Shown: one piece after another, positions 1 to 64,000 of the stretch
Numbering within the stretch: position 1 is the first letter of the stretch
Layout: the number at the start of each line of letters is the position of its first letter
Source: Tubulanus polymorphus
Taxonomy: Eukaryota; Animalia; Nemertea
Assembly (NCBI RefSeq): GCF_964204645.1
Contig: NC_134026.1
Span: 22,416,150 to 22,480,149, forward strand
Reading direction: 5' to 3'
Length of the DNA: 64,000 nucleotides
Made by a program: the position numbers and the translations under genes
The notes under the pieces: generated by a model
What the model was told of the DNA's origin: nothing
The model's input: the letters and a program-made list of their open reading frames with translations, nothing else
Database searches by the model: none

Positions 1-271
1 ATTTTGTCATATCCTCTGTTATGCGTTCAAGAGGTTCCTGTGTAGTTTAACAACCCCTTATTATATTGTAACAATCTCATTTTCAAATAAACTCTGACGA
101 TGGGTGCAAATATTCCACCTGTACTAACAGTAGCAACAGGAATGTAAGGAAAGAAACCATAGCAGTTGTTTTAGACTCAATAATGTGGGTTTCCACACAC
201 ACAGGAATGTTGGATGGCGCATATCCTCTTATTTTTGTTAGTCAACTGAAAACACTTGTCCACAATGATAT
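1..271 (-). other. Probable 5'-UTR exon of a minus-strand gene whose CDS lies left of the window
   Basis: A strong minus-strand acceptor (ctctcccttttctctttcttttag) lies at ~272-295. The exon has only short ORFs and an ATG at 10-8 that runs off the window. Candidate upstream donors on the minus strand are gtaagt at ~4052-4057 and gtaaga at ~10188-10193. No protein was identified. Confidence 0.35.
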
Positions 272-481
272 CTAAAAGAAAGAGAAAAGGGAGAGAGTGA
301 AAATGTATGGCTATAGCCAGGCCTTACCTTAAAAGAAATCAAAAGACAAAACCTAGTCCTACCCTAGATGCCTTGAAGTAGGCTATCGCAATTTCTTCGA
401 TCAGACGCCTTTCCAATATGATTGAAACAGTACCAATTTTAAAACACTTTTAGAATTACACAGCCTAAACTTAGCAACTAA

Positions 482-891
482 AGGTGGGCGTAGGTCGGCC
501 TTGCGACTCACTGTGACGCGACTCACTGCGACCGCCAGCGACGATCGCGTCGCAACGACCAACCGACCTACGCTACCTTGCGACTGCCAGCGACGCCGGT
601 CGCAATGAGTCGCACCTGTTCTACTTTCTGCGATGCGATGAGACCATCAGCGACGATCGCGTCGCAACGACCAACCGACCTACGCTACCTTGCGACTGCC
701 AGCGACGCCGGTCGCAATGAGTCGCACCTGTTCTACTTTCTGCGATGCGATGAGACCATCGCAACCGATCTACGCGCTCTTGCGACTGGGAGCAACTAGT
801 CGCACACAATCGCGTCGCAACCGACTTACGCCTCCACTTGTGACGCAACGCGACGATCGCGTTGCATCGCAAGGTCGACCTAAGCCCGGCT
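482..891. mobile_element. PIF/Harbinger-like MITE with an internal 112-bp tandem duplication
   Basis: 25-bp imperfect TIRs (aggtgggcgtaggtcggccttgcga versus rc agccgggcttaggtcgaccttgcga, 4 mismatches) are flanked by TAA on both sides (479-481, 892-894). The interior is GC-rich and built of gcgac/gtcgc motifs. 537-648 and 649-760 form a direct repeat. Confidence 0.75.
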
Positions 892-3004
892 TAAGGCCTC
901 AAAATTGGGCTCCAGGTCTCTCTTTTATCTAAGGATAACATACAACGTCTTGACATCTCGAGTTTTACAATTGAAATCTGCTGCAACAAAGCGTCTCAGC
1001 AACAACAGTAGCCGCAAATATCATGGTTTTCAGATATGACTGACTATCTGACAATGATATCTAGCATCCTTACACATCACAGCCGATGCTATATGCACTG
1101 CGTATATGAAAAAACTATTTCAATGTTATTTCATGCATGCTTACTCCGGCGGCCACTGGAGAACTGAGAATGTTTCGATTACCGGCGCATTATTGACTGT
1201 CACAAAATTCCTTTGAGTAAGTAATAACATATAACACCTTTATTAACAAGATATATATAATGTATATACCGAGATTGTATGGAAGAGAAGATATGATACA
1301 CCGAATAAGATTTCCTCTCGCTCTCAGTTAGCTGGGGCGCATCATGCATACCGACAACATTTCCAATAAATCAGAAGGAAATCATCCAGTTCAATAGATT
1401 CACATATGCTCGCCTTCGGAAGCAAGCTGCCCATAGCACTATTTGCGGAGTTTTATGGAAAACCTAAGCGAGTTATGGCTAAACCCAATCATTCCGGATA
1501 ATTTGGGCCAAATGAAATCAATCCCGGTTTATGAAATCAAAAATTGCGTTAAATAAGTTGACTGCAAATAGGGCCAATTAAATAGATTTTATCAAAATCT
1601 GGAAGAAAGCAAGTTATATAATAACAGGGTTTCCGTGATGGTGAAAAGAAAAAATAATGTCCATTAGTTATTATCGGGGAAAAATTGTACAAGCCTGTAT
1701 CTATATCAAGACAAACACCGCAGGCGTGAAGCCCAAAGGGCGAGTTATGAGGATTTTTTGGAGCAATCATTAGTGCATTCTTATGTTATCAGAGTAGTGC
1801 CTGTCACATGAGCTTCATTCACTCATTGAAGTAAAAGTAACACTCACAGAGACTTACTTCAATACTTACTTTAGTTACTATGATTTTTTAGAGAGAACAG
1901 AAAGAACACAGTTTCATTGGCTAACATGTAGGACTATACCATTATGGAAATAGGGTAGGCCTATATAGGAATGTCATGACCCTGTCCGGGCGATTACACT
2001 ATGCTTGTAGGGAAGGTAGGTATGGCCTATGCGCTTTTACTGCCTCACTACATCCCCAGCCACGCATTTCATTATCAAAACAGATCGTTACATTGAAATA
2101 AACTAAAATAAGAACACTGTAAAGTCTCTAGTGAACGAATAATCAATTTCTTTTCGTAATTCCTCTGAGGAATTTTTCAGGATCCGGGGAAAATAGGACC
2201 ACTTTTGGTTGGGGGAAAAAACAGCCACACAGAAACCCTGAAACCGATGAATCAACTAAGTTAGATTTCATTGATGGTGAAAGGAACGAAGGGAAAGCTT
2301 TGAAAATTATCATTTACTTTTTCAGGAAGTTTCATACAAAGGTCTTCATGCACATCTTTATGATCATCGCTTAAATTCTATTTAAGCAACTACGTACGAT
2401 AAAAAGATAACGAAGGAATGTGACCAACTTCGTTGAAAAAAGAGGATGTGTTACATCCGATGAACCAAAAATAACAACCTCTACGAAATCTACTTTCATG
2501 AATCTTATCAATATGGTATTGGCATCGAGAAATGTGTTGAGAATCTTATGAAGAGAAAGAACAGCTTTTCAGAAGACTTAAAACATATATGCGATCTCGA
2601 CGAGGCACGTTTTGATCTATCAGTGTTTACAGATATAAAAAGATGATACCGATCGCTTTAAACATTGATCAGTCAACTGGATATCAAACACAACATCAAC
2701 GAATCTGGATTGAATATCAGACGCATATTAAAACCTGTCATGAAACAAGTTCTAAGATGTTGAAGCCATTCGAATCACGTTTTAATGTATGGTGCTGCTT
2801 ATGTAAGGGATAAATTGAGGGGCAATAATCATGTATATCAATCAAAACTAGTAGGCTTTTCATCAAGCATCTTTATAAGGCAAAAAGTTCTAAAATTTGT
2901 CCCGCAAAAAAAGTCCATCGTGATTTCTTCATTTAGCTTAACTTATCGCGCAACTAAACCTAGCAAAAAAGTTTAACAAGTCAAATATACCAAACAACTT
3001 TTGT

Positions 3005-3148
3005 CTGGGGCTAGTTGCACATTCATGGCTAAGATCTAAATCAGTCTAAGACCAACTTAGTTCTATAGCTAATCTAATATGGTCAAAACCAATTTTTTCG
3101 ATTTAAGACCACTTGGACTCGAGTCACGACGGTGCTACTGCTTCCTGA
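3005..3148. mobile_element. Degenerate fold-back MITE remnant
   Basis: The left end (ctggggctagttgcacattcatggctaaga) loosely matches the reverse complement of the right end (caggaagcagtagcaccgtcgtgactcga). Termini are CWG-like, and the match has many mismatches. Confidence 0.3.
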
Positions 3149-4742
3149 TATGTAGCTGTAGTTTCTACCCATAAACGTTTAAAAGAAAATTCCTATTGTT
3201 AGTCATGACTTTGAAGAAAGTCCCGGGATCATAAATATTTCAGAGTCACATTATCAGTTCTTTTATGCATGTTGATCTTGAACCAGGAAAAAAATGAGAA
3301 AAACTTCCATTTCATCGTCGAATCGACATGAATTCTGAGAACGCGGATCCTCTGAAGACTATGTTCGCGCCGAGTCGATAAGAAATACTGCGGGATTACC
3401 AGCGATCCCTGAAGATCAGCTTATCGTGTATGGTAACATATTGTTTCCTACTCATTGAAGAGTGGCAATGATCAAAGTCAACGGAAAAAATGGCTGTTTT
3501 AAGTCAGATCAGCGCTTCGTGCGTGACTGTATTGTCGTATCGATGAAATACACGGAAATCCGGAAAGAAGAAACACGATTAAATCAACGGATTCTTGGCT
3601 TACAGATCTTAAATAAACGTGATGATATAACTCATCGTTATACAATGGGCATTACATTACGATTCTAGAAATGATTCGTGTTGAATCTTTTCCAAAAGCG
3701 AGATTCTGATTGAATCGAATGCCTACTCTTGATAAGCCTTATTTCATTCACGTTTGAAGTTGATTTACATGTTCTTTCTATATCGAAATTCTGATTAAAT
3801 TTCTATTCCGGCATATACTGGAAAATCATAGGCCCCTATTGAAAATTTCTTCTAATGAAAACAATTGATAGCCGTTACATATGTAGGAACTTTATTGCAA
3901 AACTTAAAATTTACTAAACTTAAATTTCGCTACCTTTTTATGCCGTCTTCTAAAAAATTCTTCACTCACATTCTCTTAAGGGGTTAATCAAAGCAGGGAG
4001 GTACAGCCCTCCCCAATCAAAGCGAAATAACATTGTCAAAGCTTTCTTTTTACTTACCAGAATGTACTGACATCATGTCTCTCCTCGAGTCGACTGCGAC
4101 AGCAATGAGAAAAGAACACTTTTTCTGCTCAGTTTTAGAAGTACATCAGCTGCAATTCGAGAAAAAAACAAATTTGATTTATTCATGATAACGAATACGA
4201 ACGAAAACAACGAACACAGAAAAGCCTCTGACCGCTACCCGTAAAAGGGGTGTCTATTACATAGACACCACTGACAAAAAATAGACAGCCTAATGTGACA
4301 GCAGATTTTTCGAAAGTAAATTTCCTCCTTGTTCAGGTTTAACATGCAGCTCCCTATTCATAATAAAGGAAGCAAATGATCACTCGCTTAACGCAGTCAA
4401 TGAGCCCGATCTAATTTTGATTTGATCGCATCACTCGGACTCATCAGTCTCGTCTATACGTACAACTCGCGTGGTACAAATTGCCGTCGTCGGATATTAT
4501 TACTCATTTACGACGCCATCGTGTCTTTGACGGCCGTCCTCGCGAAAATTCGGACCGCTCGACTGTCAATGGATGACCGAATGCGGAGCGATGTATTCGC
4601 CCTAAAAGCTATTAAAGAATCTAGACGAGGAGACGCGAAGAAATATCGCTGCAGCACTAAATACACTAGAGCCTTTCATATCTAACCGAATCAGGCGCCA
4701 GCTTAATAGGTCCAAGACCTAGTTAGTAGTATTACCTCTAAC

Positions 4743-4857
4743 CTGGGCCCGGTTTAATAGACCGGTATCAACTTTGATACAAGGGCAAACTGAATTGAAA
4801 ATTAATCGAGTTTGCCTCCAGGATAAAGTTAATACCTGTCTATAAAACTGGCCCCTG
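4743..4857. mobile_element. Palindromic (fold-back) MITE
   Basis: The ~50-bp arms pair: ctgggcccggtttaatagaccggtatcaacttt...ggcaaact versus rc caggggccagttttatagacaggtattaacttt...ggcaaact. CTG is present at both ends, and a further related terminus (aaaactggccccag) lies at ~4892-4905. Confidence 0.6.
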
Positions 4858-5058
4858 GGTTTAATTCAATTGGTAATGAACAGGTTTGAAAAAAACTGGC
4901 CCCAGGATTTACAAATCAATGTCTCCACATTTCAGGGTTATTCTACATCTTTTTCATATCATTTACCATCAAAGAACGCCACAGACAGCCTTTTATATCT
5001 TAAAATAGGGACTATTCTTGTTGTTTATTTCTTTGGATGATTTGGTATGATTTTTTTT

Positions 5059-5125
5059 ATTTGGTGTCCTTTACAAACCCATGCTAGGAACGAAACAGAG
5101 GTTTTTGATTTTGAAGTGTAGATAT
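5059..5125. repeat. Dispersed repeat fragment, copy 1
   Basis: atttggtgtcctttacaaacccat (5059-5082) matches 30665-30688 at 23/24 nt, and looser similarity continues downstream (ggaa..gaa..cag..ttgattttgaa..tagatat). Confidence 0.55.
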
Positions 5126-7540
5126 TTAGAGTCCTTAGTGAAGAAGGTACTTAACTTAAGTACTTGCTTGAATTGTGCCTTATGAGGGTGCCGCCATAAA
5201 TGTCCTACTTCGTGTCTCATGGTTTTGTCAAGTTTCTATATAAATATTTTTTGTTACTTTTGTTGAAAATATCAATGCTCTCTACATCCAATCCTATCCT
5301 ATCGTTTTTTTTCTGGTTCACTCTTTTTGGTTTATAGACTAAATATAAGGATCCAACAAAATCACCCAGGTTCAAAATGTCAGCATAAATCTTTGAGGAC
5401 TAAAGATATTCATATAGATAGTGAGTGATAGATTTCATTTGCTTGAAATTGAAAATGTGTTTACCAGGCATGGCTGGAAAAAGACGATAGTTTGCATTTG
5501 TAAAATAATACATGTGTGGTGATGGTCTACAGCTTTCACCCATGCCTGACTCGAATTTTGGATATTTAAACTTTCTTCAAGCGCGAGGAGTTTTCTGATT
5601 AAAAACCAACTGGTTTGACATTGTAAACGGCAAAATGATGGATGACAGTCACAGTTTAATACAATTACAAAACATTGCGAGTAGAATGAAGGTAAAAGGG
5701 AAACATCTATTTTGCAATTCAAAGAAATGTTTGTCCACTGAATTATTTGTTTGAGTAGACCTACTTCTGTCTTGATTAATAAGTGGATAAGCCAATTGTC
5801 CTCCCTCCCTGACGAATTAGTAATATTTTTTCTTACAAAATATCTCTTCAGAAACTTACTATCAAAGTAATTTCTGTAGTTCTTTTTACATGAATACTGG
5901 TCAAGATTTCATCAGATTTTGACATTTTCTATCATCAACGTCCAACACATTTGGAATCTCTTGACGCCGGAATAGAATAAATCAAATCACATAGCCGCAA
6001 AACAATTGAATTGTCATGTGGTCAGAGAAATAGCCAAATTCAATCAACTAGCCGACTCGTGATAAGCGATAATGAGCGAGACCTCTTGAAGGGATGAACA
6101 GCGTAATAACGATCGCATTGCATACCAACTCTAAGTCATCGAGTTTGCCAAGCGACATTTTTCATCGAGCGATTGCGATGCAAAAAAAACCTCAGCCGTA
6201 TACAATGGATTTTTCGATATCAATCAAGTTACACAACTGTAAATGATATGATTGAAATATTCAATCGCATAGCATGTAAATACCTTTGCTCATTCTGGCC
6301 AACTTCATCAAATATTTTCATAAAATTTGAATTGTGTAGTCTATGGATATCGATAGAAATGGAAAGAGATGTCAAAGGTCCCGGTCTTCCTCGTCAATCC
6401 AGGTTTCAATAAGCCTAAATCCTTTTAGTGGTTGCAAATATTTTCAGTATATACATGATCCTTTACCCGGAAATTCTCTTCACAGTTGAGAAAAAAAATC
6501 GATCGGCCTTTTCATCAACCTAGAGTGGCACTTAGGCCACTTTAAGGGTAGTCACCTTAAGAAAGATTGATTTTGTGGATCATATAACCCAAGAACCCTT
6601 TAATATTGCGAACGTTAGTTCTTAAAAAATGTCCCGACGGTTTAGATTTGAATATCACTATTTTGCGCGAGATTCTACGCGGTGACAATTGATTGTTATT
6701 GGAAACACAATCTATCCAAAGTTGCGCCGCTTGGGGAACATTGAGTGCGCATCATTGCATTTCGTTTGCGAAAGGCAATAATTTCTGACATTTCATACCT
6801 ATCTAAAAGGCTCCGAATACAATCAATTTCTGCCCAGATTCCACGTAACCGAAACCATAAATTTCGCATATAAAATATGTATTATGTTTTCAAGTAAACA
6901 AATTGATTATCATTCTCGCAGCCCTCGAGGGCTAGAGGTATTCAGGTGAGACTCGTCGATTCGAATAAACCTTTGACATTTATCAACATTCGAATGGAAT
7001 CGAACGAAATTTCCGATAACAGACATTTCCGTTCGATATTAAACGTTTTAAGTGCATAGAAGAACTGATTTAATTAAACTATGAAATACAGGTGTGGTTA
7101 CCATCGCTATCAGTGTTCCCCCCATATGCTGGAATTCTAAAGGGGCTGAATTCAATATTTTTACTGTGTATGACATAGTGGCTGCTGAAGTAGTAAGGCT
7201 TTTGATCCCCCCAAAAATAAGGAAAAGCTTAATTTTGATGTAATCTTCTTCTTTCACATAAGCTCAAATATTTCAAAGTAAATTTTTGGCATTGATAGAA
7301 TATTGACATTTTATAAGGGGGTGGCTGATTTTCAGAAGGGTGAATATAAAAATAAAAGGGGTGGCCACCTTTCTAAAACTGTGGAGGACACTGTCTATGG
7401 AACTGCAGTAATAGGCCATGAAATTTTACATATGAATCAAGTAAAAGGGTATGAAACAATGAATATCCATTTAATATATATTTTGTGTATCCCTACTTTA
7501 TCAATCCCTTTAGACATTGTTTTACAGCCATGAGCTTCAA

Positions 7541-8024
7541 AATCAGCAATAGCAAAACTTCGAATGTCATGTCATAACCTTATAATTGAAAAAGGAAGGA
7601 GACTCGGCATCGCTCAACCAAATCGTATTTGCCCTCACTGTAACGCTGTCGGCGATGAATCCCATTTTCTTTTTTATTGTAAACTGCAGGATAATTTAAG
7701 AACTAAATATGATATTGTAAATCTAAACCTAGACACTTTTCTTTCAGCCTTTACTAATCCTAATAAACCAATCTTCTTAAATATTGCGAAATTCATATAT
7801 CATGGGCTTGTAAATATCACTTAAATAATATTGTATATATATATATATTTATATATATGTTAGACATTGTATTAGTTCTCTCTCCTTTTATTATTTTTCT
7901 GTTAGTGCACATCTTTGTGTCACACATTTTTGTTTTTTGTCTGTTTGTTGTTATTGTTGTTTTCTTCATTCACAATCTTATACTTTGGATTTATGATGAA
8001 TAAATTGAAATTGAAATTGAAATT
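7541..8024 (+). mobile_element. Heavily 5'-truncated non-LTR retrotransposon (RTEX-like 3' end)
   Basis: It encodes the LINE ORF2 C-terminal CCHC motif AIAKLRMSCHNLIIEKGR...RICPHCNAVGDESHFLFYC (stop at 7824). A 3' UTR follows, then AATAAA and an (ATTGAA)n tail. An 8-bp TSD, AGCTTCAA, lies at 7533-7540 and 8025-8032. The clade assignment is inferred from the motif. Confidence 0.85.
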
Positions 8025-11000
8025 AGCTTCAACTAAATCTCGACATTTGAACAATCAATCTAGATCACAAAGGTTGGGCTTTTGAACTCGATTTAGGAAA
8101 ATAAGTCTATCAAATTTGTCCTGAATTTTAATCATGAATTCCATTGGTCTCAAACGATCCGGATTAATTGGTTTTTTTTTAAATCAAAGATATACTATTT
8201 TTTTTAGTTCTCCAGTTTACACAGTCAGCCAATATTCGTTGAGAGACTGTGGTCAACGTGAAAGCCAAACTTACGCTTTTAAAGTAAATGTCTTGAGAGA
8301 TGTAATCCATACGATATTACCTGCCTTTCAACCAGTACCTTAATTAGATTTAGGAAAGGACTGACAAGTCTGCCGTACCAGTCTCAATGGTAAAGTAAAG
8401 GTATACTCAGCAGAAATTGCGGCCACAAGATTACGCAGGCCAGACATATTTACCACATAACCTTATACATCAAATCCATCATCCATGCAGTTTACATGAT
8501 TTGCACATTGGCCACCGATCTCCCGAGTCCTCGGCCATTTATAAATGAAATCTCGATGACAAATATTCTGCAAACCGTTGCTAAGCTTATTTACTTAACT
8601 TCGCAAAAAGGAAATCTCTAATCATGTAACATATACGACTACGATGGAACTAGCGGGCTAGCTGCGATACTCGATCTCTTCATCAGCGCATCAAATAGTC
8701 TGGACCCATTTACAGAAATATTACCGAAAAAAAATCATCATACTAGACTAGTAATGCATTGAAAAGATAAGATATACAAACATGAAAAAGCAGACTCCTT
8801 CAAGACAATACAGAACCGACCAAATAACCATCAAATCACAGACCAATGAAGTGAAAATTATTGCATTACACAGAAAATCACTTGAATGAATGAATGGTTT
8901 TTATATTTGTGTCTAAAAAGAGCAGGGATTCAACTGCCTTATAGGGGCCTAACTGAAATTGAGATTGATTGAGAAGGTTGTCAGTAGGCCTAGTAGGCTA
9001 ATTTATAAGTTTGTGCATGAATTTCAGATCCAGAAGAATAGCCTAAGTACTTGAATCAAAGTTTGCTGCATTGTACCTGCTGGTAGTAGGCCTAATGAGA
9101 TTTTAAAAGTTAATTTCTGTTGCACATTAGACGGATAAAAGAGCCACTCCCTGATGCAGATCGACTGAGATCGAGCAATTACTGAATGTCAACGTACTAA
9201 TCATCATTTGATTAATCCGGAACTGAACTCAGTTCATCAACTCAAATAGAGTATCATCAAAGAATATCTTTCTTCTACCGAGAAATCTTGCACAAGCCAT
9301 AATTTAACCCTTTATGAGCAAAGAACGATAACATTATCAATTCTTTGCTGCAGATGAGTTTCTTTGCAGCGCCTTTCTCTCTGCTTGATGAATTTTTGAT
9401 GCAGTAACGAAGCCATTTATCGCTGTCGAGTTGTTCTATCAGCGATCACAAATTTTATTGGCGCCCTATTTTTGGTGCGGATTGAATTAGTCGTTTTAGA
9501 TTCAATAGGATTACTCATGTTTTGAGTCTTGATCAGGGAGACTCCCAACTCGCCCCAAACAAACAGATACAGTAGGCTACAGATAATAACACCTAGGTCC
9601 TATCAAAAATTTAAAAAATATTTCATTCTTAATATATTCCAGATACCACTCTGCTTTGATTTCCGGTTATGACCTAAATACTTAAAATTGCTAGTCATCA
9701 ATTCAAACTATTCAAGTAGCCTTGGCCTATATAAAATTGAAACATTGGAAGAAAGCTAGGCCTATCCTCTAATTTTGTGTTGTGGTAAGTACCATTTAAT
9801 GCAGTGCTCTTTAAGTGTGATAACTCTGATAGGCTGAAGGTAACATACCTTCAATAAGTGTCTAAGTGAAAGCATTTTTACGCCAGCGGAGTTAGCCCCC
9901 ATCCCAACCGCCCAAAAAAAGAATGAGTTTTGAGTCTCATGATGATACCAAGATGAAGGCAATACTACTATAAATCTGAACAATGACACTACTAGAGTCC
10001 GACTAATTTGTAAACATAAAACTAAGATTGGGTTACTAAGATCAAGCGCCAAAATGTTTAAACAGCGCGTTGGTTCCCGCAGCGGCGCACGCAGCAGACA
10101 GACACTGTGTGTGTGTCATAGAAACAATAAAAGCTTACACAAACTCTTCAAACTCATTTAACAACACGTATCAATGGTCCACGACGTTCTTACCGTAAAA
10201 TAAAGATTATTTGGAATGTTTTTTTTGGATTAAATCCTCGCGTGTTTGCTAACAAATCAGCGTTATTCCTAGTGAAGTAGTAAACACATCAGTCAGAGTA
10301 TGGGATCGAGTATATACGATGTGTACCATGTTGTCGTAATATTTCCCATTCCAGGACCGAATCAATTGGTTGACATAGAATAATGCATACGTAAAGATAA
10401 ATAATTTGAAGAAATAATCAATTATCTATCTAAATAGATAGTTTATAATACTACACAGGTATACCACAATCTATGTCTTTCGTGTTCGCTTGAATTGAAT
10501 TGGTCCCAAAATTAAAGATTTTGAGGAAACATGCTCTGTTTTACATGTTACTTCCTGGTTCATCGGGCCATGATATCACTCCGCGTATCTAATCACAAGT
10601 TCTTATTGACCCATCAGTTCATCATCCAGACGGGTCGAAGCATTACGACTTTCTATAAATTCCACTCATTACCAATTCAAATATTTGAAACAGAAACTGC
10701 ACTTAACATCATACGAATTGCAACGTATTTCCTCAGTCGCATGTGTACGGTTCGGGTGCTCTTCGGTCCACGAACTTGACCAACTTGACTGCTAAATTTC
10801 GAGTCAAAATCCTTAATTTCCGTTGAAATAGGTAATATTTCACTTCATATTTTAATGCATAGGAGTGGCAAATTGTCTATTTCTAATGGTTGTAAGAACC
10901 TGCATCCATTTGCAATGTTTAATGTTAATATATGTTCATTTAGATTAAAGGTTGCTTATAGAAATCTTTACAAAAAAAAGTCAAATTCCGCTGACAAATT

Positions 11001-11112
11001 TAATTTATTGAAGATACTGTTGCGTTCGCTTATGCTATGATAATTTCTGTAATTACATGTCTTTTTGATTTATAGATCAAAACATGTAATTACTAAACGT
11101 GACAGCATAAAG

Positions 11113-12229
11113 ATGAGATGGCTCATTCAATTAGTCATCTTGGTGGGCAGTGTATTTTTGGTGACTCGTTCCACGGCTGATGCTAGCTTTCCTCACTGCA
11201 AGAATCTACTCATTGGACAATATCCTTTTTTGAATCATCTGTAAATGCTTTATCAAGATGAAAATTTTGGAAACAATTTACCTTTCTTGACTTCCCAATT
11301 AATACATATTTATGTGACGAGCCTCAGGTCGATTCTGTAACTCAACGTGCAAAAGGTTGCGCTCGCTACGCAATCAATGGAAAAGCAGTATCATTAGTCA
11401 AAGGTATAAGCTCTACCCTAACCTGTACGTATGCAGATGGCATTGGCCAAAGTCAGAGATGTTGAAATAATGTACATTACTGTCTGTAGACTAATACCTC
11501 CAAAATGTTCTAGGGGAATGGGGATTACCCTAGCCTGAATGCCAGACGTCTTATGGGTTACTCCTAGAACGGAGACGATGGCTCTTTCCAGTAAAGAATA
11601 TTTTTATTTTTTTAGTAACCTGTCACCTTGCACCTGGTGTCACTTGCACAGGTCTATGCGATGAAAAAGCTGATTCGAATTGCTCGTCGGAATTCAAGAA
11701 AGATGTGCCTTGTGAAATTACGTAAGTTTGTTCAAACAATAAACAATGATAAAGAGTAGAGATTTTGTATTAAAAAGAAATGATTTCTTGCAGAAATGGA
11801 CATAAATTCGAAAATGCCCTGCTGCTCTCGATATTCCTTGGCATGTTTGGGATAGATCGATTTTATCTCGGTTATCCAGCAATTGGTAAGACATTGAAAT
11901 ATAATTGAACCTCTCATATTTTGCAAGATTACAATTTGTGTACTTATGATGACAAAACATGTTTATTGGTAATTTCAGGTTTGTTGAAATTTTGCACTTT
12001 GGGGTTTATGTTTCTCGGCCAGTTAGTTGATATTTTACTAATAGCTATGCAGGTAAGATTTTAATTTGAGTTCCTGAGAAATTTGAAAGTATGAAATGAT
12101 GACATCAATGGTCAATTTATACTGTGTTTTCAGATTGTTGGACCAGCAGACGGATCAGCTTATGTAATCGATTATTATGGGGCGAAGCTCACTAGAATTT
12201 CTAGGGACAATAGTACAATAATATTCTGA
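11113..12229 (+). CDS. TM2D1: TM2 domain-containing protein 1 (beta-amyloid-binding protein-like), 6 exons
   Basis: Exons: 11113-11219, 11306-11403, 11616-11721, 11794-11885, 11979-12052, 12134-12229. The translation has a signal peptide (MRWLIQLVILVGSVFLV), CKNLLIGQYLCDEP, the TM2 domain LLSIFLGMFGIDRFYLGYPAIGLLKFCTLG and the C-terminal AMQIVGPADGSAYVIDYYG. AATAAA at 12344-12349. The gene is absent from the ORF track because its exons are short. Confidence 0.93.
11220..11305 (+). other. U12-type AT-AC intron (TM2D1 intron 1)
   Basis: The 5' splice site is ATATCCTTT, a branch-site-like TTTCTTGAC lies at 11283-11291, and the intron ends TAC. Removing it restores G-Q-Y-L-C, whereas read-through meets a TAA. 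Confidence 0.9.
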
Positions 12230-12468
12230 TTTTTAAATACTAGTCATATAGCACTGACTTAATTAAAAGTCAGTTTTTTAAGGTTCTGCTTTTCTGAAGG
12301 ATTTTGTATATACGCGTACTTATGATTTATATTGGATGTTGTAAATAAAGTTGAATTTAAGTGAATTTATGCTGTTAAGTTATTTTCATTTTTGAATCAT
12401 TTGTCCGATGAGGAATTTTGTCCGGCCGCGACTTCACCTCTGGTAAGCGAGTGGCGCTGCTTTCCAAC

Positions 12469-15400
12469 ATGGCGTCTTCCAATGAACCACACGTGAAAAT
12501 AAAGCAAAATGCGAACATAAACTGGAAACCAGTCACTTTTAAATCAGATGGAGATTTTGATGGCCTCGCCAGTATAACAGTATTGGAAGATTATGAAATC
12601 ATCGGTGGTAAAATAGTTCCTAAGTCACGGCAGGAGCAGAATGTAAGAAATGGTATTGAATTGACTTGAATTTATTGATACCTGTTTTCAGTTTAATAGG
12701 GTTGCACTTTTTAATTAGATATCGAAGATTTTAGGGGCTCACATCCTCGATTGTCGGGGTTTAATTTATCTTACACCAACACATACCCTGGTTGCATTTC
12801 CTTTGTTGGTCTTCTAATCATTACATCTTGGCGGATATAGTCTGAACTGAACCAGATGATGTACGGGTTCCCTACTACTTGTTAGAGAACAACAGATAGG
12901 TACTAGACTAGGGCAGACAGTTTGCCCTTTGGTCTGTATATCTAGCCAATCAGATACATTTTTTTGGTAGAACATCTGAATACATAGGCCTAAACTGTCC
13001 GCCGAAGAAATCTTGGAAGTCAGTGTTATGGCATAGTGAAGGAACTGCGGCTGCAAGGTCTGTGTTGGCATGAATTTTGACTGGAGGCAATCAAACCCTG
13101 GCAAGGATAGGGCCCATCACATATGGCTGCCATCCTGAGCTCTGCTCCATTATCCTTGAATTTTGTGTACTTCTTACGCTAATATAAGAATTTGTTTTAG
13201 AAATCTTCGGCGTACCCTTCTCTGAGTGCCAAAACCAAAAGTGAGAAAACGAAAACAAAAAAGTTCAAGAAACTTGTTGGAAAGCAAGAGAAAATTGACA
13301 CTGTAGAGAAAAAGAATGAAACAAAAAATAAAAAACCAGATAAAATAGACAATTCTTCACCAGTTGTAATGGAAGAAACCATTTGTGAACCACATAATAC
13401 TTCTCCAAAAACTAGTGAAGGGGCTAAACCTGAAAGTCGCAAACAAAGAAAGACCCGACTTTACAAAGAAAAGATGACAGCCAATAAAAAACAAAAAAAG
13501 GAACGATTAGCTGCTAATAGGGCTGAAGATAAAGCAAGAAAAGATCAAGAAGCCAACGAAAAAACTAATGCATCTGTGAAAAAACTGAAAGAGCAAACTC
13601 CAAATTCCAAAAAAAGAAAATGTAAGTCAATTAAATTAGATTCAATAGACAAAATTTTAGTTGTCTTACAATTTCAAAGTTCACTCATGATTTCATCTAT
13701 GCAGCCAAAAATGAAAATAAGAAATCAGAAAGCAAAAAGATTAAGTTGACTTGTAATGATGATGAAAAACAAGATAGTGATGATAATGAAGATGATGGTG
13801 ATGATCGCAATTTCAAGGATGATGATGACGATGATAATGATTCGAAAGATACTTTTGATGTGGAGAAAATAAAAAACGGTGAGCTATGTATGATTGTGAT
13901 TGGAATTGACAAGAGATAACATCTTTGAGCATAAATTTGACGTATAAATTTCTGATTGATTTTTCTCATAGAAATGACAGCTTGGAAAGATTTATTTGTC
14001 CCTGATCCAGTACTAGCAGCATTGTTTGATAAGGGTTTCACTTCGCCAACACCTATACAAGCCCTAACACTACCTTCTGCTATTCGAGATCGAAAGGATA
14101 TCATTGGAGCGGCAGAAACAGTAAGTCGTGAAAACGTTAGACTCATTTCAGAAATATCTGTGATACTTTTTGATTAGTTATGATTTTAATGGGGCTTAGT
14201 CTATGGGAATAATGCCCTAATTGGTTATTTTATCTATGGCTAATGTTTTATGGCTTTTTCAATAATTTAGTAATTCAGTCTAGCCTTCATTTTATTTAGT
14301 GTCTGAACTTCATAATTGCGTTTTTTAGGGCAGCGGAAAAACACTGGCTTTTGGAATCCCTTTACTAAACAATATCCTATTGAAAAAGATGCAAGCAAAT
14401 CGTTCAAATTCAGAAGAAAGCGATGATAATGAGGATGACAATGATGGAAATGATGCTATTTCTGCGGCAGATGATGAAGGTTTGGAAAAAGATGACATCA
14501 CGGAACAACTGGATGATAATGAATATGAAGATGAGGAGTCTGATGGTGCAGACGAAAGCAACGATGTAGATAATGAAATGGAAGGGGATGAGGTAAGATG
14601 CTAACAAAAGAGCGTTTTGGAATGATGATGATGAAGTGCCAGGGTAAGATGCTAACAAAAGAGCGTTTTGGAATGATGATGATGAAGTGCCAGGGTGCTA
14701 TATTTTATAGATGATCTCTCACAGGATTACACTCGATTCATTTGCAAGGTAATAAATCTGTCATCAGTGATTTTGCAATTTAAGGATGAAGATGAAAGTC
14801 TGGATGGTGAAGGTGATAATTCCGATGTTGGAAGTAATCTAAGTTTCAGCGGTGAAGATGAATGGGATGAATCAGAGCTGAGTGTACCGGTGGAAAAACT
14901 ATTCAATTCTGTAAATGATATTGCACTGTCTAAAGACAGTGTAGACGACGTTCATGAACAGAAACCCGTTATTTCTGAAATGAATCAACGACTTTACTGT
15001 CTTATATTGACCCCTACTCGGGAATTGGCTGTCCAAGTGAAAAATCACCTGGAAGCTGCTGCCAAATATACTGGAATAAAGGTGATTTCGCAATTTATTT
15101 TAGAGTATCAAATTTTCATAGTTATATCCATCGGCAACAAGTGTAACTTTCTGAATGTTCTAGGTAGCTGTTATACTTGGTGGAATGGCTCCTCAAAAAC
15201 AGTTGCGCATTTTGAAACGTCGTCCTGAGATTGTCGTCGCCACACCAGGTAGATTATGGGAACTGATTCAAGAGGTTTGTATTCGATGACGTTCCATCTC
15301 ATTGGAACCAAATTCAGTTTTGAAGTTGACCCAAATGCATAGCTATTCATTCAACAAATACCATGATGTCACGGTAATACAATACCACGATCAAAAATAT

Positions 15401-17432
15401 TTTCTTGTATCTTTTAGGAGGAACCTCATTTGTCTCAAGGTGTAAAAAACCTACCTTTCCTAGTCATTGATGAAGCTGACCGAATGGTTGAAAAGGGACA
15501 TTTTGAAGAATTGTCGAATTTGTTAGAATTGATTAATGAGTGAGTATGATTACAGTAATGATTACAGTATTATTGTTTTTCAATTCCTTATCTGTATAAC
15601 ATTATTTATTGTTCTACTTGCAGAGATGAGAAATTGCGTTTGAAAAGGCAGAATTTGATATTCTCTGCAACTTTGACATTCGTACATAAGGCACCAAACT
15701 GGTTGTCGTATAAAAAGAAGAAAAAGCGTCAAAAACCAGTCGACTACACTTCCAGTGATAAACTAGGTTTGCGCCTGACATTGTAGCAACAAGGAAGGCA
15801 AAAACTTCAACTTAATTACTGTGATTTTATGTTTTTCAGATTCGCTGATAATGAAAATCGGTATACGTGAAAAACCAAAGATCGTCGATTTGACACGGAA
15901 AATGGGAACTGTAGAAACGTTGACCGAAACGAAAATCAACTGCCGAAGGGAAGACAAGGATATCTATTTGTATTATTTCTTGTTGTTGTACCCTGGTCGG
16001 ACACTGGTGTTTGTGAACAGTAAAGATTGTTTACGACGACTGATCTCGATTTTGACTCTGTTGAAATGTAACCCTTTGCCATTGCACGCTGATATGCACC
16101 AGAAACAGAGATTGAAGAATTTGGATAAATTTACAGGTATTTTATTTAGAGCCGGAGATATTTGGATTTTCAACTTTGTCGGTGATCATGTTTTCAGGAT
16201 GAAATTTTGTCTTATTTTATTTGCAGCTAATCCTAAAGCTCTGTTGCTAGCTACCGATGTGGCCGCTCGCGGATTAGATATCCCAGATGTCCAACACGTT
16301 ATTCATTATCAAGTACCAAAAACGACTGAGGTATTATTTCAACCGGTACCCACCCTCTGAAAAAGTGGCCTTCTTATATGGCATCACTCATTACTAGTTC
16401 AAGGCAAAATGTCATCATAGGACTTATGGGGTTGCCATAATTTCTGAAAGTCTTGTTGATAGTATTTTCTATTTCCTATCAGAACTATGTTCATCGAAGT
16501 GGACGGACGGCTAGGGCTACAAAAGAAGGTCTCAGTGTAATGTTGGTCAGCCCGTCTGATATTCGAGACTACAGAAAAATTGTAAAAGCTTTAAACAAAG
16601 GTTAGTAATGTACATGGCTTGTTGAATGATTTGTAGATTGAATGAGTACCGTGAGGCTACATTTGATCAATATGATATATACAATGTGTTATTTAGATGA
16701 AGAACTGCCTACGTTCCCAGTACAAGAGGAATACCTTCCCTGTGTCAAAGAGAGAGTGGCAGTTACCATTCAAATAGATAAATCAGAACATGGGTAAATA
16801 TCGGATTTGATGATGTTGAGAAAAATTTGCGACGAGCGTTTCAAGTATATCATCTATTAGTTAAACAATCTTTTTTAACAGTTTTTCAAAAAGAAAACAT
16901 GAAAATGATTGGTTTATGAAGGCAGCCAAAGAAGCTGATCTAGACCTTGATGAAGAATTGTATCCTTTCTAATGTCAATATTTGACAAGTTATAACGAGT
17001 AATTGTGGCGATCATGTCTTTTATGAAACTTAACTCAAAAACTCAGAATTTATGATCTTGGGGATGATGTCGAGAAAAGTGATTTACAAAACAAATTGAA
17101 GGGATTGAAAATGGAATTGAGTATTTTGCTGCGTCAACCAGTTGCGTTGAGAGGATATTCTGGAAAGTATCCAACAAAATCTGGAAAGTTACAATCAATT
17201 TATATGGCTGGTAAGTATTATTGGTCATTCTTTTTCAATCCAAATTTCTATAAAGCTTTTCTGTATTTGTCTTTTGCTTTTTCATTTTTCAGATAAGGTG
17301 ACCGATGCCCTGAAAACAGCTAAGCAGGAAAAAGATATTCTGAAAAGACTTCAAACTAAGTCATCGAACAATTTGAAAAAACGGCGCCGAAAAAAGAAAA
17401 AAGTGCAAACTGTTTCAAACAGTGATGAATAA
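12469..17432 (+). CDS. DDX24: ATP-dependent DEAD-box RNA helicase DDX24/Mak5
   Basis: Exons: 12469-12642, 13201-13621, 13705-13878, 13972-14120, 14329-14592, 14785-15081, 15164-15274, 15418-15539, 15624-15766, 15840-16136, 16227-16330, 16483-16600, 16697-16793, 16882-16959, 17047-17210, 17293-17432. Motifs: [31 protein letters not shown] (VIDEADRM), SAT, ARGLDIP and [11 protein letters not shown]24 hallmarks include AWKDLFVP, an acidic insert between motifs I and Ia, [14 protein letters not shown] and KYPTKSG. Confidence 0.93.
14593..14694 (+). repeat. Perfect 51-bp tandem duplication at a DDX24 intron 5' end
   Basis: The unit gtaagatgctaacaaaagagcgttttggaatgatgatgatgaagtgccagg occurs at 14593-14643 and 14644-14694. 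Confidence 0.9.
16960..17046 (+). other. U12-type GT-AG intron in DDX24
   Basis: The 5' splice site is GTATCCTTT. A branch-like CTTAAC lies 12 nt before the intron's 3' end, and the acceptor is A-rich (tcaaaaactcag) with no pyrimidine tract. Splicing gives the in-frame LDEEL-IYDLG. Confidence 0.8.
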
Positions 17433-17927
17433 AATTGTTGTGGTTTTAAATCAGTTTTGTAATTTTGTAGTCCTTTCATAGAAGATAACAGGATTGTCCT
17501 AGGTTCGAACCAGCTTCTGATACCACCGATTCTGATTCTAAAGAGAATAAAAAGTCCTGGTCTCCATGTTATTGTTATAAGATATTGTCTGGATCCATCG
17601 AGGGGTTTAAACCAAACACTACACTGGGTTTAACTCGCACATCTTTGGCTTGTTCCCAGGAACCTGTAACAACGACTGGTATTCGGACTCTCTTGGCCCT
17701 TACGACATACAGAACTAGAACGATCATTCTTTCACAGAAATTCCACCACCATTAGATCCGGACTGGTATAGGAGTTTCAACGTTTAATCTTTTGTGTGAA
17801 ATATTGTAACCTTTGCATGCCAATAATTGGTTAGAGTGAAATAACCCCTTAGTGTCACTAGCACTGGCATGCGAGTGTTTCAACCATTCTCCCCCGGGAT
17901 GTGCTGCCACCGTTTAAAAACTTCAAA

Positions 17928-19261
17928 ATGGCTGGTATCCGAGGTAATGTTTACCGCACTAAAACACTTTAAACTATCCATTCGTTGCTGCAATGAGAAC
18001 AAATAGCTTCAGATACCAAATGTTTTAATGAAATTAGACCCTTCACTGACCTGTGAATAGGCACCGAAATAAATTCAGCCAGCTAGGCTTTTTTGGGGAC
18101 AGTTATTAATAGTACTAACTACCAGATTTGCATACTGAATAAAATAAAAACGAACCGACCTTTTTTGTTATCTAAACTCAAGTAACACTAATTCTTTGCT
18201 AATATTTTCCCTTTCATGCGAACCTTGATTGAGATTGATTTTTGACGCATCTCATTTACAGCGTAAGTAGATATATTCTCTGAACTGTCGGTTTTTATTT
18301 TTAGTTTGTGACTGGTTGTTGTGATACATTTTGATTTTAATTAAAGAATGATTTAAAAAACCTTTAAAATTTTACTTTCAGTTTGGTCGCCTTGGCATTT
18401 TCAGCAGCAATCGGCATTACACTACTCGTGTTAGGATGTGCTCTACCACAATATCAGTGAGTCTTTCAATCATGATACAGGCCGAAATTATCCTTACGTC
18501 ATACGATTAGAATGATAATATTTTGCTGTATTTTGGATAAAAGACTTTACCGCCAATTGTATTTTTGTAACAGAAATTGGTGGCCGATGTTTGTTATATT
18601 GTTTTACGCACTGGCGCCGATACCGACGATGGTATCAAAGCGGTTTTCAGCCGACAGTGGAAGTAGTGCGTTGATAGAAGCTATGCTGTTCCTAACGGCA
18701 GGAATAGTTGTGTCAGCTTACGGTTTACCTGTGGTTTTAGCTCACACACCTCTCGTCAAACCCGTGGTAAGATCAAATGAATTATGGCCATCTTTGAAAA
18801 TCATCGGAATTTATGTAAGATCTAAATCAATTGACTTCTCAAATTCTTCCGACTCGGGATTAGCATCATAGATTAGCATCAATTTCAGGCACAATGTTAC
18901 CTTACATATAAAACCATTTCAAATTATTCAACAGTAGATAAATCCAGCTGAAATTTAACACATTGAAGTTGTTATACACTGTATATACTGTATAGATTTT
19001 TGGGGCTATCCATAAAGAAGGTGTGGGTGTGTGGAATAAACAATTTTTGCTAATAGAGATCATACCTTAAATATATTCAGGCGTTTTAGATGTAGGGCAA
19101 AATGATATTCCGGGAAAACTGATTGTAGGTATTGTTTGTTGTTTCAGATTCAATGGGGAGCATGCGCACTTGTAATGGCCGGTAATACTGTTGTATTTCT
19201 AACTATATTAGGATACTTTTGGACATTCGCGGAAGATGATTTTGACTACAGCATGTGGTGA
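17928..19261 (+). CDS. LEPROT: Leptin receptor gene-related protein / endospanin (VPS55 family; LEPROT/LEPROTL1 co-orthologue)
   Basis: Exons: 17928-17943, 18262 (1 nt), 18382-18456, 18574-18766, 19148-19261. Translation: [48 protein letters not shown]...FLTAGIVVSAYGLPVVLAH...IQWGACALVMAGNTVVFLTILGYFWTFAEDDFDYSMW, collinear with vertebrate LEPROT/LEPROTL1. A candidate AATAAA lies at ~20874. Confidence 0.93.
18262..18262 (+). other. Predicted single-nucleotide exon (C) of LEPROT/VPS55
   Basis: The context is tttgacgcatctcatttacag-C-gtaagtag. G (end of exon 1) + C + T (start of next exon) gives GCT, the conserved Ala6. Direct joining of 17943 to 18382 is out of frame. Confidence 0.8.
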
Positions 19262-20554
19262 GACCTCGTGCCGGTCTAGAAAAGATCATTTCATTCGGAC
19301 CTTATGATTTTATACTACGTCCATTTTTAAGAAGTCTGTTTTAGCAACAGCCATTGAGTGGTTAATGCCTGTTGAAAATAGTGACACCGTCGAAGTTGAG
19401 TTGGATAAACTTTGCTTCGATTGGCGCCAAATTGGTGGAAAAATGATTTCATTTTGCAGTTTGCTAAAAGAGATTGAGCCATTTGGAGTAAGCATATCAT
19501 TCATTGTCCCTAGTTAAATGTTTGCGAGCAGGAATTACTGTGATATCAATTCATGTATGTATGCAGCTACTAGTTAAATACCCTGTCGCTTAATAAAGCC
19601 CCAACCTGGACAACATTGCCTCTGAAGCTCTTCAGGTAGCACTGAGCGCATGCTGATCGGGCGGCATTTCTGGTACGGTGCTGTGCAGAACCCTGATTCC
19701 TGTGAAAGATGATCAAAACTCTAAAATTCCAACATTCGCCAGCAAAATTTTGTTCCATTATTATTTTGTCCATGTAAAAACAAGGTTTTTTTACTGCATT
19801 ATATATCTTCTGCCATACTGCAACTACTAGATTGTGCTAAATGCAAGGACACATATTGATTAGTTTATCATAATACATACATGTTTATCATTATAAAATC
19901 ACTATAGATTCATGCAGAGTTTCATTCATACACTAAATCTGCATGATCTGCTACTAGGGAAACGGTAAGATACTATAAGTTCCTAAAATATTCTCACCAA
20001 TGTTTGCATTTTTTGAGTAATGCATATGTTGGAGAAATGGCAAATTTATGCGTGTATATACCCCTATGTAAATGTACTTAATGAATTTTGGGTGCGCTTA
20101 CTCTAAATAGGTGTATAACTACCAAAGAATGGGGAACCGGCACACCAGCTATCCCATCAGATTGCGCCGCTGAGATATCAGACGAACTTGATCAAAATTA
20201 GTTCATTTTCAAGTAATTTTGATCTCGATTTTCGATCTTCCAATCAGAATATTGGGCATATCATGCATCGAAAAAAACTCTGATTAGTCTTTAGAGATCA
20301 GATGTGGCACAATTTTCATACACCATGCATAGAATTTGAGAAATTATTGTTCGATTTTAATTAGAGTTTAAGAAGAAATCCAGCATTGATGTCGTACTGT
20401 AAAAAAGTGAACCTGGCGTATGATGGTGGAATTTCGTTTGCCACAGTAACATTGCCAGTACCCCAACATCAATAATCTGTATTGGGTGAAATACAGAATT
20501 TGAATATTCAGTTTCAGTACCTTGTATGTAATATTCAATATATTTTGGCATTTA

Positions 20555-20702
20555 CTGTATTCTCCCAGGCAAGCGCCCCCCTTTATAATTTGTAATTTTT
20601 GGCAAGAGACCCAGGGGGCGTTTACCATGGAGGTTTCCTTAATCTCCAAAGAACAGGTGGGGGCGTTTACCGTAGAGGGGGCACTTGCCTGGGAGAATAC
20701 GG
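20555..20702. mobile_element. Tc1/mariner(pogo)-type MITE, 148 bp, in the probable LEPROT 3' UTR
   Basis: 26-bp TIRs (ctgtattctcccaggcaagcgccccc versus rc ccgtattctcccaggcaagtgccccc, 2 mismatches) with TA on both flanks. An internal gggggcgtttacc occurs twice. Confidence 0.85.
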
Positions 20703-22338
20703 TAAATATCTTTATCTTAAGAGGTTCGGCCCTTCCTACTATTTGGGGAGTTGTGAATTTTAGTTGTTGTTTGTTAAAGAGCCGTGTTTGTAAAATATGA
20801 ACACTGAGAATTATAATTGTTATTAAATTATATTTGTGTACAGATCATCGTATTTTATCATCATCATCATCATAATAAAATTGATAAATTGTGATAAAAG
20901 AAAGATTTCATATCTTCTGGATCAGGATTAGTATGGTGGTTCTATCTGGCAATAAGAGGACTAGACTTGAAGCGGTAGATGTCAGAGCCCTTAAATTGCC
21001 GTTTCATAGTCCAAGTGTGACTTCCAGAATGTAGTTCGAAGATGGACCTATACATCATGACCTAAATTTCAGGGATGGGACATACCCTCAAGCCAGTTGA
21101 GCTAACATTTAAGTCCGAATAAAAAGATCTAGTCCAATAAATCGTTATTTCCATTCTATATCGATCAGCCTATGCAACATCTCGGTTTTGTTGACTCGTT
21201 TCTCCTAAATCAGATATGATCACGATGTAGATCAGCAGCCGGTCTAGCTCATTGAAGAATTGTCTCCTAAGTGGGAGGAGGATTCCAAAGGACAGTGAAA
21301 AAAGTAACTATTTGAAACTTTGAAATTAATGAAATTACCAGAATTTTATACTTTTTATTTACAATACGCCATTACGTTCTACGTGCTTTAATAATCTGCA
21401 GCTGTATCAAAGAAAAACTAAATACGAAAAATCAAAAGGAAGGCTCGCACAAATGATAGCAAACGTAAATAAATGCGAAATCGAAGACTATTTTTGAAGT
21501 TAACTTTTCAACTAGATCTCGTTCTGAGAAAGCATAAATATTTTACAAGTTAAATGACATACTCTAAACTCTAGTGCATCTTGGAAAGCGAATACATTTT
21601 TGATATGTCGGTACATATACGCATATTTACAACTATCTTCTTGTATATTTACTACTTAAGCATGTATAATAAATTAGGTACCGTATAAATATCAAGGACA
21701 ACAGGATAATTATGACCAAAAATTCAATTGAATTTCAATTTTCGGAAAAAAGCGTATCAAAGTTCAGAATAACAAGGTTCCACTGTGCAATACGATCTTG
21801 CTTAACAGTCGCTGGTTTTTGCTATCCAACTTGATTTGAAGAATCAAATATATATTCTGAAATTTTACAATGCATTGTTTTCCCATGTGTATGAACCCTT
21901 TAAAAACTAGAATATTACAAATAGCTCATAAGCCATGTATTCAAGTGTGTTATGATACAATGCTCGACTCTGAAAAGCTGAAATATTTGTATAGCACATT
22001 TTTTTCACGAAAGTATTTGTACAACTTCGAAAAAAGATATCTTTTACTATATCAGTGTCAATGTATATTTTTTAAATGAAAAAAATATAAGTATAGAATA
22101 CATAAATAATCAATTAGGATCAAAAATCTTTCAAAGCAAACTTTCAGGATTGTAAGTAAAATTGATGTCAATATCATGTACAATAAAATTTGTTGTAGCT
22201 CAAAATATGAACGAAAGCACGTAAATAGACACGCAAGAAATTTGGAGCCCTCGCCACACTACTTATAGAATTAAAAGCCTCATTTAATGATGATGGCTTA
22301 TCACAAAGGTGGCATAACGGCATAATAGTATGAATTTG

Positions 22339-25300
22339 TTAGGAAGGAATATGAGTTATGCCCGATTCTATCTCACGAAGGAATTGCTCGTAAGCTTCAT
22401 CAATTTCATCGTCAATCTCTGATCCATTGTCGCTACAAAAAATAAAATTGACAGCGCTGTTAGTATATCATACATAAAGAAATCAACTCACTGAAACTTG
22501 TCATACCCAGCGTGTGTACTAATCACCGGAAGTTCCGAGTGAGCTTTTTATCTTATTATACCCAGGGTTATTTGAGTTTGATTGAATTAATTGTTGTTCA
22601 TCATAAATCTCTTTGCTTATGACAATTAAATTATCCTTCTCAATGAGTGTCAATCATTGCTCCTGTACTTACTAGAAAATTAAATCGGCTTCCGATATGT
22701 AATCAGGATCCTCTGGCGTTGTCTCGTCATAATCGTAACTTTCGTCATAACCAGCTTGCTCTCTTGTTATTTGTTTACCTTCAGTGTCATAGAATACTGG
22801 ATCCAACTGAATTATGACACAAGCCCAAACATTTTTTCATTCTGTCATTAAATTAAGCTACATGCACAATTTGTAATATACTTCATGTAGTAGTAGTTTT
22901 TTTTAAAGCTTTTCCGCCATTATCTTTTTTAGTTCACACTCTGGTTTTCAATTTTCAATTAAAAATTGATTTCTGCCAATCATTTTGGGACAGAACTATA
23001 GGGAAACTTATCATGTTTAAGCAAAAAATTTAAAAATTTTTACCTGAGTGAAAGGTGGTGCACTGAGGTGTTTGTTGTTTATGAAGCCGTTTGACAGCAC
23101 TGAGCTCTCACTTCTTCCCCAATTGCTGAGTCTTAATGTCAAAACCTGCTGGAGCATATCTTTTAACTTCCTGCAGATGTAAAAAGCACCAGTTAATATA
23201 TAACTGATTGATAATATATAACAAAACTGACACAAGCAAGTCTTGACTAAGTTCATAGAAGTACAAGCCTAAAAAAGTTTTCTTAGGATCGTTTTGCTTG
23301 TATTTGGCAACTGATCTACTGATAATTTAGGAGGTGGTTTGAAGCATAGGCTAAGTCCATATCGACTCAAATTTTGGCCAATAATGATAGCTAATACATA
23401 ATCATGAGTTTAACTAAAGAATCAAGACCAGTACTAACTGATTAGATGTGTATTTATCTCCATATACAGCCTCATGTATCTTTTGAAATAACGGATCGAG
23501 AGATGAATTCGCCCGAGTCACCGAATCCTCCAGAATGGCACCAGTACATTTCAAAACGTTCACTACGCAGCGAAGGTTATTGTTACCATCACAGGTGTAT
23601 AAGAGTAAAATATCTAGAATGTCTTGAAGTGCTTGTCCGAGTATAACTATATGTTCACCTTGAACCTGTAAGTATGAACTCATCAAGATATTAGATCTAC
23701 TAAGCTTACTAACATAAATTCTTGATTGGTACAGATTAAAATGGGTCAGCCGTGCAATATTTTTTCTTTTTGATTATATGATGTACAAAAATTGTATTCA
23801 TTACCATTAAAGTCATTTTTCAACATTACATTACCTTCAAATGCAAAAACACCTCCGCCAGAAACATTGTAAATCCACAAACTCTTTCATTATCTGATAC
23901 TACTAGTTCCTCTTTTTCCATATGTTCTTTATGGATTCTGGAGTATACAAATACATGGGCCTCCTATACACGCTAGTTTTCAAGATAAAATTTACAGACT
24001 GATTTGAAAAAAATATTTATGTACCTTGTCAAAAGACTATCTCTGAAAGATTTGTTATTGATATTCTGCAGTTTTTCACTCAAATAGTTGCACATTCGCG
24101 CGCCGGTGTAGGTAAAATTTGGTTCTGTGATAGCCTGGTGAAAAAACATTTCCCAAAGATAATGCATAAAATCGGAATATTCTACTATTCTATATTTTCA
24201 GAAACTGAAGCAACCACAGATTTTTCAGTATCTACCTGTTCGAAAATAATGTCTATTATTTGTTTCAAAGTTTCTTCTGATTTCATCAAATCATTCAGTT
24301 CAGTAGCCAGGGGGATGAGATAATCATCTAAATTCCCCGGGTTCACCGTCAAGCTGAACACGGCTTCTTTGACGCGATCGACAGCTTCCGGGTACGCTCC
24401 GGAGCTCGGCTCAATCAGGAGATCTGGGACTGTTGTCGTCAGGCGTTCGTAATTGCTAGCAAGTGCGCGCATTTCATCATCGGGAACATGTTTGGAATCA
24501 TCTGATGCAGAATATACAGTCTGAAAGTAAAGTATCTATGAAGATGAACAATTTTGTATTTTCTTTTCCTCAGCAAAGGGCAGAGATCAGAAAATGCAGT
24601 GCATGTTGGAGAAACTAGCTATAATATAACAAAACTACTTTTTTTCTGGACCACCACTGATGATGGCTATAAGTTAATAGCCATTGCTTGTATACTCATT
24701 TACTCAAGTACTTTCCACCTTTTGCTGAAATTATTGCTGAATTTTTTATGTGTTACCAGTACTTCAGTAATGGTGAGATTGGAAATGAAACCTCATATGC
24801 AACTAAACTGATTCGATGAAGACCTATTCGAGGTATGTATGTCGAGAATTAAGCGAAATATCCCACAAAGATCGTGGACAATCAAAAATAAATTGACTTT
24901 AATATGGATTGTGTACGGTACCTCGCCGTTTCTTGGTATAAACTCTGCAGCGGAGACATTCAATGTTGATTTTGCTTCGCTTTCGAACTGTAAAGTATTC
25001 ATATAGCATTGATCATGAGCTAGGGCTTGATTTCTAAACTTACCGATTTCTCGAGTGAATCAGTGAACACGAGGACATTTTGCGCAAGATTTCCATTTGA
25101 AAAGCAACATGGATATATAATGAAGCGATGTGTGATCGCCTGAAACAAATACTTACAGATTGTTGTAAATTGGTAGGTACAAATTCAGCAGCATCTACAT
25201 TTAGTCTGTATTCAGTTTTACTTGCTTCTTCTTGCGAATCAGTATTTTTGTCACCATCTCCTGAAACAAGAATACATGCGATACACCAAGATAAAATGAG

Positions 25301-25773
25301 CCCCCTTACAGAACCCAATTAATATCCTTTACGACTATAACTGCCCTGTATCCTCATTTCAATATCATAATATACATACCGGCTTCTGTTTTTAATTGTG
25401 CCAGTGGTCGCGGTGATTTCAACTTGTCAATCGTAGTTTTGCGAGGTTGTCGAAGTTGGCCACTATTTAGAACAGGACCGTTTATTAGATTTTTCACAAC
25501 CACGTTATGTCCTCTAGCTTCGACATCTAGGCCTATGTCTTCGTCCGGTGCAGCTTCTAATTTAGCACCAGAAGAGTCGTCTGCTGTTGGTTCAACTCTC
25601 ATACCACCTGGATTAGAAAGTTCATGATCTCGATCTTGAGTGTTATGTGGTGATGCGACGCGTCGTCCCCGGCCGCGTCCCCGACCACTGCCGCACGCTG
25701 AAGGCATTTCATCCTGCTGATCGTTCGATGACACACATTCTAACCCATCTCCAGAGCCGACATTCGCCATCAT
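22339..25773 (-). CDS. PAIP1: Polyadenylate-binding protein-interacting protein 1 (PAM2 + MIF4G-like)
   Basis: Exons: 25773-25380, 25260-25157, 24987-24922, 24520-24236, 24134-24025, 23937-23835, 23665-23439, 23170-23044, 22806-22673, 22432-22339. PAM2 motifs are RLNVDAAEFVP and TLNVSAAEFIP. The MIF4G-like region includes EPNFTYTGARMCNYLS, GFTMFLAEVFLHL, LKCTGAILED and LRLSNWGR. The acidic C-terminus is DDEIDEAYEQF. Confidence 0.88.
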
Positions 25774-26766
25774 TCGTTACTTCGATTCGAAATCTACCGC
25801 AATAAACAGCCAGATGCTGCGTTTAAAGCAAACGATCCGATCCTGACCTACGACGCATCAAAATACGGAAATACACTTTCTTTTGATTCGTAATCGACCG
25901 AAGCACCGCCTGGTAGTTGCGCTAATTACCACAAGAGAGCAATGCGGAACTTCGACGCCAGCGGGCCGCTTTGGTGCTCCGTCACGTCCTAGTCTGGCGA
26001 ATGTAGAAAATAAGAAGCGTTCAAGAATGGGTTATTACACAATATTGATGACGATTGTGTTTTGATTAGTGATGCAGTTTGCTAGACAAGAGCATAAGAT
26101 CACCGGGGTATCATAATCACACCACACAGTCTTTCATGGAGCCTGATTTCGAGTCAGAGATTGGCCCTCCCTGGTCGTCACTCGAGACTCATCGACAGCG
26201 GCCGGCGCTCTATTCGTAGTAAGGCCCAACCAACACGACGTAATCACCGATCACTTTCATGTCAGATTTGAGTCCGCTGCCACCGAGCCTATGCCGTGAC
26301 CACGGGTTCGAGTCGCCTGACACTGCGTACCGTGGCTGTTTTGGCCGTGTCTGAACACATTCTTCGGATACGAATTGACAGGTTTTTTTTGTTTTTGAAG
26401 TCAAACCTTAACCTGAAAAAGTGGCACTGGGTCCTCTTGACTAAAAAAAAGAAAATCATTCCACAATCAGAGCGGTGAAAATCAAACAGTCCTCTGCGCT
26501 ACATGAAATTGACGGTACGCTGTCGAATGTCATATCAATGAGACGGAGAGCGAGTCTACTCGCGCTGCTGATTATTTATAATTTTTCGCGTCCGTGGTTG
26601 CAGTACACGGTCGCATTTGTGTCTTTCATTCACTTCTCCCAAGTTCTTTAACGTGTCGTCGGTGTCTCTTCATTGGCTTCGTTGATTTATTATGACCGCC
26701 GGCCGCTTGCCGCTTGCCGCTATTATCTGCGTTGGACTGGTTTGACTACGTAGCAATGTCGACCAT

Positions 26767-26893
26767 TTAGAGCAAGTCATTCATAAGTGATTACTTTTAG
26801 TTGGTGGGGTGGGAACAATTGACAACTATTTCAATGGAAAGCGATGTGAACAACAAATAGAGATTTCTAAGCAAAAAGAAACCACTGTCAATT
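26767..26893 (+). promoter_or_regulatory. Conserved upstream element of NR2E1 copy A
   Basis: It aligns with the reverse complement of 62378-62504, with a 48-nt identical core at 26788-26835. It contains AAGTCA (26774-26779), AACAAT and TGACA/TGTCA motifs, and lies ~230-350 bp upstream of the ATG. Confidence 0.75.
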
Positions 26894-27119
26894 ATTCCGC
26901 ACAGGGCTTCCCTTCTATTATCAGCCATCGCCCAATCGCGCGCCTCCTTTCAAAATGGATATGAGAGCTGTCGACCAATTTTTGGAATGAAACTCGATTA
27001 AAGAACGTCTAGAAGTTCATTGAATCAGATTGGATCAAATTGGCGGTCTGGTGGTTTAGTTTCTGCAAGGAATTGCTATTATGAATTAATGAGACAAAAA
27101 TACTAATCACAGTTAAAGT

Positions 27120-30100
27120 ATGGAATCTCCCCTTAACAAACTACCGCAACCGTCTTCAAGTAAGTAGCATTCAACAAGACCTAGTTATTAACCAAGTTGT
27201 GGGTTAAATCTGACTTAGGTGTCACAATAATTTCATTTCGAATTATTTCTTCACTCCAGAATCTAGGTACTAATCAACATCTGTAAGAGCGGGCTCTAAA
27301 TGCATACGCAGCCACAATAGAAATCGGGAAACGGCTATGTCTCTATTGGGAGTCATGCGATATTTTTGTCGCGTGGTTTATTAGTGAATTAATTGATATA
27401 GTGTTCAGTATAAATGTGTAACCAATTGACACGGCTCACATAAGTTTTTAAACACAAATCGATGCGGCCTTTTGTTTCCTCTGTGGTCAATGTCAGGCGT
27501 AAGTGGTTACGTCTGTTTCCCGAGAGCTGTAAAGTCATTTGAGTTTTGCTACTTGTTTTGCTCTAAACCACAGGTGATTTTTTCGAGTGGTCTACTTCAA
27601 TCTTCGCTCTAATATGCGTTTAATGCATGTAAGTAGTAAAAACTAATTATGGCTAACGTTGCCAGCTCACTTGTGCCACTAGATTTTAAAATTATCGGGA
27701 ATCAAACGTCGGACAGCATTCGTCATACGGATCCGAACAAAATATGAATTTAGATACGACGTGTTTTCCAGGTAGGATTTTGTTAGATGTTCCGTGTAAA
27801 GTCTGCCAAGATCATTCTTCCGGAAAACACTACGGAATATATGCGTGCGATGGGTAAGTGATATAACTCTTAATGATAAGCATCTTAAAGGATAAAACAA
27901 AAAATCTATGTGAGTAAACATTTGTGTTAAACCATGGGCTATATAACCTTTATGACGACTATTCGTTTTATAGCTCATGGTTTAACTTAAATCATAAAGT
28001 TAAATCAGAATTTCTATGTGTTACAAAAAGATGTCTTATACATGCTATCCACATATGTATAAGGCAACGTCTCAAAGATCTACAAAAGAGGGTACTCGAA
28101 ATTTATTCGCGTGAAAGATAAGTGATCCGTCGTTTCTTGTTGAGAAGAAATTCAACAATCTTTGTGTCCGTATGAAACGCTTTGCTTAAAGTGTCCTGTG
28201 TTATTTTTAATCAAGTGGGCAATAACTAAGCACCGGGCAACCAAATCCTCTGAAACGTAGCATACTTCATACACGGGTCCCAATTTATAACGATGTTAAT
28301 AAACTACAATGTAATACGTATTATATAAGATGCAATCAATAGTAACCAGTTTTTTACTACGTATTTCAGATGTGCGGGATTCTTCAAGGTAAGAAAATGA
28401 AATGATTTCTTTCGAGTTCCCAATATTCCAAAACTATGACGTATCCACGAATCCATTAATGTTTTCTTAATAAGTCAACACTCGTTAAAACTTTCAGCGA
28501 TCTATTCGTCGTAATCGTCAGTATGTCTGCAAGTCACGCGGACAAGGAACTTGTTTAGTGGATAAAACTCATCGTAATCAATGCAGAGCGTGTCGTCTGA
28601 CGAAATGCGTGGAGGCTGGAATGAATAAAGAAGGTATAGATTTTAAGCAAATCTTATTATCACTATTCTATTCGATACATTATCATTATTTGCGTATATC
28701 TTAAAAAGGCTCACCTAAGCCACAATAATTCGGTGTTTAGTCGTCAATTAGTTGTAATTATTTTGTTGAAATATATTTTACGATAAATTTGTTCGAATTG
28801 TTTTGTAGCCGTGCAGCACGAGCGCGGCCCGCGACACTCCACGATTCGGCGTCAAGTAGCTATGTATCTCAAGGAGCAATCAGAACTCTCACACGCCGCT
28901 GTCATTCAAACTCCGGTTCCGATCAGACCCATGTACATTCCTCCTCCGACTGTTTCTATGGATCTTCACCTACGCGAGGCAGATTCTAGATTAGCGGGAA
29001 TGAGAATACCGCAATCTTCACCAAACAACATTCAAAATGCTTTTCTTCACCAACCAGTGCCAAAGGTTTGTATTTTTCACCGAGCGTTCTAATTGCAGTT
29101 TTCATAGATATTTATGGATTCGGTTATAAATTTTATTAACACCAGCTTGTAATAATTAGTTCGAATTCTCATTTCCAGTTCCCGACTTTATTTTCCCCGT
29201 CCACCACCCCGGGACCCGAGGTGATTTGTGAAACGGCAGCAAGACTCTTATTCATGAACGTAAAATGGACCAAAAGTATTCCGGCATTCGTCGGTTTACC
29301 GTTGCGAGATCAGACTTCACTGTTAGAAGAAGGTTGGAGGGAACTATTCGTTTTGAGTGCTGCGCAATTCCAGATGCCAATCGATGCTCCACCCTTACTT
29401 ACTGCAGCCGGTAATATATACATCACTCCGTATTCATAATATGTGACATTATGCTATTTTGATAAATTTCGGATTTTAGTTTTTCGATTAAATCCTTTGA
29501 ACTTGTAAAAAAACAGTTTTTCGGATGATTTATCCAATCAAATCATATACAGTTACATAGGGCCCAATTTCTTTTTTACTAAAGACGGGCTTAGGAATAT
29601 TTTCATATCAAGTGAATGAATTTTAAACCTTTTCCAGGCTATAGCACCAACGATTCGCAGCCAACGAAAGTAACTCAATTACTCGCAGAGTTACGGATTT
29701 TTCAAGAAGTAATCGACCAATTTAAAGCGATGAATACCGACCCCACGGAGTATGCCTGCTTAAAAGGAATAGCCTTATTCAAAACAGGTAAATGACATGT
29801 TTTTATTAAACTTGTACAATCTGACCTGACAAGTGGGATATTATCAATAATACGTGCCTGTGCGCTAAGATGTTTTCTGATTTCCGATTTCAAAATCAAA
29901 CGCCCTGTTTCGCTCCCGGCAGGTGTGGTGGGTCTGTAAGGGACACTCAATCAAAAAATCGAACGAAATTTACCAGCCAAATAAATAACAGGGAAAATCC
30001 CCAATTTTAAGATGAAAAAAGAAGATCTTCGACATATTTTGTGATGTCCTATCATCGATTTTCTTCTCTTTTTAGTTTTTCCATCCAGTTCCCCAGCGGA

Positions 30101-30350
30101 TACGACGAAAGATATCACCGACTTGCCCGCTGTAACGTGTCTTCAAGATCAAGCTCAGATCACCCTGAACAAATACATTCAAACGGCGTACCCGACTCAA
30201 CCATTTAGATTCGGTAAACTGCTGCTGCTACTTCCGTCTTTGCGTGCCATCTCAACATCTACGATCGAAGAATTATTTTTCCGTAAAACAATTGGGTCCA
30301 TACCGATTGAAAGACTCATAGTCGACATGTTCAAATCTGGTGATTTTTGA
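27120..30350 (+). CDS. NR2E1: Nuclear receptor tailless/TLX, copy A (8 exons, ~396 aa)
   Basis: Exons: 27120-27159, 27772-27853, 28370-28388, 28498-28633, 28809-29065, 29179-29410, 29638-29787, 30076-30350. The DBD reads [46 protein letters not shown]...[14 protein letters not shown]...AVQHERGPR, and the LBD includes [21 protein letters not shown] and [14 protein letters not shown]. The frame is open throughout. AATAAA at ~30470. Confidence 0.95.
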
Positions 30351-30664
30351 CGATTTGAAATGTTCCCGTTTTCATCAATGATTCGCGATGAAATATCAAT
30401 GTGCTAAAACAATCTGTATACTGTATAGATAAAACGAGTGATTCTAGAAATGTGGAATTATACGAAAATAATAAATTCCCTACGCATATATTATTTATTC
30501 AAAATTCGGATTCATGTCTTTTCGATCGAGTGTCTCTCTTTTCCAAGTTAGTACTCAGCCATCTCAAGTGGTAAAGTCCCCAGCAACAAATTATCGCCTT
30601 CACTTTTGATCCTAAAATCGGGAATTACCCGTCTTATTAAATTTGATTGATTGATTTAGATTTC

Positions 30665-30750
30665 ATTTGGTGTCCCTTACAAACCCATCGCACCAGTTGG
30701 GAATGAAGCAGGGGCTTGATTTTGAAATCGGAAATCGAAGTATAGATATG
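30665..30750. repeat. Dispersed repeat fragment, copy 2
   Basis: Matches 5059-5125. It is preceded by (TTGA)n, consistent with a retroposon 3' end on the minus strand. Confidence 0.55.
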
Positions 30751-33700
30751 GAAGATTCGGAATTAACTTTAGAGATTAATATAATGCTATCATATAAAAT
30801 CATATAATCATATAATCAAATCATATAATGCCCGTGTTTATATTTGTTGGTCGTTTTCCACGTGCAAATAGTGCAAAGGTTTCTTTACAGTTTTTCTCGA
30901 GTAGGTATTGATGTACTGTGTTGTCCGTCTCACGCGTTGACTAGAACTTGAAGAAAGAGGCACATTTTTGGGACGCAAATTATCCAGATGAGAGACTTGC
31001 TCTTATATCCGAAGTGTTAAGAAGTGGAAGTGTAACTGTTGACATCGACGGCGCAGCTCCGATGCGGATGGGTTTCTCCGTCAAGGGGATGCAATTTGTA
31101 CTTCACATCTGGTGCTTTTAAAACAGGATTGAATAGACGGTAATGGGTCTTTGGTGGTTAGGTCTCAAATTCAGGTACCAGTCACATTTGTTTCGGATAT
31201 ATCGTGTAAACAACGACAGAAGTTTAGAATTGTAGCTTTCCGCGGTGTGTGCCCTCGGCTCGATCACAAATCATTTTCACACAGTTTCGAGTTATCCAAC
31301 TATTGTGCGTAATTTGGTCAACAGTCACACAATACGTGATGTTTACACGAACTTCGTGACTACGAATTACGGAAAGATATTGTAGGGTGAAAAGCAAACA
31401 ATCCCGATATTTTCTTTAACTACACACAACTGCCCGATGACTTTCACTTGGTAGCGCGTAGAACGGTTTCTTGTCGGGACAGTGAATGAATTGAATTTCA
31501 TTTGTTGGCTTTGCGCTTCTCCGATTGTCAACAGAAGTGACAGTAGTCACGCATTTAATTGGCGAAGGGCGAGTTGTGAAAATATTTGTCCGTATCCGTA
31601 TATTTAATTGACCCGACACATTTCGACAACTGTCACTCAGTAATTTACTTCGTGTTCCCGTCGAACTTTGTACGCTTCCAATTCACGGTCGTATAATGAG
31701 CATTTTCAGGGGGATAATTTGGTTAAAGATTAGCGTACATTGATGACAATGGCCAGTGTCATACACCCAAGATATCATCTTAAATTCGTCTAAACTGTCG
31801 CTGTCGCGGGCAGAATACGAATAAAAGATGATCTGGTCGGCGAAGTGGGAAAACTTTGTCGTCTGCTTTTCCACGGCCAAACTTCTTTCTAGAAAACAGC
31901 TTGAGATCATTGGAGACCCTGTTTCTGATCCATTGTTTGGGGTGGATTATATAAAAAATGTTACTAAAACGCCTCTAATTACCAGGTACCAAATGAAAAT
32001 AACATTCATCAAACGAACTCATCTCCCTGTCGTATTGGTATGTTCTTAAATGGTCATTTTAGTGGCATCTTTTTGGTTTTAGTGATTAGTTCAATGGGGG
32101 TGAAGAACCCGTTGGGGTTTTCTTATGCTGTGCCTTTGTTGAGCCAGTTGTGAGGAGCTAAACATACCGGTAACGCAATGCGCCTTTATTTAGATATTTC
32201 AGAAAACAGGGTATCAAATTCTATTACTAGGAACGTTTGATGGGTAAAATTCACACATTTTCTGGAGTAATTAACGCAAAACTCGTTTAAAGGATCGGCT
32301 TAATCTTTATGTAAATTTGACTGTGTTTATAAATCCGAATCTCAAACCTAAACTAAAAGCGAAAAGTAAACCCATCCGACTTGGATTGATTTGAGGCCAA
32401 ACACAAGTCTTAGGATTTCGTCTTTCCCGAACAATCGAGGCACTTATCACTTGTGTGAAAGTGACAAACGGTTTTAACGATGACTGTGTTTACATTCTCC
32501 CGGGAAGGAGAATCAAAAGTTATTTCGTTTCTCGTTTGATTTATGTTCTTTAGGGGTTGTATTCATAAATGAAGCATTCGTCTAAACAGCTGTAGATTGT
32601 GGCTTCGTTTCATATTCAATTAGTTAATCTATCGACTGTAAGAGGAAATTTGTACTGAGGTCTTGCATACCACCAGATGGCGCGACCGAGGATTTCAGTC
32701 TGTTTTTTTTTAATCATTTGATCGGGTCGATAAAGGTTTGAAAATAATGCTGATAATTTTAACTTCGCCACCTGAATCGGTATCACGCAAACCGCGTCCC
32801 AACGATCACGGAAATGTACGGACAATTTTCGCCAGTTATCTCGAATTAAAATCTCGGCTTAGTGGTTGGTCGATAGAATCATCTCATACACTAAACAACG
32901 CCAACGTCTAATCGTCTCAAAAGTGTCTGTTTAGAAAATGAAATCAACGTCAATTGAAAGTGATTAGCGCACAATCAAACAGTTCCCCAAAACACGCCAT
33001 GTCGGCAGTTTGACGGAAAGTTGTACTTGAAAGGGAATAGTTTCTTGCACGCGAGGGCTGTCAGACGTGTAATTTTCTCTCAAAGTCTGCGTCAAATATA
33101 AAATCGTAATACAATCGACATATTGTCAAACGTCTTTCGTCGGCTAAATGTTCTGGCCATTTATCTCAAAAAGATTATATCATTCCATGAGCTAATAAAT
33201 ATTACAATCATATTCAATAGTAATACTCCGAATACGAACGAGAAAAATAAATCATGATAATGGTTTCGGCAGCTGTTAGCATAGGTAGTGTTTTGATTTT
33301 TGTTACATTTGCTCCTTTGGACACGACTGTGTACATAATGCGTATATACAGATGGTTAATCTTTTCTTTGAATGGTTTTCAAAACCAGCTGCTTTTTCAG
33401 CATCATGGGAGCTTAGAAAATCAACTATTTACATAGCAATATACACTGTGGCCAGTATGATACGAAATGAAGTGGCATATAATGATTTAGATAGCTCGTT
33501 AATGCGTCAAATTTGACAGGATTTAATGCTTTCGAATTTATTCACCTGTCGATTCATCAGACTGCTGCTGCCTGGCTTATTCACGCAGTTCCAACTAGTT
33601 TTTTTCGGTACACTTTTTGAAAAAAAATTCATTCTTCTTTATTTTATTCGACAAACTCGTGTTATTTACAAAAGACAATTTGAGTGTTACGATACAGAAA

Positions 33701-33795
33701 TAAACATGATATACGATATACAATACATATATTTCGAACACGAAAACAGCATCAAATTGGCGTTTGCACATATAATATTGTATTGCACATATAAT

Positions 33796-35781
33796 ATTGT
33801 ATTGTGTGTTCTCTTCAACAAATTTTTTGGTTGTGGCAAAGTCCCAAAGTTATGGAACCAAAGTATCATACACCCAATTCACAAAAAAGGTAAAGATGAA
33901 CTAGACCCCTTAGGATATCGTGGAATCAGTTTAAATTCTAATGTCGGTAAACTATTTAGCGCCATTCTCAATAATCGACTGGTTGAATTTTTAGATACCA
34001 ACGATTTATTGTGTGACGAACAAAATGGATTTCGAAAAGGTAGATCGTGTTTGGATCATATTCTTAGTTTAACTAGTATTGTAAAAAACCGTCAACTGTG
34101 TAATCAATCTACCTTTGCTTGTTATATTGACTTCAGTCAAGCATTCGATAGGGTCGATCGTCCATATCTTTTATATCGACTATATAACATGGGTGTAGAT
34201 GGAAACTTTCTAAATAGTATCAAAAGTATGTACACCAACAATGATGCGAGGTTGAGATTAAATGGTCATATGACGGACAGTTTTCCGAGTGTTTGTGGGG
34301 TCCGACAAGGAGACTGCCTTTCTCCAACACTTTTTTCTATATTTCTAAATTCATTGGCAAATGAGATTAAATCCATGAATCTTGGGATTGATGTCAGAGG
34401 TAGTAATGTGTCCATTTTACTTTACGCTGATGATATTGTTCTGATTGCATATGACGAACCTTCTTTGCAACTTATGATAGACAAAGTAACCGAGTGGTGT
34501 AGTAAATGGAAATTATAGTTAATATAAATAAATCTAAAATAATGCATTTCAGAAAAAAAAACAGTGAGGCTCACTGACTTCGTATTTACACTGGATAATA
34601 TACCCATGGAAGTTGTCAGAACATATCACTATCTAGGAATTGAACTTGATGAATTCCTTGATTATAATGTAGTAGCTGATTCCCTTGCCTCCAAACGCTG
34701 GGAAAGCACTCGGTAGCCTTTTAAGTAAACATTTCAGTAGTAGCGGATTACCTTTCACAACTTTTTCGAAACTATATAATGCAACAATAGTACCTATAAT
34801 GGACTATGGCAGTGCTGTTTGGGGTGTAAAAATATATCAAAGTTGTAGTAAAATCCATTATCGAGCTATGCGCTCTTTTCTCGGTACGGGGAAAAATTCA
34901 TCTTTGTTATCGATTGAAGGTGATATGGGATGGCTACCGGTTTCTATTAGGCATCGTATTGAGGTTTTACGTCTATGGTTTCGACTTTGTAATATGCCAG
35001 ATACGAGACTAACCAAACACTTGTTTCTTTATGATTATGAACTGGCCGTTATTGGCAAAGCTAATTGGTGTTCATTTGTCAAGACAATACTAACTGAATG
35101 CAATATGGAATATTTTTATGAGAACTTGCAGTTTTCTACACTAAATACCTATCAAATTAAAAAGGTTTTGAATGATATTAGAAAAATTTTATATAGGAAC
35201 TATGCTTTAACGTGGTCAAGAAATGTTCCTCTGCAACCAAAACTCCGTACTTATACCTCACTTAAGCCAAAATTTGGAACAGAAGATTATGTCAAATTAC
35301 ACACATCACGTTCAAACCGCTCCACAATAGCAAGATTAAGAAATGGTACTTTCCCCTTAAACATAGAACTAGGTCGCTACCGTAATCTGCCAATTGAACA
35401 AAGAATATGTGTTGCATGTACATCGAATGAAGTTGAAACAGAGGAACATTTCTTGTGCACTTGTCTCAAATACGTTGATTTACGTAATGACCTTTTTTCT
35501 AAGATTAATGCTATCTTGGGCCTAGACATATATCTTTTGTCAAATATCGATAAGGTTAGAATTCTATTAAGTAATAGTCGTATTGTAACTAGTGTTTGCA
35601 GATTCATATCAGCCGCAATGAAACTTCGCAATTCCTAATTCATTTTAAACCAATTATATCCAATCTGAATTAGTTGTACCAGTTTGTCACATGTTTGTTG
35701 TACTTGTAAATGTCAATGTGTCTTGTAAGCCTTATTATAGGCTGGCTTGTCTATCGAGATGACACGTAAATAAAGATATAT
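33796..35781 (+). mobile_element. 5'-truncated, frameshifted non-LTR retrotransposon (RT + C-terminal CCHC; RTEX-like)
   Basis: RT motifs include YRGISL, QNGFRKGRSC, IDFSQAFD, GVRQGDCLSPTLF, LLYADD and YHYLG. The C-terminus reads RLRNGTFPLNIELGRY...CVAC...EEHFLCTC (stop at 35638). Frameshifts lie near 34515 and 34690, with AATAAA at ~35769. A probable 9-bp TSD, ACATATAAT, lies at 33787-33795 and 35782-35790. There is no endonuclease or ORF1. Confidence 0.92.
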
Positions 35782-38700
35782 ACATATAATTCAGTCGCAA
35801 GATTCTATAACACATAAATGACATATGATATGAAAATCTATATGAGCTATTGTCTCATCGCGTCTTTTTCACGCAAGGTTTCGTATAATATACTCTCTAC
35901 ATATACACGTTCAAAATATGCAAATTAATGTACGAATTTATTTTCAGCGCATACAGAAAAATCTTGTCAATATCGAAGATTCATAAATTTACGTTGCACT
36001 ATACAGCATCGTTGCAATATACTGTATACGTTCATACAGAGGATATTTGTTTTTCCTTGAAAACTGAAAATCAGTCTAACCCAAAAATGTTTACCCGAAG
36101 CTCTTATGCAGCTATAATAGCCAACGTATTTTCGACGATTCATGCCAAACGAGAAGAGAATTGAATTGTTTCTCGCAGTGTCCAAACTAAAGAACCATCT
36201 GTCATGTTCAAAATGAAACAACCTGCCGATTATAAATGCACCACGTCATCGAATATACTTGAAGAGACTCGGCGCATAAGCTAAAAATCGAAAATAAAGT
36301 GTACTTCGAGCGACCGCTGGGACCTGCTGTGAAAAACAACTTCATTTAGCTAATCCGAATGAGGTTCAACATTATACCGACTCACCGAGATACAGTTTAC
36401 CATAAAACTTAGCAATCTAACGCTCGGTGGCTACGTGTTGCTTAGCGTAACTTTACGTTGGATTTAGATGTTTGGTCAGCTGTCAGATTAAGTTTTAAAG
36501 AGTCACTGAAGCTAATTCCGATATGACATAGCCCGAAATATAATTCATCTTAATAACAGCAATAGTTATTCACGTTGCTTGACTTATCCGTTAATAATAG
36601 AACATGGGAGGTCTTTTGCCCACGAACAACTCTTTCTGGGCATATACCTCCTAAATAAATAACGTTCAATGGATTTCAATTAACTTTAGCGTTTCAAGTC
36701 TTAATAGAGTTTTCGACGGCTATGGTCCGTCATTTATACGGACTACAATGCGCATCTTATCGGGTGAAGAAGAGGCATTCTTGTCATACAATGTGAATAC
36801 AAAATCAAAAGCCTTTTCGCAGTCGACGAACCAGAAGTAACGATGTATATTACACGTCAAATCATTACGGTAACAATCCGAAGCTGTCAGTTATTGCAAC
36901 GAGCTTTTTATAACGAAATGAATTCATAATAGCGACATGGCTGTGCACTAGCACAGTCGGAAGTTGAGTATTTGAGCGACAAACGCGTAAAATAAGGCTA
37001 CTAATTTAACTTCCATTCGCTATTGTGTGAAAGGTGTAATTTAGTTCTTGTTCTGAGCTTTTGAATGATTATCTTTATTAAGCGTGTCGAAGTTGATTAA
37101 ATCTTACATTTTGGAGTTGAATATAATTGGCACGGTAAAGAAACACACAGCCTTATCCATAGCCGAAACTAAAAGTTGATTAAACTTCGGGTAAAATACT
37201 GATCGGCTTTTTTTCAACTGCTAATGTGAATACTGATATAACATTACACAGAATCAACTGAATTATAAATTATGTTCTAAATGTAAATCATGCATCCTTA
37301 CACCAGGGTTGTTATATTGGTGGCAACGACCCACAGGGCATTTTAAAGGCAACCACATCAGATTAAGAGTTGAACATTTAAAAGGTAAATAAGTCCATTG
37401 AATTTAGTGAAATTCGGCGCTAAATAGGAAGCCCCTGGATTTAGGCATCTCTTAAGAACGTTGACTTTTCGCGCATTGAATCCAACTCGAAGTTTACCGA
37501 CCGATTACGCCTTGACAAATTAAATGAAGTTAGATTAATTTCACGGAGAGTTTGACGAACAAACACCGCAGATAATGCCCCATAAAGGGAACACTTTCAT
37601 TTGGAAGCCCTTGAGAAAATACGGTACATAAAGTTATGCAATTCCGACGCATCAGGTGTGGGTTAGGATCATTTTGTACAAAAGTCCATTTTGTAGGTAT
37701 TTTCTTTTATTTAGTCACCCCTGTTAGAGCTACGACACATGACGACACGGAATGCGATGGATTGAAAAATCTAAATGAACCCTAAAAGCCGTATCACAAA
37801 CACTTAGGGGCATTTAATACCTAGTTAAAAAATAAACAATATACAGAAGCTCCGTCGTCGTTGCATAAGCAGCTGTTTGATTCCGTTTTTGTTTAGGATT
37901 TAAGGAGGATAAATGTTTGTTGATCTGTTATTTACCGTAGCAATTTTCAAGGACATGGAGTATATGAGACTGCAATAATGAGTCAAAACTGGAGAATTTT
38001 GTGGAAAGTTTGATCAAGATATAACATGGTTTCTTCGAGATTTGAATTTGAGAAATAATTCTGATTTGTAAGGATGATGTATGGTGCAATAAGACGAAAA
38101 GTCGTGGCCGTGGTATAGAATAAGCTCCACACGGTACTCTTCTGATATGAAATAAGACTTGAAAATACGCCAAACGAAATCAGAATTCCCAAACACATTG
38201 CGAGGGGAGTATTGTGGTATTGTTGCATTATCTCGACACAATGTATATTCCTGTGGTATTATCTCGACACAATATATATTATAAACACACAAAAGATAGA
38301 ACAGTTTTGTTACAGAATTATTCAAGTTGACGTAGCAATATTTGGATGCGGCCGCCTCATTGAATGAAGAGATACAAGAAGTGAAAAAATACTTCTTAGT
38401 CCATTGTGCACACGAAATTGACTTGCAGATTTCTCCGGCGCCAAGGAGATTAGGTGGTATTGCCTCGAATGGTATCATCCCAGTAAAATAACAAACCATT
38501 TCAAGAAGAGGCTCGCAAAAACTTTTTAAGCGTCAATAGGTCAATTTGCTCGATTGAGAACGGCTTCTGTTTGGATGCTTGAATAAAATGATTTTCGAAT
38601 AACCAGCGCGCGGAATAGAATTCATAGCCCCTTTTCAAGAAAACTTCAAAACCTTTCAAAGATGTAGAATCGAGAATTAGATGAATTTGACTTTGGCCAG

Positions 38701-41700
38701 AATAGTGTTGGAGAAGATTGTGTCTATATAAATATAATGATATATCATTTGTTTAAAATTATGACGTATTATGTAAGGCTAGTTGTCTACAAACATGATG
38801 AGCACTTCTTTAAATAATGGGACGTTTTGTAATTAAGTCTGATCGATTTTTGGAGAAATTGAATTGTAATATCATCCATCACCGCAACTGGGAAAACTGC
38901 AACGCGCTTTTCCCCGAGGCCTATAATATCACCTGAAACCCGGGTAATAAGTTCATATCTAAGGTGCCATAGTCAACCCCTTCCTGACTTGCTTTTGTTG
39001 GCTTTCTTCGGTAATTACTTCCGTTCAATATGTATCCCCGACCGTGGCACGTCGCCACTCGGCAGGTAGCGGAATTTGTCCGATTCCGAACCAACATAAT
39101 TAATGCCAAAGGCCACGAACGAACGGAACATCTTTTTGGTCTAGCAATATTTTTGTCTGTGTATCGCCATTGTCGGTATTTATTGTTCGCACTGGGGTTC
39201 CAGCCCGCAAACGTGGGAAAATCGAAAAGTCTTTTAAATCGCGATGCATCGTCTGACGCATTCCAGAGGTCGGCTGCGTTCTAGGATAGACGATCGGTCG
39301 GTTTTTGTATGCAGTCATGGAATTTCGTCTTCTAAATTATTTTCTAAACAAAAACGAAATACACAGATCCGCATCATTTTCTGGCCTTTATTCTACGCGA
39401 AAGATACGCTACCCCCAGCGGAGAGACTATGTAGAAATAAACGGTTTTTACATTATCAATACATGTACAAACGCGTGCTGTACACGGTATCATTATGTTA
39501 AGATGAAAAGCTATTGCGGACATACTGACAGACGCAAAATGGAATACAGCTTTTTTTTCATAAATTTTTTGTTTGAATTTTCAACTCTACGACGATGCAA
39601 ACGTAATTGAAAACGGAAAAATGAGAACACCTGCATTAATATTAGGGTTCTCCTGGTAATCGAAAAAGGTGAACCAAACTTCAAATGTCGAAAAAGGGTT
39701 TTGTGGACATGTCAAATATTTTACGCGAAATAATTAAGTTGTCTTTGTGGTTGTAAGTTGTCTTTGTGGTCGAATGATACCAGTGAAAAGATATGTGTAG
39801 ACAAACAATGAATACTTCAACAGCCATGCATTTTATGTCTACTTCCGACTATGGAAGCGATATACGTTGTGCGATCAATTTCAGTTTCCACTTACGGCAA
39901 GGATTAGAACGTGTTAAGCCACTGCTGTTCCAATATTGGCTACAAAAACGATCACTTATACTATCGATCTAATCAATTGTCCCATCGAATGGCACAATGT
40001 GTCACAAAAATGAAAACTGGCCAAATCCTGTTTTCCATATCAGCGGTTTTTATGCGCTTTTTAGCTTGAAATCGTATCCACGCTAATAAACCGGTAAGTG
40101 GTTTTTCAAGGGTTTAACATTTCGCTCAGAGGAAAGTCTGAGCTCTTAAATTGCGAACAAAAGCTGGCTTTTTGCAGTTTTTAATGTACGCACCGGGCTA
40201 TAAACGAAACGGATGCAAGTAGGTTTTTGTACGTTAACTTTAGAACTTTCACCAACACTAACGACTGACCAAAACATTTTGATGGCGCCTGGCGGATTAG
40301 GGAAAACTCATAGAAACTTAAGTCGACGTGAAACACGGCGTATAGTTGACAAAGCGCAAGCGGTTGATACGACCTCGGGCCAAGCTAAGATACACACAGA
40401 TTTCAGGTGTCAACATATGCGGAACTTCGAGCCCTCTCATACGGCTCGATGTGTTCTCAGTCGGTCAGCTTCTTCACTTTACCGACAACACGCAGAGTTT
40501 TACACGCCATCAAATGAGGCAAAAATTTGCCAAAGACTTCAAACGATGAAATCCCGCGTTGAAAGTATACGTTAGCGGAGTCGACGTTGAGCCGACCCCT
40601 GATCAGCGGTTACCACGACTTCGTGCTAAAAGAGATATCGCGTCAAAAAAACACCGCTACGATAAACAACGAACAGTTAGAATGTTGCCAATTCTTTAAT
40701 TCAAGTGTGGGAATGTATAATAGTATACCGCGGCTCGGACCCATGACGTCAGTGAGCAGTTCAAACGAGTCATATTGATTCTGATGTCACACGCAATTCT
40801 GATATTCAGACGTGTATATAATCTTTTATATTATTCAAGTTTTCATGAATATTTCCGCCGTTATAGGCACAGCAGCACGTCTTCATTTGACTATAGCTTG
40901 GATCGCAAATGACCTAAGAAAAATAGTGTAAGGAGAGAATCATTAACTAAAATGATCGGTCAGATTTCTCATTGCCCCAAGAGAACGACGGTTGACCGTT
41001 TGGCATTTGCCCGCGGGGTCTATATGTTGTCGCTGTTAATGAGATATTTCGACAATCCTGTGAACAACCAATTAGTAAATCATAGATACCAAACAAATCC
41101 CCATTTCCTCTGAGGTCAATGATAGAACGCTTTCGACCGTATATGATTTGACGTAGGAAATCTATGTATATAGAAGTCATGATTTATCCGCTGGTATCAG
41201 AGGTAGAGCATCACACAATATATATACCTTAACAATGATCCCCTAGTTATAAATATGGAATTCATCTCCGACAAAATGTACATCAATTCGAAGAATTTCC
41301 ATCTAAAAGAATCCTAGATACCTGTGAAGGGTTTGGATTAAGTTTCGATATGTTCTTGAGTTATGAGTCGCTAAATTGCAACCGAATCTCTGGTATGTTC
41401 AAATGATAATTCAACACTCCTGATGGGTATACCGGTATTTGATATAATTTTTGCAACCATCGACCATCTTCAAATCCTAGTCTTATACGTTTTTTTTTTA
41501 CATTGCAAAGAAAATATATGAAAAATTCAGATCTTGAATCAAATAAAAAGAAAGAAAGAAAAGCTCTTATCGGCTACAGATACAGATTCACATTCAGATT
41601 TGAATTTATTGCTCCAGAAGTTATACAATTTTTAGAGCACAGGATACAAAGAAATAAACAGTTTACTATAGTTATACATCATTTTCACTCCAGATTTTAG

Positions 41701-44700
41701 AAAGTCCGTGATACAATACAATTGGAAATCGTTTAGAAAATCCGTACATTACAAGCTGGAGACACACCCGGAAAACCTGGCGGAAATCACCTCGTATCAA
41801 AAATCTAGCAGCGTTTTTTTAGAAAATGATACAAAGTGTGCGAAATTCGGCCTCTGTATCGCGCGTGGCAGATGGCGAATCTCATGCTTGTGGTGTTCGA
41901 AAAGTTTTATAGGCGGAATGAAGTTTCCTTCTCGTGTCGTCTGAGAGGATGTTGAAGCAATTGATATTTCACTAACAGAATGCCATGCCCGCGGCTTCCA
42001 TCTTCGATCGAAAAGATCTATTTGCCAAGTTGCTGACACTCCACCTTCTAATATAATAAACTCAGCGATATAATTTGACTAATAATGCACTTGATATTGC
42101 GACAAATAACTATCTTGACATCATGATTTTAGGCATTGATTTTGACCTTGTGTCGATAAACGAAAGCCTTTGTTTCTATTTCTTTGGTTTATGTCTCTTT
42201 TTATCTTGCTTCCTATTATTGGTGTTCTCATTTTTATGGCTCTTCATTTAATTGCCGCATTAACCAACCGAGGCATTTGAGCTGCACCCAGATTAGCTCA
42301 TGTTCCTCGCAATGGTACCGGTCCGAGCGAAAAGAAATGAAAAATGTTCTCAACAATTATAAAGGTACGTGGGACCTTAGAGCGAGTCTGTCATTAAACG
42401 CCTGGTGTCGTTTTTTTGGGGTATATCATTGTCACCAAACCCAAAAGTGATCTCGAAATCATGTCATGTTTTTGACACTGATGGACGTGACACTGACTAT
42501 AGTACCGAGTCGACCCCACCAGTGCCAGGTATATCTCATTAATCACACGGTCGTCTGACAGCTTCTTGTCGCCGTAAACAGAAGGAAATATGACTTTTAC
42601 CTCTAGAATCATAATCCCTATTCAAGACCCGATATAGTTGACCTGGTACATGAATAAGCGTGGGCTGAACCCAGGTGAAGGCTTCGGAATGAAAATAAAA
42701 ACCACCCAAACCGAGCTCCGTCATCAATCAAAATCTGATAGATACATTTCTTATTGCAATTTGGTGGCTTTTAACTTTTTCTGCCAACATAATCACGTCC
42801 ACTTATTGTGATACAATGGCATTTGGAATCCACTGTCAGATTTTGACAGGCCAATCTACCTGTCCAATATGAAATCTATGGAGAATATAATTACAGGTTT
42901 TGTCAAAACTGGCAAAGCGTGTACATTAACTTTTAGTGACCGATACCCATCCCAAAAAACTAATTGAACATCTGCAGTATTCGTGTCAGGAGGCTTCACA
43001 TTATGGGCACCATAACTTAGTATCTGCTAAAATCTACATGTGATTTCTTGGCCGTTGTTTCACAATCTGGTGGAGATGATATTTTGCCAGACATAATTTT
43101 TCATAAATATTTATGATTGCATTTTTCCACGTTTATAAACGAAAATCGACACCCTATCGAACTCGCACACACGCAAACACACACATATACGTGTCCTAAT
43201 TTTCATTTGAATGATGTTAAGTTATGCACTCACCCTGCCGTGTTACGTTCGGTCACCCTGCAGTGCTAATTTGATTCATTCGACCCCATGAACGTTTTTT
43301 GGGACGGTTTTCATTTATCGAGTCGCTAAGAAAAGTCTGAAGAAACATATAGGTTGTATCTAAAGTGGGGTCATAGCGCGCCTTCTATGTTATCGATTCA
43401 AAATCAACACCTTTTTAGCGAACAAAATATCTATAGTGAAAAAATGCCGATCTTATTGGAATGAGTATTTCTTTATGTTGGCTGTACATTGATGATCGTG
43501 ACGGGGACACTTTTAACAAGCCTGTCAATAGATGTCTTGTGTATTTTCTTTAAATCAGAAGCGACTTCTATTTAATATCAATAATTGAAGCGGCACTCCA
43601 GGCCATATATCCTGTTTTCTAAAACGCTTGCTAATTTACAAAGTCACCTATCAGTCAAAGCTGTGTTATATCAGTGCCTATCAATGGGGTTCACAGGGCA
43701 TCTGTTGTATTCGGATCTCGGTGAATCGTCGAGAATTGTCGACGATTTCTCGAAGTACAAAAAACAGGTAGTGCTTCAGACGAAAAAGTCATAGCAATTA
43801 TCATGCAAAGGCAATTTTAAATGAAATTGTACCGCTATGTGAATAGGTCGTTTTCGTCTGAAACGTTGAATATTCTTGCCTTGAAATCATCTAGAATTGA
43901 AAGACAGACAATGAATGTTCGCTTCCCATGCATCAAATGTCAACTAAATTGAAATTGTCACTTTTTGAATTTCTTTTCATTTTTCACGGAAGGTGGTCAC
44001 AATAGCTGTTAAGTTCCTTGTCATTGTAACATCAATCTAAGGACGATTTTCAAGGTTATCTCGATGTTTTCCGATATCATCTGCGCATCACATATAGGTT
44101 ATAAAGCATTAAAAGGATTGTCTTCTTTTCTTCGTGGAGAGTTCCTATCTCTCGTCATGACTCTTATTGAGAAAAGAAAACTAAGAAGGTTTACTAAACA
44201 AGATATAACTATTTACATTGATTTCTTTTCATGTAACTTAATCATAAAAGAAATAATCATAAAGAAATAATCATAACATCACGAGTCCGTATTCTAATTT
44301 TGGTTGTGACCATGAAAGCATTGGAAAAAATGTTTGAAGTGTTCATTTCTTGTCTTCAAGTCTCTCAACCTGTGAAATTGATAAAAATACTACTATTGAT
44401 AATGACTACTGACATATGACGAATGAATGACTTTTATTTTCGACAATAGTCTATTTTGCTGTAAGGAATCGGATATAATAGTGCAAACAGTAGAGACAAT
44501 GAAATTCCATCGAGTTTATCAAAACACACAGAGTCATACGGTGTCCATGACCAAACCGTAAAGATTTAGATTTGCTTTCAAAAACAATACAAAGATGACA
44601 CTCCACGTAAAGTGGTGAATATTATTTTGTGCTCTAAACCGCGTGGGTCATTTATTATTCATCTGAATATGGAATGTTGACATAAACTTGCTGACAGACA

Positions 44701-47700
44701 CCCAGAGAAAAGCCATAGACACGTTTCAACAAATATCATCAGTAATTGTCTATAGATGGACTGACCTATTCGTATATTCTTTGATGTAGTAAGACGTTTT
44801 CCCATACACTATTCAGACAAATGCAAAAAGAAACCATTTGCTGGCTTGTTAGCTTTACACGGTCCGTTACCCTGAATAAAACCACCGGCAATAGTTTTTC
44901 CTGATTGACAGTTTGACTTCGTATGACATCGAAATACCATCACGACAAACGCATAATTGCTATTAATTTGAATAGCGACTGTCAGGCGTTTCGGAGTTCA
45001 CCATGTGAACGCTACGAAGTTCCCAAACATTTTGAAAAGCAACCATCAACAACGCTTTTGACGCTATTACTTTACGTATAGGCCTAAAAGTAATACGACG
45101 TTGTGTGTACAAAATGATAATGTTAGTATTCGATGAAAATTCTCCCAATGTCCGGCGAAAATTCCAAAACGGATGACAAACAAATGTGTACACGTCACAA
45201 ATAAAATCCTTCTGAATAACATAGTTACAGAAAGTTGTTATTTAGTGCATACCGTGTTCGACTCGTAGTCAAATATGTCTTCGCACACATGTCAATATAG
45301 GTAATTACTTAATGGACCTGTCATTCGCCGATTAATATACTGCCAATTTCGATATAAAGTTAATAAATGACAGTTTAGTGTGAAGATCAAATACGTATGA
45401 ATATACCTGGTAGTTTGTGATTCAAATGATCGATGTAAATCGAAAAGGTGGAGCAATAATGAATCAAATTATGTCTGCACAGTTTTGTTCGGCAAAGATT
45501 AAGTCAACAAGGATATGTTGGACCGGGTATGTTTAATTACGTGCAATACTCAGAAAAACGCAACCGTTTCCTCTTAAAAGCCTTTTTGAATAAGACGGGT
45601 GCAATTGTGGTGCAGAAAGGTGCAAACATCAGTTGAAAAATCACTTGAGTTTATCGAGTGAGGTTAAGAGAACCCATTTCTATTCACGTTAGTGAAAATA
45701 CATGTATAATCTAGTTTCAAAATGTCTATAAGAAGTGATAGAAAATTTCGATCACACATCTCGTATAAAGTATTCATCGAATGTAAAATGGGATCTTCAT
45801 AGACCCATCCAAGAAACACGATTCTAATTGGCGCCATTTTTTACGATCGATATATCCGTGGGTGACATATTAAACCAAGTTCAGAGACGTTGCATCGGCA
45901 TCATCCAGGTGCAACGAGAAGCGCATTCGGGTCACCACGCGTATCAGATCGCAAAACAACGTTAAGAAATAATCTTAGCGTCGAATATGATTTCAAACAT
46001 ATATATATGTTTGAGGAAACGTTCATACTTCCCACGCATTTCTGTGTATCTTTGTGCAACAAACACGTGTTATACCTCGGGGACGGTCCCGTCCTTTGAA
46101 AAGACTCATTTTTATCATTGTCGAATATTTTCTTCAATCAGTTCTTTTCTTGATTTTTTGGTTTTTGTTTGATTCGAGATGCTTATTTGATTTGACTGGC
46201 GGCATTTTGATGAGACCTGTAGATTTGCCTACTCGGTTGTGTAATCCCCCACCGAGATGCGATCGGATGACGCGCGCTCTTCACATAATAAGCAAATAAT
46301 TTTTCATTATTTCCGATAAACTGACAATGTACGCCCATGACAATACCGAGTTACAGAACCAGAGCGCCGAGATCTATTTTCTTTTGTGCGAGCCGAGCGC
46401 GGAAATCAAGGTGAATTTCCTGTACGACGTGATGAGATATTCGTCGTCTGCACAGCCATTCCAAGATTTGAAATGGTGTAACGCACTCGAAATGAGTTTT
46501 TACATTGAAGAAAAAAATCTAATGATACAGTTTTTGTTATTCGCCGAGTTGTCGGGTTTCGGCGTCACCTGCAATAGGTGTAGCTCGCGGCTGTCACACC
46601 CACTGGCGAAACATCGCAGCTGCAATATATACGTACTAGTTTCCGAGTCGGTAATTGCTAATAGTCAGAAAAGTTCAAATAATAAAGTATAATTTGTGAT
46701 GCTTGACAATGCCAGATTCATACCCTCAATAAGACGCGTTTTTGAGTGGAATATGTTATTTAATAGAATATTATAATCCGGCTAGTTCATCGGTTAATTC
46801 TTTTATAGTACATAGCGCGTATCCCCGTGGCATTTCTAAGATGCCTTTTTGTCGCAGCTTCCCTCGTCATTAAGCAAATTCAATTTTCACATTAACCGTC
46901 GTCTCGGTTTGTAATTGTGCAAACCGAATAAAAAGCCAGTCATAATTTCCGATTTTTTGTCCGACACGTGGAACGGGAGTCTGAAATACGATGTTAACAA
47001 TGTTACAAAACGGGGTATCGTATTTGGTCACGCGTGTTAAAAGAGATCTACATTACTTCAATGCGAAACGAAACAATGAATTCGACCGATATGGAAGTTT
47101 TTGAAACTGGTATACAACAATCGATGCTTTTATATACAAACTGAATGATTCGTTTCCTTATACAGACAAACAGCCGCATCACCGAGGACAACCGATGCAT
47201 TCCTAATCAAATGGTAAACGTACAAAGAATCAACCGGTTGTTTTTTTCATAATAACGGTTTCAAATTTCATTGTGATTAGTTGTAAAACATATTATCGAA
47301 CAGTCTTTTCTATCAACTTAAGAAAGGAAAATCGGACTAGTGTCACGGACTGAGTATCTGCATACATCCATCCGGCATCATTATGATATGTATAACTATA
47401 GATAGAAAATGACAAATGCTTCAATGATTGACATTTCGGATTCTTTTATCTGTTTTAGTTGTAAACCTTTTTGACATTTCTAATTTCGGCTGTCTAAAAC
47501 AACGTTTAATACAATAACAATCGCTGTCTTAATTTCGCTCATCCGACTGTGAGATTATGATATCCTATTATTGTCATACTAATGGTACTTAGCATCTCTT
47601 CGTACAATAACAACGGGTGACAGATGCCTGACCAAGGATTTAAACTATCATTAATTTCATACTCATCAACGAATCAGAATTCGGCTTTGAAACCGGGAAA

Positions 47701-50700
47701 ATGGACAACAATCCGGCCCTCTTACCGACGCAATACCGTTAACAACAACTATACTGACAATGGAAGTCTTGAAAATTGTCATTCCAGAAGTCACATTGCT
47801 CGTTATATTTTAGCGGCACTAATAATCTACCATGGGATCGACGAGCTTTGTAAATTGACTGATCGCAGGATAATGGACAAGAGCTGACCTGTGTTTCGCC
47901 TGGGGGAAGTAGTATTATTCCCCTCGGCATGAAGAAGAGGTTAGCCCGGGTAAAGTCCTTTCCCGCTGCGTCCACGAAGTCTTTCGGAATGTATCGAGTG
48001 GTACGACATTGCTTTAGTGTTTCTAAAGGTCCGAGACTCGATTATGTCAGGTGATATACCCGAGTTAATGACCGTTCATAGAAAATCCAGAACGGTTAAA
48101 TGGCGATTGTCACCGGTAAATGCTTAACGATCACGGAGCAATGCATGCCGAGAAAAACCAATTAATTTCAAATACTGAATTCATTTCCCACTCGTTAATT
48201 TAAAGGTTAAGTGCAAGCAATACAAAACAACACGATATGAGATTCCTTTCTTCAATTCCCAGGCAACTTAACTCCTTAATTTCTAATCTGATACGAAATC
48301 AGAACTCTTGACTGGTAGAGGCGGGTACATCGGTAAGTTGCTCAAACCAAGAATAACATCCGTAGCAGATTCTGCTGTCCTATATGTAGATCAACAGTGT
48401 CTTGGAAAAATGCTTTTGAAAGGGAAATTTTCAGCGAGAATAATGCGGAATTGATTGCACTACAAATTGTGGGTATAGCGTGCGTGAATGGAAAAATCAA
48501 TGTGGCACACCAGTCTATATAAGAGGAGAGCACTCCATTATTTCAACGAGAGCCAATAAGTTTTATTTCACGAGGACTTTAGAAACGCATCGATGCCTGC
48601 AACGATCGATGGATTAGCGAGATTAAATCCAAAACGTAAGAGTCTTTTGTATTAAAATGTCAATAAAACACAACTTAAGCCTCTGTCAGATTTATTAATA
48701 ATGATTTTCTGTTCGCCGGCTAAACAGAGATTTCAAACAGGGCGCGTGTTTCTCACGGATTGCTGTTTGTGGCTCACGTATACGCCAGACTTCGCCGGGA
48801 AATGAAATTACGAATTACAAAAGCTGGTCATGCATTTTATTTCCTATTTTTCTAAGGATTTGCTAGTTACACATGATGTCTGTGATTGTAATAAAACCGG
48901 CGCTTTATGAGGCAATAAATTTCTTGAATATATCGGTGATGAGTTTGCACCTGTGGCATTTTCCGCGCACGACTCTACGCCGAGGCGAGACGAGACCAGA
49001 AATTGTTTTTATTTAGCCAACGGAGCTTGTAATTGGCGTAGTAAAACCCAAAAAGTGCGAATCGATGGTATGGCCGTTGTATTGTTTTCACCAGCAAACT
49101 ATCTGGTCCACGAATGTTTATACTTTCTATGCTGGCTTTTTCCAGTGAGAAATATGATAAAACTTATGAGCCCTCACCCGCACTAACTTTTCTTACTGAA
49201 AACCTCGGAAATTGTATCCTTGTATCAAAACAGTTCGATATTCCCCTATGCAGACTTACAACTTTGAAGAAACGCTAGCGACGAAAAGGCCGATGATGTG
49301 CCTTATTCTTTCGTATCAATTTACGAATCATATCGAATTGATTAATACTGACAACAGCACGTCTATTAACCAGGGGCAAAATTTTACGAAGGTTTCGTGG
49401 ACAAAGGCAATCCTCGTAACCCAATCCGGAGTTAGCATGCCTAAACGTTTTCCTGAATAGGATTGGAATTAATTTTTGGTGAACGATGCGTTGAAATGAT
49501 AGCCTTCGCTAGTCCTCAATGCCGAAATCATAAATTTTAGACAGAAGATGAGACACTCTAATTTTCAGTCTATACTTTAATTATCCAATGCTGTTTAAAA
49601 TTCAGAATTGCTCGTAGCAAAAATGTGATCCAACTTTTGAGATGCGGTCGTTAAAACAACAGGTGTCCGTCTTTAGATCAGCTCGTACTTATTGTACATC
49701 ACAGACGGCTGCCGCGATACAACCATTCAGATATTGGTTTTCTAATGGTTTGGGGCAGATTTTCTGTTTCAAGCGAATTCCATGTAAAGAGCTGAAGGGC
49801 CAATTTGTCAGCCACCGATGACTCTTCATCTAAACGCGCGCAGAAAGATATACTCGAGCAAACTCGGCGAGAAAGTGATGACGACAGATGGCGCGATCAA
49901 GGTACAAGTAACACTTTAATTGACAGCAAGAGCGGTAAACCCGTTTGTTATCATTTTGAAGCGATAATTAAGAGCGGCGACATGGGTACGCTTGACCACA
50001 TTATCAACACCAAAAAGCGATCAATATCACACCCTCTCGTCGAAAAATCTGAAAAAAATTGATACTAACGCTTTGAACCGATTAAGAATAGATCTGTATC
50101 GAAGAGTGTCGTCTACAAATGTGTTTTCGACCCGAACCGTATGTTTGAAAATTGTATCACATATTGTCGTTCGGTGAAATCCCTTTTGTACCGAATGGTT
50201 ATCAGTTTGAACAAAAAATTTCGATCTTCACATCCGAAGTTTTCAGAAAAGAAGTAACCGGAGCCCCGGATTCTATCGAATGCCACTGTATTGTAACTCT
50301 TATAGATTTTCCCTTCAGAACGATATTACGAATTGGTTTACACAGTGATTAATTCGTTCGTACCGAAGATATACTCGCTATTATCCTATCTTTTTTGCAA
50401 GAGTGTTTTAATAAATCTGGCGGTTTGTGTCATTTGTAACACAATATTGCAATCACCTCGATCCACATGTTGCCTTTCCCATTCCAAAAAGAGTTATTCA
50501 ATCTAATGAAGTCATTAATATCGTGTCGATATATACCGTCGACAAAAAACCACCGCTGTTAACTGCTGGCATTGGACGCCTATAGAGTCTAGTCACATTA
50601 ATTTATTGCCAAACGATCGATTTGTCTTTGATAATCAATCGTGCGAACAATCTCTACTTCATCGACTATAAATTCACTATCGTCAGCTCGTTGATTGTCG

Positions 50701-52574
50701 ATAATTATATGGATACTGTAGAATATTTACCAAAGAACACCAACTTACACATGGCTGGAAGCCTGTGTCAGATAAGGGGATAAATAATCTCTGATTGTCG
50801 GTGCACCTATCCATGGCATAGAAGACTCATGGTGGGAGCTGATGACAGGGAGACTGGGTTTAGATCCATCCGAATTTGTCAGTAATATTCGGCATGAGTG
50901 CAGCCCCCACTCGAGAGTGATGTATGGATGCATCTAAGTTATACATTAGGCGAATAAAGGTCTTTGAGAAAAGTATTTCCTTCTTAAAGTCAGCAGATGA
51001 ACATCTGACCGCATTTATCGCTTGAATTGCGACCAGGTGCAATCGTTGCCAGTGATTGCTGTATATATTATAAAATATCATAGATGATTATAATATTTCA
51101 TATGCTGTACAATTGGTTTCGATCATAAGAGGCACTTTCGCCGGCGGCGTTATCCTCGGTCACCTGTCAAATACCTATTTTACAATGACTTCTCATATGT
51201 TAGATTAGAAAAGTTAATATAGTCGAGCGAAGTTCACGAAAGATTAACGGTCAGATTTGTAAGCGCGGACAATTTTATCCAGGTTTTAGACAGAATACCC
51301 CTATGATTCAAAGTGTCAGAATTGCATAGATCTTTACCGGCGGACCGTGGTCGTAATTAAACGGTCATACCTTCGACAGTACTTGACTATTCAAAACGGG
51401 ATTTAGGGCTAATTATCACCGCCGATTTAACATAATAGAAATCATACTTCACCGTGATAATAGATATACGACGCACACACTGTAAAACGTTAGACACTAG
51501 AATAATCATATTGCAAATAATTCAGGCCTTCTATGAACCGAAGAAAAGTCATTTTCGGGTGAATATGCGCATACAAAAGGTCGTCAGACCAAACTGAAGA
51601 GTTTATTTTAAATTTCTCCGTTTAGTCACAGAAATGAAATATAAATTCGGTCCCCAAAAACCCTTGGTTCCCGATCCCCTATACGCGTTATCAATTCCTG
51701 TGAAGTAATGAGACTATTTTTATGGGTATGTTAAGAAGTACATAATATATGAAGTTAAAGCATTTTCAGCCGGCGGGGTTGATCAGGAAACTTGTCCTTT
51801 GTCAAATTCCGGGCTCGTATTCAGTTCCTGGGCGTGTTTGACTAGTTGACATAATCCGGCTTTCGGTCTGATGTGGCGCTTTAACGTTTATTTGACAACT
51901 CATTTTCCCAAGGATTAAATACAAGTAGGCTTTTTATCAGCCACAATAGGCCGTATGTATCGAACATATTCACGTTCGCATTGAAATTTGTCAACTTCAA
52001 TAGTTGATACTGATTCGTCTTCAATGCGGCCCTGAATCGACGGCCGCTGGGTTTTTTCCGCCATGATTTTTCATTGTGTCTAAATGCGTAAGGATTTGAA
52101 CGTATTTTTACCTAGGCTAATGCGACTGTTATTCTAGCGCGCGTTTGAATGCTTTAACGATCGCGGGCTTCGGGTAGATTTGTATAGGTCCGACCAAGGG
52201 AAAAAACGTCACAGACAAATCAGAAATTTAAAGAAGATTTTACAATTATTGTTAAGTAATCCTGACAGTTTTGTCATGGGAAATTGTTTTCCGCAGTTTC
52301 TCATACGTATATACGTAATGTTAAATGCTCATCCACGTTATTTAACTTCGGGGTAAAGAATAATTACGAATCAAACATCGACTTTCAGAAAATATAAGTA
52401 CGCAAATAGAAATAAAACCCGGACAATCAGTTCTATTCGTACTTCAACTTCGCATTGAATTCATTAGAATAAGACAGAGATTTACGAATGGTTACGAGAT
52501 TGTAGGCCTTTTAGCCTTTATACGCGTATAATCATATAGTAACAACATTTAGTTTTTCTAAATTCCGAATAAAC

Positions 52575-52845
52575 CAGGCCCGTGCCGAGCTTTTCGAGGG
52601 ACAGTTCTATTTCAAGAAAAATGGCATTTTTCACGATAAAAGGGGCACTTTCCTATTGAAAAAGGATTGAATAAGATGTTTTTGATAACCTTAATTAAAA
52701 AAATGTCTTGTTTTTATGACGTCATTTAACAATAGCATATTTACAAGTTGTAAATTGTATCCAAATTTTGCGCAGGGTTTTGGAAGGAATTTTGAAAATT
52801 TTAGGGGTTTCGTTCGCCACCCCCGACCTCCTCCGCACAGGCCTG
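52575..52845. mobile_element. hAT-like non-autonomous DNA element remnant
   Basis: 11-bp TIRs (caggcccgtgc versus rc caggcctgtgc) and an internal aaaggggcacttt motif. No 8-bp TSD is recognisable. Confidence 0.5.
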
Positions 52846-55336
52846 AAAACGCCGATTAGCATATTTCATGCAGGAATGCGAAATGTGTCTGTATTTGACT
52901 CTGAAATCTATGTGTCCCACTGGTGTGCGTCATGGCACACCTGTGGGTCCTATTTGAAGAATCGTGACCCAGCGGATAGAGCAGCAATTATTCTAAATGT
53001 GAAACGAATCAACTTCATTTTATACACGCGTGGTAACAGGTATTGAGTAACCGAATCTATAAAACTTTTTAAAAAACGCGCTATCTGATGATCAGAACAT
53101 AGAAACACGCACTCGTAAAGTCTAGTGCAATTTCTAGAACATGGTCTATCGGTCACGAAAATCGTGCCATCACAATGATATAATACTTCCCCATTATTTC
53201 GCCGTCTCCCGAAAAATGATTTCGCGAGAAACCTCTCACCGAGCTGGTGTTTTTCCGTTAAATATTCGAAAAGTCATTAAATGGACGCATAATTGCGGCG
53301 ACTCGGGCTAGAATTGCGTCAAAAGCAAATAGGAATCGTGTGACTATTTGCGCAGGTGGAGCAGCGAAAGTCGCAATACGAACACTGTTCCGTCTCAATA
53401 CGCAGATGGTCTCATTGCATTGCAGTTAGAATTTGGGAAGAATATTGAATTAGGCACTCTACGAGAAGCAGCACTACCTAAATCGTTTTTTGCCTCGAGA
53501 ATGTTCACGCTAAGATCGCGGTGATCTCAATAGCATTTAGGATGTTGTTGCAAATCGTGTGATGACAATACTTAATGTTATCGTTATAAATCTATCTTCG
53601 AGTTAGAATTGGAATCAACCTTAAGGCTCTTTCTGGAGCATTGTGAAAGAAAGCAATTAGTAATTTCTATTCGTTTTAGTTGTTTTTGAACAGTTGAAAT
53701 TTAATCTGTTTGTTTTTGTGCATTTGGTCGTATGAATAATCATCTGCTAGAATCAATGTTATTCTTGATTCTCTTGATTCAGTCATCAGTTCTTTGTAAG
53801 ACGGAATTCAAACAATAGCTGACGTGGAATTCATATTTTCATTTCTTCGACAAACCAACTTCTTTAATCATCATGACAAATACTGGAAACCAAAAGCAAA
53901 TTCCAATTACTTTCGTCAGCGAGTTGAAACATGTCGTGAAGTGTATGGACTTGTTTCATTTTCACAAAATCAGCGAAACGACGGAATAACTCAATTCAGA
54001 CTAGTATTCAATTTGTTTTTTTTTTCTAATGAAACAAACATTGATGGACGAATATAATTTACGTTATATTTTTATTTGTATTCCTGCCTCATTCAAATAA
54101 GTGATAATGGGAACTAAATACTAAGTTCTACATCTGCTATCTGTAGTGATCGGGAAGCCGAGATGATAACCGGAAATGTACTTAATCAAATAAACACTTT
54201 GAACAGGAGAAATCAAGCATACAAATAAGTAGTCGTCGATTTGAATGTCCTCAGATGTGAAAATGTACTCGAATAGAATGAATTGACCGGCTGGAAACTA
54301 TTAGATTTCTTCTACCAAACATGACTGAACGGTCGCCTTGAGCCACTATAACCCCCAGGTCGGCAAGTTTGACTGTTATTCAAGTCAAGTGGTTGTACGA
54401 ATCTTGTACGAGGTGCGAATAGATCTCATTCTTATTTTGTTGGAAGGCAACTCGACACCGATTTCCAAAATGCCTCTAATACTCGTTATCGACCGGGCAG
54501 ATAGGCTTTAACATCCTCCCAGAGTTTGGTGTAACTAAAGCGACAATAACAACTCAAGATGACTGTCTCCCAAGTTTGCAACGGCTACTGATAATGGCTG
54601 TGTCAAAAATGTAGTATGTCCCAGCGCTTTTTTGTACTTTTAGATAACTTATAAGTTTAATAAATTTCGTTGAAGGCTTATTTCAATAATGCTCATACGA
54701 GGTGAAGAGGCAATAGTCCTTTTATTGTTTGACAAGCGAAGCCTAATTTTTTTTCACGAAATGTCACGACTCCATAGAAATGAGAAATAGATAGCTATTA
54801 TTTATAGAGATTTGCGACTACGACACGAGGTACTTGATGGCTGATTTTATGTCTACATATAACGGGGACATTGCGTTTTAGCTTTTGTTAAAAGCGAAAT
54901 ATTTTACAAGTTGAAATCACTTAAACGTGTTTATGAATATCTGCCCATTGTCACATCCGTCGCCGAAACATATCGAAATTGAATTTAGAATAAATCCTTT
55001 AGTAGAATATGAGTCAAGTGTAAATGTACGAATGAAAATATGTATTTTGGGCTCCATATATTCTCCTTCTTGTTCAATGAAATGAATTCAGGACGTCGAA
55101 CGCAGGAAAGCGGTGTTACCTGCTGTAACCAAGGCAAGAATTTGTTTTCATGATATAACAGGATTTATTGACTCCGTTGCAGTCAGAACAATGATCATTT
55201 TACCATTAAAGCCTACATGTTAAATATAGATAATTCACAAATAGAACTTATATACATGTGTTTACACTTACAAAATATTATGTCCTTTTTTACATTTCAT
55301 TACCAATCAGTAAATGATATTACCAATCAGTAAATG

Positions 55337-55565
<229 letters not shown>

Positions 55566-56319
55566 TCGGAAGACAATCTTTTATATAACTATTTACACTT
55601 TTCAAACATTTAATTTAAATGTATGTTACGTATTTAAATGTATGTTACGTATCTGAAATACTTGAAGTCATCACAAGACGAACTATTTTGCATCTGTGAT
55701 CCTTATATGGCTAAATGAATGGAACTAAAACCAATTCAAATGGAAGAACATTGATTTTTGTTGTCTCTCAATAATATTTTGATATACGAAATATATGAAA
55801 TGATTGCACTTGATCCCTTTTTACAAGCGACAAACAACACATGCTGAGAAGTGTTGGTCTCTTAATTTCTTGAAATTTACAACGTTATACCCTGTGACCC
55901 AGGTTTGAGTCTGAGACACTTCAGCCGTTTAATGCTGAAGAGTCATTTGAACAATTTATACATACGTATACATATTTCAAGGTCATGAAAGTGTGATTGT
56001 GCTCAAGTAAAGCATTCTTTTGAAACATAAGTTTCTAATGATGTTAGAAATAAGTCATCTCAGTAATAGAAATGTATCCACATATATAGCACTTTGACTT
56101 TTTTCATCCCGGTGTACTTATGAAGATCCATGTGAAATTAATAGCGGATTTGTGAAACCCATTGGATCCGCAAAGAACAAAAATATAAAATAATGTCCTA
56201 ATCTAACTGAACTGTAATGACATCAATAAAGCAAATATCAATATCTCAATGCAATTTTTGGCAGCACTTTCTGGAAAGACAAGATTTTCCGTCAAAGTTT
56301 TTTTTACGAACACCAGAAA

Positions 56320-59300
56320 TTAGAACTCCGTTGATTTGAACATGTCGACTATAAGTCTTTCAATCGGTATGGACCCAATTGTTTTACGGAAAAATAATTC
56401 CTCGATCGTAGATGTCGAGATGGCACGCAAAGACGGAAGTAGCAACAGAAGTTTACCGAATCGGAATGGCTGAGTTGGGTACGCCGTTTGAATGTATTTG
56501 TTCAGGGTGATCTGAGCTTGATCTTGAAGACTCGCCACCGCTTGAATATCTCTTAAGTCTTTTAATTCCGTCGAACTGTTGTTTTGGAACACTAAATAAA
56601 ACAGAAAAAGAAAATGCATGTTAAAGATTGAATTCTTTCTATTCCGGTTCTTCATTTACTGAGAAAAGAAATTAGTAAAATACCTGTTTTGAGCAAAACG
56701 ATGCCTTTCAGACATGCGTATTCTGTCGGATCGACTTGCATTGCCTTGAATTTAGTTAGAACCTCTTGAAACAGCCTCATCTCGCTTATGATTTGTATTA
56801 CTTTATCGGATGAAGAATGTTCCTTCGTGATACCTGTTCATTGAAAATGTCAAATGTAATTCCAAAATATATTCAATAAAATATTGGTCAATATCTTCTA
56901 AAGGGATCTGTTAGCCTTACCTGCTGCATCTAAAAGTGGTGTTACTTCTATTGGCATCTGAAATTGTGCAGCACTTAAAACGAATAGTTCCCTCCATCCT
57001 TCTTCTAGAAGTAGAGTTTGATCTCGCAACGGTAAACCGACAAATGCCGGGATACTTTTGGTCCATTTGACGTTCATGAACAGCAATCTAGCCGCTGCCT
57101 CGCAAATCGCCTCGGGTCTCGTGTTGATGTAAGTGGACATAATTTCATGCGGATACTAGAAATAAGGCAAGATTCGAAATGATTATTCAACAATATTTTA
57201 AGACATAAACTTGATATTTTTTGTCAAATTTAAACATGAATAGAATTAATACAATTAATACCTATGTATATATTCTTACCTTTGGAGTAGGTTGGCATAT
57301 GGATGGGGGAGGGGGTGCTGCTGATATAACTGGAGATGGAACTGTGCCTATCAAAGGTGACGATGGCTCCGAGACAGGCGGTTGTAGTCTTTCCAGGCCC
57401 ATCAGTGTCGTCGATGGAAAGTACGGTGACCGGAACGGCGTGTTCGCTACAGACATCATTGACGACAGTTCGGTCTGTTCTTTGAGGTACATGGCTACTT
57501 GTCGACGTATGGTTGAGTTGCGGGGGCCTCTTTCGTGTTGTACGGCTGAAGGCAGAAAAGAGAATGCGACTGTGCGTGTTAGACGTAATACGATCACACG
57601 CGTTTGAAACTAATGTCATTATTATTACTTTACAGATTATTTTGTTTCGTGCAAAGTATCCAGCCTACAAGAAATACATTTCAGCGGGTAAATCACTGCC
57701 GCGGGATTTTTTCGCGGTATTTCGATATTGAGCATATGCGCTCTCAGCGGATGCGATGCTGGTTTATTCGAGCTAATTTGTTATTAAACGCAGTTTTGTC
57801 TTTTTTCACAGTTGATTTCTAGTCAGGATAGGCACGTTAACCCCCCTCTGGTCATGAATTATGCTCGTTCGTTCATAGTCACATGCTCGACGACTACTAA
57901 AGACACTCCGAGTGCCCAGAGCAACAATTATGTCCCCGGTGAACAGTGGCTGTCAAATACCCCATTTCTTGATACAAAAACCACCGAGACGCCATTGACT
58001 ATAACTGGCCCAGTATCGTCGTTGACTGGTAGCTGACTTTGTGAATTAGCTGAGCGTTTACAAATCGACTCTCAACACCTGCAGGGCTTTTACGTTAAAC
58101 GGCGACATTGACGAATCCATGGGGGACTATAGAGATAATACCGGAATAGCTTGTTAAAAATCTTTGAGTCACGATTTTTAGTGTTGAAGTAATGCGTTTT
58201 CAAATTCAGGTTTGATTATTGTCTGTTGCTGACAAAAACTCCAGCGCAGTGGGGGTAGTGTTGATTTTGTGATTAATTCGCCGAGGTACTGAATTTCGAC
58301 TCTTTTTATGTACCGTATCATTCAAGATGTGTGCCCACCCACCACCCAGAGTAATTACACTGTAAAGCCATCAAGTAACGTTTTAAATATTGCCGGCATT
58401 AAGAAATCAACAATGAAATGTCCTGCTTTTCAAAATGAATGTGAATTTTAGTGAATGGTTTCGCTAGGGGTGTCATTTCTTTTCACGAAAAATTGTAGGC
58501 CAACAATTTTGCCGCTATCCGAAGAGTAAGTAGCGTTCGGAATATCGCCGAGGCCCCGATCTATAAAACAGGTCAGGTGCAGATCTTATCGGTTGTGCTT
58601 TCTTTCTGTTGATGTGTGAAAAGTCGGACCAATAATTTAGATCAGCTTTCGTTTTGAAAAGCTGCAGTTAGATGTGGCAGGCGATAATCAAAATGAAATC
58701 TGGCAAAACCGTTTTGTCCCGATCAAAGGAACGATGGTTAGCGAGGGTCGATTCAAGCGATGTCCAATTCGAGCCAATTATGCCGCATATTATATTAAGA
58801 ATACGAGCCTAAGGGTAACTTAAGCGGTCTAATAACCGGCTCTTTGGGTGCTGACGTGCTGGATTAGAAGGGGTAGTGTCGATCTGGCGCGGCCCGACGG
58901 GTAATTGTACCCTATTCATGTTTTCGGTGTCTTTTTGTCACTAAGTCAGAAGCTCCATATGCATTTAGAACAACATCTGACACATCGCACAAACAAGACA
59001 CGCAGTTTTTTTGACGAGGTTCCTCGGCTCGGCAAGAGATCGAGTGTTGGGTTACTCCGTAATTTGCTAATTTACACTTTGCACGGCTATTATTCAAATG
59101 AGACGCGGATAGCTGTTATTTTTCAATAACGGCAAAACACAATCCGCGCCGAATCTCGACGACAGGCACGGGAACGAGGCAAAGCATAAATTAGCCATTT
59201 ACCAGTTGAAAAACGCGAGATTCGGCGCTTTTAGTAACTGGTGCAAGTACACATAATCAAAAGAAGAATACTCACCATCTTTATTCATTCCAGCCTCCAC

Positions 59301-62112
59301 ACATTTCGTCAGACGACACGCTCTGCATTGATTACGATGAGTTTTATCCACTAAACAAGTTCCTTGTCCGCGTGACTTGCAGACATACTGACGATTACGA
59401 CGAATAGATCGCTGAAAAACGAAACATAAGAGCATTTGTTTAACAGGGATTTTGGAAGAAATCTACTTTACAAAAAAAAAACTAATATACGAAATATATA
59501 AGGATTAAATAATCAAAATGTTTACCTTGAAGAAGCCAGCGCATCTGCAAAAAACAGAAATACAGCGGATTAGAGCGGGTAATATTGTCAGATGTGCGAC
59601 ACTTATTAAGAATTAAACCATCAATTACAATTAGTTTCCCTTTATTCAATGTTTATTCTACTTTAAAGACTCGATTGTGCGAGGTGGTGACAATTCAATA
59701 AACGCTTGAAAATTAATCCGATCACTTGCACCCCCGTATCAGTCGACTGGTCTCCGAGATGGTGATGTAACCAGCTCGCATCCAGTGATGCAATCATTAA
59801 TATCTTCATAAAGGATACTTTTGTCAACTAATATGAACTAAACACACTGGGCCAAGCAGATTAGACCGCGAGATGGTCAGTTTGGATGGCTTCTTCACCT
59901 ATTGTTTAGTTGGTGGGTATCGAATTTAACATGTGGGGGTGATTTTTAATCTAGTAACTTATTTATAGACTCAGGTTAGCAACGATTTTTTGCTATAGAG
60001 AGATTCAAGTAGCCTTTATATTGATATAAGATTTCTACATATGAATAGTATTATGTCGATTCAATTCAAGGAGATAAGGACAGAAATATCTAGAATTGAA
60101 AATTAACTACGTCATGCCAGGGACTCTAAACGAAGAATCCATGGTCATAGAAATATGATAATTATATTATATTATATATAATCTATTTACGAGTTATTAT
60201 GTTATGCTTACCCATCGCAAGCGTAGATTCCATAGTGTTTACCAGACGAATGATCCTGACAAACCTTGCATGGAATGTCAACCAATATTCGACCTGAAAT
60301 AAGACCGATAATATATAATCATGTATCCTGAATTGATATCTAAAATAGACGAATTCTCATTAAAATTCGTGTAAACAAACATATCGTAAACTTGTGAAAT
60401 AAACGATAGAATATACATCATGAATATGAATCATGAATATGATAATATGATACGATTTATTTTCTCCGCAAAGAAAATTATGATTAACAAAATATAGTCC
60501 ATAAGAGGTTTCGATAGTTGGATGTTTTTAATAACATAACATAGAAATAATGAAGAAAATGTGTATATCTAGTTTTATCTTGAATAGATATATTCCCGCA
60601 CAATTGAAAAAGATATTTTTTTGTGGTCGCTTTTTCAATGGAGAAAAAGATTTATTCGCCTCTGTAAATGCGACCGAAAGAAAAACCAATCGATCAATTG
60701 ATAAAAAACTGGCTTCTTGAAGTTAAATACTTTTCAGTCACGAATCTTAGAATGGAACATGTGCTCGACTGTGATAACGTATTATCTGTTCATGAAATTG
60801 ACATGATTTTTCTAAAGGTGCGCGAATAAAGAAATAGACGTCCAACATTGTTGCCATCCGAGAATGTAAATATTTCATTTCCCGTAAAAATGCCTTCTTT
60901 CAGCGACTACAACGGACGCTTCGGAATCTACGATCGAAGCTATAGGTCACGTAGTGCTAGAGCTGGTTTACAATTATCACATCCCTTTTTTGATAATAAT
61001 AATAAGATCGTTCGACTTCAAAAACATGTTTTTCTAAATCGCGCAGTTTTTGATGGGTTACTTGACTACTGAATGGCGAATCTATAAGTCAAACTCGATG
61101 GGAAAATAAACATCGCAATCTAAAACCGGCACAATGGCCGATAGGATTTTTCACACGTATATACATTTACTGATTTCAATTTTTGAGTGATATGTAGATT
61201 TCCATCAAGAATACATCATAACTTTTGTCTAAGAATGTTTCTCCAACCACATGATTATTTCGTCACAACGAGTCTCACTTTGACTCTCAAGTCCAAAATC
61301 GATTCGACATTTGAAATAATTGATGAAAAAATTCAAATCAATTGAAGAGTTGAACGCCTCTGCGAAAACCAGCACAGAATCTATTGTTTTGAATCAAGTT
61401 TTATGCCGTTATGTATTGAACATATTTGAGAAACATAAACGTCTACATTTATGTTTCTCGAATATGTTCATAATAAAAATATACATACTACACAGGCAAA
61501 CTACAGGCGAAATACTTGACTCTGTTTCGGCTGCATTAACTAGGAATATCTTGTTGACCTTTTACTGACGACAATAAAACCGAGCAATTTTGGACAAATT
61601 CCCTGATTTAGTTTTGGCTATACGTCATTACCGTTTAAAAGTCAACAATCCCTGATTATTCTTGTACGTTAGTTCGAGTTCTATTCAATGAGTTACATGA
61701 GTTTCGTTGCAAAAAGGACTCGGTGAACAGTTACCCAACATAACCTAGTCGAACGAAAGTCGTACGAAGATGTTTCAAAATTCCTTTCATAGTAAAATGA
61801 TTAGTTATCAAATAAAACGTTCTAATATCTGAAGTCCATCTTAGATCTTGTATATAATTCTGATATATTATCATAACAAGCTTTAATTCTATATTCAAAA
61901 TTTAGATGATAGAGACTTTTAAATGATAATCCACTGCAAAATGCTACATCGCAAGATAGAACCTTGTTTAAGTGTCAAATATTTTCTTAAAAAAACGGTT
62001 TCAGAATAGGAATTTTCTTTCCACACCGATTAGAAAATCGGTTTGTTGAAGAATTATAGTGGAAGTTTTTTCAAAGTTACTTACTTGAAGTTGGTGGTGA
62101 CAGTTTGTTCAT
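56320..62112 (-). CDS. NR2E1: Nuclear receptor tailless/TLX, copy B (8 exons, ~395 aa)
   Basis: Exons: 62112-62085, 60293-60212, 59544-59526, 59411-59276, 57545-57280, 57155-56921, 56833-56684, 56591-56320. Translation: [51 protein letters not shown]...[19 protein letters not shown]...[11 protein letters not shown]...DMFKSTEF. Intron positions and phases match copy A. Confidence 0.95.
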
Positions 62113-62377
62113 ATCGATTCTCTTTGAAACGTCCAACATCAAAATGCAGTGAGATTTTTCAATTTGGTATACGTATTCCGAAGATGAATTAAAAAACGTT
62201 CTAATTCCACGAATTCTTAACGAGACCGCGACTGTCCCAGTCGAAGCCTGGTGCTATTGAAACGAAGTGTGAACTGAACAGGTCTTCATATAACCATACC
62301 CCGCGTGGCTTCATTTGGGTTTTGAAAGCCAACAGCTGATTGGTTATAGTTTCATAATGGAGGGAAAGGCCTCATAT

Positions 62378-62504
62378 TAATTGACAGTGGCTTCTTTTGC
62401 TATTGTCATTGTGTTTGTTGTTCACATAGCTTTCTATTGAAATAGTTGTCAATTGTTCCCACCCCACCAACTAAAAGTAATCATATTTGAATGACTTGCT
62501 CTAA
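62378..62504 (-). promoter_or_regulatory. Conserved upstream element of NR2E1 copy B
   Basis: Reverse-complement match to 26767-26893, with the identical core at 62436-62483 and AAGTCA on the minus strand at 62492-62497. A CCAAT box lies just downstream on the minus strand (~62339-62343). Confidence 0.75.
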
Positions 62505-64000
62505 TATATGGTCAGAGAAGCAGTCAAACGGGTTCCTGATTTATCGTTATATTTCGTGAGCATAATTTATGCCAGTTTTAAGAGCGAAGTCGTCGTCGGA
62601 AACAATTTCAAACAAACAATATATAAATTCATGACTTCATCATGGAAAACATTGCGGAAAACACTCACTAAATTACCTATTTTCAACAAATTAAGTGAAC
62701 GCTCGCTCATTCATATTTCCATTCTTAATGATACTAGATATTTGAATTTCGTTTATGTAATAAACATATCTTTGTGTCAATTTATTATGCAAAATAAACT
62801 ATAACTATAACTAATGAATTTCGTAAGTAATAGGCGTTTATTCATATTTACGATTGTATTAATTGGATGTTATGATTTCTAAAATTCATATTCGTAGCCC
62901 ATCCGACAACTCAGGCTCCATATACTGAATGTACATTATCAGGTAATAAAGTTCTACAAAAGATATTAATAGAAAAGTATCTAGAGACGAATTCAGCCCA
63001 CATTGGTGGTCGGCAAAACACACTTGGTCGACTTTCCTCTGCGACATAAAACACTGAAATTATGCCTAACTATATCAGATAAATCGATCTGTTTCCAATC
63101 GATAGAATTGACCCAAATGTTGTTCTAAGCCGATACAAGTAATCGTTTTTTAATGGTGACGATCGTAAGTGATCTCTATTTTAATCAGCTTAATATGCGG
63201 CCGCTTTTACCGAAAGAGGTGTACCGCCCGAGGTCGTGTCTGATCCCATAACAGCATGCGCACAATTGAGCCATTTAAAGTTACCAACTATCTGTGACAA
63301 AACTAAAAAACCCACAGCCAGATAGAATAACTTTTGAAACGTTTTGTGATATAGGCAACTTGTTAATACGCGAATCCGGCGCCATATGGATTAATAAAAA
63401 GGTCATTGAAAGATGTGAAATAGGGAAAAAACACATCCCTCGGCATTTCTCATTGGGGACCTATTCTGATTATTTCTGGTTCAGATGGCAAGGGCTTGAT
63501 TCGAGTTGGCTGGGAAAATATTTGTGATGCTAAAATGGCGTTATGACGTCAAATTCCTTGTCGTCAAGACATGATGGAAACGAGAATTTTTTCTCTATGA
63601 AATATGAATTATCGGTGGGTATATTCTAAAGACAAGTTGTTCAGGAATGCGCCGATGTAAAAGAATGATTGTTTCTACGCTCAAATTGGGCACAGAAAAA
63701 TTAGAAAACACATTAAGATTTCCTATGTTATACATGCGTATCGATTATCATATATTTGTATATACTAGGCGATCATAAATTCACTGAACCAGTCTCATCC
63801 TAGCTTTTAAATGAGGAGTTAATTGTAATGCAATGTCGAGTGTTTGGGCGGAAGTATTCGTTTGATGAACGAGGAGCTATTCGATGTCGGACCGTACGCT
63901 TCTCAAACATTAGCCACTTTCTCTTCGTGTATCTGCTATAGCAATAACTTCGTAACGCGAGATCGCTGCCGACACCGTCACATTTGCATGCGTCTACTTG

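Follow-up and report, generated by a model that had tools for sequence, protein, structure and literature searches.

Can a single nucleotide serve as an exon in an animal nuclear gene? The question arises at a LEPROT/Vps55 gene of the ribbon worm (nemertean) Tubulanus polymorphus, where the phase-1 end of coding exon 1 does not fit the phase-2 start of exon 3 and joining them directly leaves the reading frame one base short. A sequence-only reading of the window (the whole 64-kb stretch of DNA that we analysed) had proposed that a lone C between these exons is itself an exon and that one codon is therefore split over three exons. The exon phases around Ala6 bear out the split codon, and the one-base exon is backed by the phase mismatch, by the splice signals, and, at the DNA level, by related loci. 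The coordinates all held when we rechecked them against the letters of the window. From these data, we consider it very probable that the spliceosome treats the C at 18262 as a true constitutive exon of one base, which provides codon 6 (Ala) with its middle base.

Table 1. Features of the LEPROT/Vps55 gene, in positions of the window
Feature	Position	Strand	Description
Coding exon 1	17928..17943	+	16 nt, Met1 to Arg5 plus base 1 of codon 6; phase-1 donor gtaatg
Intron 1	17944..18261	+	318 nt, GT-AG; acceptor ttacag, moderate
Single-nucleotide exon C (very probable)	18262..18262	+	Middle base of Ala6; ttacag-C-gtaagt
Intron 2	18263..18381	+	119 nt; consensus donor gtaagt, acceptor tttcag
10-nt pseudo-exon of NCBI protein P0001	18305..18314	+	Strong acceptor but weak donor (gttgtt); discarded as the main route
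Coding exon 3	18382..18456	+	75 nt; phase 2 at both ends; encodes the first transmembrane stretch
Coding exon 4	18574..18766	+	193 nt
Coding exon 5	19148..19261	+	114 nt, ends in TGA

The gene consists of five exons on the plus strand, from the ATG at 17928 to the TGA in exon 5 (Table 1). With the C included, the coding sequence is 399 nt long and encodes a small membrane-trafficking protein of 132 amino acids. Membership in the LEPROT/Vps55 family follows from the Pfam profile Vps55 (PF04133), of which positions 1 to 120 are covered in order by exon 3 (1 to 23), exon 4 (24 to 91), and exon 5 (90 to 120). Exons 4 and 5 each pass the Pfam cutoff of 24.6 alone, and exon 3 falls below it at 22.8. 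Exon 4 is 100% identical to the NCBI protein named "leptin receptor gene-related protein-like" from T. polymorphus. We also joined upstream ATGs to exon 3 in phase 2 and obtained no family-like N terminus. Farther upstream on the plus strand, at about 13200 to 17755, there is a DEAD-box helicase gene (Helicase_C match), which we take to be DDX24-like from its motifs. Its end appears to be about 170 nt upstream of the LEPROT ATG, a tight space for a 3' UTR and a promoter. At about 14600 to 14700, a short stretch is present in two tandem copies that are visible in the open reading frame translations.

Inclusion of the C restores the frame and makes codon 6 Ala, as in most homologues. When the C is omitted, the frame shifts and translation stops after 22 amino acids; the base is required for both the frame and the conserved residue Ala6. 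It stands alone between an AG and a GT and is flanked by introns of normal size (318 and 119 nt). We scored splice sites with matrices derived from related loci (27 independent donors and acceptors) and found that the donor after the C is the best of the 17 GT sites in the gap (score, 7.7). The motif YAGNGTRAGT is not rare by itself, with 2 matches in the 64-kb window and 1.26 expected. For the 438-nt gap that needs one base, about 0.8% of shuffles contain it. Enumeration of the frame-keeping GT/GC-AG routes gave 9 with a single intron and 16 with two introns. On a family profile of 25 homologues, the one-base route scored 213.4 bits, the route of the NCBI model scored 204.1, and a direct route to the acceptor at 18404 scored 191.8. 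Each of the six alternative routes that we scored on this profile fell below the one-base route.

To look at relatives, we scanned metagenome DNA with a degenerate pattern, checked on the window, that describes exon 3 directly preceded by a phase-2 acceptor; the pattern selects phase-2 acceptors only. It gave 88 matches, and removal of 6 that were not Vps55 by inspection (L010, L024, L044, L046, L057, and L070) left 82. With the window included, 22 of 83 rows were duplicates, and 61 loci remained. Their best matches were clitellates and other annelids, bivalves, insects, mites, a cladoceran, and further groups; many of the loci are closely related, and by best match they amount to about ten lineages. 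The 16-nt exon 1 is likewise present in related loci. The signal that we accepted was AG-N-(GT[AG]AGT or GCAAGT), a filter that passes only near-consensus donors. We found it in the gap of all 28 animal-like loci with a phase-1 exon 1 in range (the window and 27 others), with 8 of the 28 resting on the GC donor and one AAG acceptor that we admitted after inspecting the data. The expectation for these 28 loci, from 300 dinucleotide shuffles per locus with the window included, was 0.67.

The base was C and the codon Ala in 21 of the 28 loci, including the window (20 with gtaagt and 1 with gtgagt); two of the 21 also have a second site with a different base. It was G, with a gcaagt GC donor and a Gly codon, in 7 loci that we provisionally call rotifer-like (L001, L030, L031, L049, L059, L066, and L082, and duplicates). 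These read tag-G-gcaagt and have AT-rich introns of 44 to 64 nt and an exon 1 that is three codons longer. Where animal loci had no exon 1 in range, 19 of 28 held exactly one site, always with C, and the motif was absent from the remaining 9, all of which have less than 1 kb upstream. Four animal-like loci without a close named protein (L025, L048, L051, and L068) form a group with a 13-nt exon 1 and keep the C exon. A TGA lies about 6 to 20 nt before the one-base exon in 28 of 40 loci, a count made without a control, and may mark a close branch point. In the window, the A at 18245 (TGAC match) is a candidate branch point of intron 1. Viral contigs gave zero matches with the same scan pattern.

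Three fungus-like loci, which are nearer to fungal than to animal proteins (106 to 130 versus 80 to 87 bits), all have ccag-C-gtacgg at the matching place, about 100 nt from both neighbours, with Thr as the codon. Thr at this codon also occurs in the commonest form among the ascomycete proteins that we compared. The phase-2 intron stands alone in two loci, L027 (animal-like) and L075 (ascomycete). The earlier proposal that the structure is conserved, which came with the suggestion to look for AG-N-GT in VPS55 orthologues, agrees with these counts: 27 of 27 other animal-like and 3 of 3 fungus-like loci carry the signal at the same codon. The layout is not an oddity of one species, since it is found in annelid-, mollusc-, insect-, mite-, cladoceran-, rotifer-, and fungus-like loci.

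The gap in the window can be read in other ways. NCBI protein P0001 bridges the two phases with the 10-nt exon in Table 1 and thereby adds three residues. It has the standing of a database model, and its acceptor at 18304 is the strongest in the region (9.2 versus 6.3 at 18261). Its donor, however, scores 1.7 compared with 7.7 for the donor after the C, and the route is 9 bits lower on the family profile. The three inserted residues are absent from the 25 aligned homologues, Ala6 is removed, and all 27 other loci hold the one-base signal. We consider this model very unlikely to be correct. Its acceptor is in intron 2, 77 nt before the real acceptor, and could be used in a minor isoform. The in-frame AG at 18403-18404, to which the sequence-only reading had also pointed, does exist, and splicing exon 1 directly to it keeps an open frame that encodes a 124-amino-acid protein; the acceptor score is 5.5. 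Such a protein would lack 8 residues from the first hydrophobic stretch, which is conserved, and the route lies 21.6 bits lower on the profile and leaves both the conserved phase-2 acceptor and the one-base signal unexplained. This makes direct splicing extremely improbable. It could also be argued that the assembly has lost a C at the start of exon 3 and that the motif is there by chance, as it is expected 1.26 times per 64 kb. The phase mismatch and the motif nevertheless recur in all 27 of the other loci, which come from separate assemblies. Because the mismatch recurs in many separate assemblies, an assembly error is ruled out as the general cause, and we give it a negligible chance at this locus.

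Indirect hints from RNA for the one-base exon came from proteins called on intronless contigs, which we read as translations. Spliced forms with a canonical start match odd database models downstream of the start: P0025 matches Mytilus at 115 to 120 of 122 residues, P0142 matches Pomacea at 123 of 127, and P0161 matches Haemaphysalis at 128 of 128. The oyster proteins P0006 and P0007 are identical at 122 of 122 residues from Leu7 and are two forms of one gene, and the tick proteins P0161, P0164, and P0162 are three forms of one gene. Across the oyster (P0006 and P0007) and tick (P0164, P0162, and P0161) sets, we found forms with intron 1 kept, with intron 2 kept, or spliced. Intron 2 is retained in P0007, P0135, and P0162. 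P0027 opens with residues encoded by the last part of intron 1 and the C, which run directly into exon 3. Compared with the genomic loci L047 and L026, P0027 agrees at 5 of 6 of these opening residues and 22 of 22 residues of exon 3, and this was the sole such match among 40 loci. These translations imply that relatives have partly spliced RNA in which the C has been joined to exon 3.

The two introns are expected to be removed in turn, likely by two ordinary splicing steps, since one base cannot hold both splice-site complexes at once. Sequential removal around tiny exons is established reasoning, as presented in PMC10250204. We think that removal of the downstream intron first is probably the main order. 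This order fits the strong donor after the C, the pyrimidine-poor acceptors of intron 1, and the intermediates that keep intron 1. The donor after the C is near-perfect, and the exon 1 donors vary, with 15 different hexamers in 21 loci. The pyrimidine content of the acceptors was 0.54 for intron 1 and 0.64 for intron 2 (n = 21; P = 0.02). A profile of strong donor and weaker acceptor, together with downstream-first removal, is described for short human microexons (PMC10250204) and for plant microexons (PMC8831610). According to this model, the gtaagt donor would pair with the acceptor at 18381, and the C would be fused to exon 3 to make a 76-nt exon; intron 1 would then be removed at 18261. 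Molecules that skip the C, with their stop after 22 amino acids, would likely be sent to decay.

Forms that retain intron 2 also exist, so that downstream-first removal is no more than probable. They may be taken to suggest that intron 1 is removed first and that the junction thus formed then serves as a donor, in the manner of a recursive splice site displaced by one base; the exon would still be real in that case. The AG-N-GT layout does resemble a ratchet point. The intron 2-retaining forms P0007, P0135, and P0162 do not, however, prove that intron 1 was removed, and there are also forms in which intron 1 is kept and intron 2 has been removed after the C. The acceptor of intron 1 is, moreover, the weaker one. 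We regard removal of intron 1 first as possible but doubtful. The sequence-only reading had inferred sequential or recursive-like splicing; the recursive-like kind is not needed, and the intermediates and acceptor strengths lean toward removal of the downstream intron first.

The one-base exon had also been predicted to escape gene predictors, and the database models agree with this. As noted, the NCBI model at this locus uses a 10-nt exon. We grouped named entries by hand, including isoforms and repeat entries, and found a canonical N terminus in 0 of 59 lophotrochozoan, 1 of 15 chelicerate, 4 of 5 decapod, and 20 of 22 fish models. The lophotrochozoan count is zero because the models examined miss the one-base exon. 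One mite model is among the canonical ones. Given the canonical decapod and mite models, the one-base exon would be either not universal or sometimes annotated. Two snail and two horseshoe crab models (P0039, P0146, P0028, and P0035) are full length with Gly6, which may reflect a real exon base G or an aligner that took the first G of the intron for the missing base.

Residue 6 reveals the phase, because a phase-1 acceptor followed by C allows only Ala, Ser, Thr, or Pro. We found one of these four residues in 18 of 18 noncanonical vertebrate-type models. In contrast, 23 of 48 lophotrochozoan models had another residue, mostly Arg from read-through of the AG (Fisher P = 1e-4 for 23 of 48 versus 0 of 18). 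Vertebrates therefore likely have only the phase-1 intron, in agreement with the human gene. Unnamed vertebrate-type proteins carry the N-terminal starts that the sequence-only reading had given for human LEPROT and LEPROTL1.

The distribution of the loci suggests a history for this structure. Two adjacent introns appear to be older than the split between animals and fungi, and it is likely that lineages lost one or the other, with vertebrates likely keeping only the phase-1 intron. The upstream intron appears to have been lost in the lineages of L027 (animal-like) and L075 (ascomycete). The locus is well suited to studying how introns at neighbouring sites are gained and lost. With introns down to about 45 to 65 nt, it also offers a natural compact substrate for work on the animal spliceosome, the lower limit of exon size, and the order of intron removal.

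A one-base exon in plant VPS55, which the sequence-only reading had mentioned, is in print (PMC8831610). That report describes RNA-seq and RT-PCR proof for it, its absence from all annotations, and its presence back to bryophytes, and notes that the Arabidopsis VPS55 annotation is missing 13 residues. The 1-nt VPS55 microexon is also reported in Zygnema (PMC11096116). The plant exon (cluster 2 of Yu et al. 2022; PMC8831610) resembles the ribbon worm exon in being a 1-nt internal coding exon near the N terminus in the same family, in its GTRAGT donor, and in having been missed by annotations. The ribbon worm gene shares with cluster 2 a VPS55 host, a length of 1 nt, an N-terminal position, and a GTRAGT donor. 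In plants, unlike here, where we saw none, a second form without the exon is reported to be kept as a paralogue or by intron retention (PMC8831610). No plant sequence was recognised among the matches of the profile search, the fungal query, or the Atlas. We lean slightly toward candidate homology, in which the codon 6 exon is the plant VPS55 microexon and two introns one base apart have persisted from before animals, fungi, and plants diverged. If this is true, the smallest possible exon would be among the oldest conserved exon structures. It would have persisted although its own base varies (C or G) and its donor has changed from GT to GC, and it would be hidden in most invertebrate annotations. 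Its slow two-step removal may then provide an inherent control on how much LEPROT is made.

In the mostly open-access literature searched, no one-base exon was reported for LEPROT or any animal nuclear gene; besides plant VPS55, the nuclear cases that came up were APC11 and Fusarium CYP621A. The placozoan mitochondrial cox1 gene has a one-base exon in an animal (PMC7813641). Unlike the LEPROT exon, it belongs to mitochondrial genomes with group I and group II introns and is neither nuclear nor spliceosomal. The neural microexons of the SRRM4/eMIC program resemble the LEPROT exon in their strong donor, weaker acceptor, and mostly downstream-first intron removal. As described, however, they are at least 3 nt long, mostly frame keeping, and tissue regulated (PMC10250204 and PMC13149111). 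We rejected assignment of the LEPROT exon to the SRRM4 type, which calls for a frame-keeping length and optional inclusion: the exon is 1 nt long, shifts the frame, and appears obligatory, and skipping it leads to the stop after 22 amino acids. We also rejected a recursive (ratchet) splice site, which has zero bases between AG and GT and leaves no base behind, whereas here one base must stay for the frame.

Arabidopsis APC11 has a constitutive 1-nt exon that is needed for the frame; an earlier annotation of it used 10 intronic bases instead, much like the NCBI model of LEPROT here (PMC4674806). It differs in gene and kingdom and in its proof by cDNA and mutagenesis, as reported in the same source, whereas the LEPROT exon is read from sequence. 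In CYP621A of Fusarium, comparison of orthologues showed that a mismatch between phase 1 and phase 2 is likewise bridged by one base, the middle one of a conserved codon (PMC12940212). That exon is described from one fungal genus with SRA read support, whereas the LEPROT exon is found in several animal phyla and in a fungus-like group. The LEPROT exon would add animal nuclear genes to plants and Fusarium as places where one-base spliceosomal exons occur.

Follow-up and report, generated by a model that had tools for sequence, protein, structure and literature searches.

Gene conversion copies DNA from one gene copy to another. Between paralogues, according to a review covering Caenorhabditis (PMC3966223), it is usually reported for exons, introns falling below the homology threshold, and it occurs in both direct and inverted orientation; the Caenorhabditis tracts described there often include very small introns. 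In the copepod Tigriopus californicus, GOT1p1 and GOT1p2 were presented (PMC3728101) as mosaic paralogues with islands of divergence under interlocus gene conversion, stretches of low and high divergence alternating in a pattern that was read as ongoing conversion together with regions escaping from it. The two tailless genes described here show the same alternation as the copepod pair and the diverged introns by which the review explains the limitation to exons. They differ from GOT1p1/GOT1p2 in a background that is fully saturated at silent sites, in the shortness of the shared pieces (116-200 nt), in the convergent arrangement of the genes 26 kb apart and in that conversion is inferred here from one genome. 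Unlike the Caenorhabditis tracts, the one at exon 4 ends at the splice signals, and no likeness is left between the introns, which measure 87-1791 nt. The pair would make a clean new instance of a well-known, ordinary process.

The window, the whole stretch of 64,000 nucleotides that was analysed from the ribbon worm Tubulanus polymorphus, holds two genes of the NR2E1/tailless type in convergent (tail-to-tail) orientation, copy A occupying 27120-30350 (+ strand) and copy B 62112-56320 (- strand). The brain-patterning gene tailless is represented by eight exons in each copy, and all seven intron positions and phases are the same in A and B. Exon coordinates (Table 1) were derived independently of an earlier note on this DNA, and all counts are taken from them. 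Exons 2 to 8 of copy B are letter-identical to a protein named by its source as T. polymorphus NR2E1-like (P0005), and its exon 1 gives the first residues of the same protein. In length, domains and sequence copy B is usual for NR2E1 and resembles other spiralian members, such as the matches labelled Lineus longissimus and Lingula anatina, whereas copy A is a second copy that evolves faster and for which no entry was found among the proteins of the searched collection. The double zinc-finger domain zf-C4 of Pfam was recognised in exon 4 of copy A (E 7.6e-12) and in P0005, that is, in copy B (E 1.7e-27), the first zinc finger being recognisable by direct reading of exon 2 in A as well as B, and the ligand-binding domain (Hormone_recep) was matched by exon 6 (E 5.6e-9) and exon 8 (E 1.1e-8) of copy A and by P0005 (E 5.4e-28). 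Among at least 120 protein matches, nearly all specific product names were NR2E1 or tailless; one listed match was named photoreceptor-specific nuclear receptor-like, and many were unnamed or bore just a generic name. The best match listed after copy B itself was at most 79% identical, the protein collection holding no close relative.

Table 1. Features of the two tailless genes (positions within the window)
Feature	Positions	Strand	Remarks
A upstream non-coding block	26761..26921	+	84% identity to B block; 48-nt exact run 26788-26835
A exon 1, coding part	27120..27159	+	predicted start ATG at 27120; RNA-like X4 contig over 26991-27141
A exon 2, first zinc finger	27772..27853	+	unconverted control; X4 contig runs on into exons 3 and 4
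A exon 3, 19 nt	28370..28388	+	differs from B at 3 silent sites
A exon 4, second zinc finger	28498..28633	+	most recent putative conversion tract; exact identity 28492-28607
A exon 5, hinge	28809..29065	+	strongly diverged (pS 0.85, dN 0.50)
A exon 6, ligand-binding domain start	29179..29410	+	core 29236-29382, 87% identical to B
A exon 7	29638..29787	+	diverged, 64/150 nt differ
A exon 8 and stop codon	30076..30350	+	block 30141-30335 matches B
B upstream non-coding block	62354..62513	-	matches A upstream block
B exon 1, coding part	62085..62112	-	begins MNKL
B exon 2	60212..60293	-	equals P0005
B exon 3	59526..59544	-	equals P0005
B exon 4	59276..59411	-	near-identical to A exon 4; shared unitig with B-specific flanks
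B exon 5	57280..57545	-	junction to exon 6 (57280 to 57155) in X4 contig
B exon 6	56921..57155	-	exon 5-6 junction in X4 contig
B exon 7	56684..56833	-	64/150 nt differ from A
B exon 8 and stop codon	56320..56591	-	block 56335-56529 matches A

Both genes are intact, transcribed and spliced; at position 27132, according to the upstream BLAST alignment and a direct reading, copy A has CTT where copy B has ATG. In a protein tree of 61 rows the two copies are sisters (SH-aLRT 97) and fall within the spiralian NR2E1 group, the other NR2E subfamilies not being included as outgroup. With end branches of 0.47 for copy A and 0.14 for the conserved copy B, or 1.01 and 0.32 once the three blocks of high identity described below are removed, the rate of change in A is more than threefold that in B. 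After that removal (33 rows, 219 columns) the tree keeping A and B together remained the favoured one (lnL +7.62, p-AU 0.853), and no protein-level incongruence between the blocks and the remainder was seen in either the 61-row or the 33-row trees. As the grouping of A with B is not rejected without the blocks, the residues shared in them need no conversion to be explained.

The most striking piece is exon 4, which differs between copies at 2 of 136 nt, a silent change in a Cys codon (position 111) and a Glu/Asp replacement (position 135), so that the first 110 nt are identical. In the last exon, the block LQDQAQ..DMFK has 9 differences in 195 nt, all of them silent. The earlier note, made from the letters by eye, had reported both figures, and they hold, as do the 3 silent differences in the 19 nt of exon 3 and the strong silent divergence of exons 5 and 7. 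It had put the core of exon 6 at roughly 90% identity; high identity is there (29236-29382 versus 57095-56949), but the measured value is 87%, with 19 of 147 nt differing. Exon 2 differs at 20 of 82 nt and in 18 of 27 codons (18 of 26 had been counted before), with just two amino-acid changes. The proportions of silent differences (pS, Nei-Gojobori) are 1.03, 0.90, 0.033, 0.85, 0.51, 0.98 and 0.365 for exons 2 to 8, in that order, and dN is 0.04 in exon 2, 0.01 in exon 4 and 0.50 in exon 5. Silent sites are thus saturated in exons 2, 3, 5 and 7: 65% of background codons for the same amino acid differ, versus 60% expected for random synonymous codons. The protein of exon 2 is as conserved as that of exon 4 and yet saturated at silent sites, which indicates that protein constraint alone does not keep silent sites unchanged.

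That the introns do not align, as had also been stated, was confirmed by BLAST, which gave six similar A/B pieces between the gene halves, none of them intronic; in the whole window there are 11 repeat pairs, five belonging to the two genes and again none intronic. The identity of exon 4 stops at most 6 nt upstream and at most 2 nt downstream of the exon, and in the 60 nt on either side 35 and 40 places differ. It does not cross the exon 3-4 or 4-5 junctions: exon 3 has its three differences in 19 nt, and exon 5 is already diverged where it begins.

These near-identical tracts within old, diverged paralogues are beyond chance. The test took the 272 codons at which A and B encode one and the same degenerate amino acid; in these the longest unchanged run spans 39 codons, a length reached in none of 100000 shuffles. 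Against a background of 75 differing codons among 116, only 1 of 43 such codons differs in exon 4 (Fisher p = 6e-14), 10 of 65 in the exon 8 block (p = 8e-11) and 17 of 47 in the exon 6 core (p = 0.0015).

Short near-identical stretches of paralogues are the usual site of polishing errors, and the earlier note had granted that an assembly, polishing or collapse artefact would undo its reading. In this regard, unitigs from a DNA-like run (X1) carry a 116-nt stretch once, placed on both 28492-28607 and 59302-59417, with a depth of 45.6 and two flanks on each side, joining unitigs specific for A (depths 26.3 and 27.8) and for B (19 and 20). As the shared depth is the sum of two copies (26.3 plus 19-20), no third copy carries the stretch. 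In the same run, a 136-nt piece of exon 8 with eight A/B differences is split into two unitigs (depth 30.1 for A, 19.7 for B), and no alternative letters were seen in exon 4 in any of four runs. Copy B exon 4 is confirmed in X1 only, possibly the sample of the assembly itself and hence not an independent individual; from a second sample, though, the RNA-like X4 contig joins exons 2, 3 and 4 of copy A, with no difference from A and one from B. With the identity present in raw reads between two distinct sets of flanks, that objection is removed, and an artefact is hardly credible.

A further possibility is that, since the duplication, purifying selection peculiar to this lineage has acted on the nucleotides themselves, without any copying, for instance on a target of small RNAs, an embedded splicing enhancer or a regulatory element within the gene. 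The blocks do coincide with the most conserved parts of the protein, and a non-coding block some 300-370 nt before both start codons is kept as well (84%, 48-nt exact run), in line with a sequence-level constraint at the locus. This upstream block, which in copy A has stop codons in all three frames, could equally be read as a conserved regulatory element, in which case nucleotide-level selection does act at the locus. Moreover, GC3 is not raised in the blocks (0.31/0.29 in exon 4 and 0.44/0.45 in the exon 8 block, compared with 0.37-0.48 in exons 2 and 5-8), which means that the mark of GC-biased conversion, a supportive rather than a defining criterion, is not seen. On the other hand, 22 metagenome loci encoding relatives were fetched, and 19 of these, distant orthologues in other animals, were compared with this gene: where the amino acid agrees, 48-79% of the codons in the exon 4 region are different. 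The earlier note had itself pointed to invariant silent sites in other species as the sign of constraint; at this distance they vary freely. Neither exon 4 nor the exon 8 block gave a fold signal (z -0.47 and -0.45; control exons -0.83 and +0.37), and no Rfam match was found in the window. Selection of this kind would require some 36 third positions within 110 nt to be all essential, it leaves exon 2 saturated at equal protein conservation, and the three grades of silent divergence suit differences in age better than grades of constraint. We regard it as unlikely.

The earlier note had called the identity exon-restricted. The wording fits exon 4 only, since the blocks of exons 6 and 8 begin and end within their exons and the non-coding upstream block is shared too. 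The borders of exon 4 have a bearing on conversion templated by a cDNA of the other copy's mRNA, which would likewise end its tracts at splice sites; both genes are transcribed, and a reverse-transcriptase gene (RVT_1 of Pfam) sits between the copies. The abrupt end of the identity next to the splice sites is, however, already accounted for by the diverged introns, and the tract fails to span the neighbouring exon junctions. As the seven introns are kept in both copies, in the same places and phases, nothing indicates a cDNA, and the blocks of exons 6 and 8 stop where the protein diverges, as homology-limited pairing of DNA predicts. A cDNA template is accordingly quite improbable.

Apart from that wording, the proposal of an old duplication with patchy conversion is favoured by the saturated background, the identity in raw reads and the freely varying silent sites of distant orthologues. 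The shared blocks most likely come from repeated, homology-limited interlocus gene conversion at the DNA level between old paralogues, a reading to which we give a probability of about 0.7. Heteroduplex between the inverted copies would form only where their sequences remain alike, and tracts would for that reason end at diverged introns, as in exon 4, or where the protein diverges, as in exons 6 and 8. The inverted arrangement may, as the earlier note suggested, have helped by an intrachromatid fold-back. Conversion would thereby be confined to stretches in which amino-acid constraint preserves enough homology, and exons 2 (82 nt) and 3 (19 nt), although conserved, may lie below the length of homology that conversion needs. 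That it acted repeatedly is suggested by the graded silent divergence of 0.03, about 0.15-0.2, about 0.4-0.5 and saturation, which on the letters of the two copies may reflect the time since the last conversion, latest in exon 4, earlier in the exon 8 block and then in the exon 6 core, the other exons having escaped long ago. Selection against conversion where the fast copy A has changed may help to maintain the mosaic.

It is rather doubtful, although conceivable, that selection has kept conversion as a modular device, by which A would be held identical to B in its second zinc finger and at the C-terminal side of its ligand-binding domain. The device would then be long-standing, given the saturated silent sites elsewhere, and would leave room for change in the hinge and at the front of the ligand-binding domain; both regulators would have the same DNA contacts and the same partner-binding end while the remainder differs, and functional selection, not homology alone, would decide where a tract ends.

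Conversion of this kind can mislead the dating of duplicates: judged by exon 4 alone, this duplication would pass as very recent, whereas exons 2, 3, 5 and 7 place it as old. In copy A the ribbon worm has a further tailless gene, one that is intact and whose transcripts are spliced, and in studies of head and brain patterning in nemerteans probes taken from the diverged hinge exons would separate the two copies, whereas exon 4 and the last exon would yield probes that match both.

Two convergent NR2E1/tailless nuclear-receptor genes lie in the window, with their 3' ends ~26 kb apart. Reading frames and AG/GT signals, together with an alignment of copies A and B, define eight coding exons in each, with equal intron positions and phases and unequal intron lengths, as illustrated by intron 4 (175 nt in A, 1730 nt in B). 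Zinc-finger and ligand-binding domains are found in both proteins (Pfam), and 280 of the 375 aligned residues are identical. Copy B is present in the protein collection under its source's name, 'nuclear receptor subfamily 2 group E member 1-like [Tubulanus polymorphus]' (record P0005), residues 11-395 of which equal the translated exons 2-8 letter for letter, exon 1 being the first ten residues; the window accordingly belongs to that ribbon worm or to a genome almost identical with it. Copy A, queried with two of its exons, was absent from the collection's matches. No close relative of either copy was seen there, identity staying at ≤79% after copy B itself, and a search for A-type orthologues with the hinge exon of A (exon 5) gave 4 matches among 10 candidates, none of them A-like and each lying mainly on that exon's conserved first part.

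Both copies are transcribed and spliced. Four public sequencing runs, from one study and two samples, contain this stretch, and X4, from the second sample, is read as RNA-like because of its spliced contigs. A 228-nt X4 contig matches exon 4 with 0 differences to A and 1 to B, and its other 101 letters equal exons 2 and 3 of A joined (82 + 19 nt), not those of B; a 153-nt contig crosses the exon 5-exon 6 junction of copy B, in agreement with the exon model. Given frames intact over its full length and this spliced contig, copy A seems to be a tailless paralogue without a protein record in that collection. At its 5' end, copy A reads CTT where the start codon of B aligns; an in-frame ATG 12 nt upstream gives a predicted N-terminus four residues longer, and an RNA-like X4 contig covers 26991-27141 there.

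Coordinates in the window, A/B differences and X1 read depth of the features discussed
Feature	Copy A or element	Copy B or partner	Differences, identity or depth	Same-amino-acid codons differing (Fisher vs background)
Coding sequence	27120-30350 (+)	62112-56320 (-)
Aligned start region	27120-27159	62112-62085
X4 contig at start region	26991-27141
Upstream block	26761-26921 (+)	62513-62354 (-)	84% identity
Exact run in upstream block	26788-26835	62483-62436	48 nt
Exon 2 (first zinc finger)			20/82 nt; 18/27 codons; two amino-acid changes
Exon 3			3/19 nt
Exon 4 (second zinc finger)			2/136 nt (exon positions 111 and 135)	1/43 (6e-14)
Exact identity at exon 4	28492-28607
Exon 6 core	29236-29382	57095-56949	19/147 nt; 87% identical	17/47 (0.0015)
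Exon 8 block LQDQAQ..DMFK	30141-30335	56529-56335	9/195 nt, all silent	10/65 (8e-11)
Background (all other parts)				75/116
Exon 5-exon 6 junction, X4 contig		57280 and 57155
X1 unitig, A-specific	26806-28521		depth 26.3
X1 unitig, A-specific	28578-29908		depth 27.8
X1 unitig, B-specific		56477-59331	depth 20
X1 unitig, B-specific		59388-62465	depth 19
Intron 7 element and inverted partner	29879-30024	30598-30736	74% identical
Palindrome, copy A intron 2 (weaker)	27920-27992
Palindrome, copy B intron 1 (54 nt, imperfect)		61417-61470	89%
Retrotransposon copy	33517-35638 (+)
AT-dinucleotide-like microsatellite	55307-55656
Tandem direct repeat, ~112 nt	527-648	639-760	97.5% identical

The identity between the two copies is a mosaic, and the pattern is real and statistically strong. 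The counts of differences put forward in the earlier note for exons 2, 3 and 4 and for the exon 8 block were reproduced, with exon 2 now counted over 27 codons, and the exon 6 core, described there as roughly 90% identical, is indeed highly similar, at the somewhat lower value in the table. Silent divergence (pS, Nei-Gojobori) across exons 2 to 8 was 1.03, 0.90, 0.033, 0.85, 0.51, 0.98 and 0.365, so that exon 4 stands at 0.033 against 0.85-1.03 in exons 2, 3, 5 and 7, in line with the patchiness described. The silent test set was limited to codons whose degenerate amino acid is shared by A and B (272 of the 375 aligned). Outside the three blocks (exon 4, exon 6 core and exon 8 block) the differing share, 0.65, is close to the 0.60 expected from random synonymous choice, which indicates that silent sites there are saturated and bears out the claim of an old duplication. 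The longest unchanged run covers 39 codons, a length reached in 0 of 100000 shuffles.

The description of the mosaic as exon-restricted holds only in part. As claimed, introns do not align when one gene half is compared with the other by BLAST, which returned six pieces, all exonic save one upstream block, and self-comparison of the window gave no further A-B similarity. The similarity of exon 4 ends at its splice sites, the exact identity comprising 110 nt of exon and, before it, 6 nt of intron that form no more than a plain acceptor signal, but the blocks of exons 6 and 8 start and stop within the exon, exactly where protein identity between the copies ends. Moreover, the non-coding upstream block is common to both copies, ~300-370 nt 5' of both start codons, with stops in all frames, whereas the flanks of the two genes otherwise cannot be aligned; candidate roles are a co-converted stretch, a piece of 5' UTR and a conserved promoter or enhancer.

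That the identity arose from polishing or collapse of the assembly was rejected from the reads of X1. This run is genomic-DNA-like and possibly comes from the sample behind the assembly, so it bears on such artefacts and not on a second individual; X2 and X3 cover introns and exons and may be either RNA or DNA, and coverage gaps in X2-X4, the upstream block included, are uninformative. A common 116-nt X1 unitig (depth 45.6) sits on exon 4 of both copies and overlaps all four A- and B-specific flanks, its depth being the sum of those of copies A and B. As judged from this unitig depth, exactly two genomic sites carry the piece, each between flanks of its own. For the exon 8 block, the reads give two distinct 136-nt unitigs (depths 30.1 and 19.7) split by 8 A/B differences. 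Two alleles assembled side by side were likewise rejected, since the introns are unrelated and differ in length, and separate spliced X4 contigs for each form also contradict this reading.

The best reading of these data is that homology-limited interlocus gene conversion at the DNA level, one of the forms of patchy conversion considered in the earlier note, probably produced the near-identical blocks: the mosaic exceeds chance, the artefact is excluded and silent sites vary among distant orthologues. Pairing between A and B would be possible only where the copies are still alike, and tracts would end at unalignable introns in exon 4 and at the onset of protein divergence in exons 6 and 8. Silent divergence is lowered in the longest strongly protein-conserved stretches (136, 147 and 195 nt), whereas exons 2 and 3, equally conserved but only 82 and 19 nt long, are saturated, as expected if conversion needs some minimum length of homology. 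Its three grades would then reflect how long ago each block was last converted. A cDNA template, for which the sole favourable point is that the borders of exon 4 identity fall at splice sites, is not needed, given that every intron is retained and that identity stops at the exon 3-4 and exon 4-5 junctions.

Less probably, constraint on the nucleotides themselves, specific to this lineage, keeps the blocks alike. Against it, exon 2 offers an internal control, its protein being as conserved as that of exon 4 while its silent sites are saturated. Relatives of other animal origin were also encoded in 22 metagenome loci, 20 of which include the exon 4 region; one was excluded because an intron splits the region, and in the remaining 19, six of them near-copies of each other, 48-79% of same-amino-acid codons differ from this gene, which amounts to saturation. 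Hence silent invariance among orthologues, here distant ones only, was not observed. RNA folding was no better than in shuffled sequences for exon 4 (z -0.47) and the exon 8 block (z -0.45; control exons, -0.83 and +0.37), and Rfam gave 0 matches within the window. Conversion, for its part, gains nothing from GC3, which is not elevated in the blocks and shows no mark of GC bias.

Protein trees speak to the age of the duplication. A tree of 61 rows joins the two copies as sisters (SH-aLRT 97). After removal of the three blocks (33 rows, 219 columns), a quick tree placed A beside an annelid-labelled row (support 82), apart from B, but an AU test favoured the tree keeping both together, which the quick search had missed, by 7.62 log-likelihood units (p-AU 0.853). 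There is consequently no protein-level conflict between trees with or without the blocks, and no help from them to conversion; nor do the blocks-removed trees support a duplication predating the split from the other nemertean among the rows. Since A and B stay together without the blocks, the duplication looks specific to this worm's lineage, after that split. Copy A evolves far faster than B (end branches 0.47 vs 0.14; 1.01 vs 0.32 with the blocks removed). A recent duplication followed by fast divergence elsewhere was rejected, as silent sites and introns cannot be selectively accelerated.

Other elements accompany the two genes. The short element in intron 7 of copy A is a very abundant interspersed repeat, as indicated by its X1 unitig depth (~54,000-60,000, vs ~26 around) and many loose ends; its inverted partner lies just 3' of the A stop codon, so that the last exon is flanked by inverted copies. 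Between both genes, two long open frames, the first of which matches the Pfam reverse-transcriptase family RVT_1 (E 8e-33), mark a retrotransposon copy. The long microsatellite gives I-Y runs in all frames, and the aligned stretches of the tandem repeat (527-760) overlap.

According to a review, conversion happens in direct and inverted orientation alike, and in Caenorhabditis paralogues it is mostly reported for exons because introns fall under the homology threshold (PMC3966223); copepod GOT1 is described as a case of mosaic paralogues shaped by conversion (PMC3728101). Among the papers listed for tailless in nemerteans, none deals with such a gene pair, judging by titles and abstract openings, and none of the matches listed for the Tubulanus polymorphus genome concerns nuclear receptors by its title. 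Conversion-shaped mosaic paralogues are already well described, and the tailless pair adds a probable further case; the main practical point is that this worm expresses a second, fast-evolving tailless gene, which searches of the protein collection with two of its exons did not recover.
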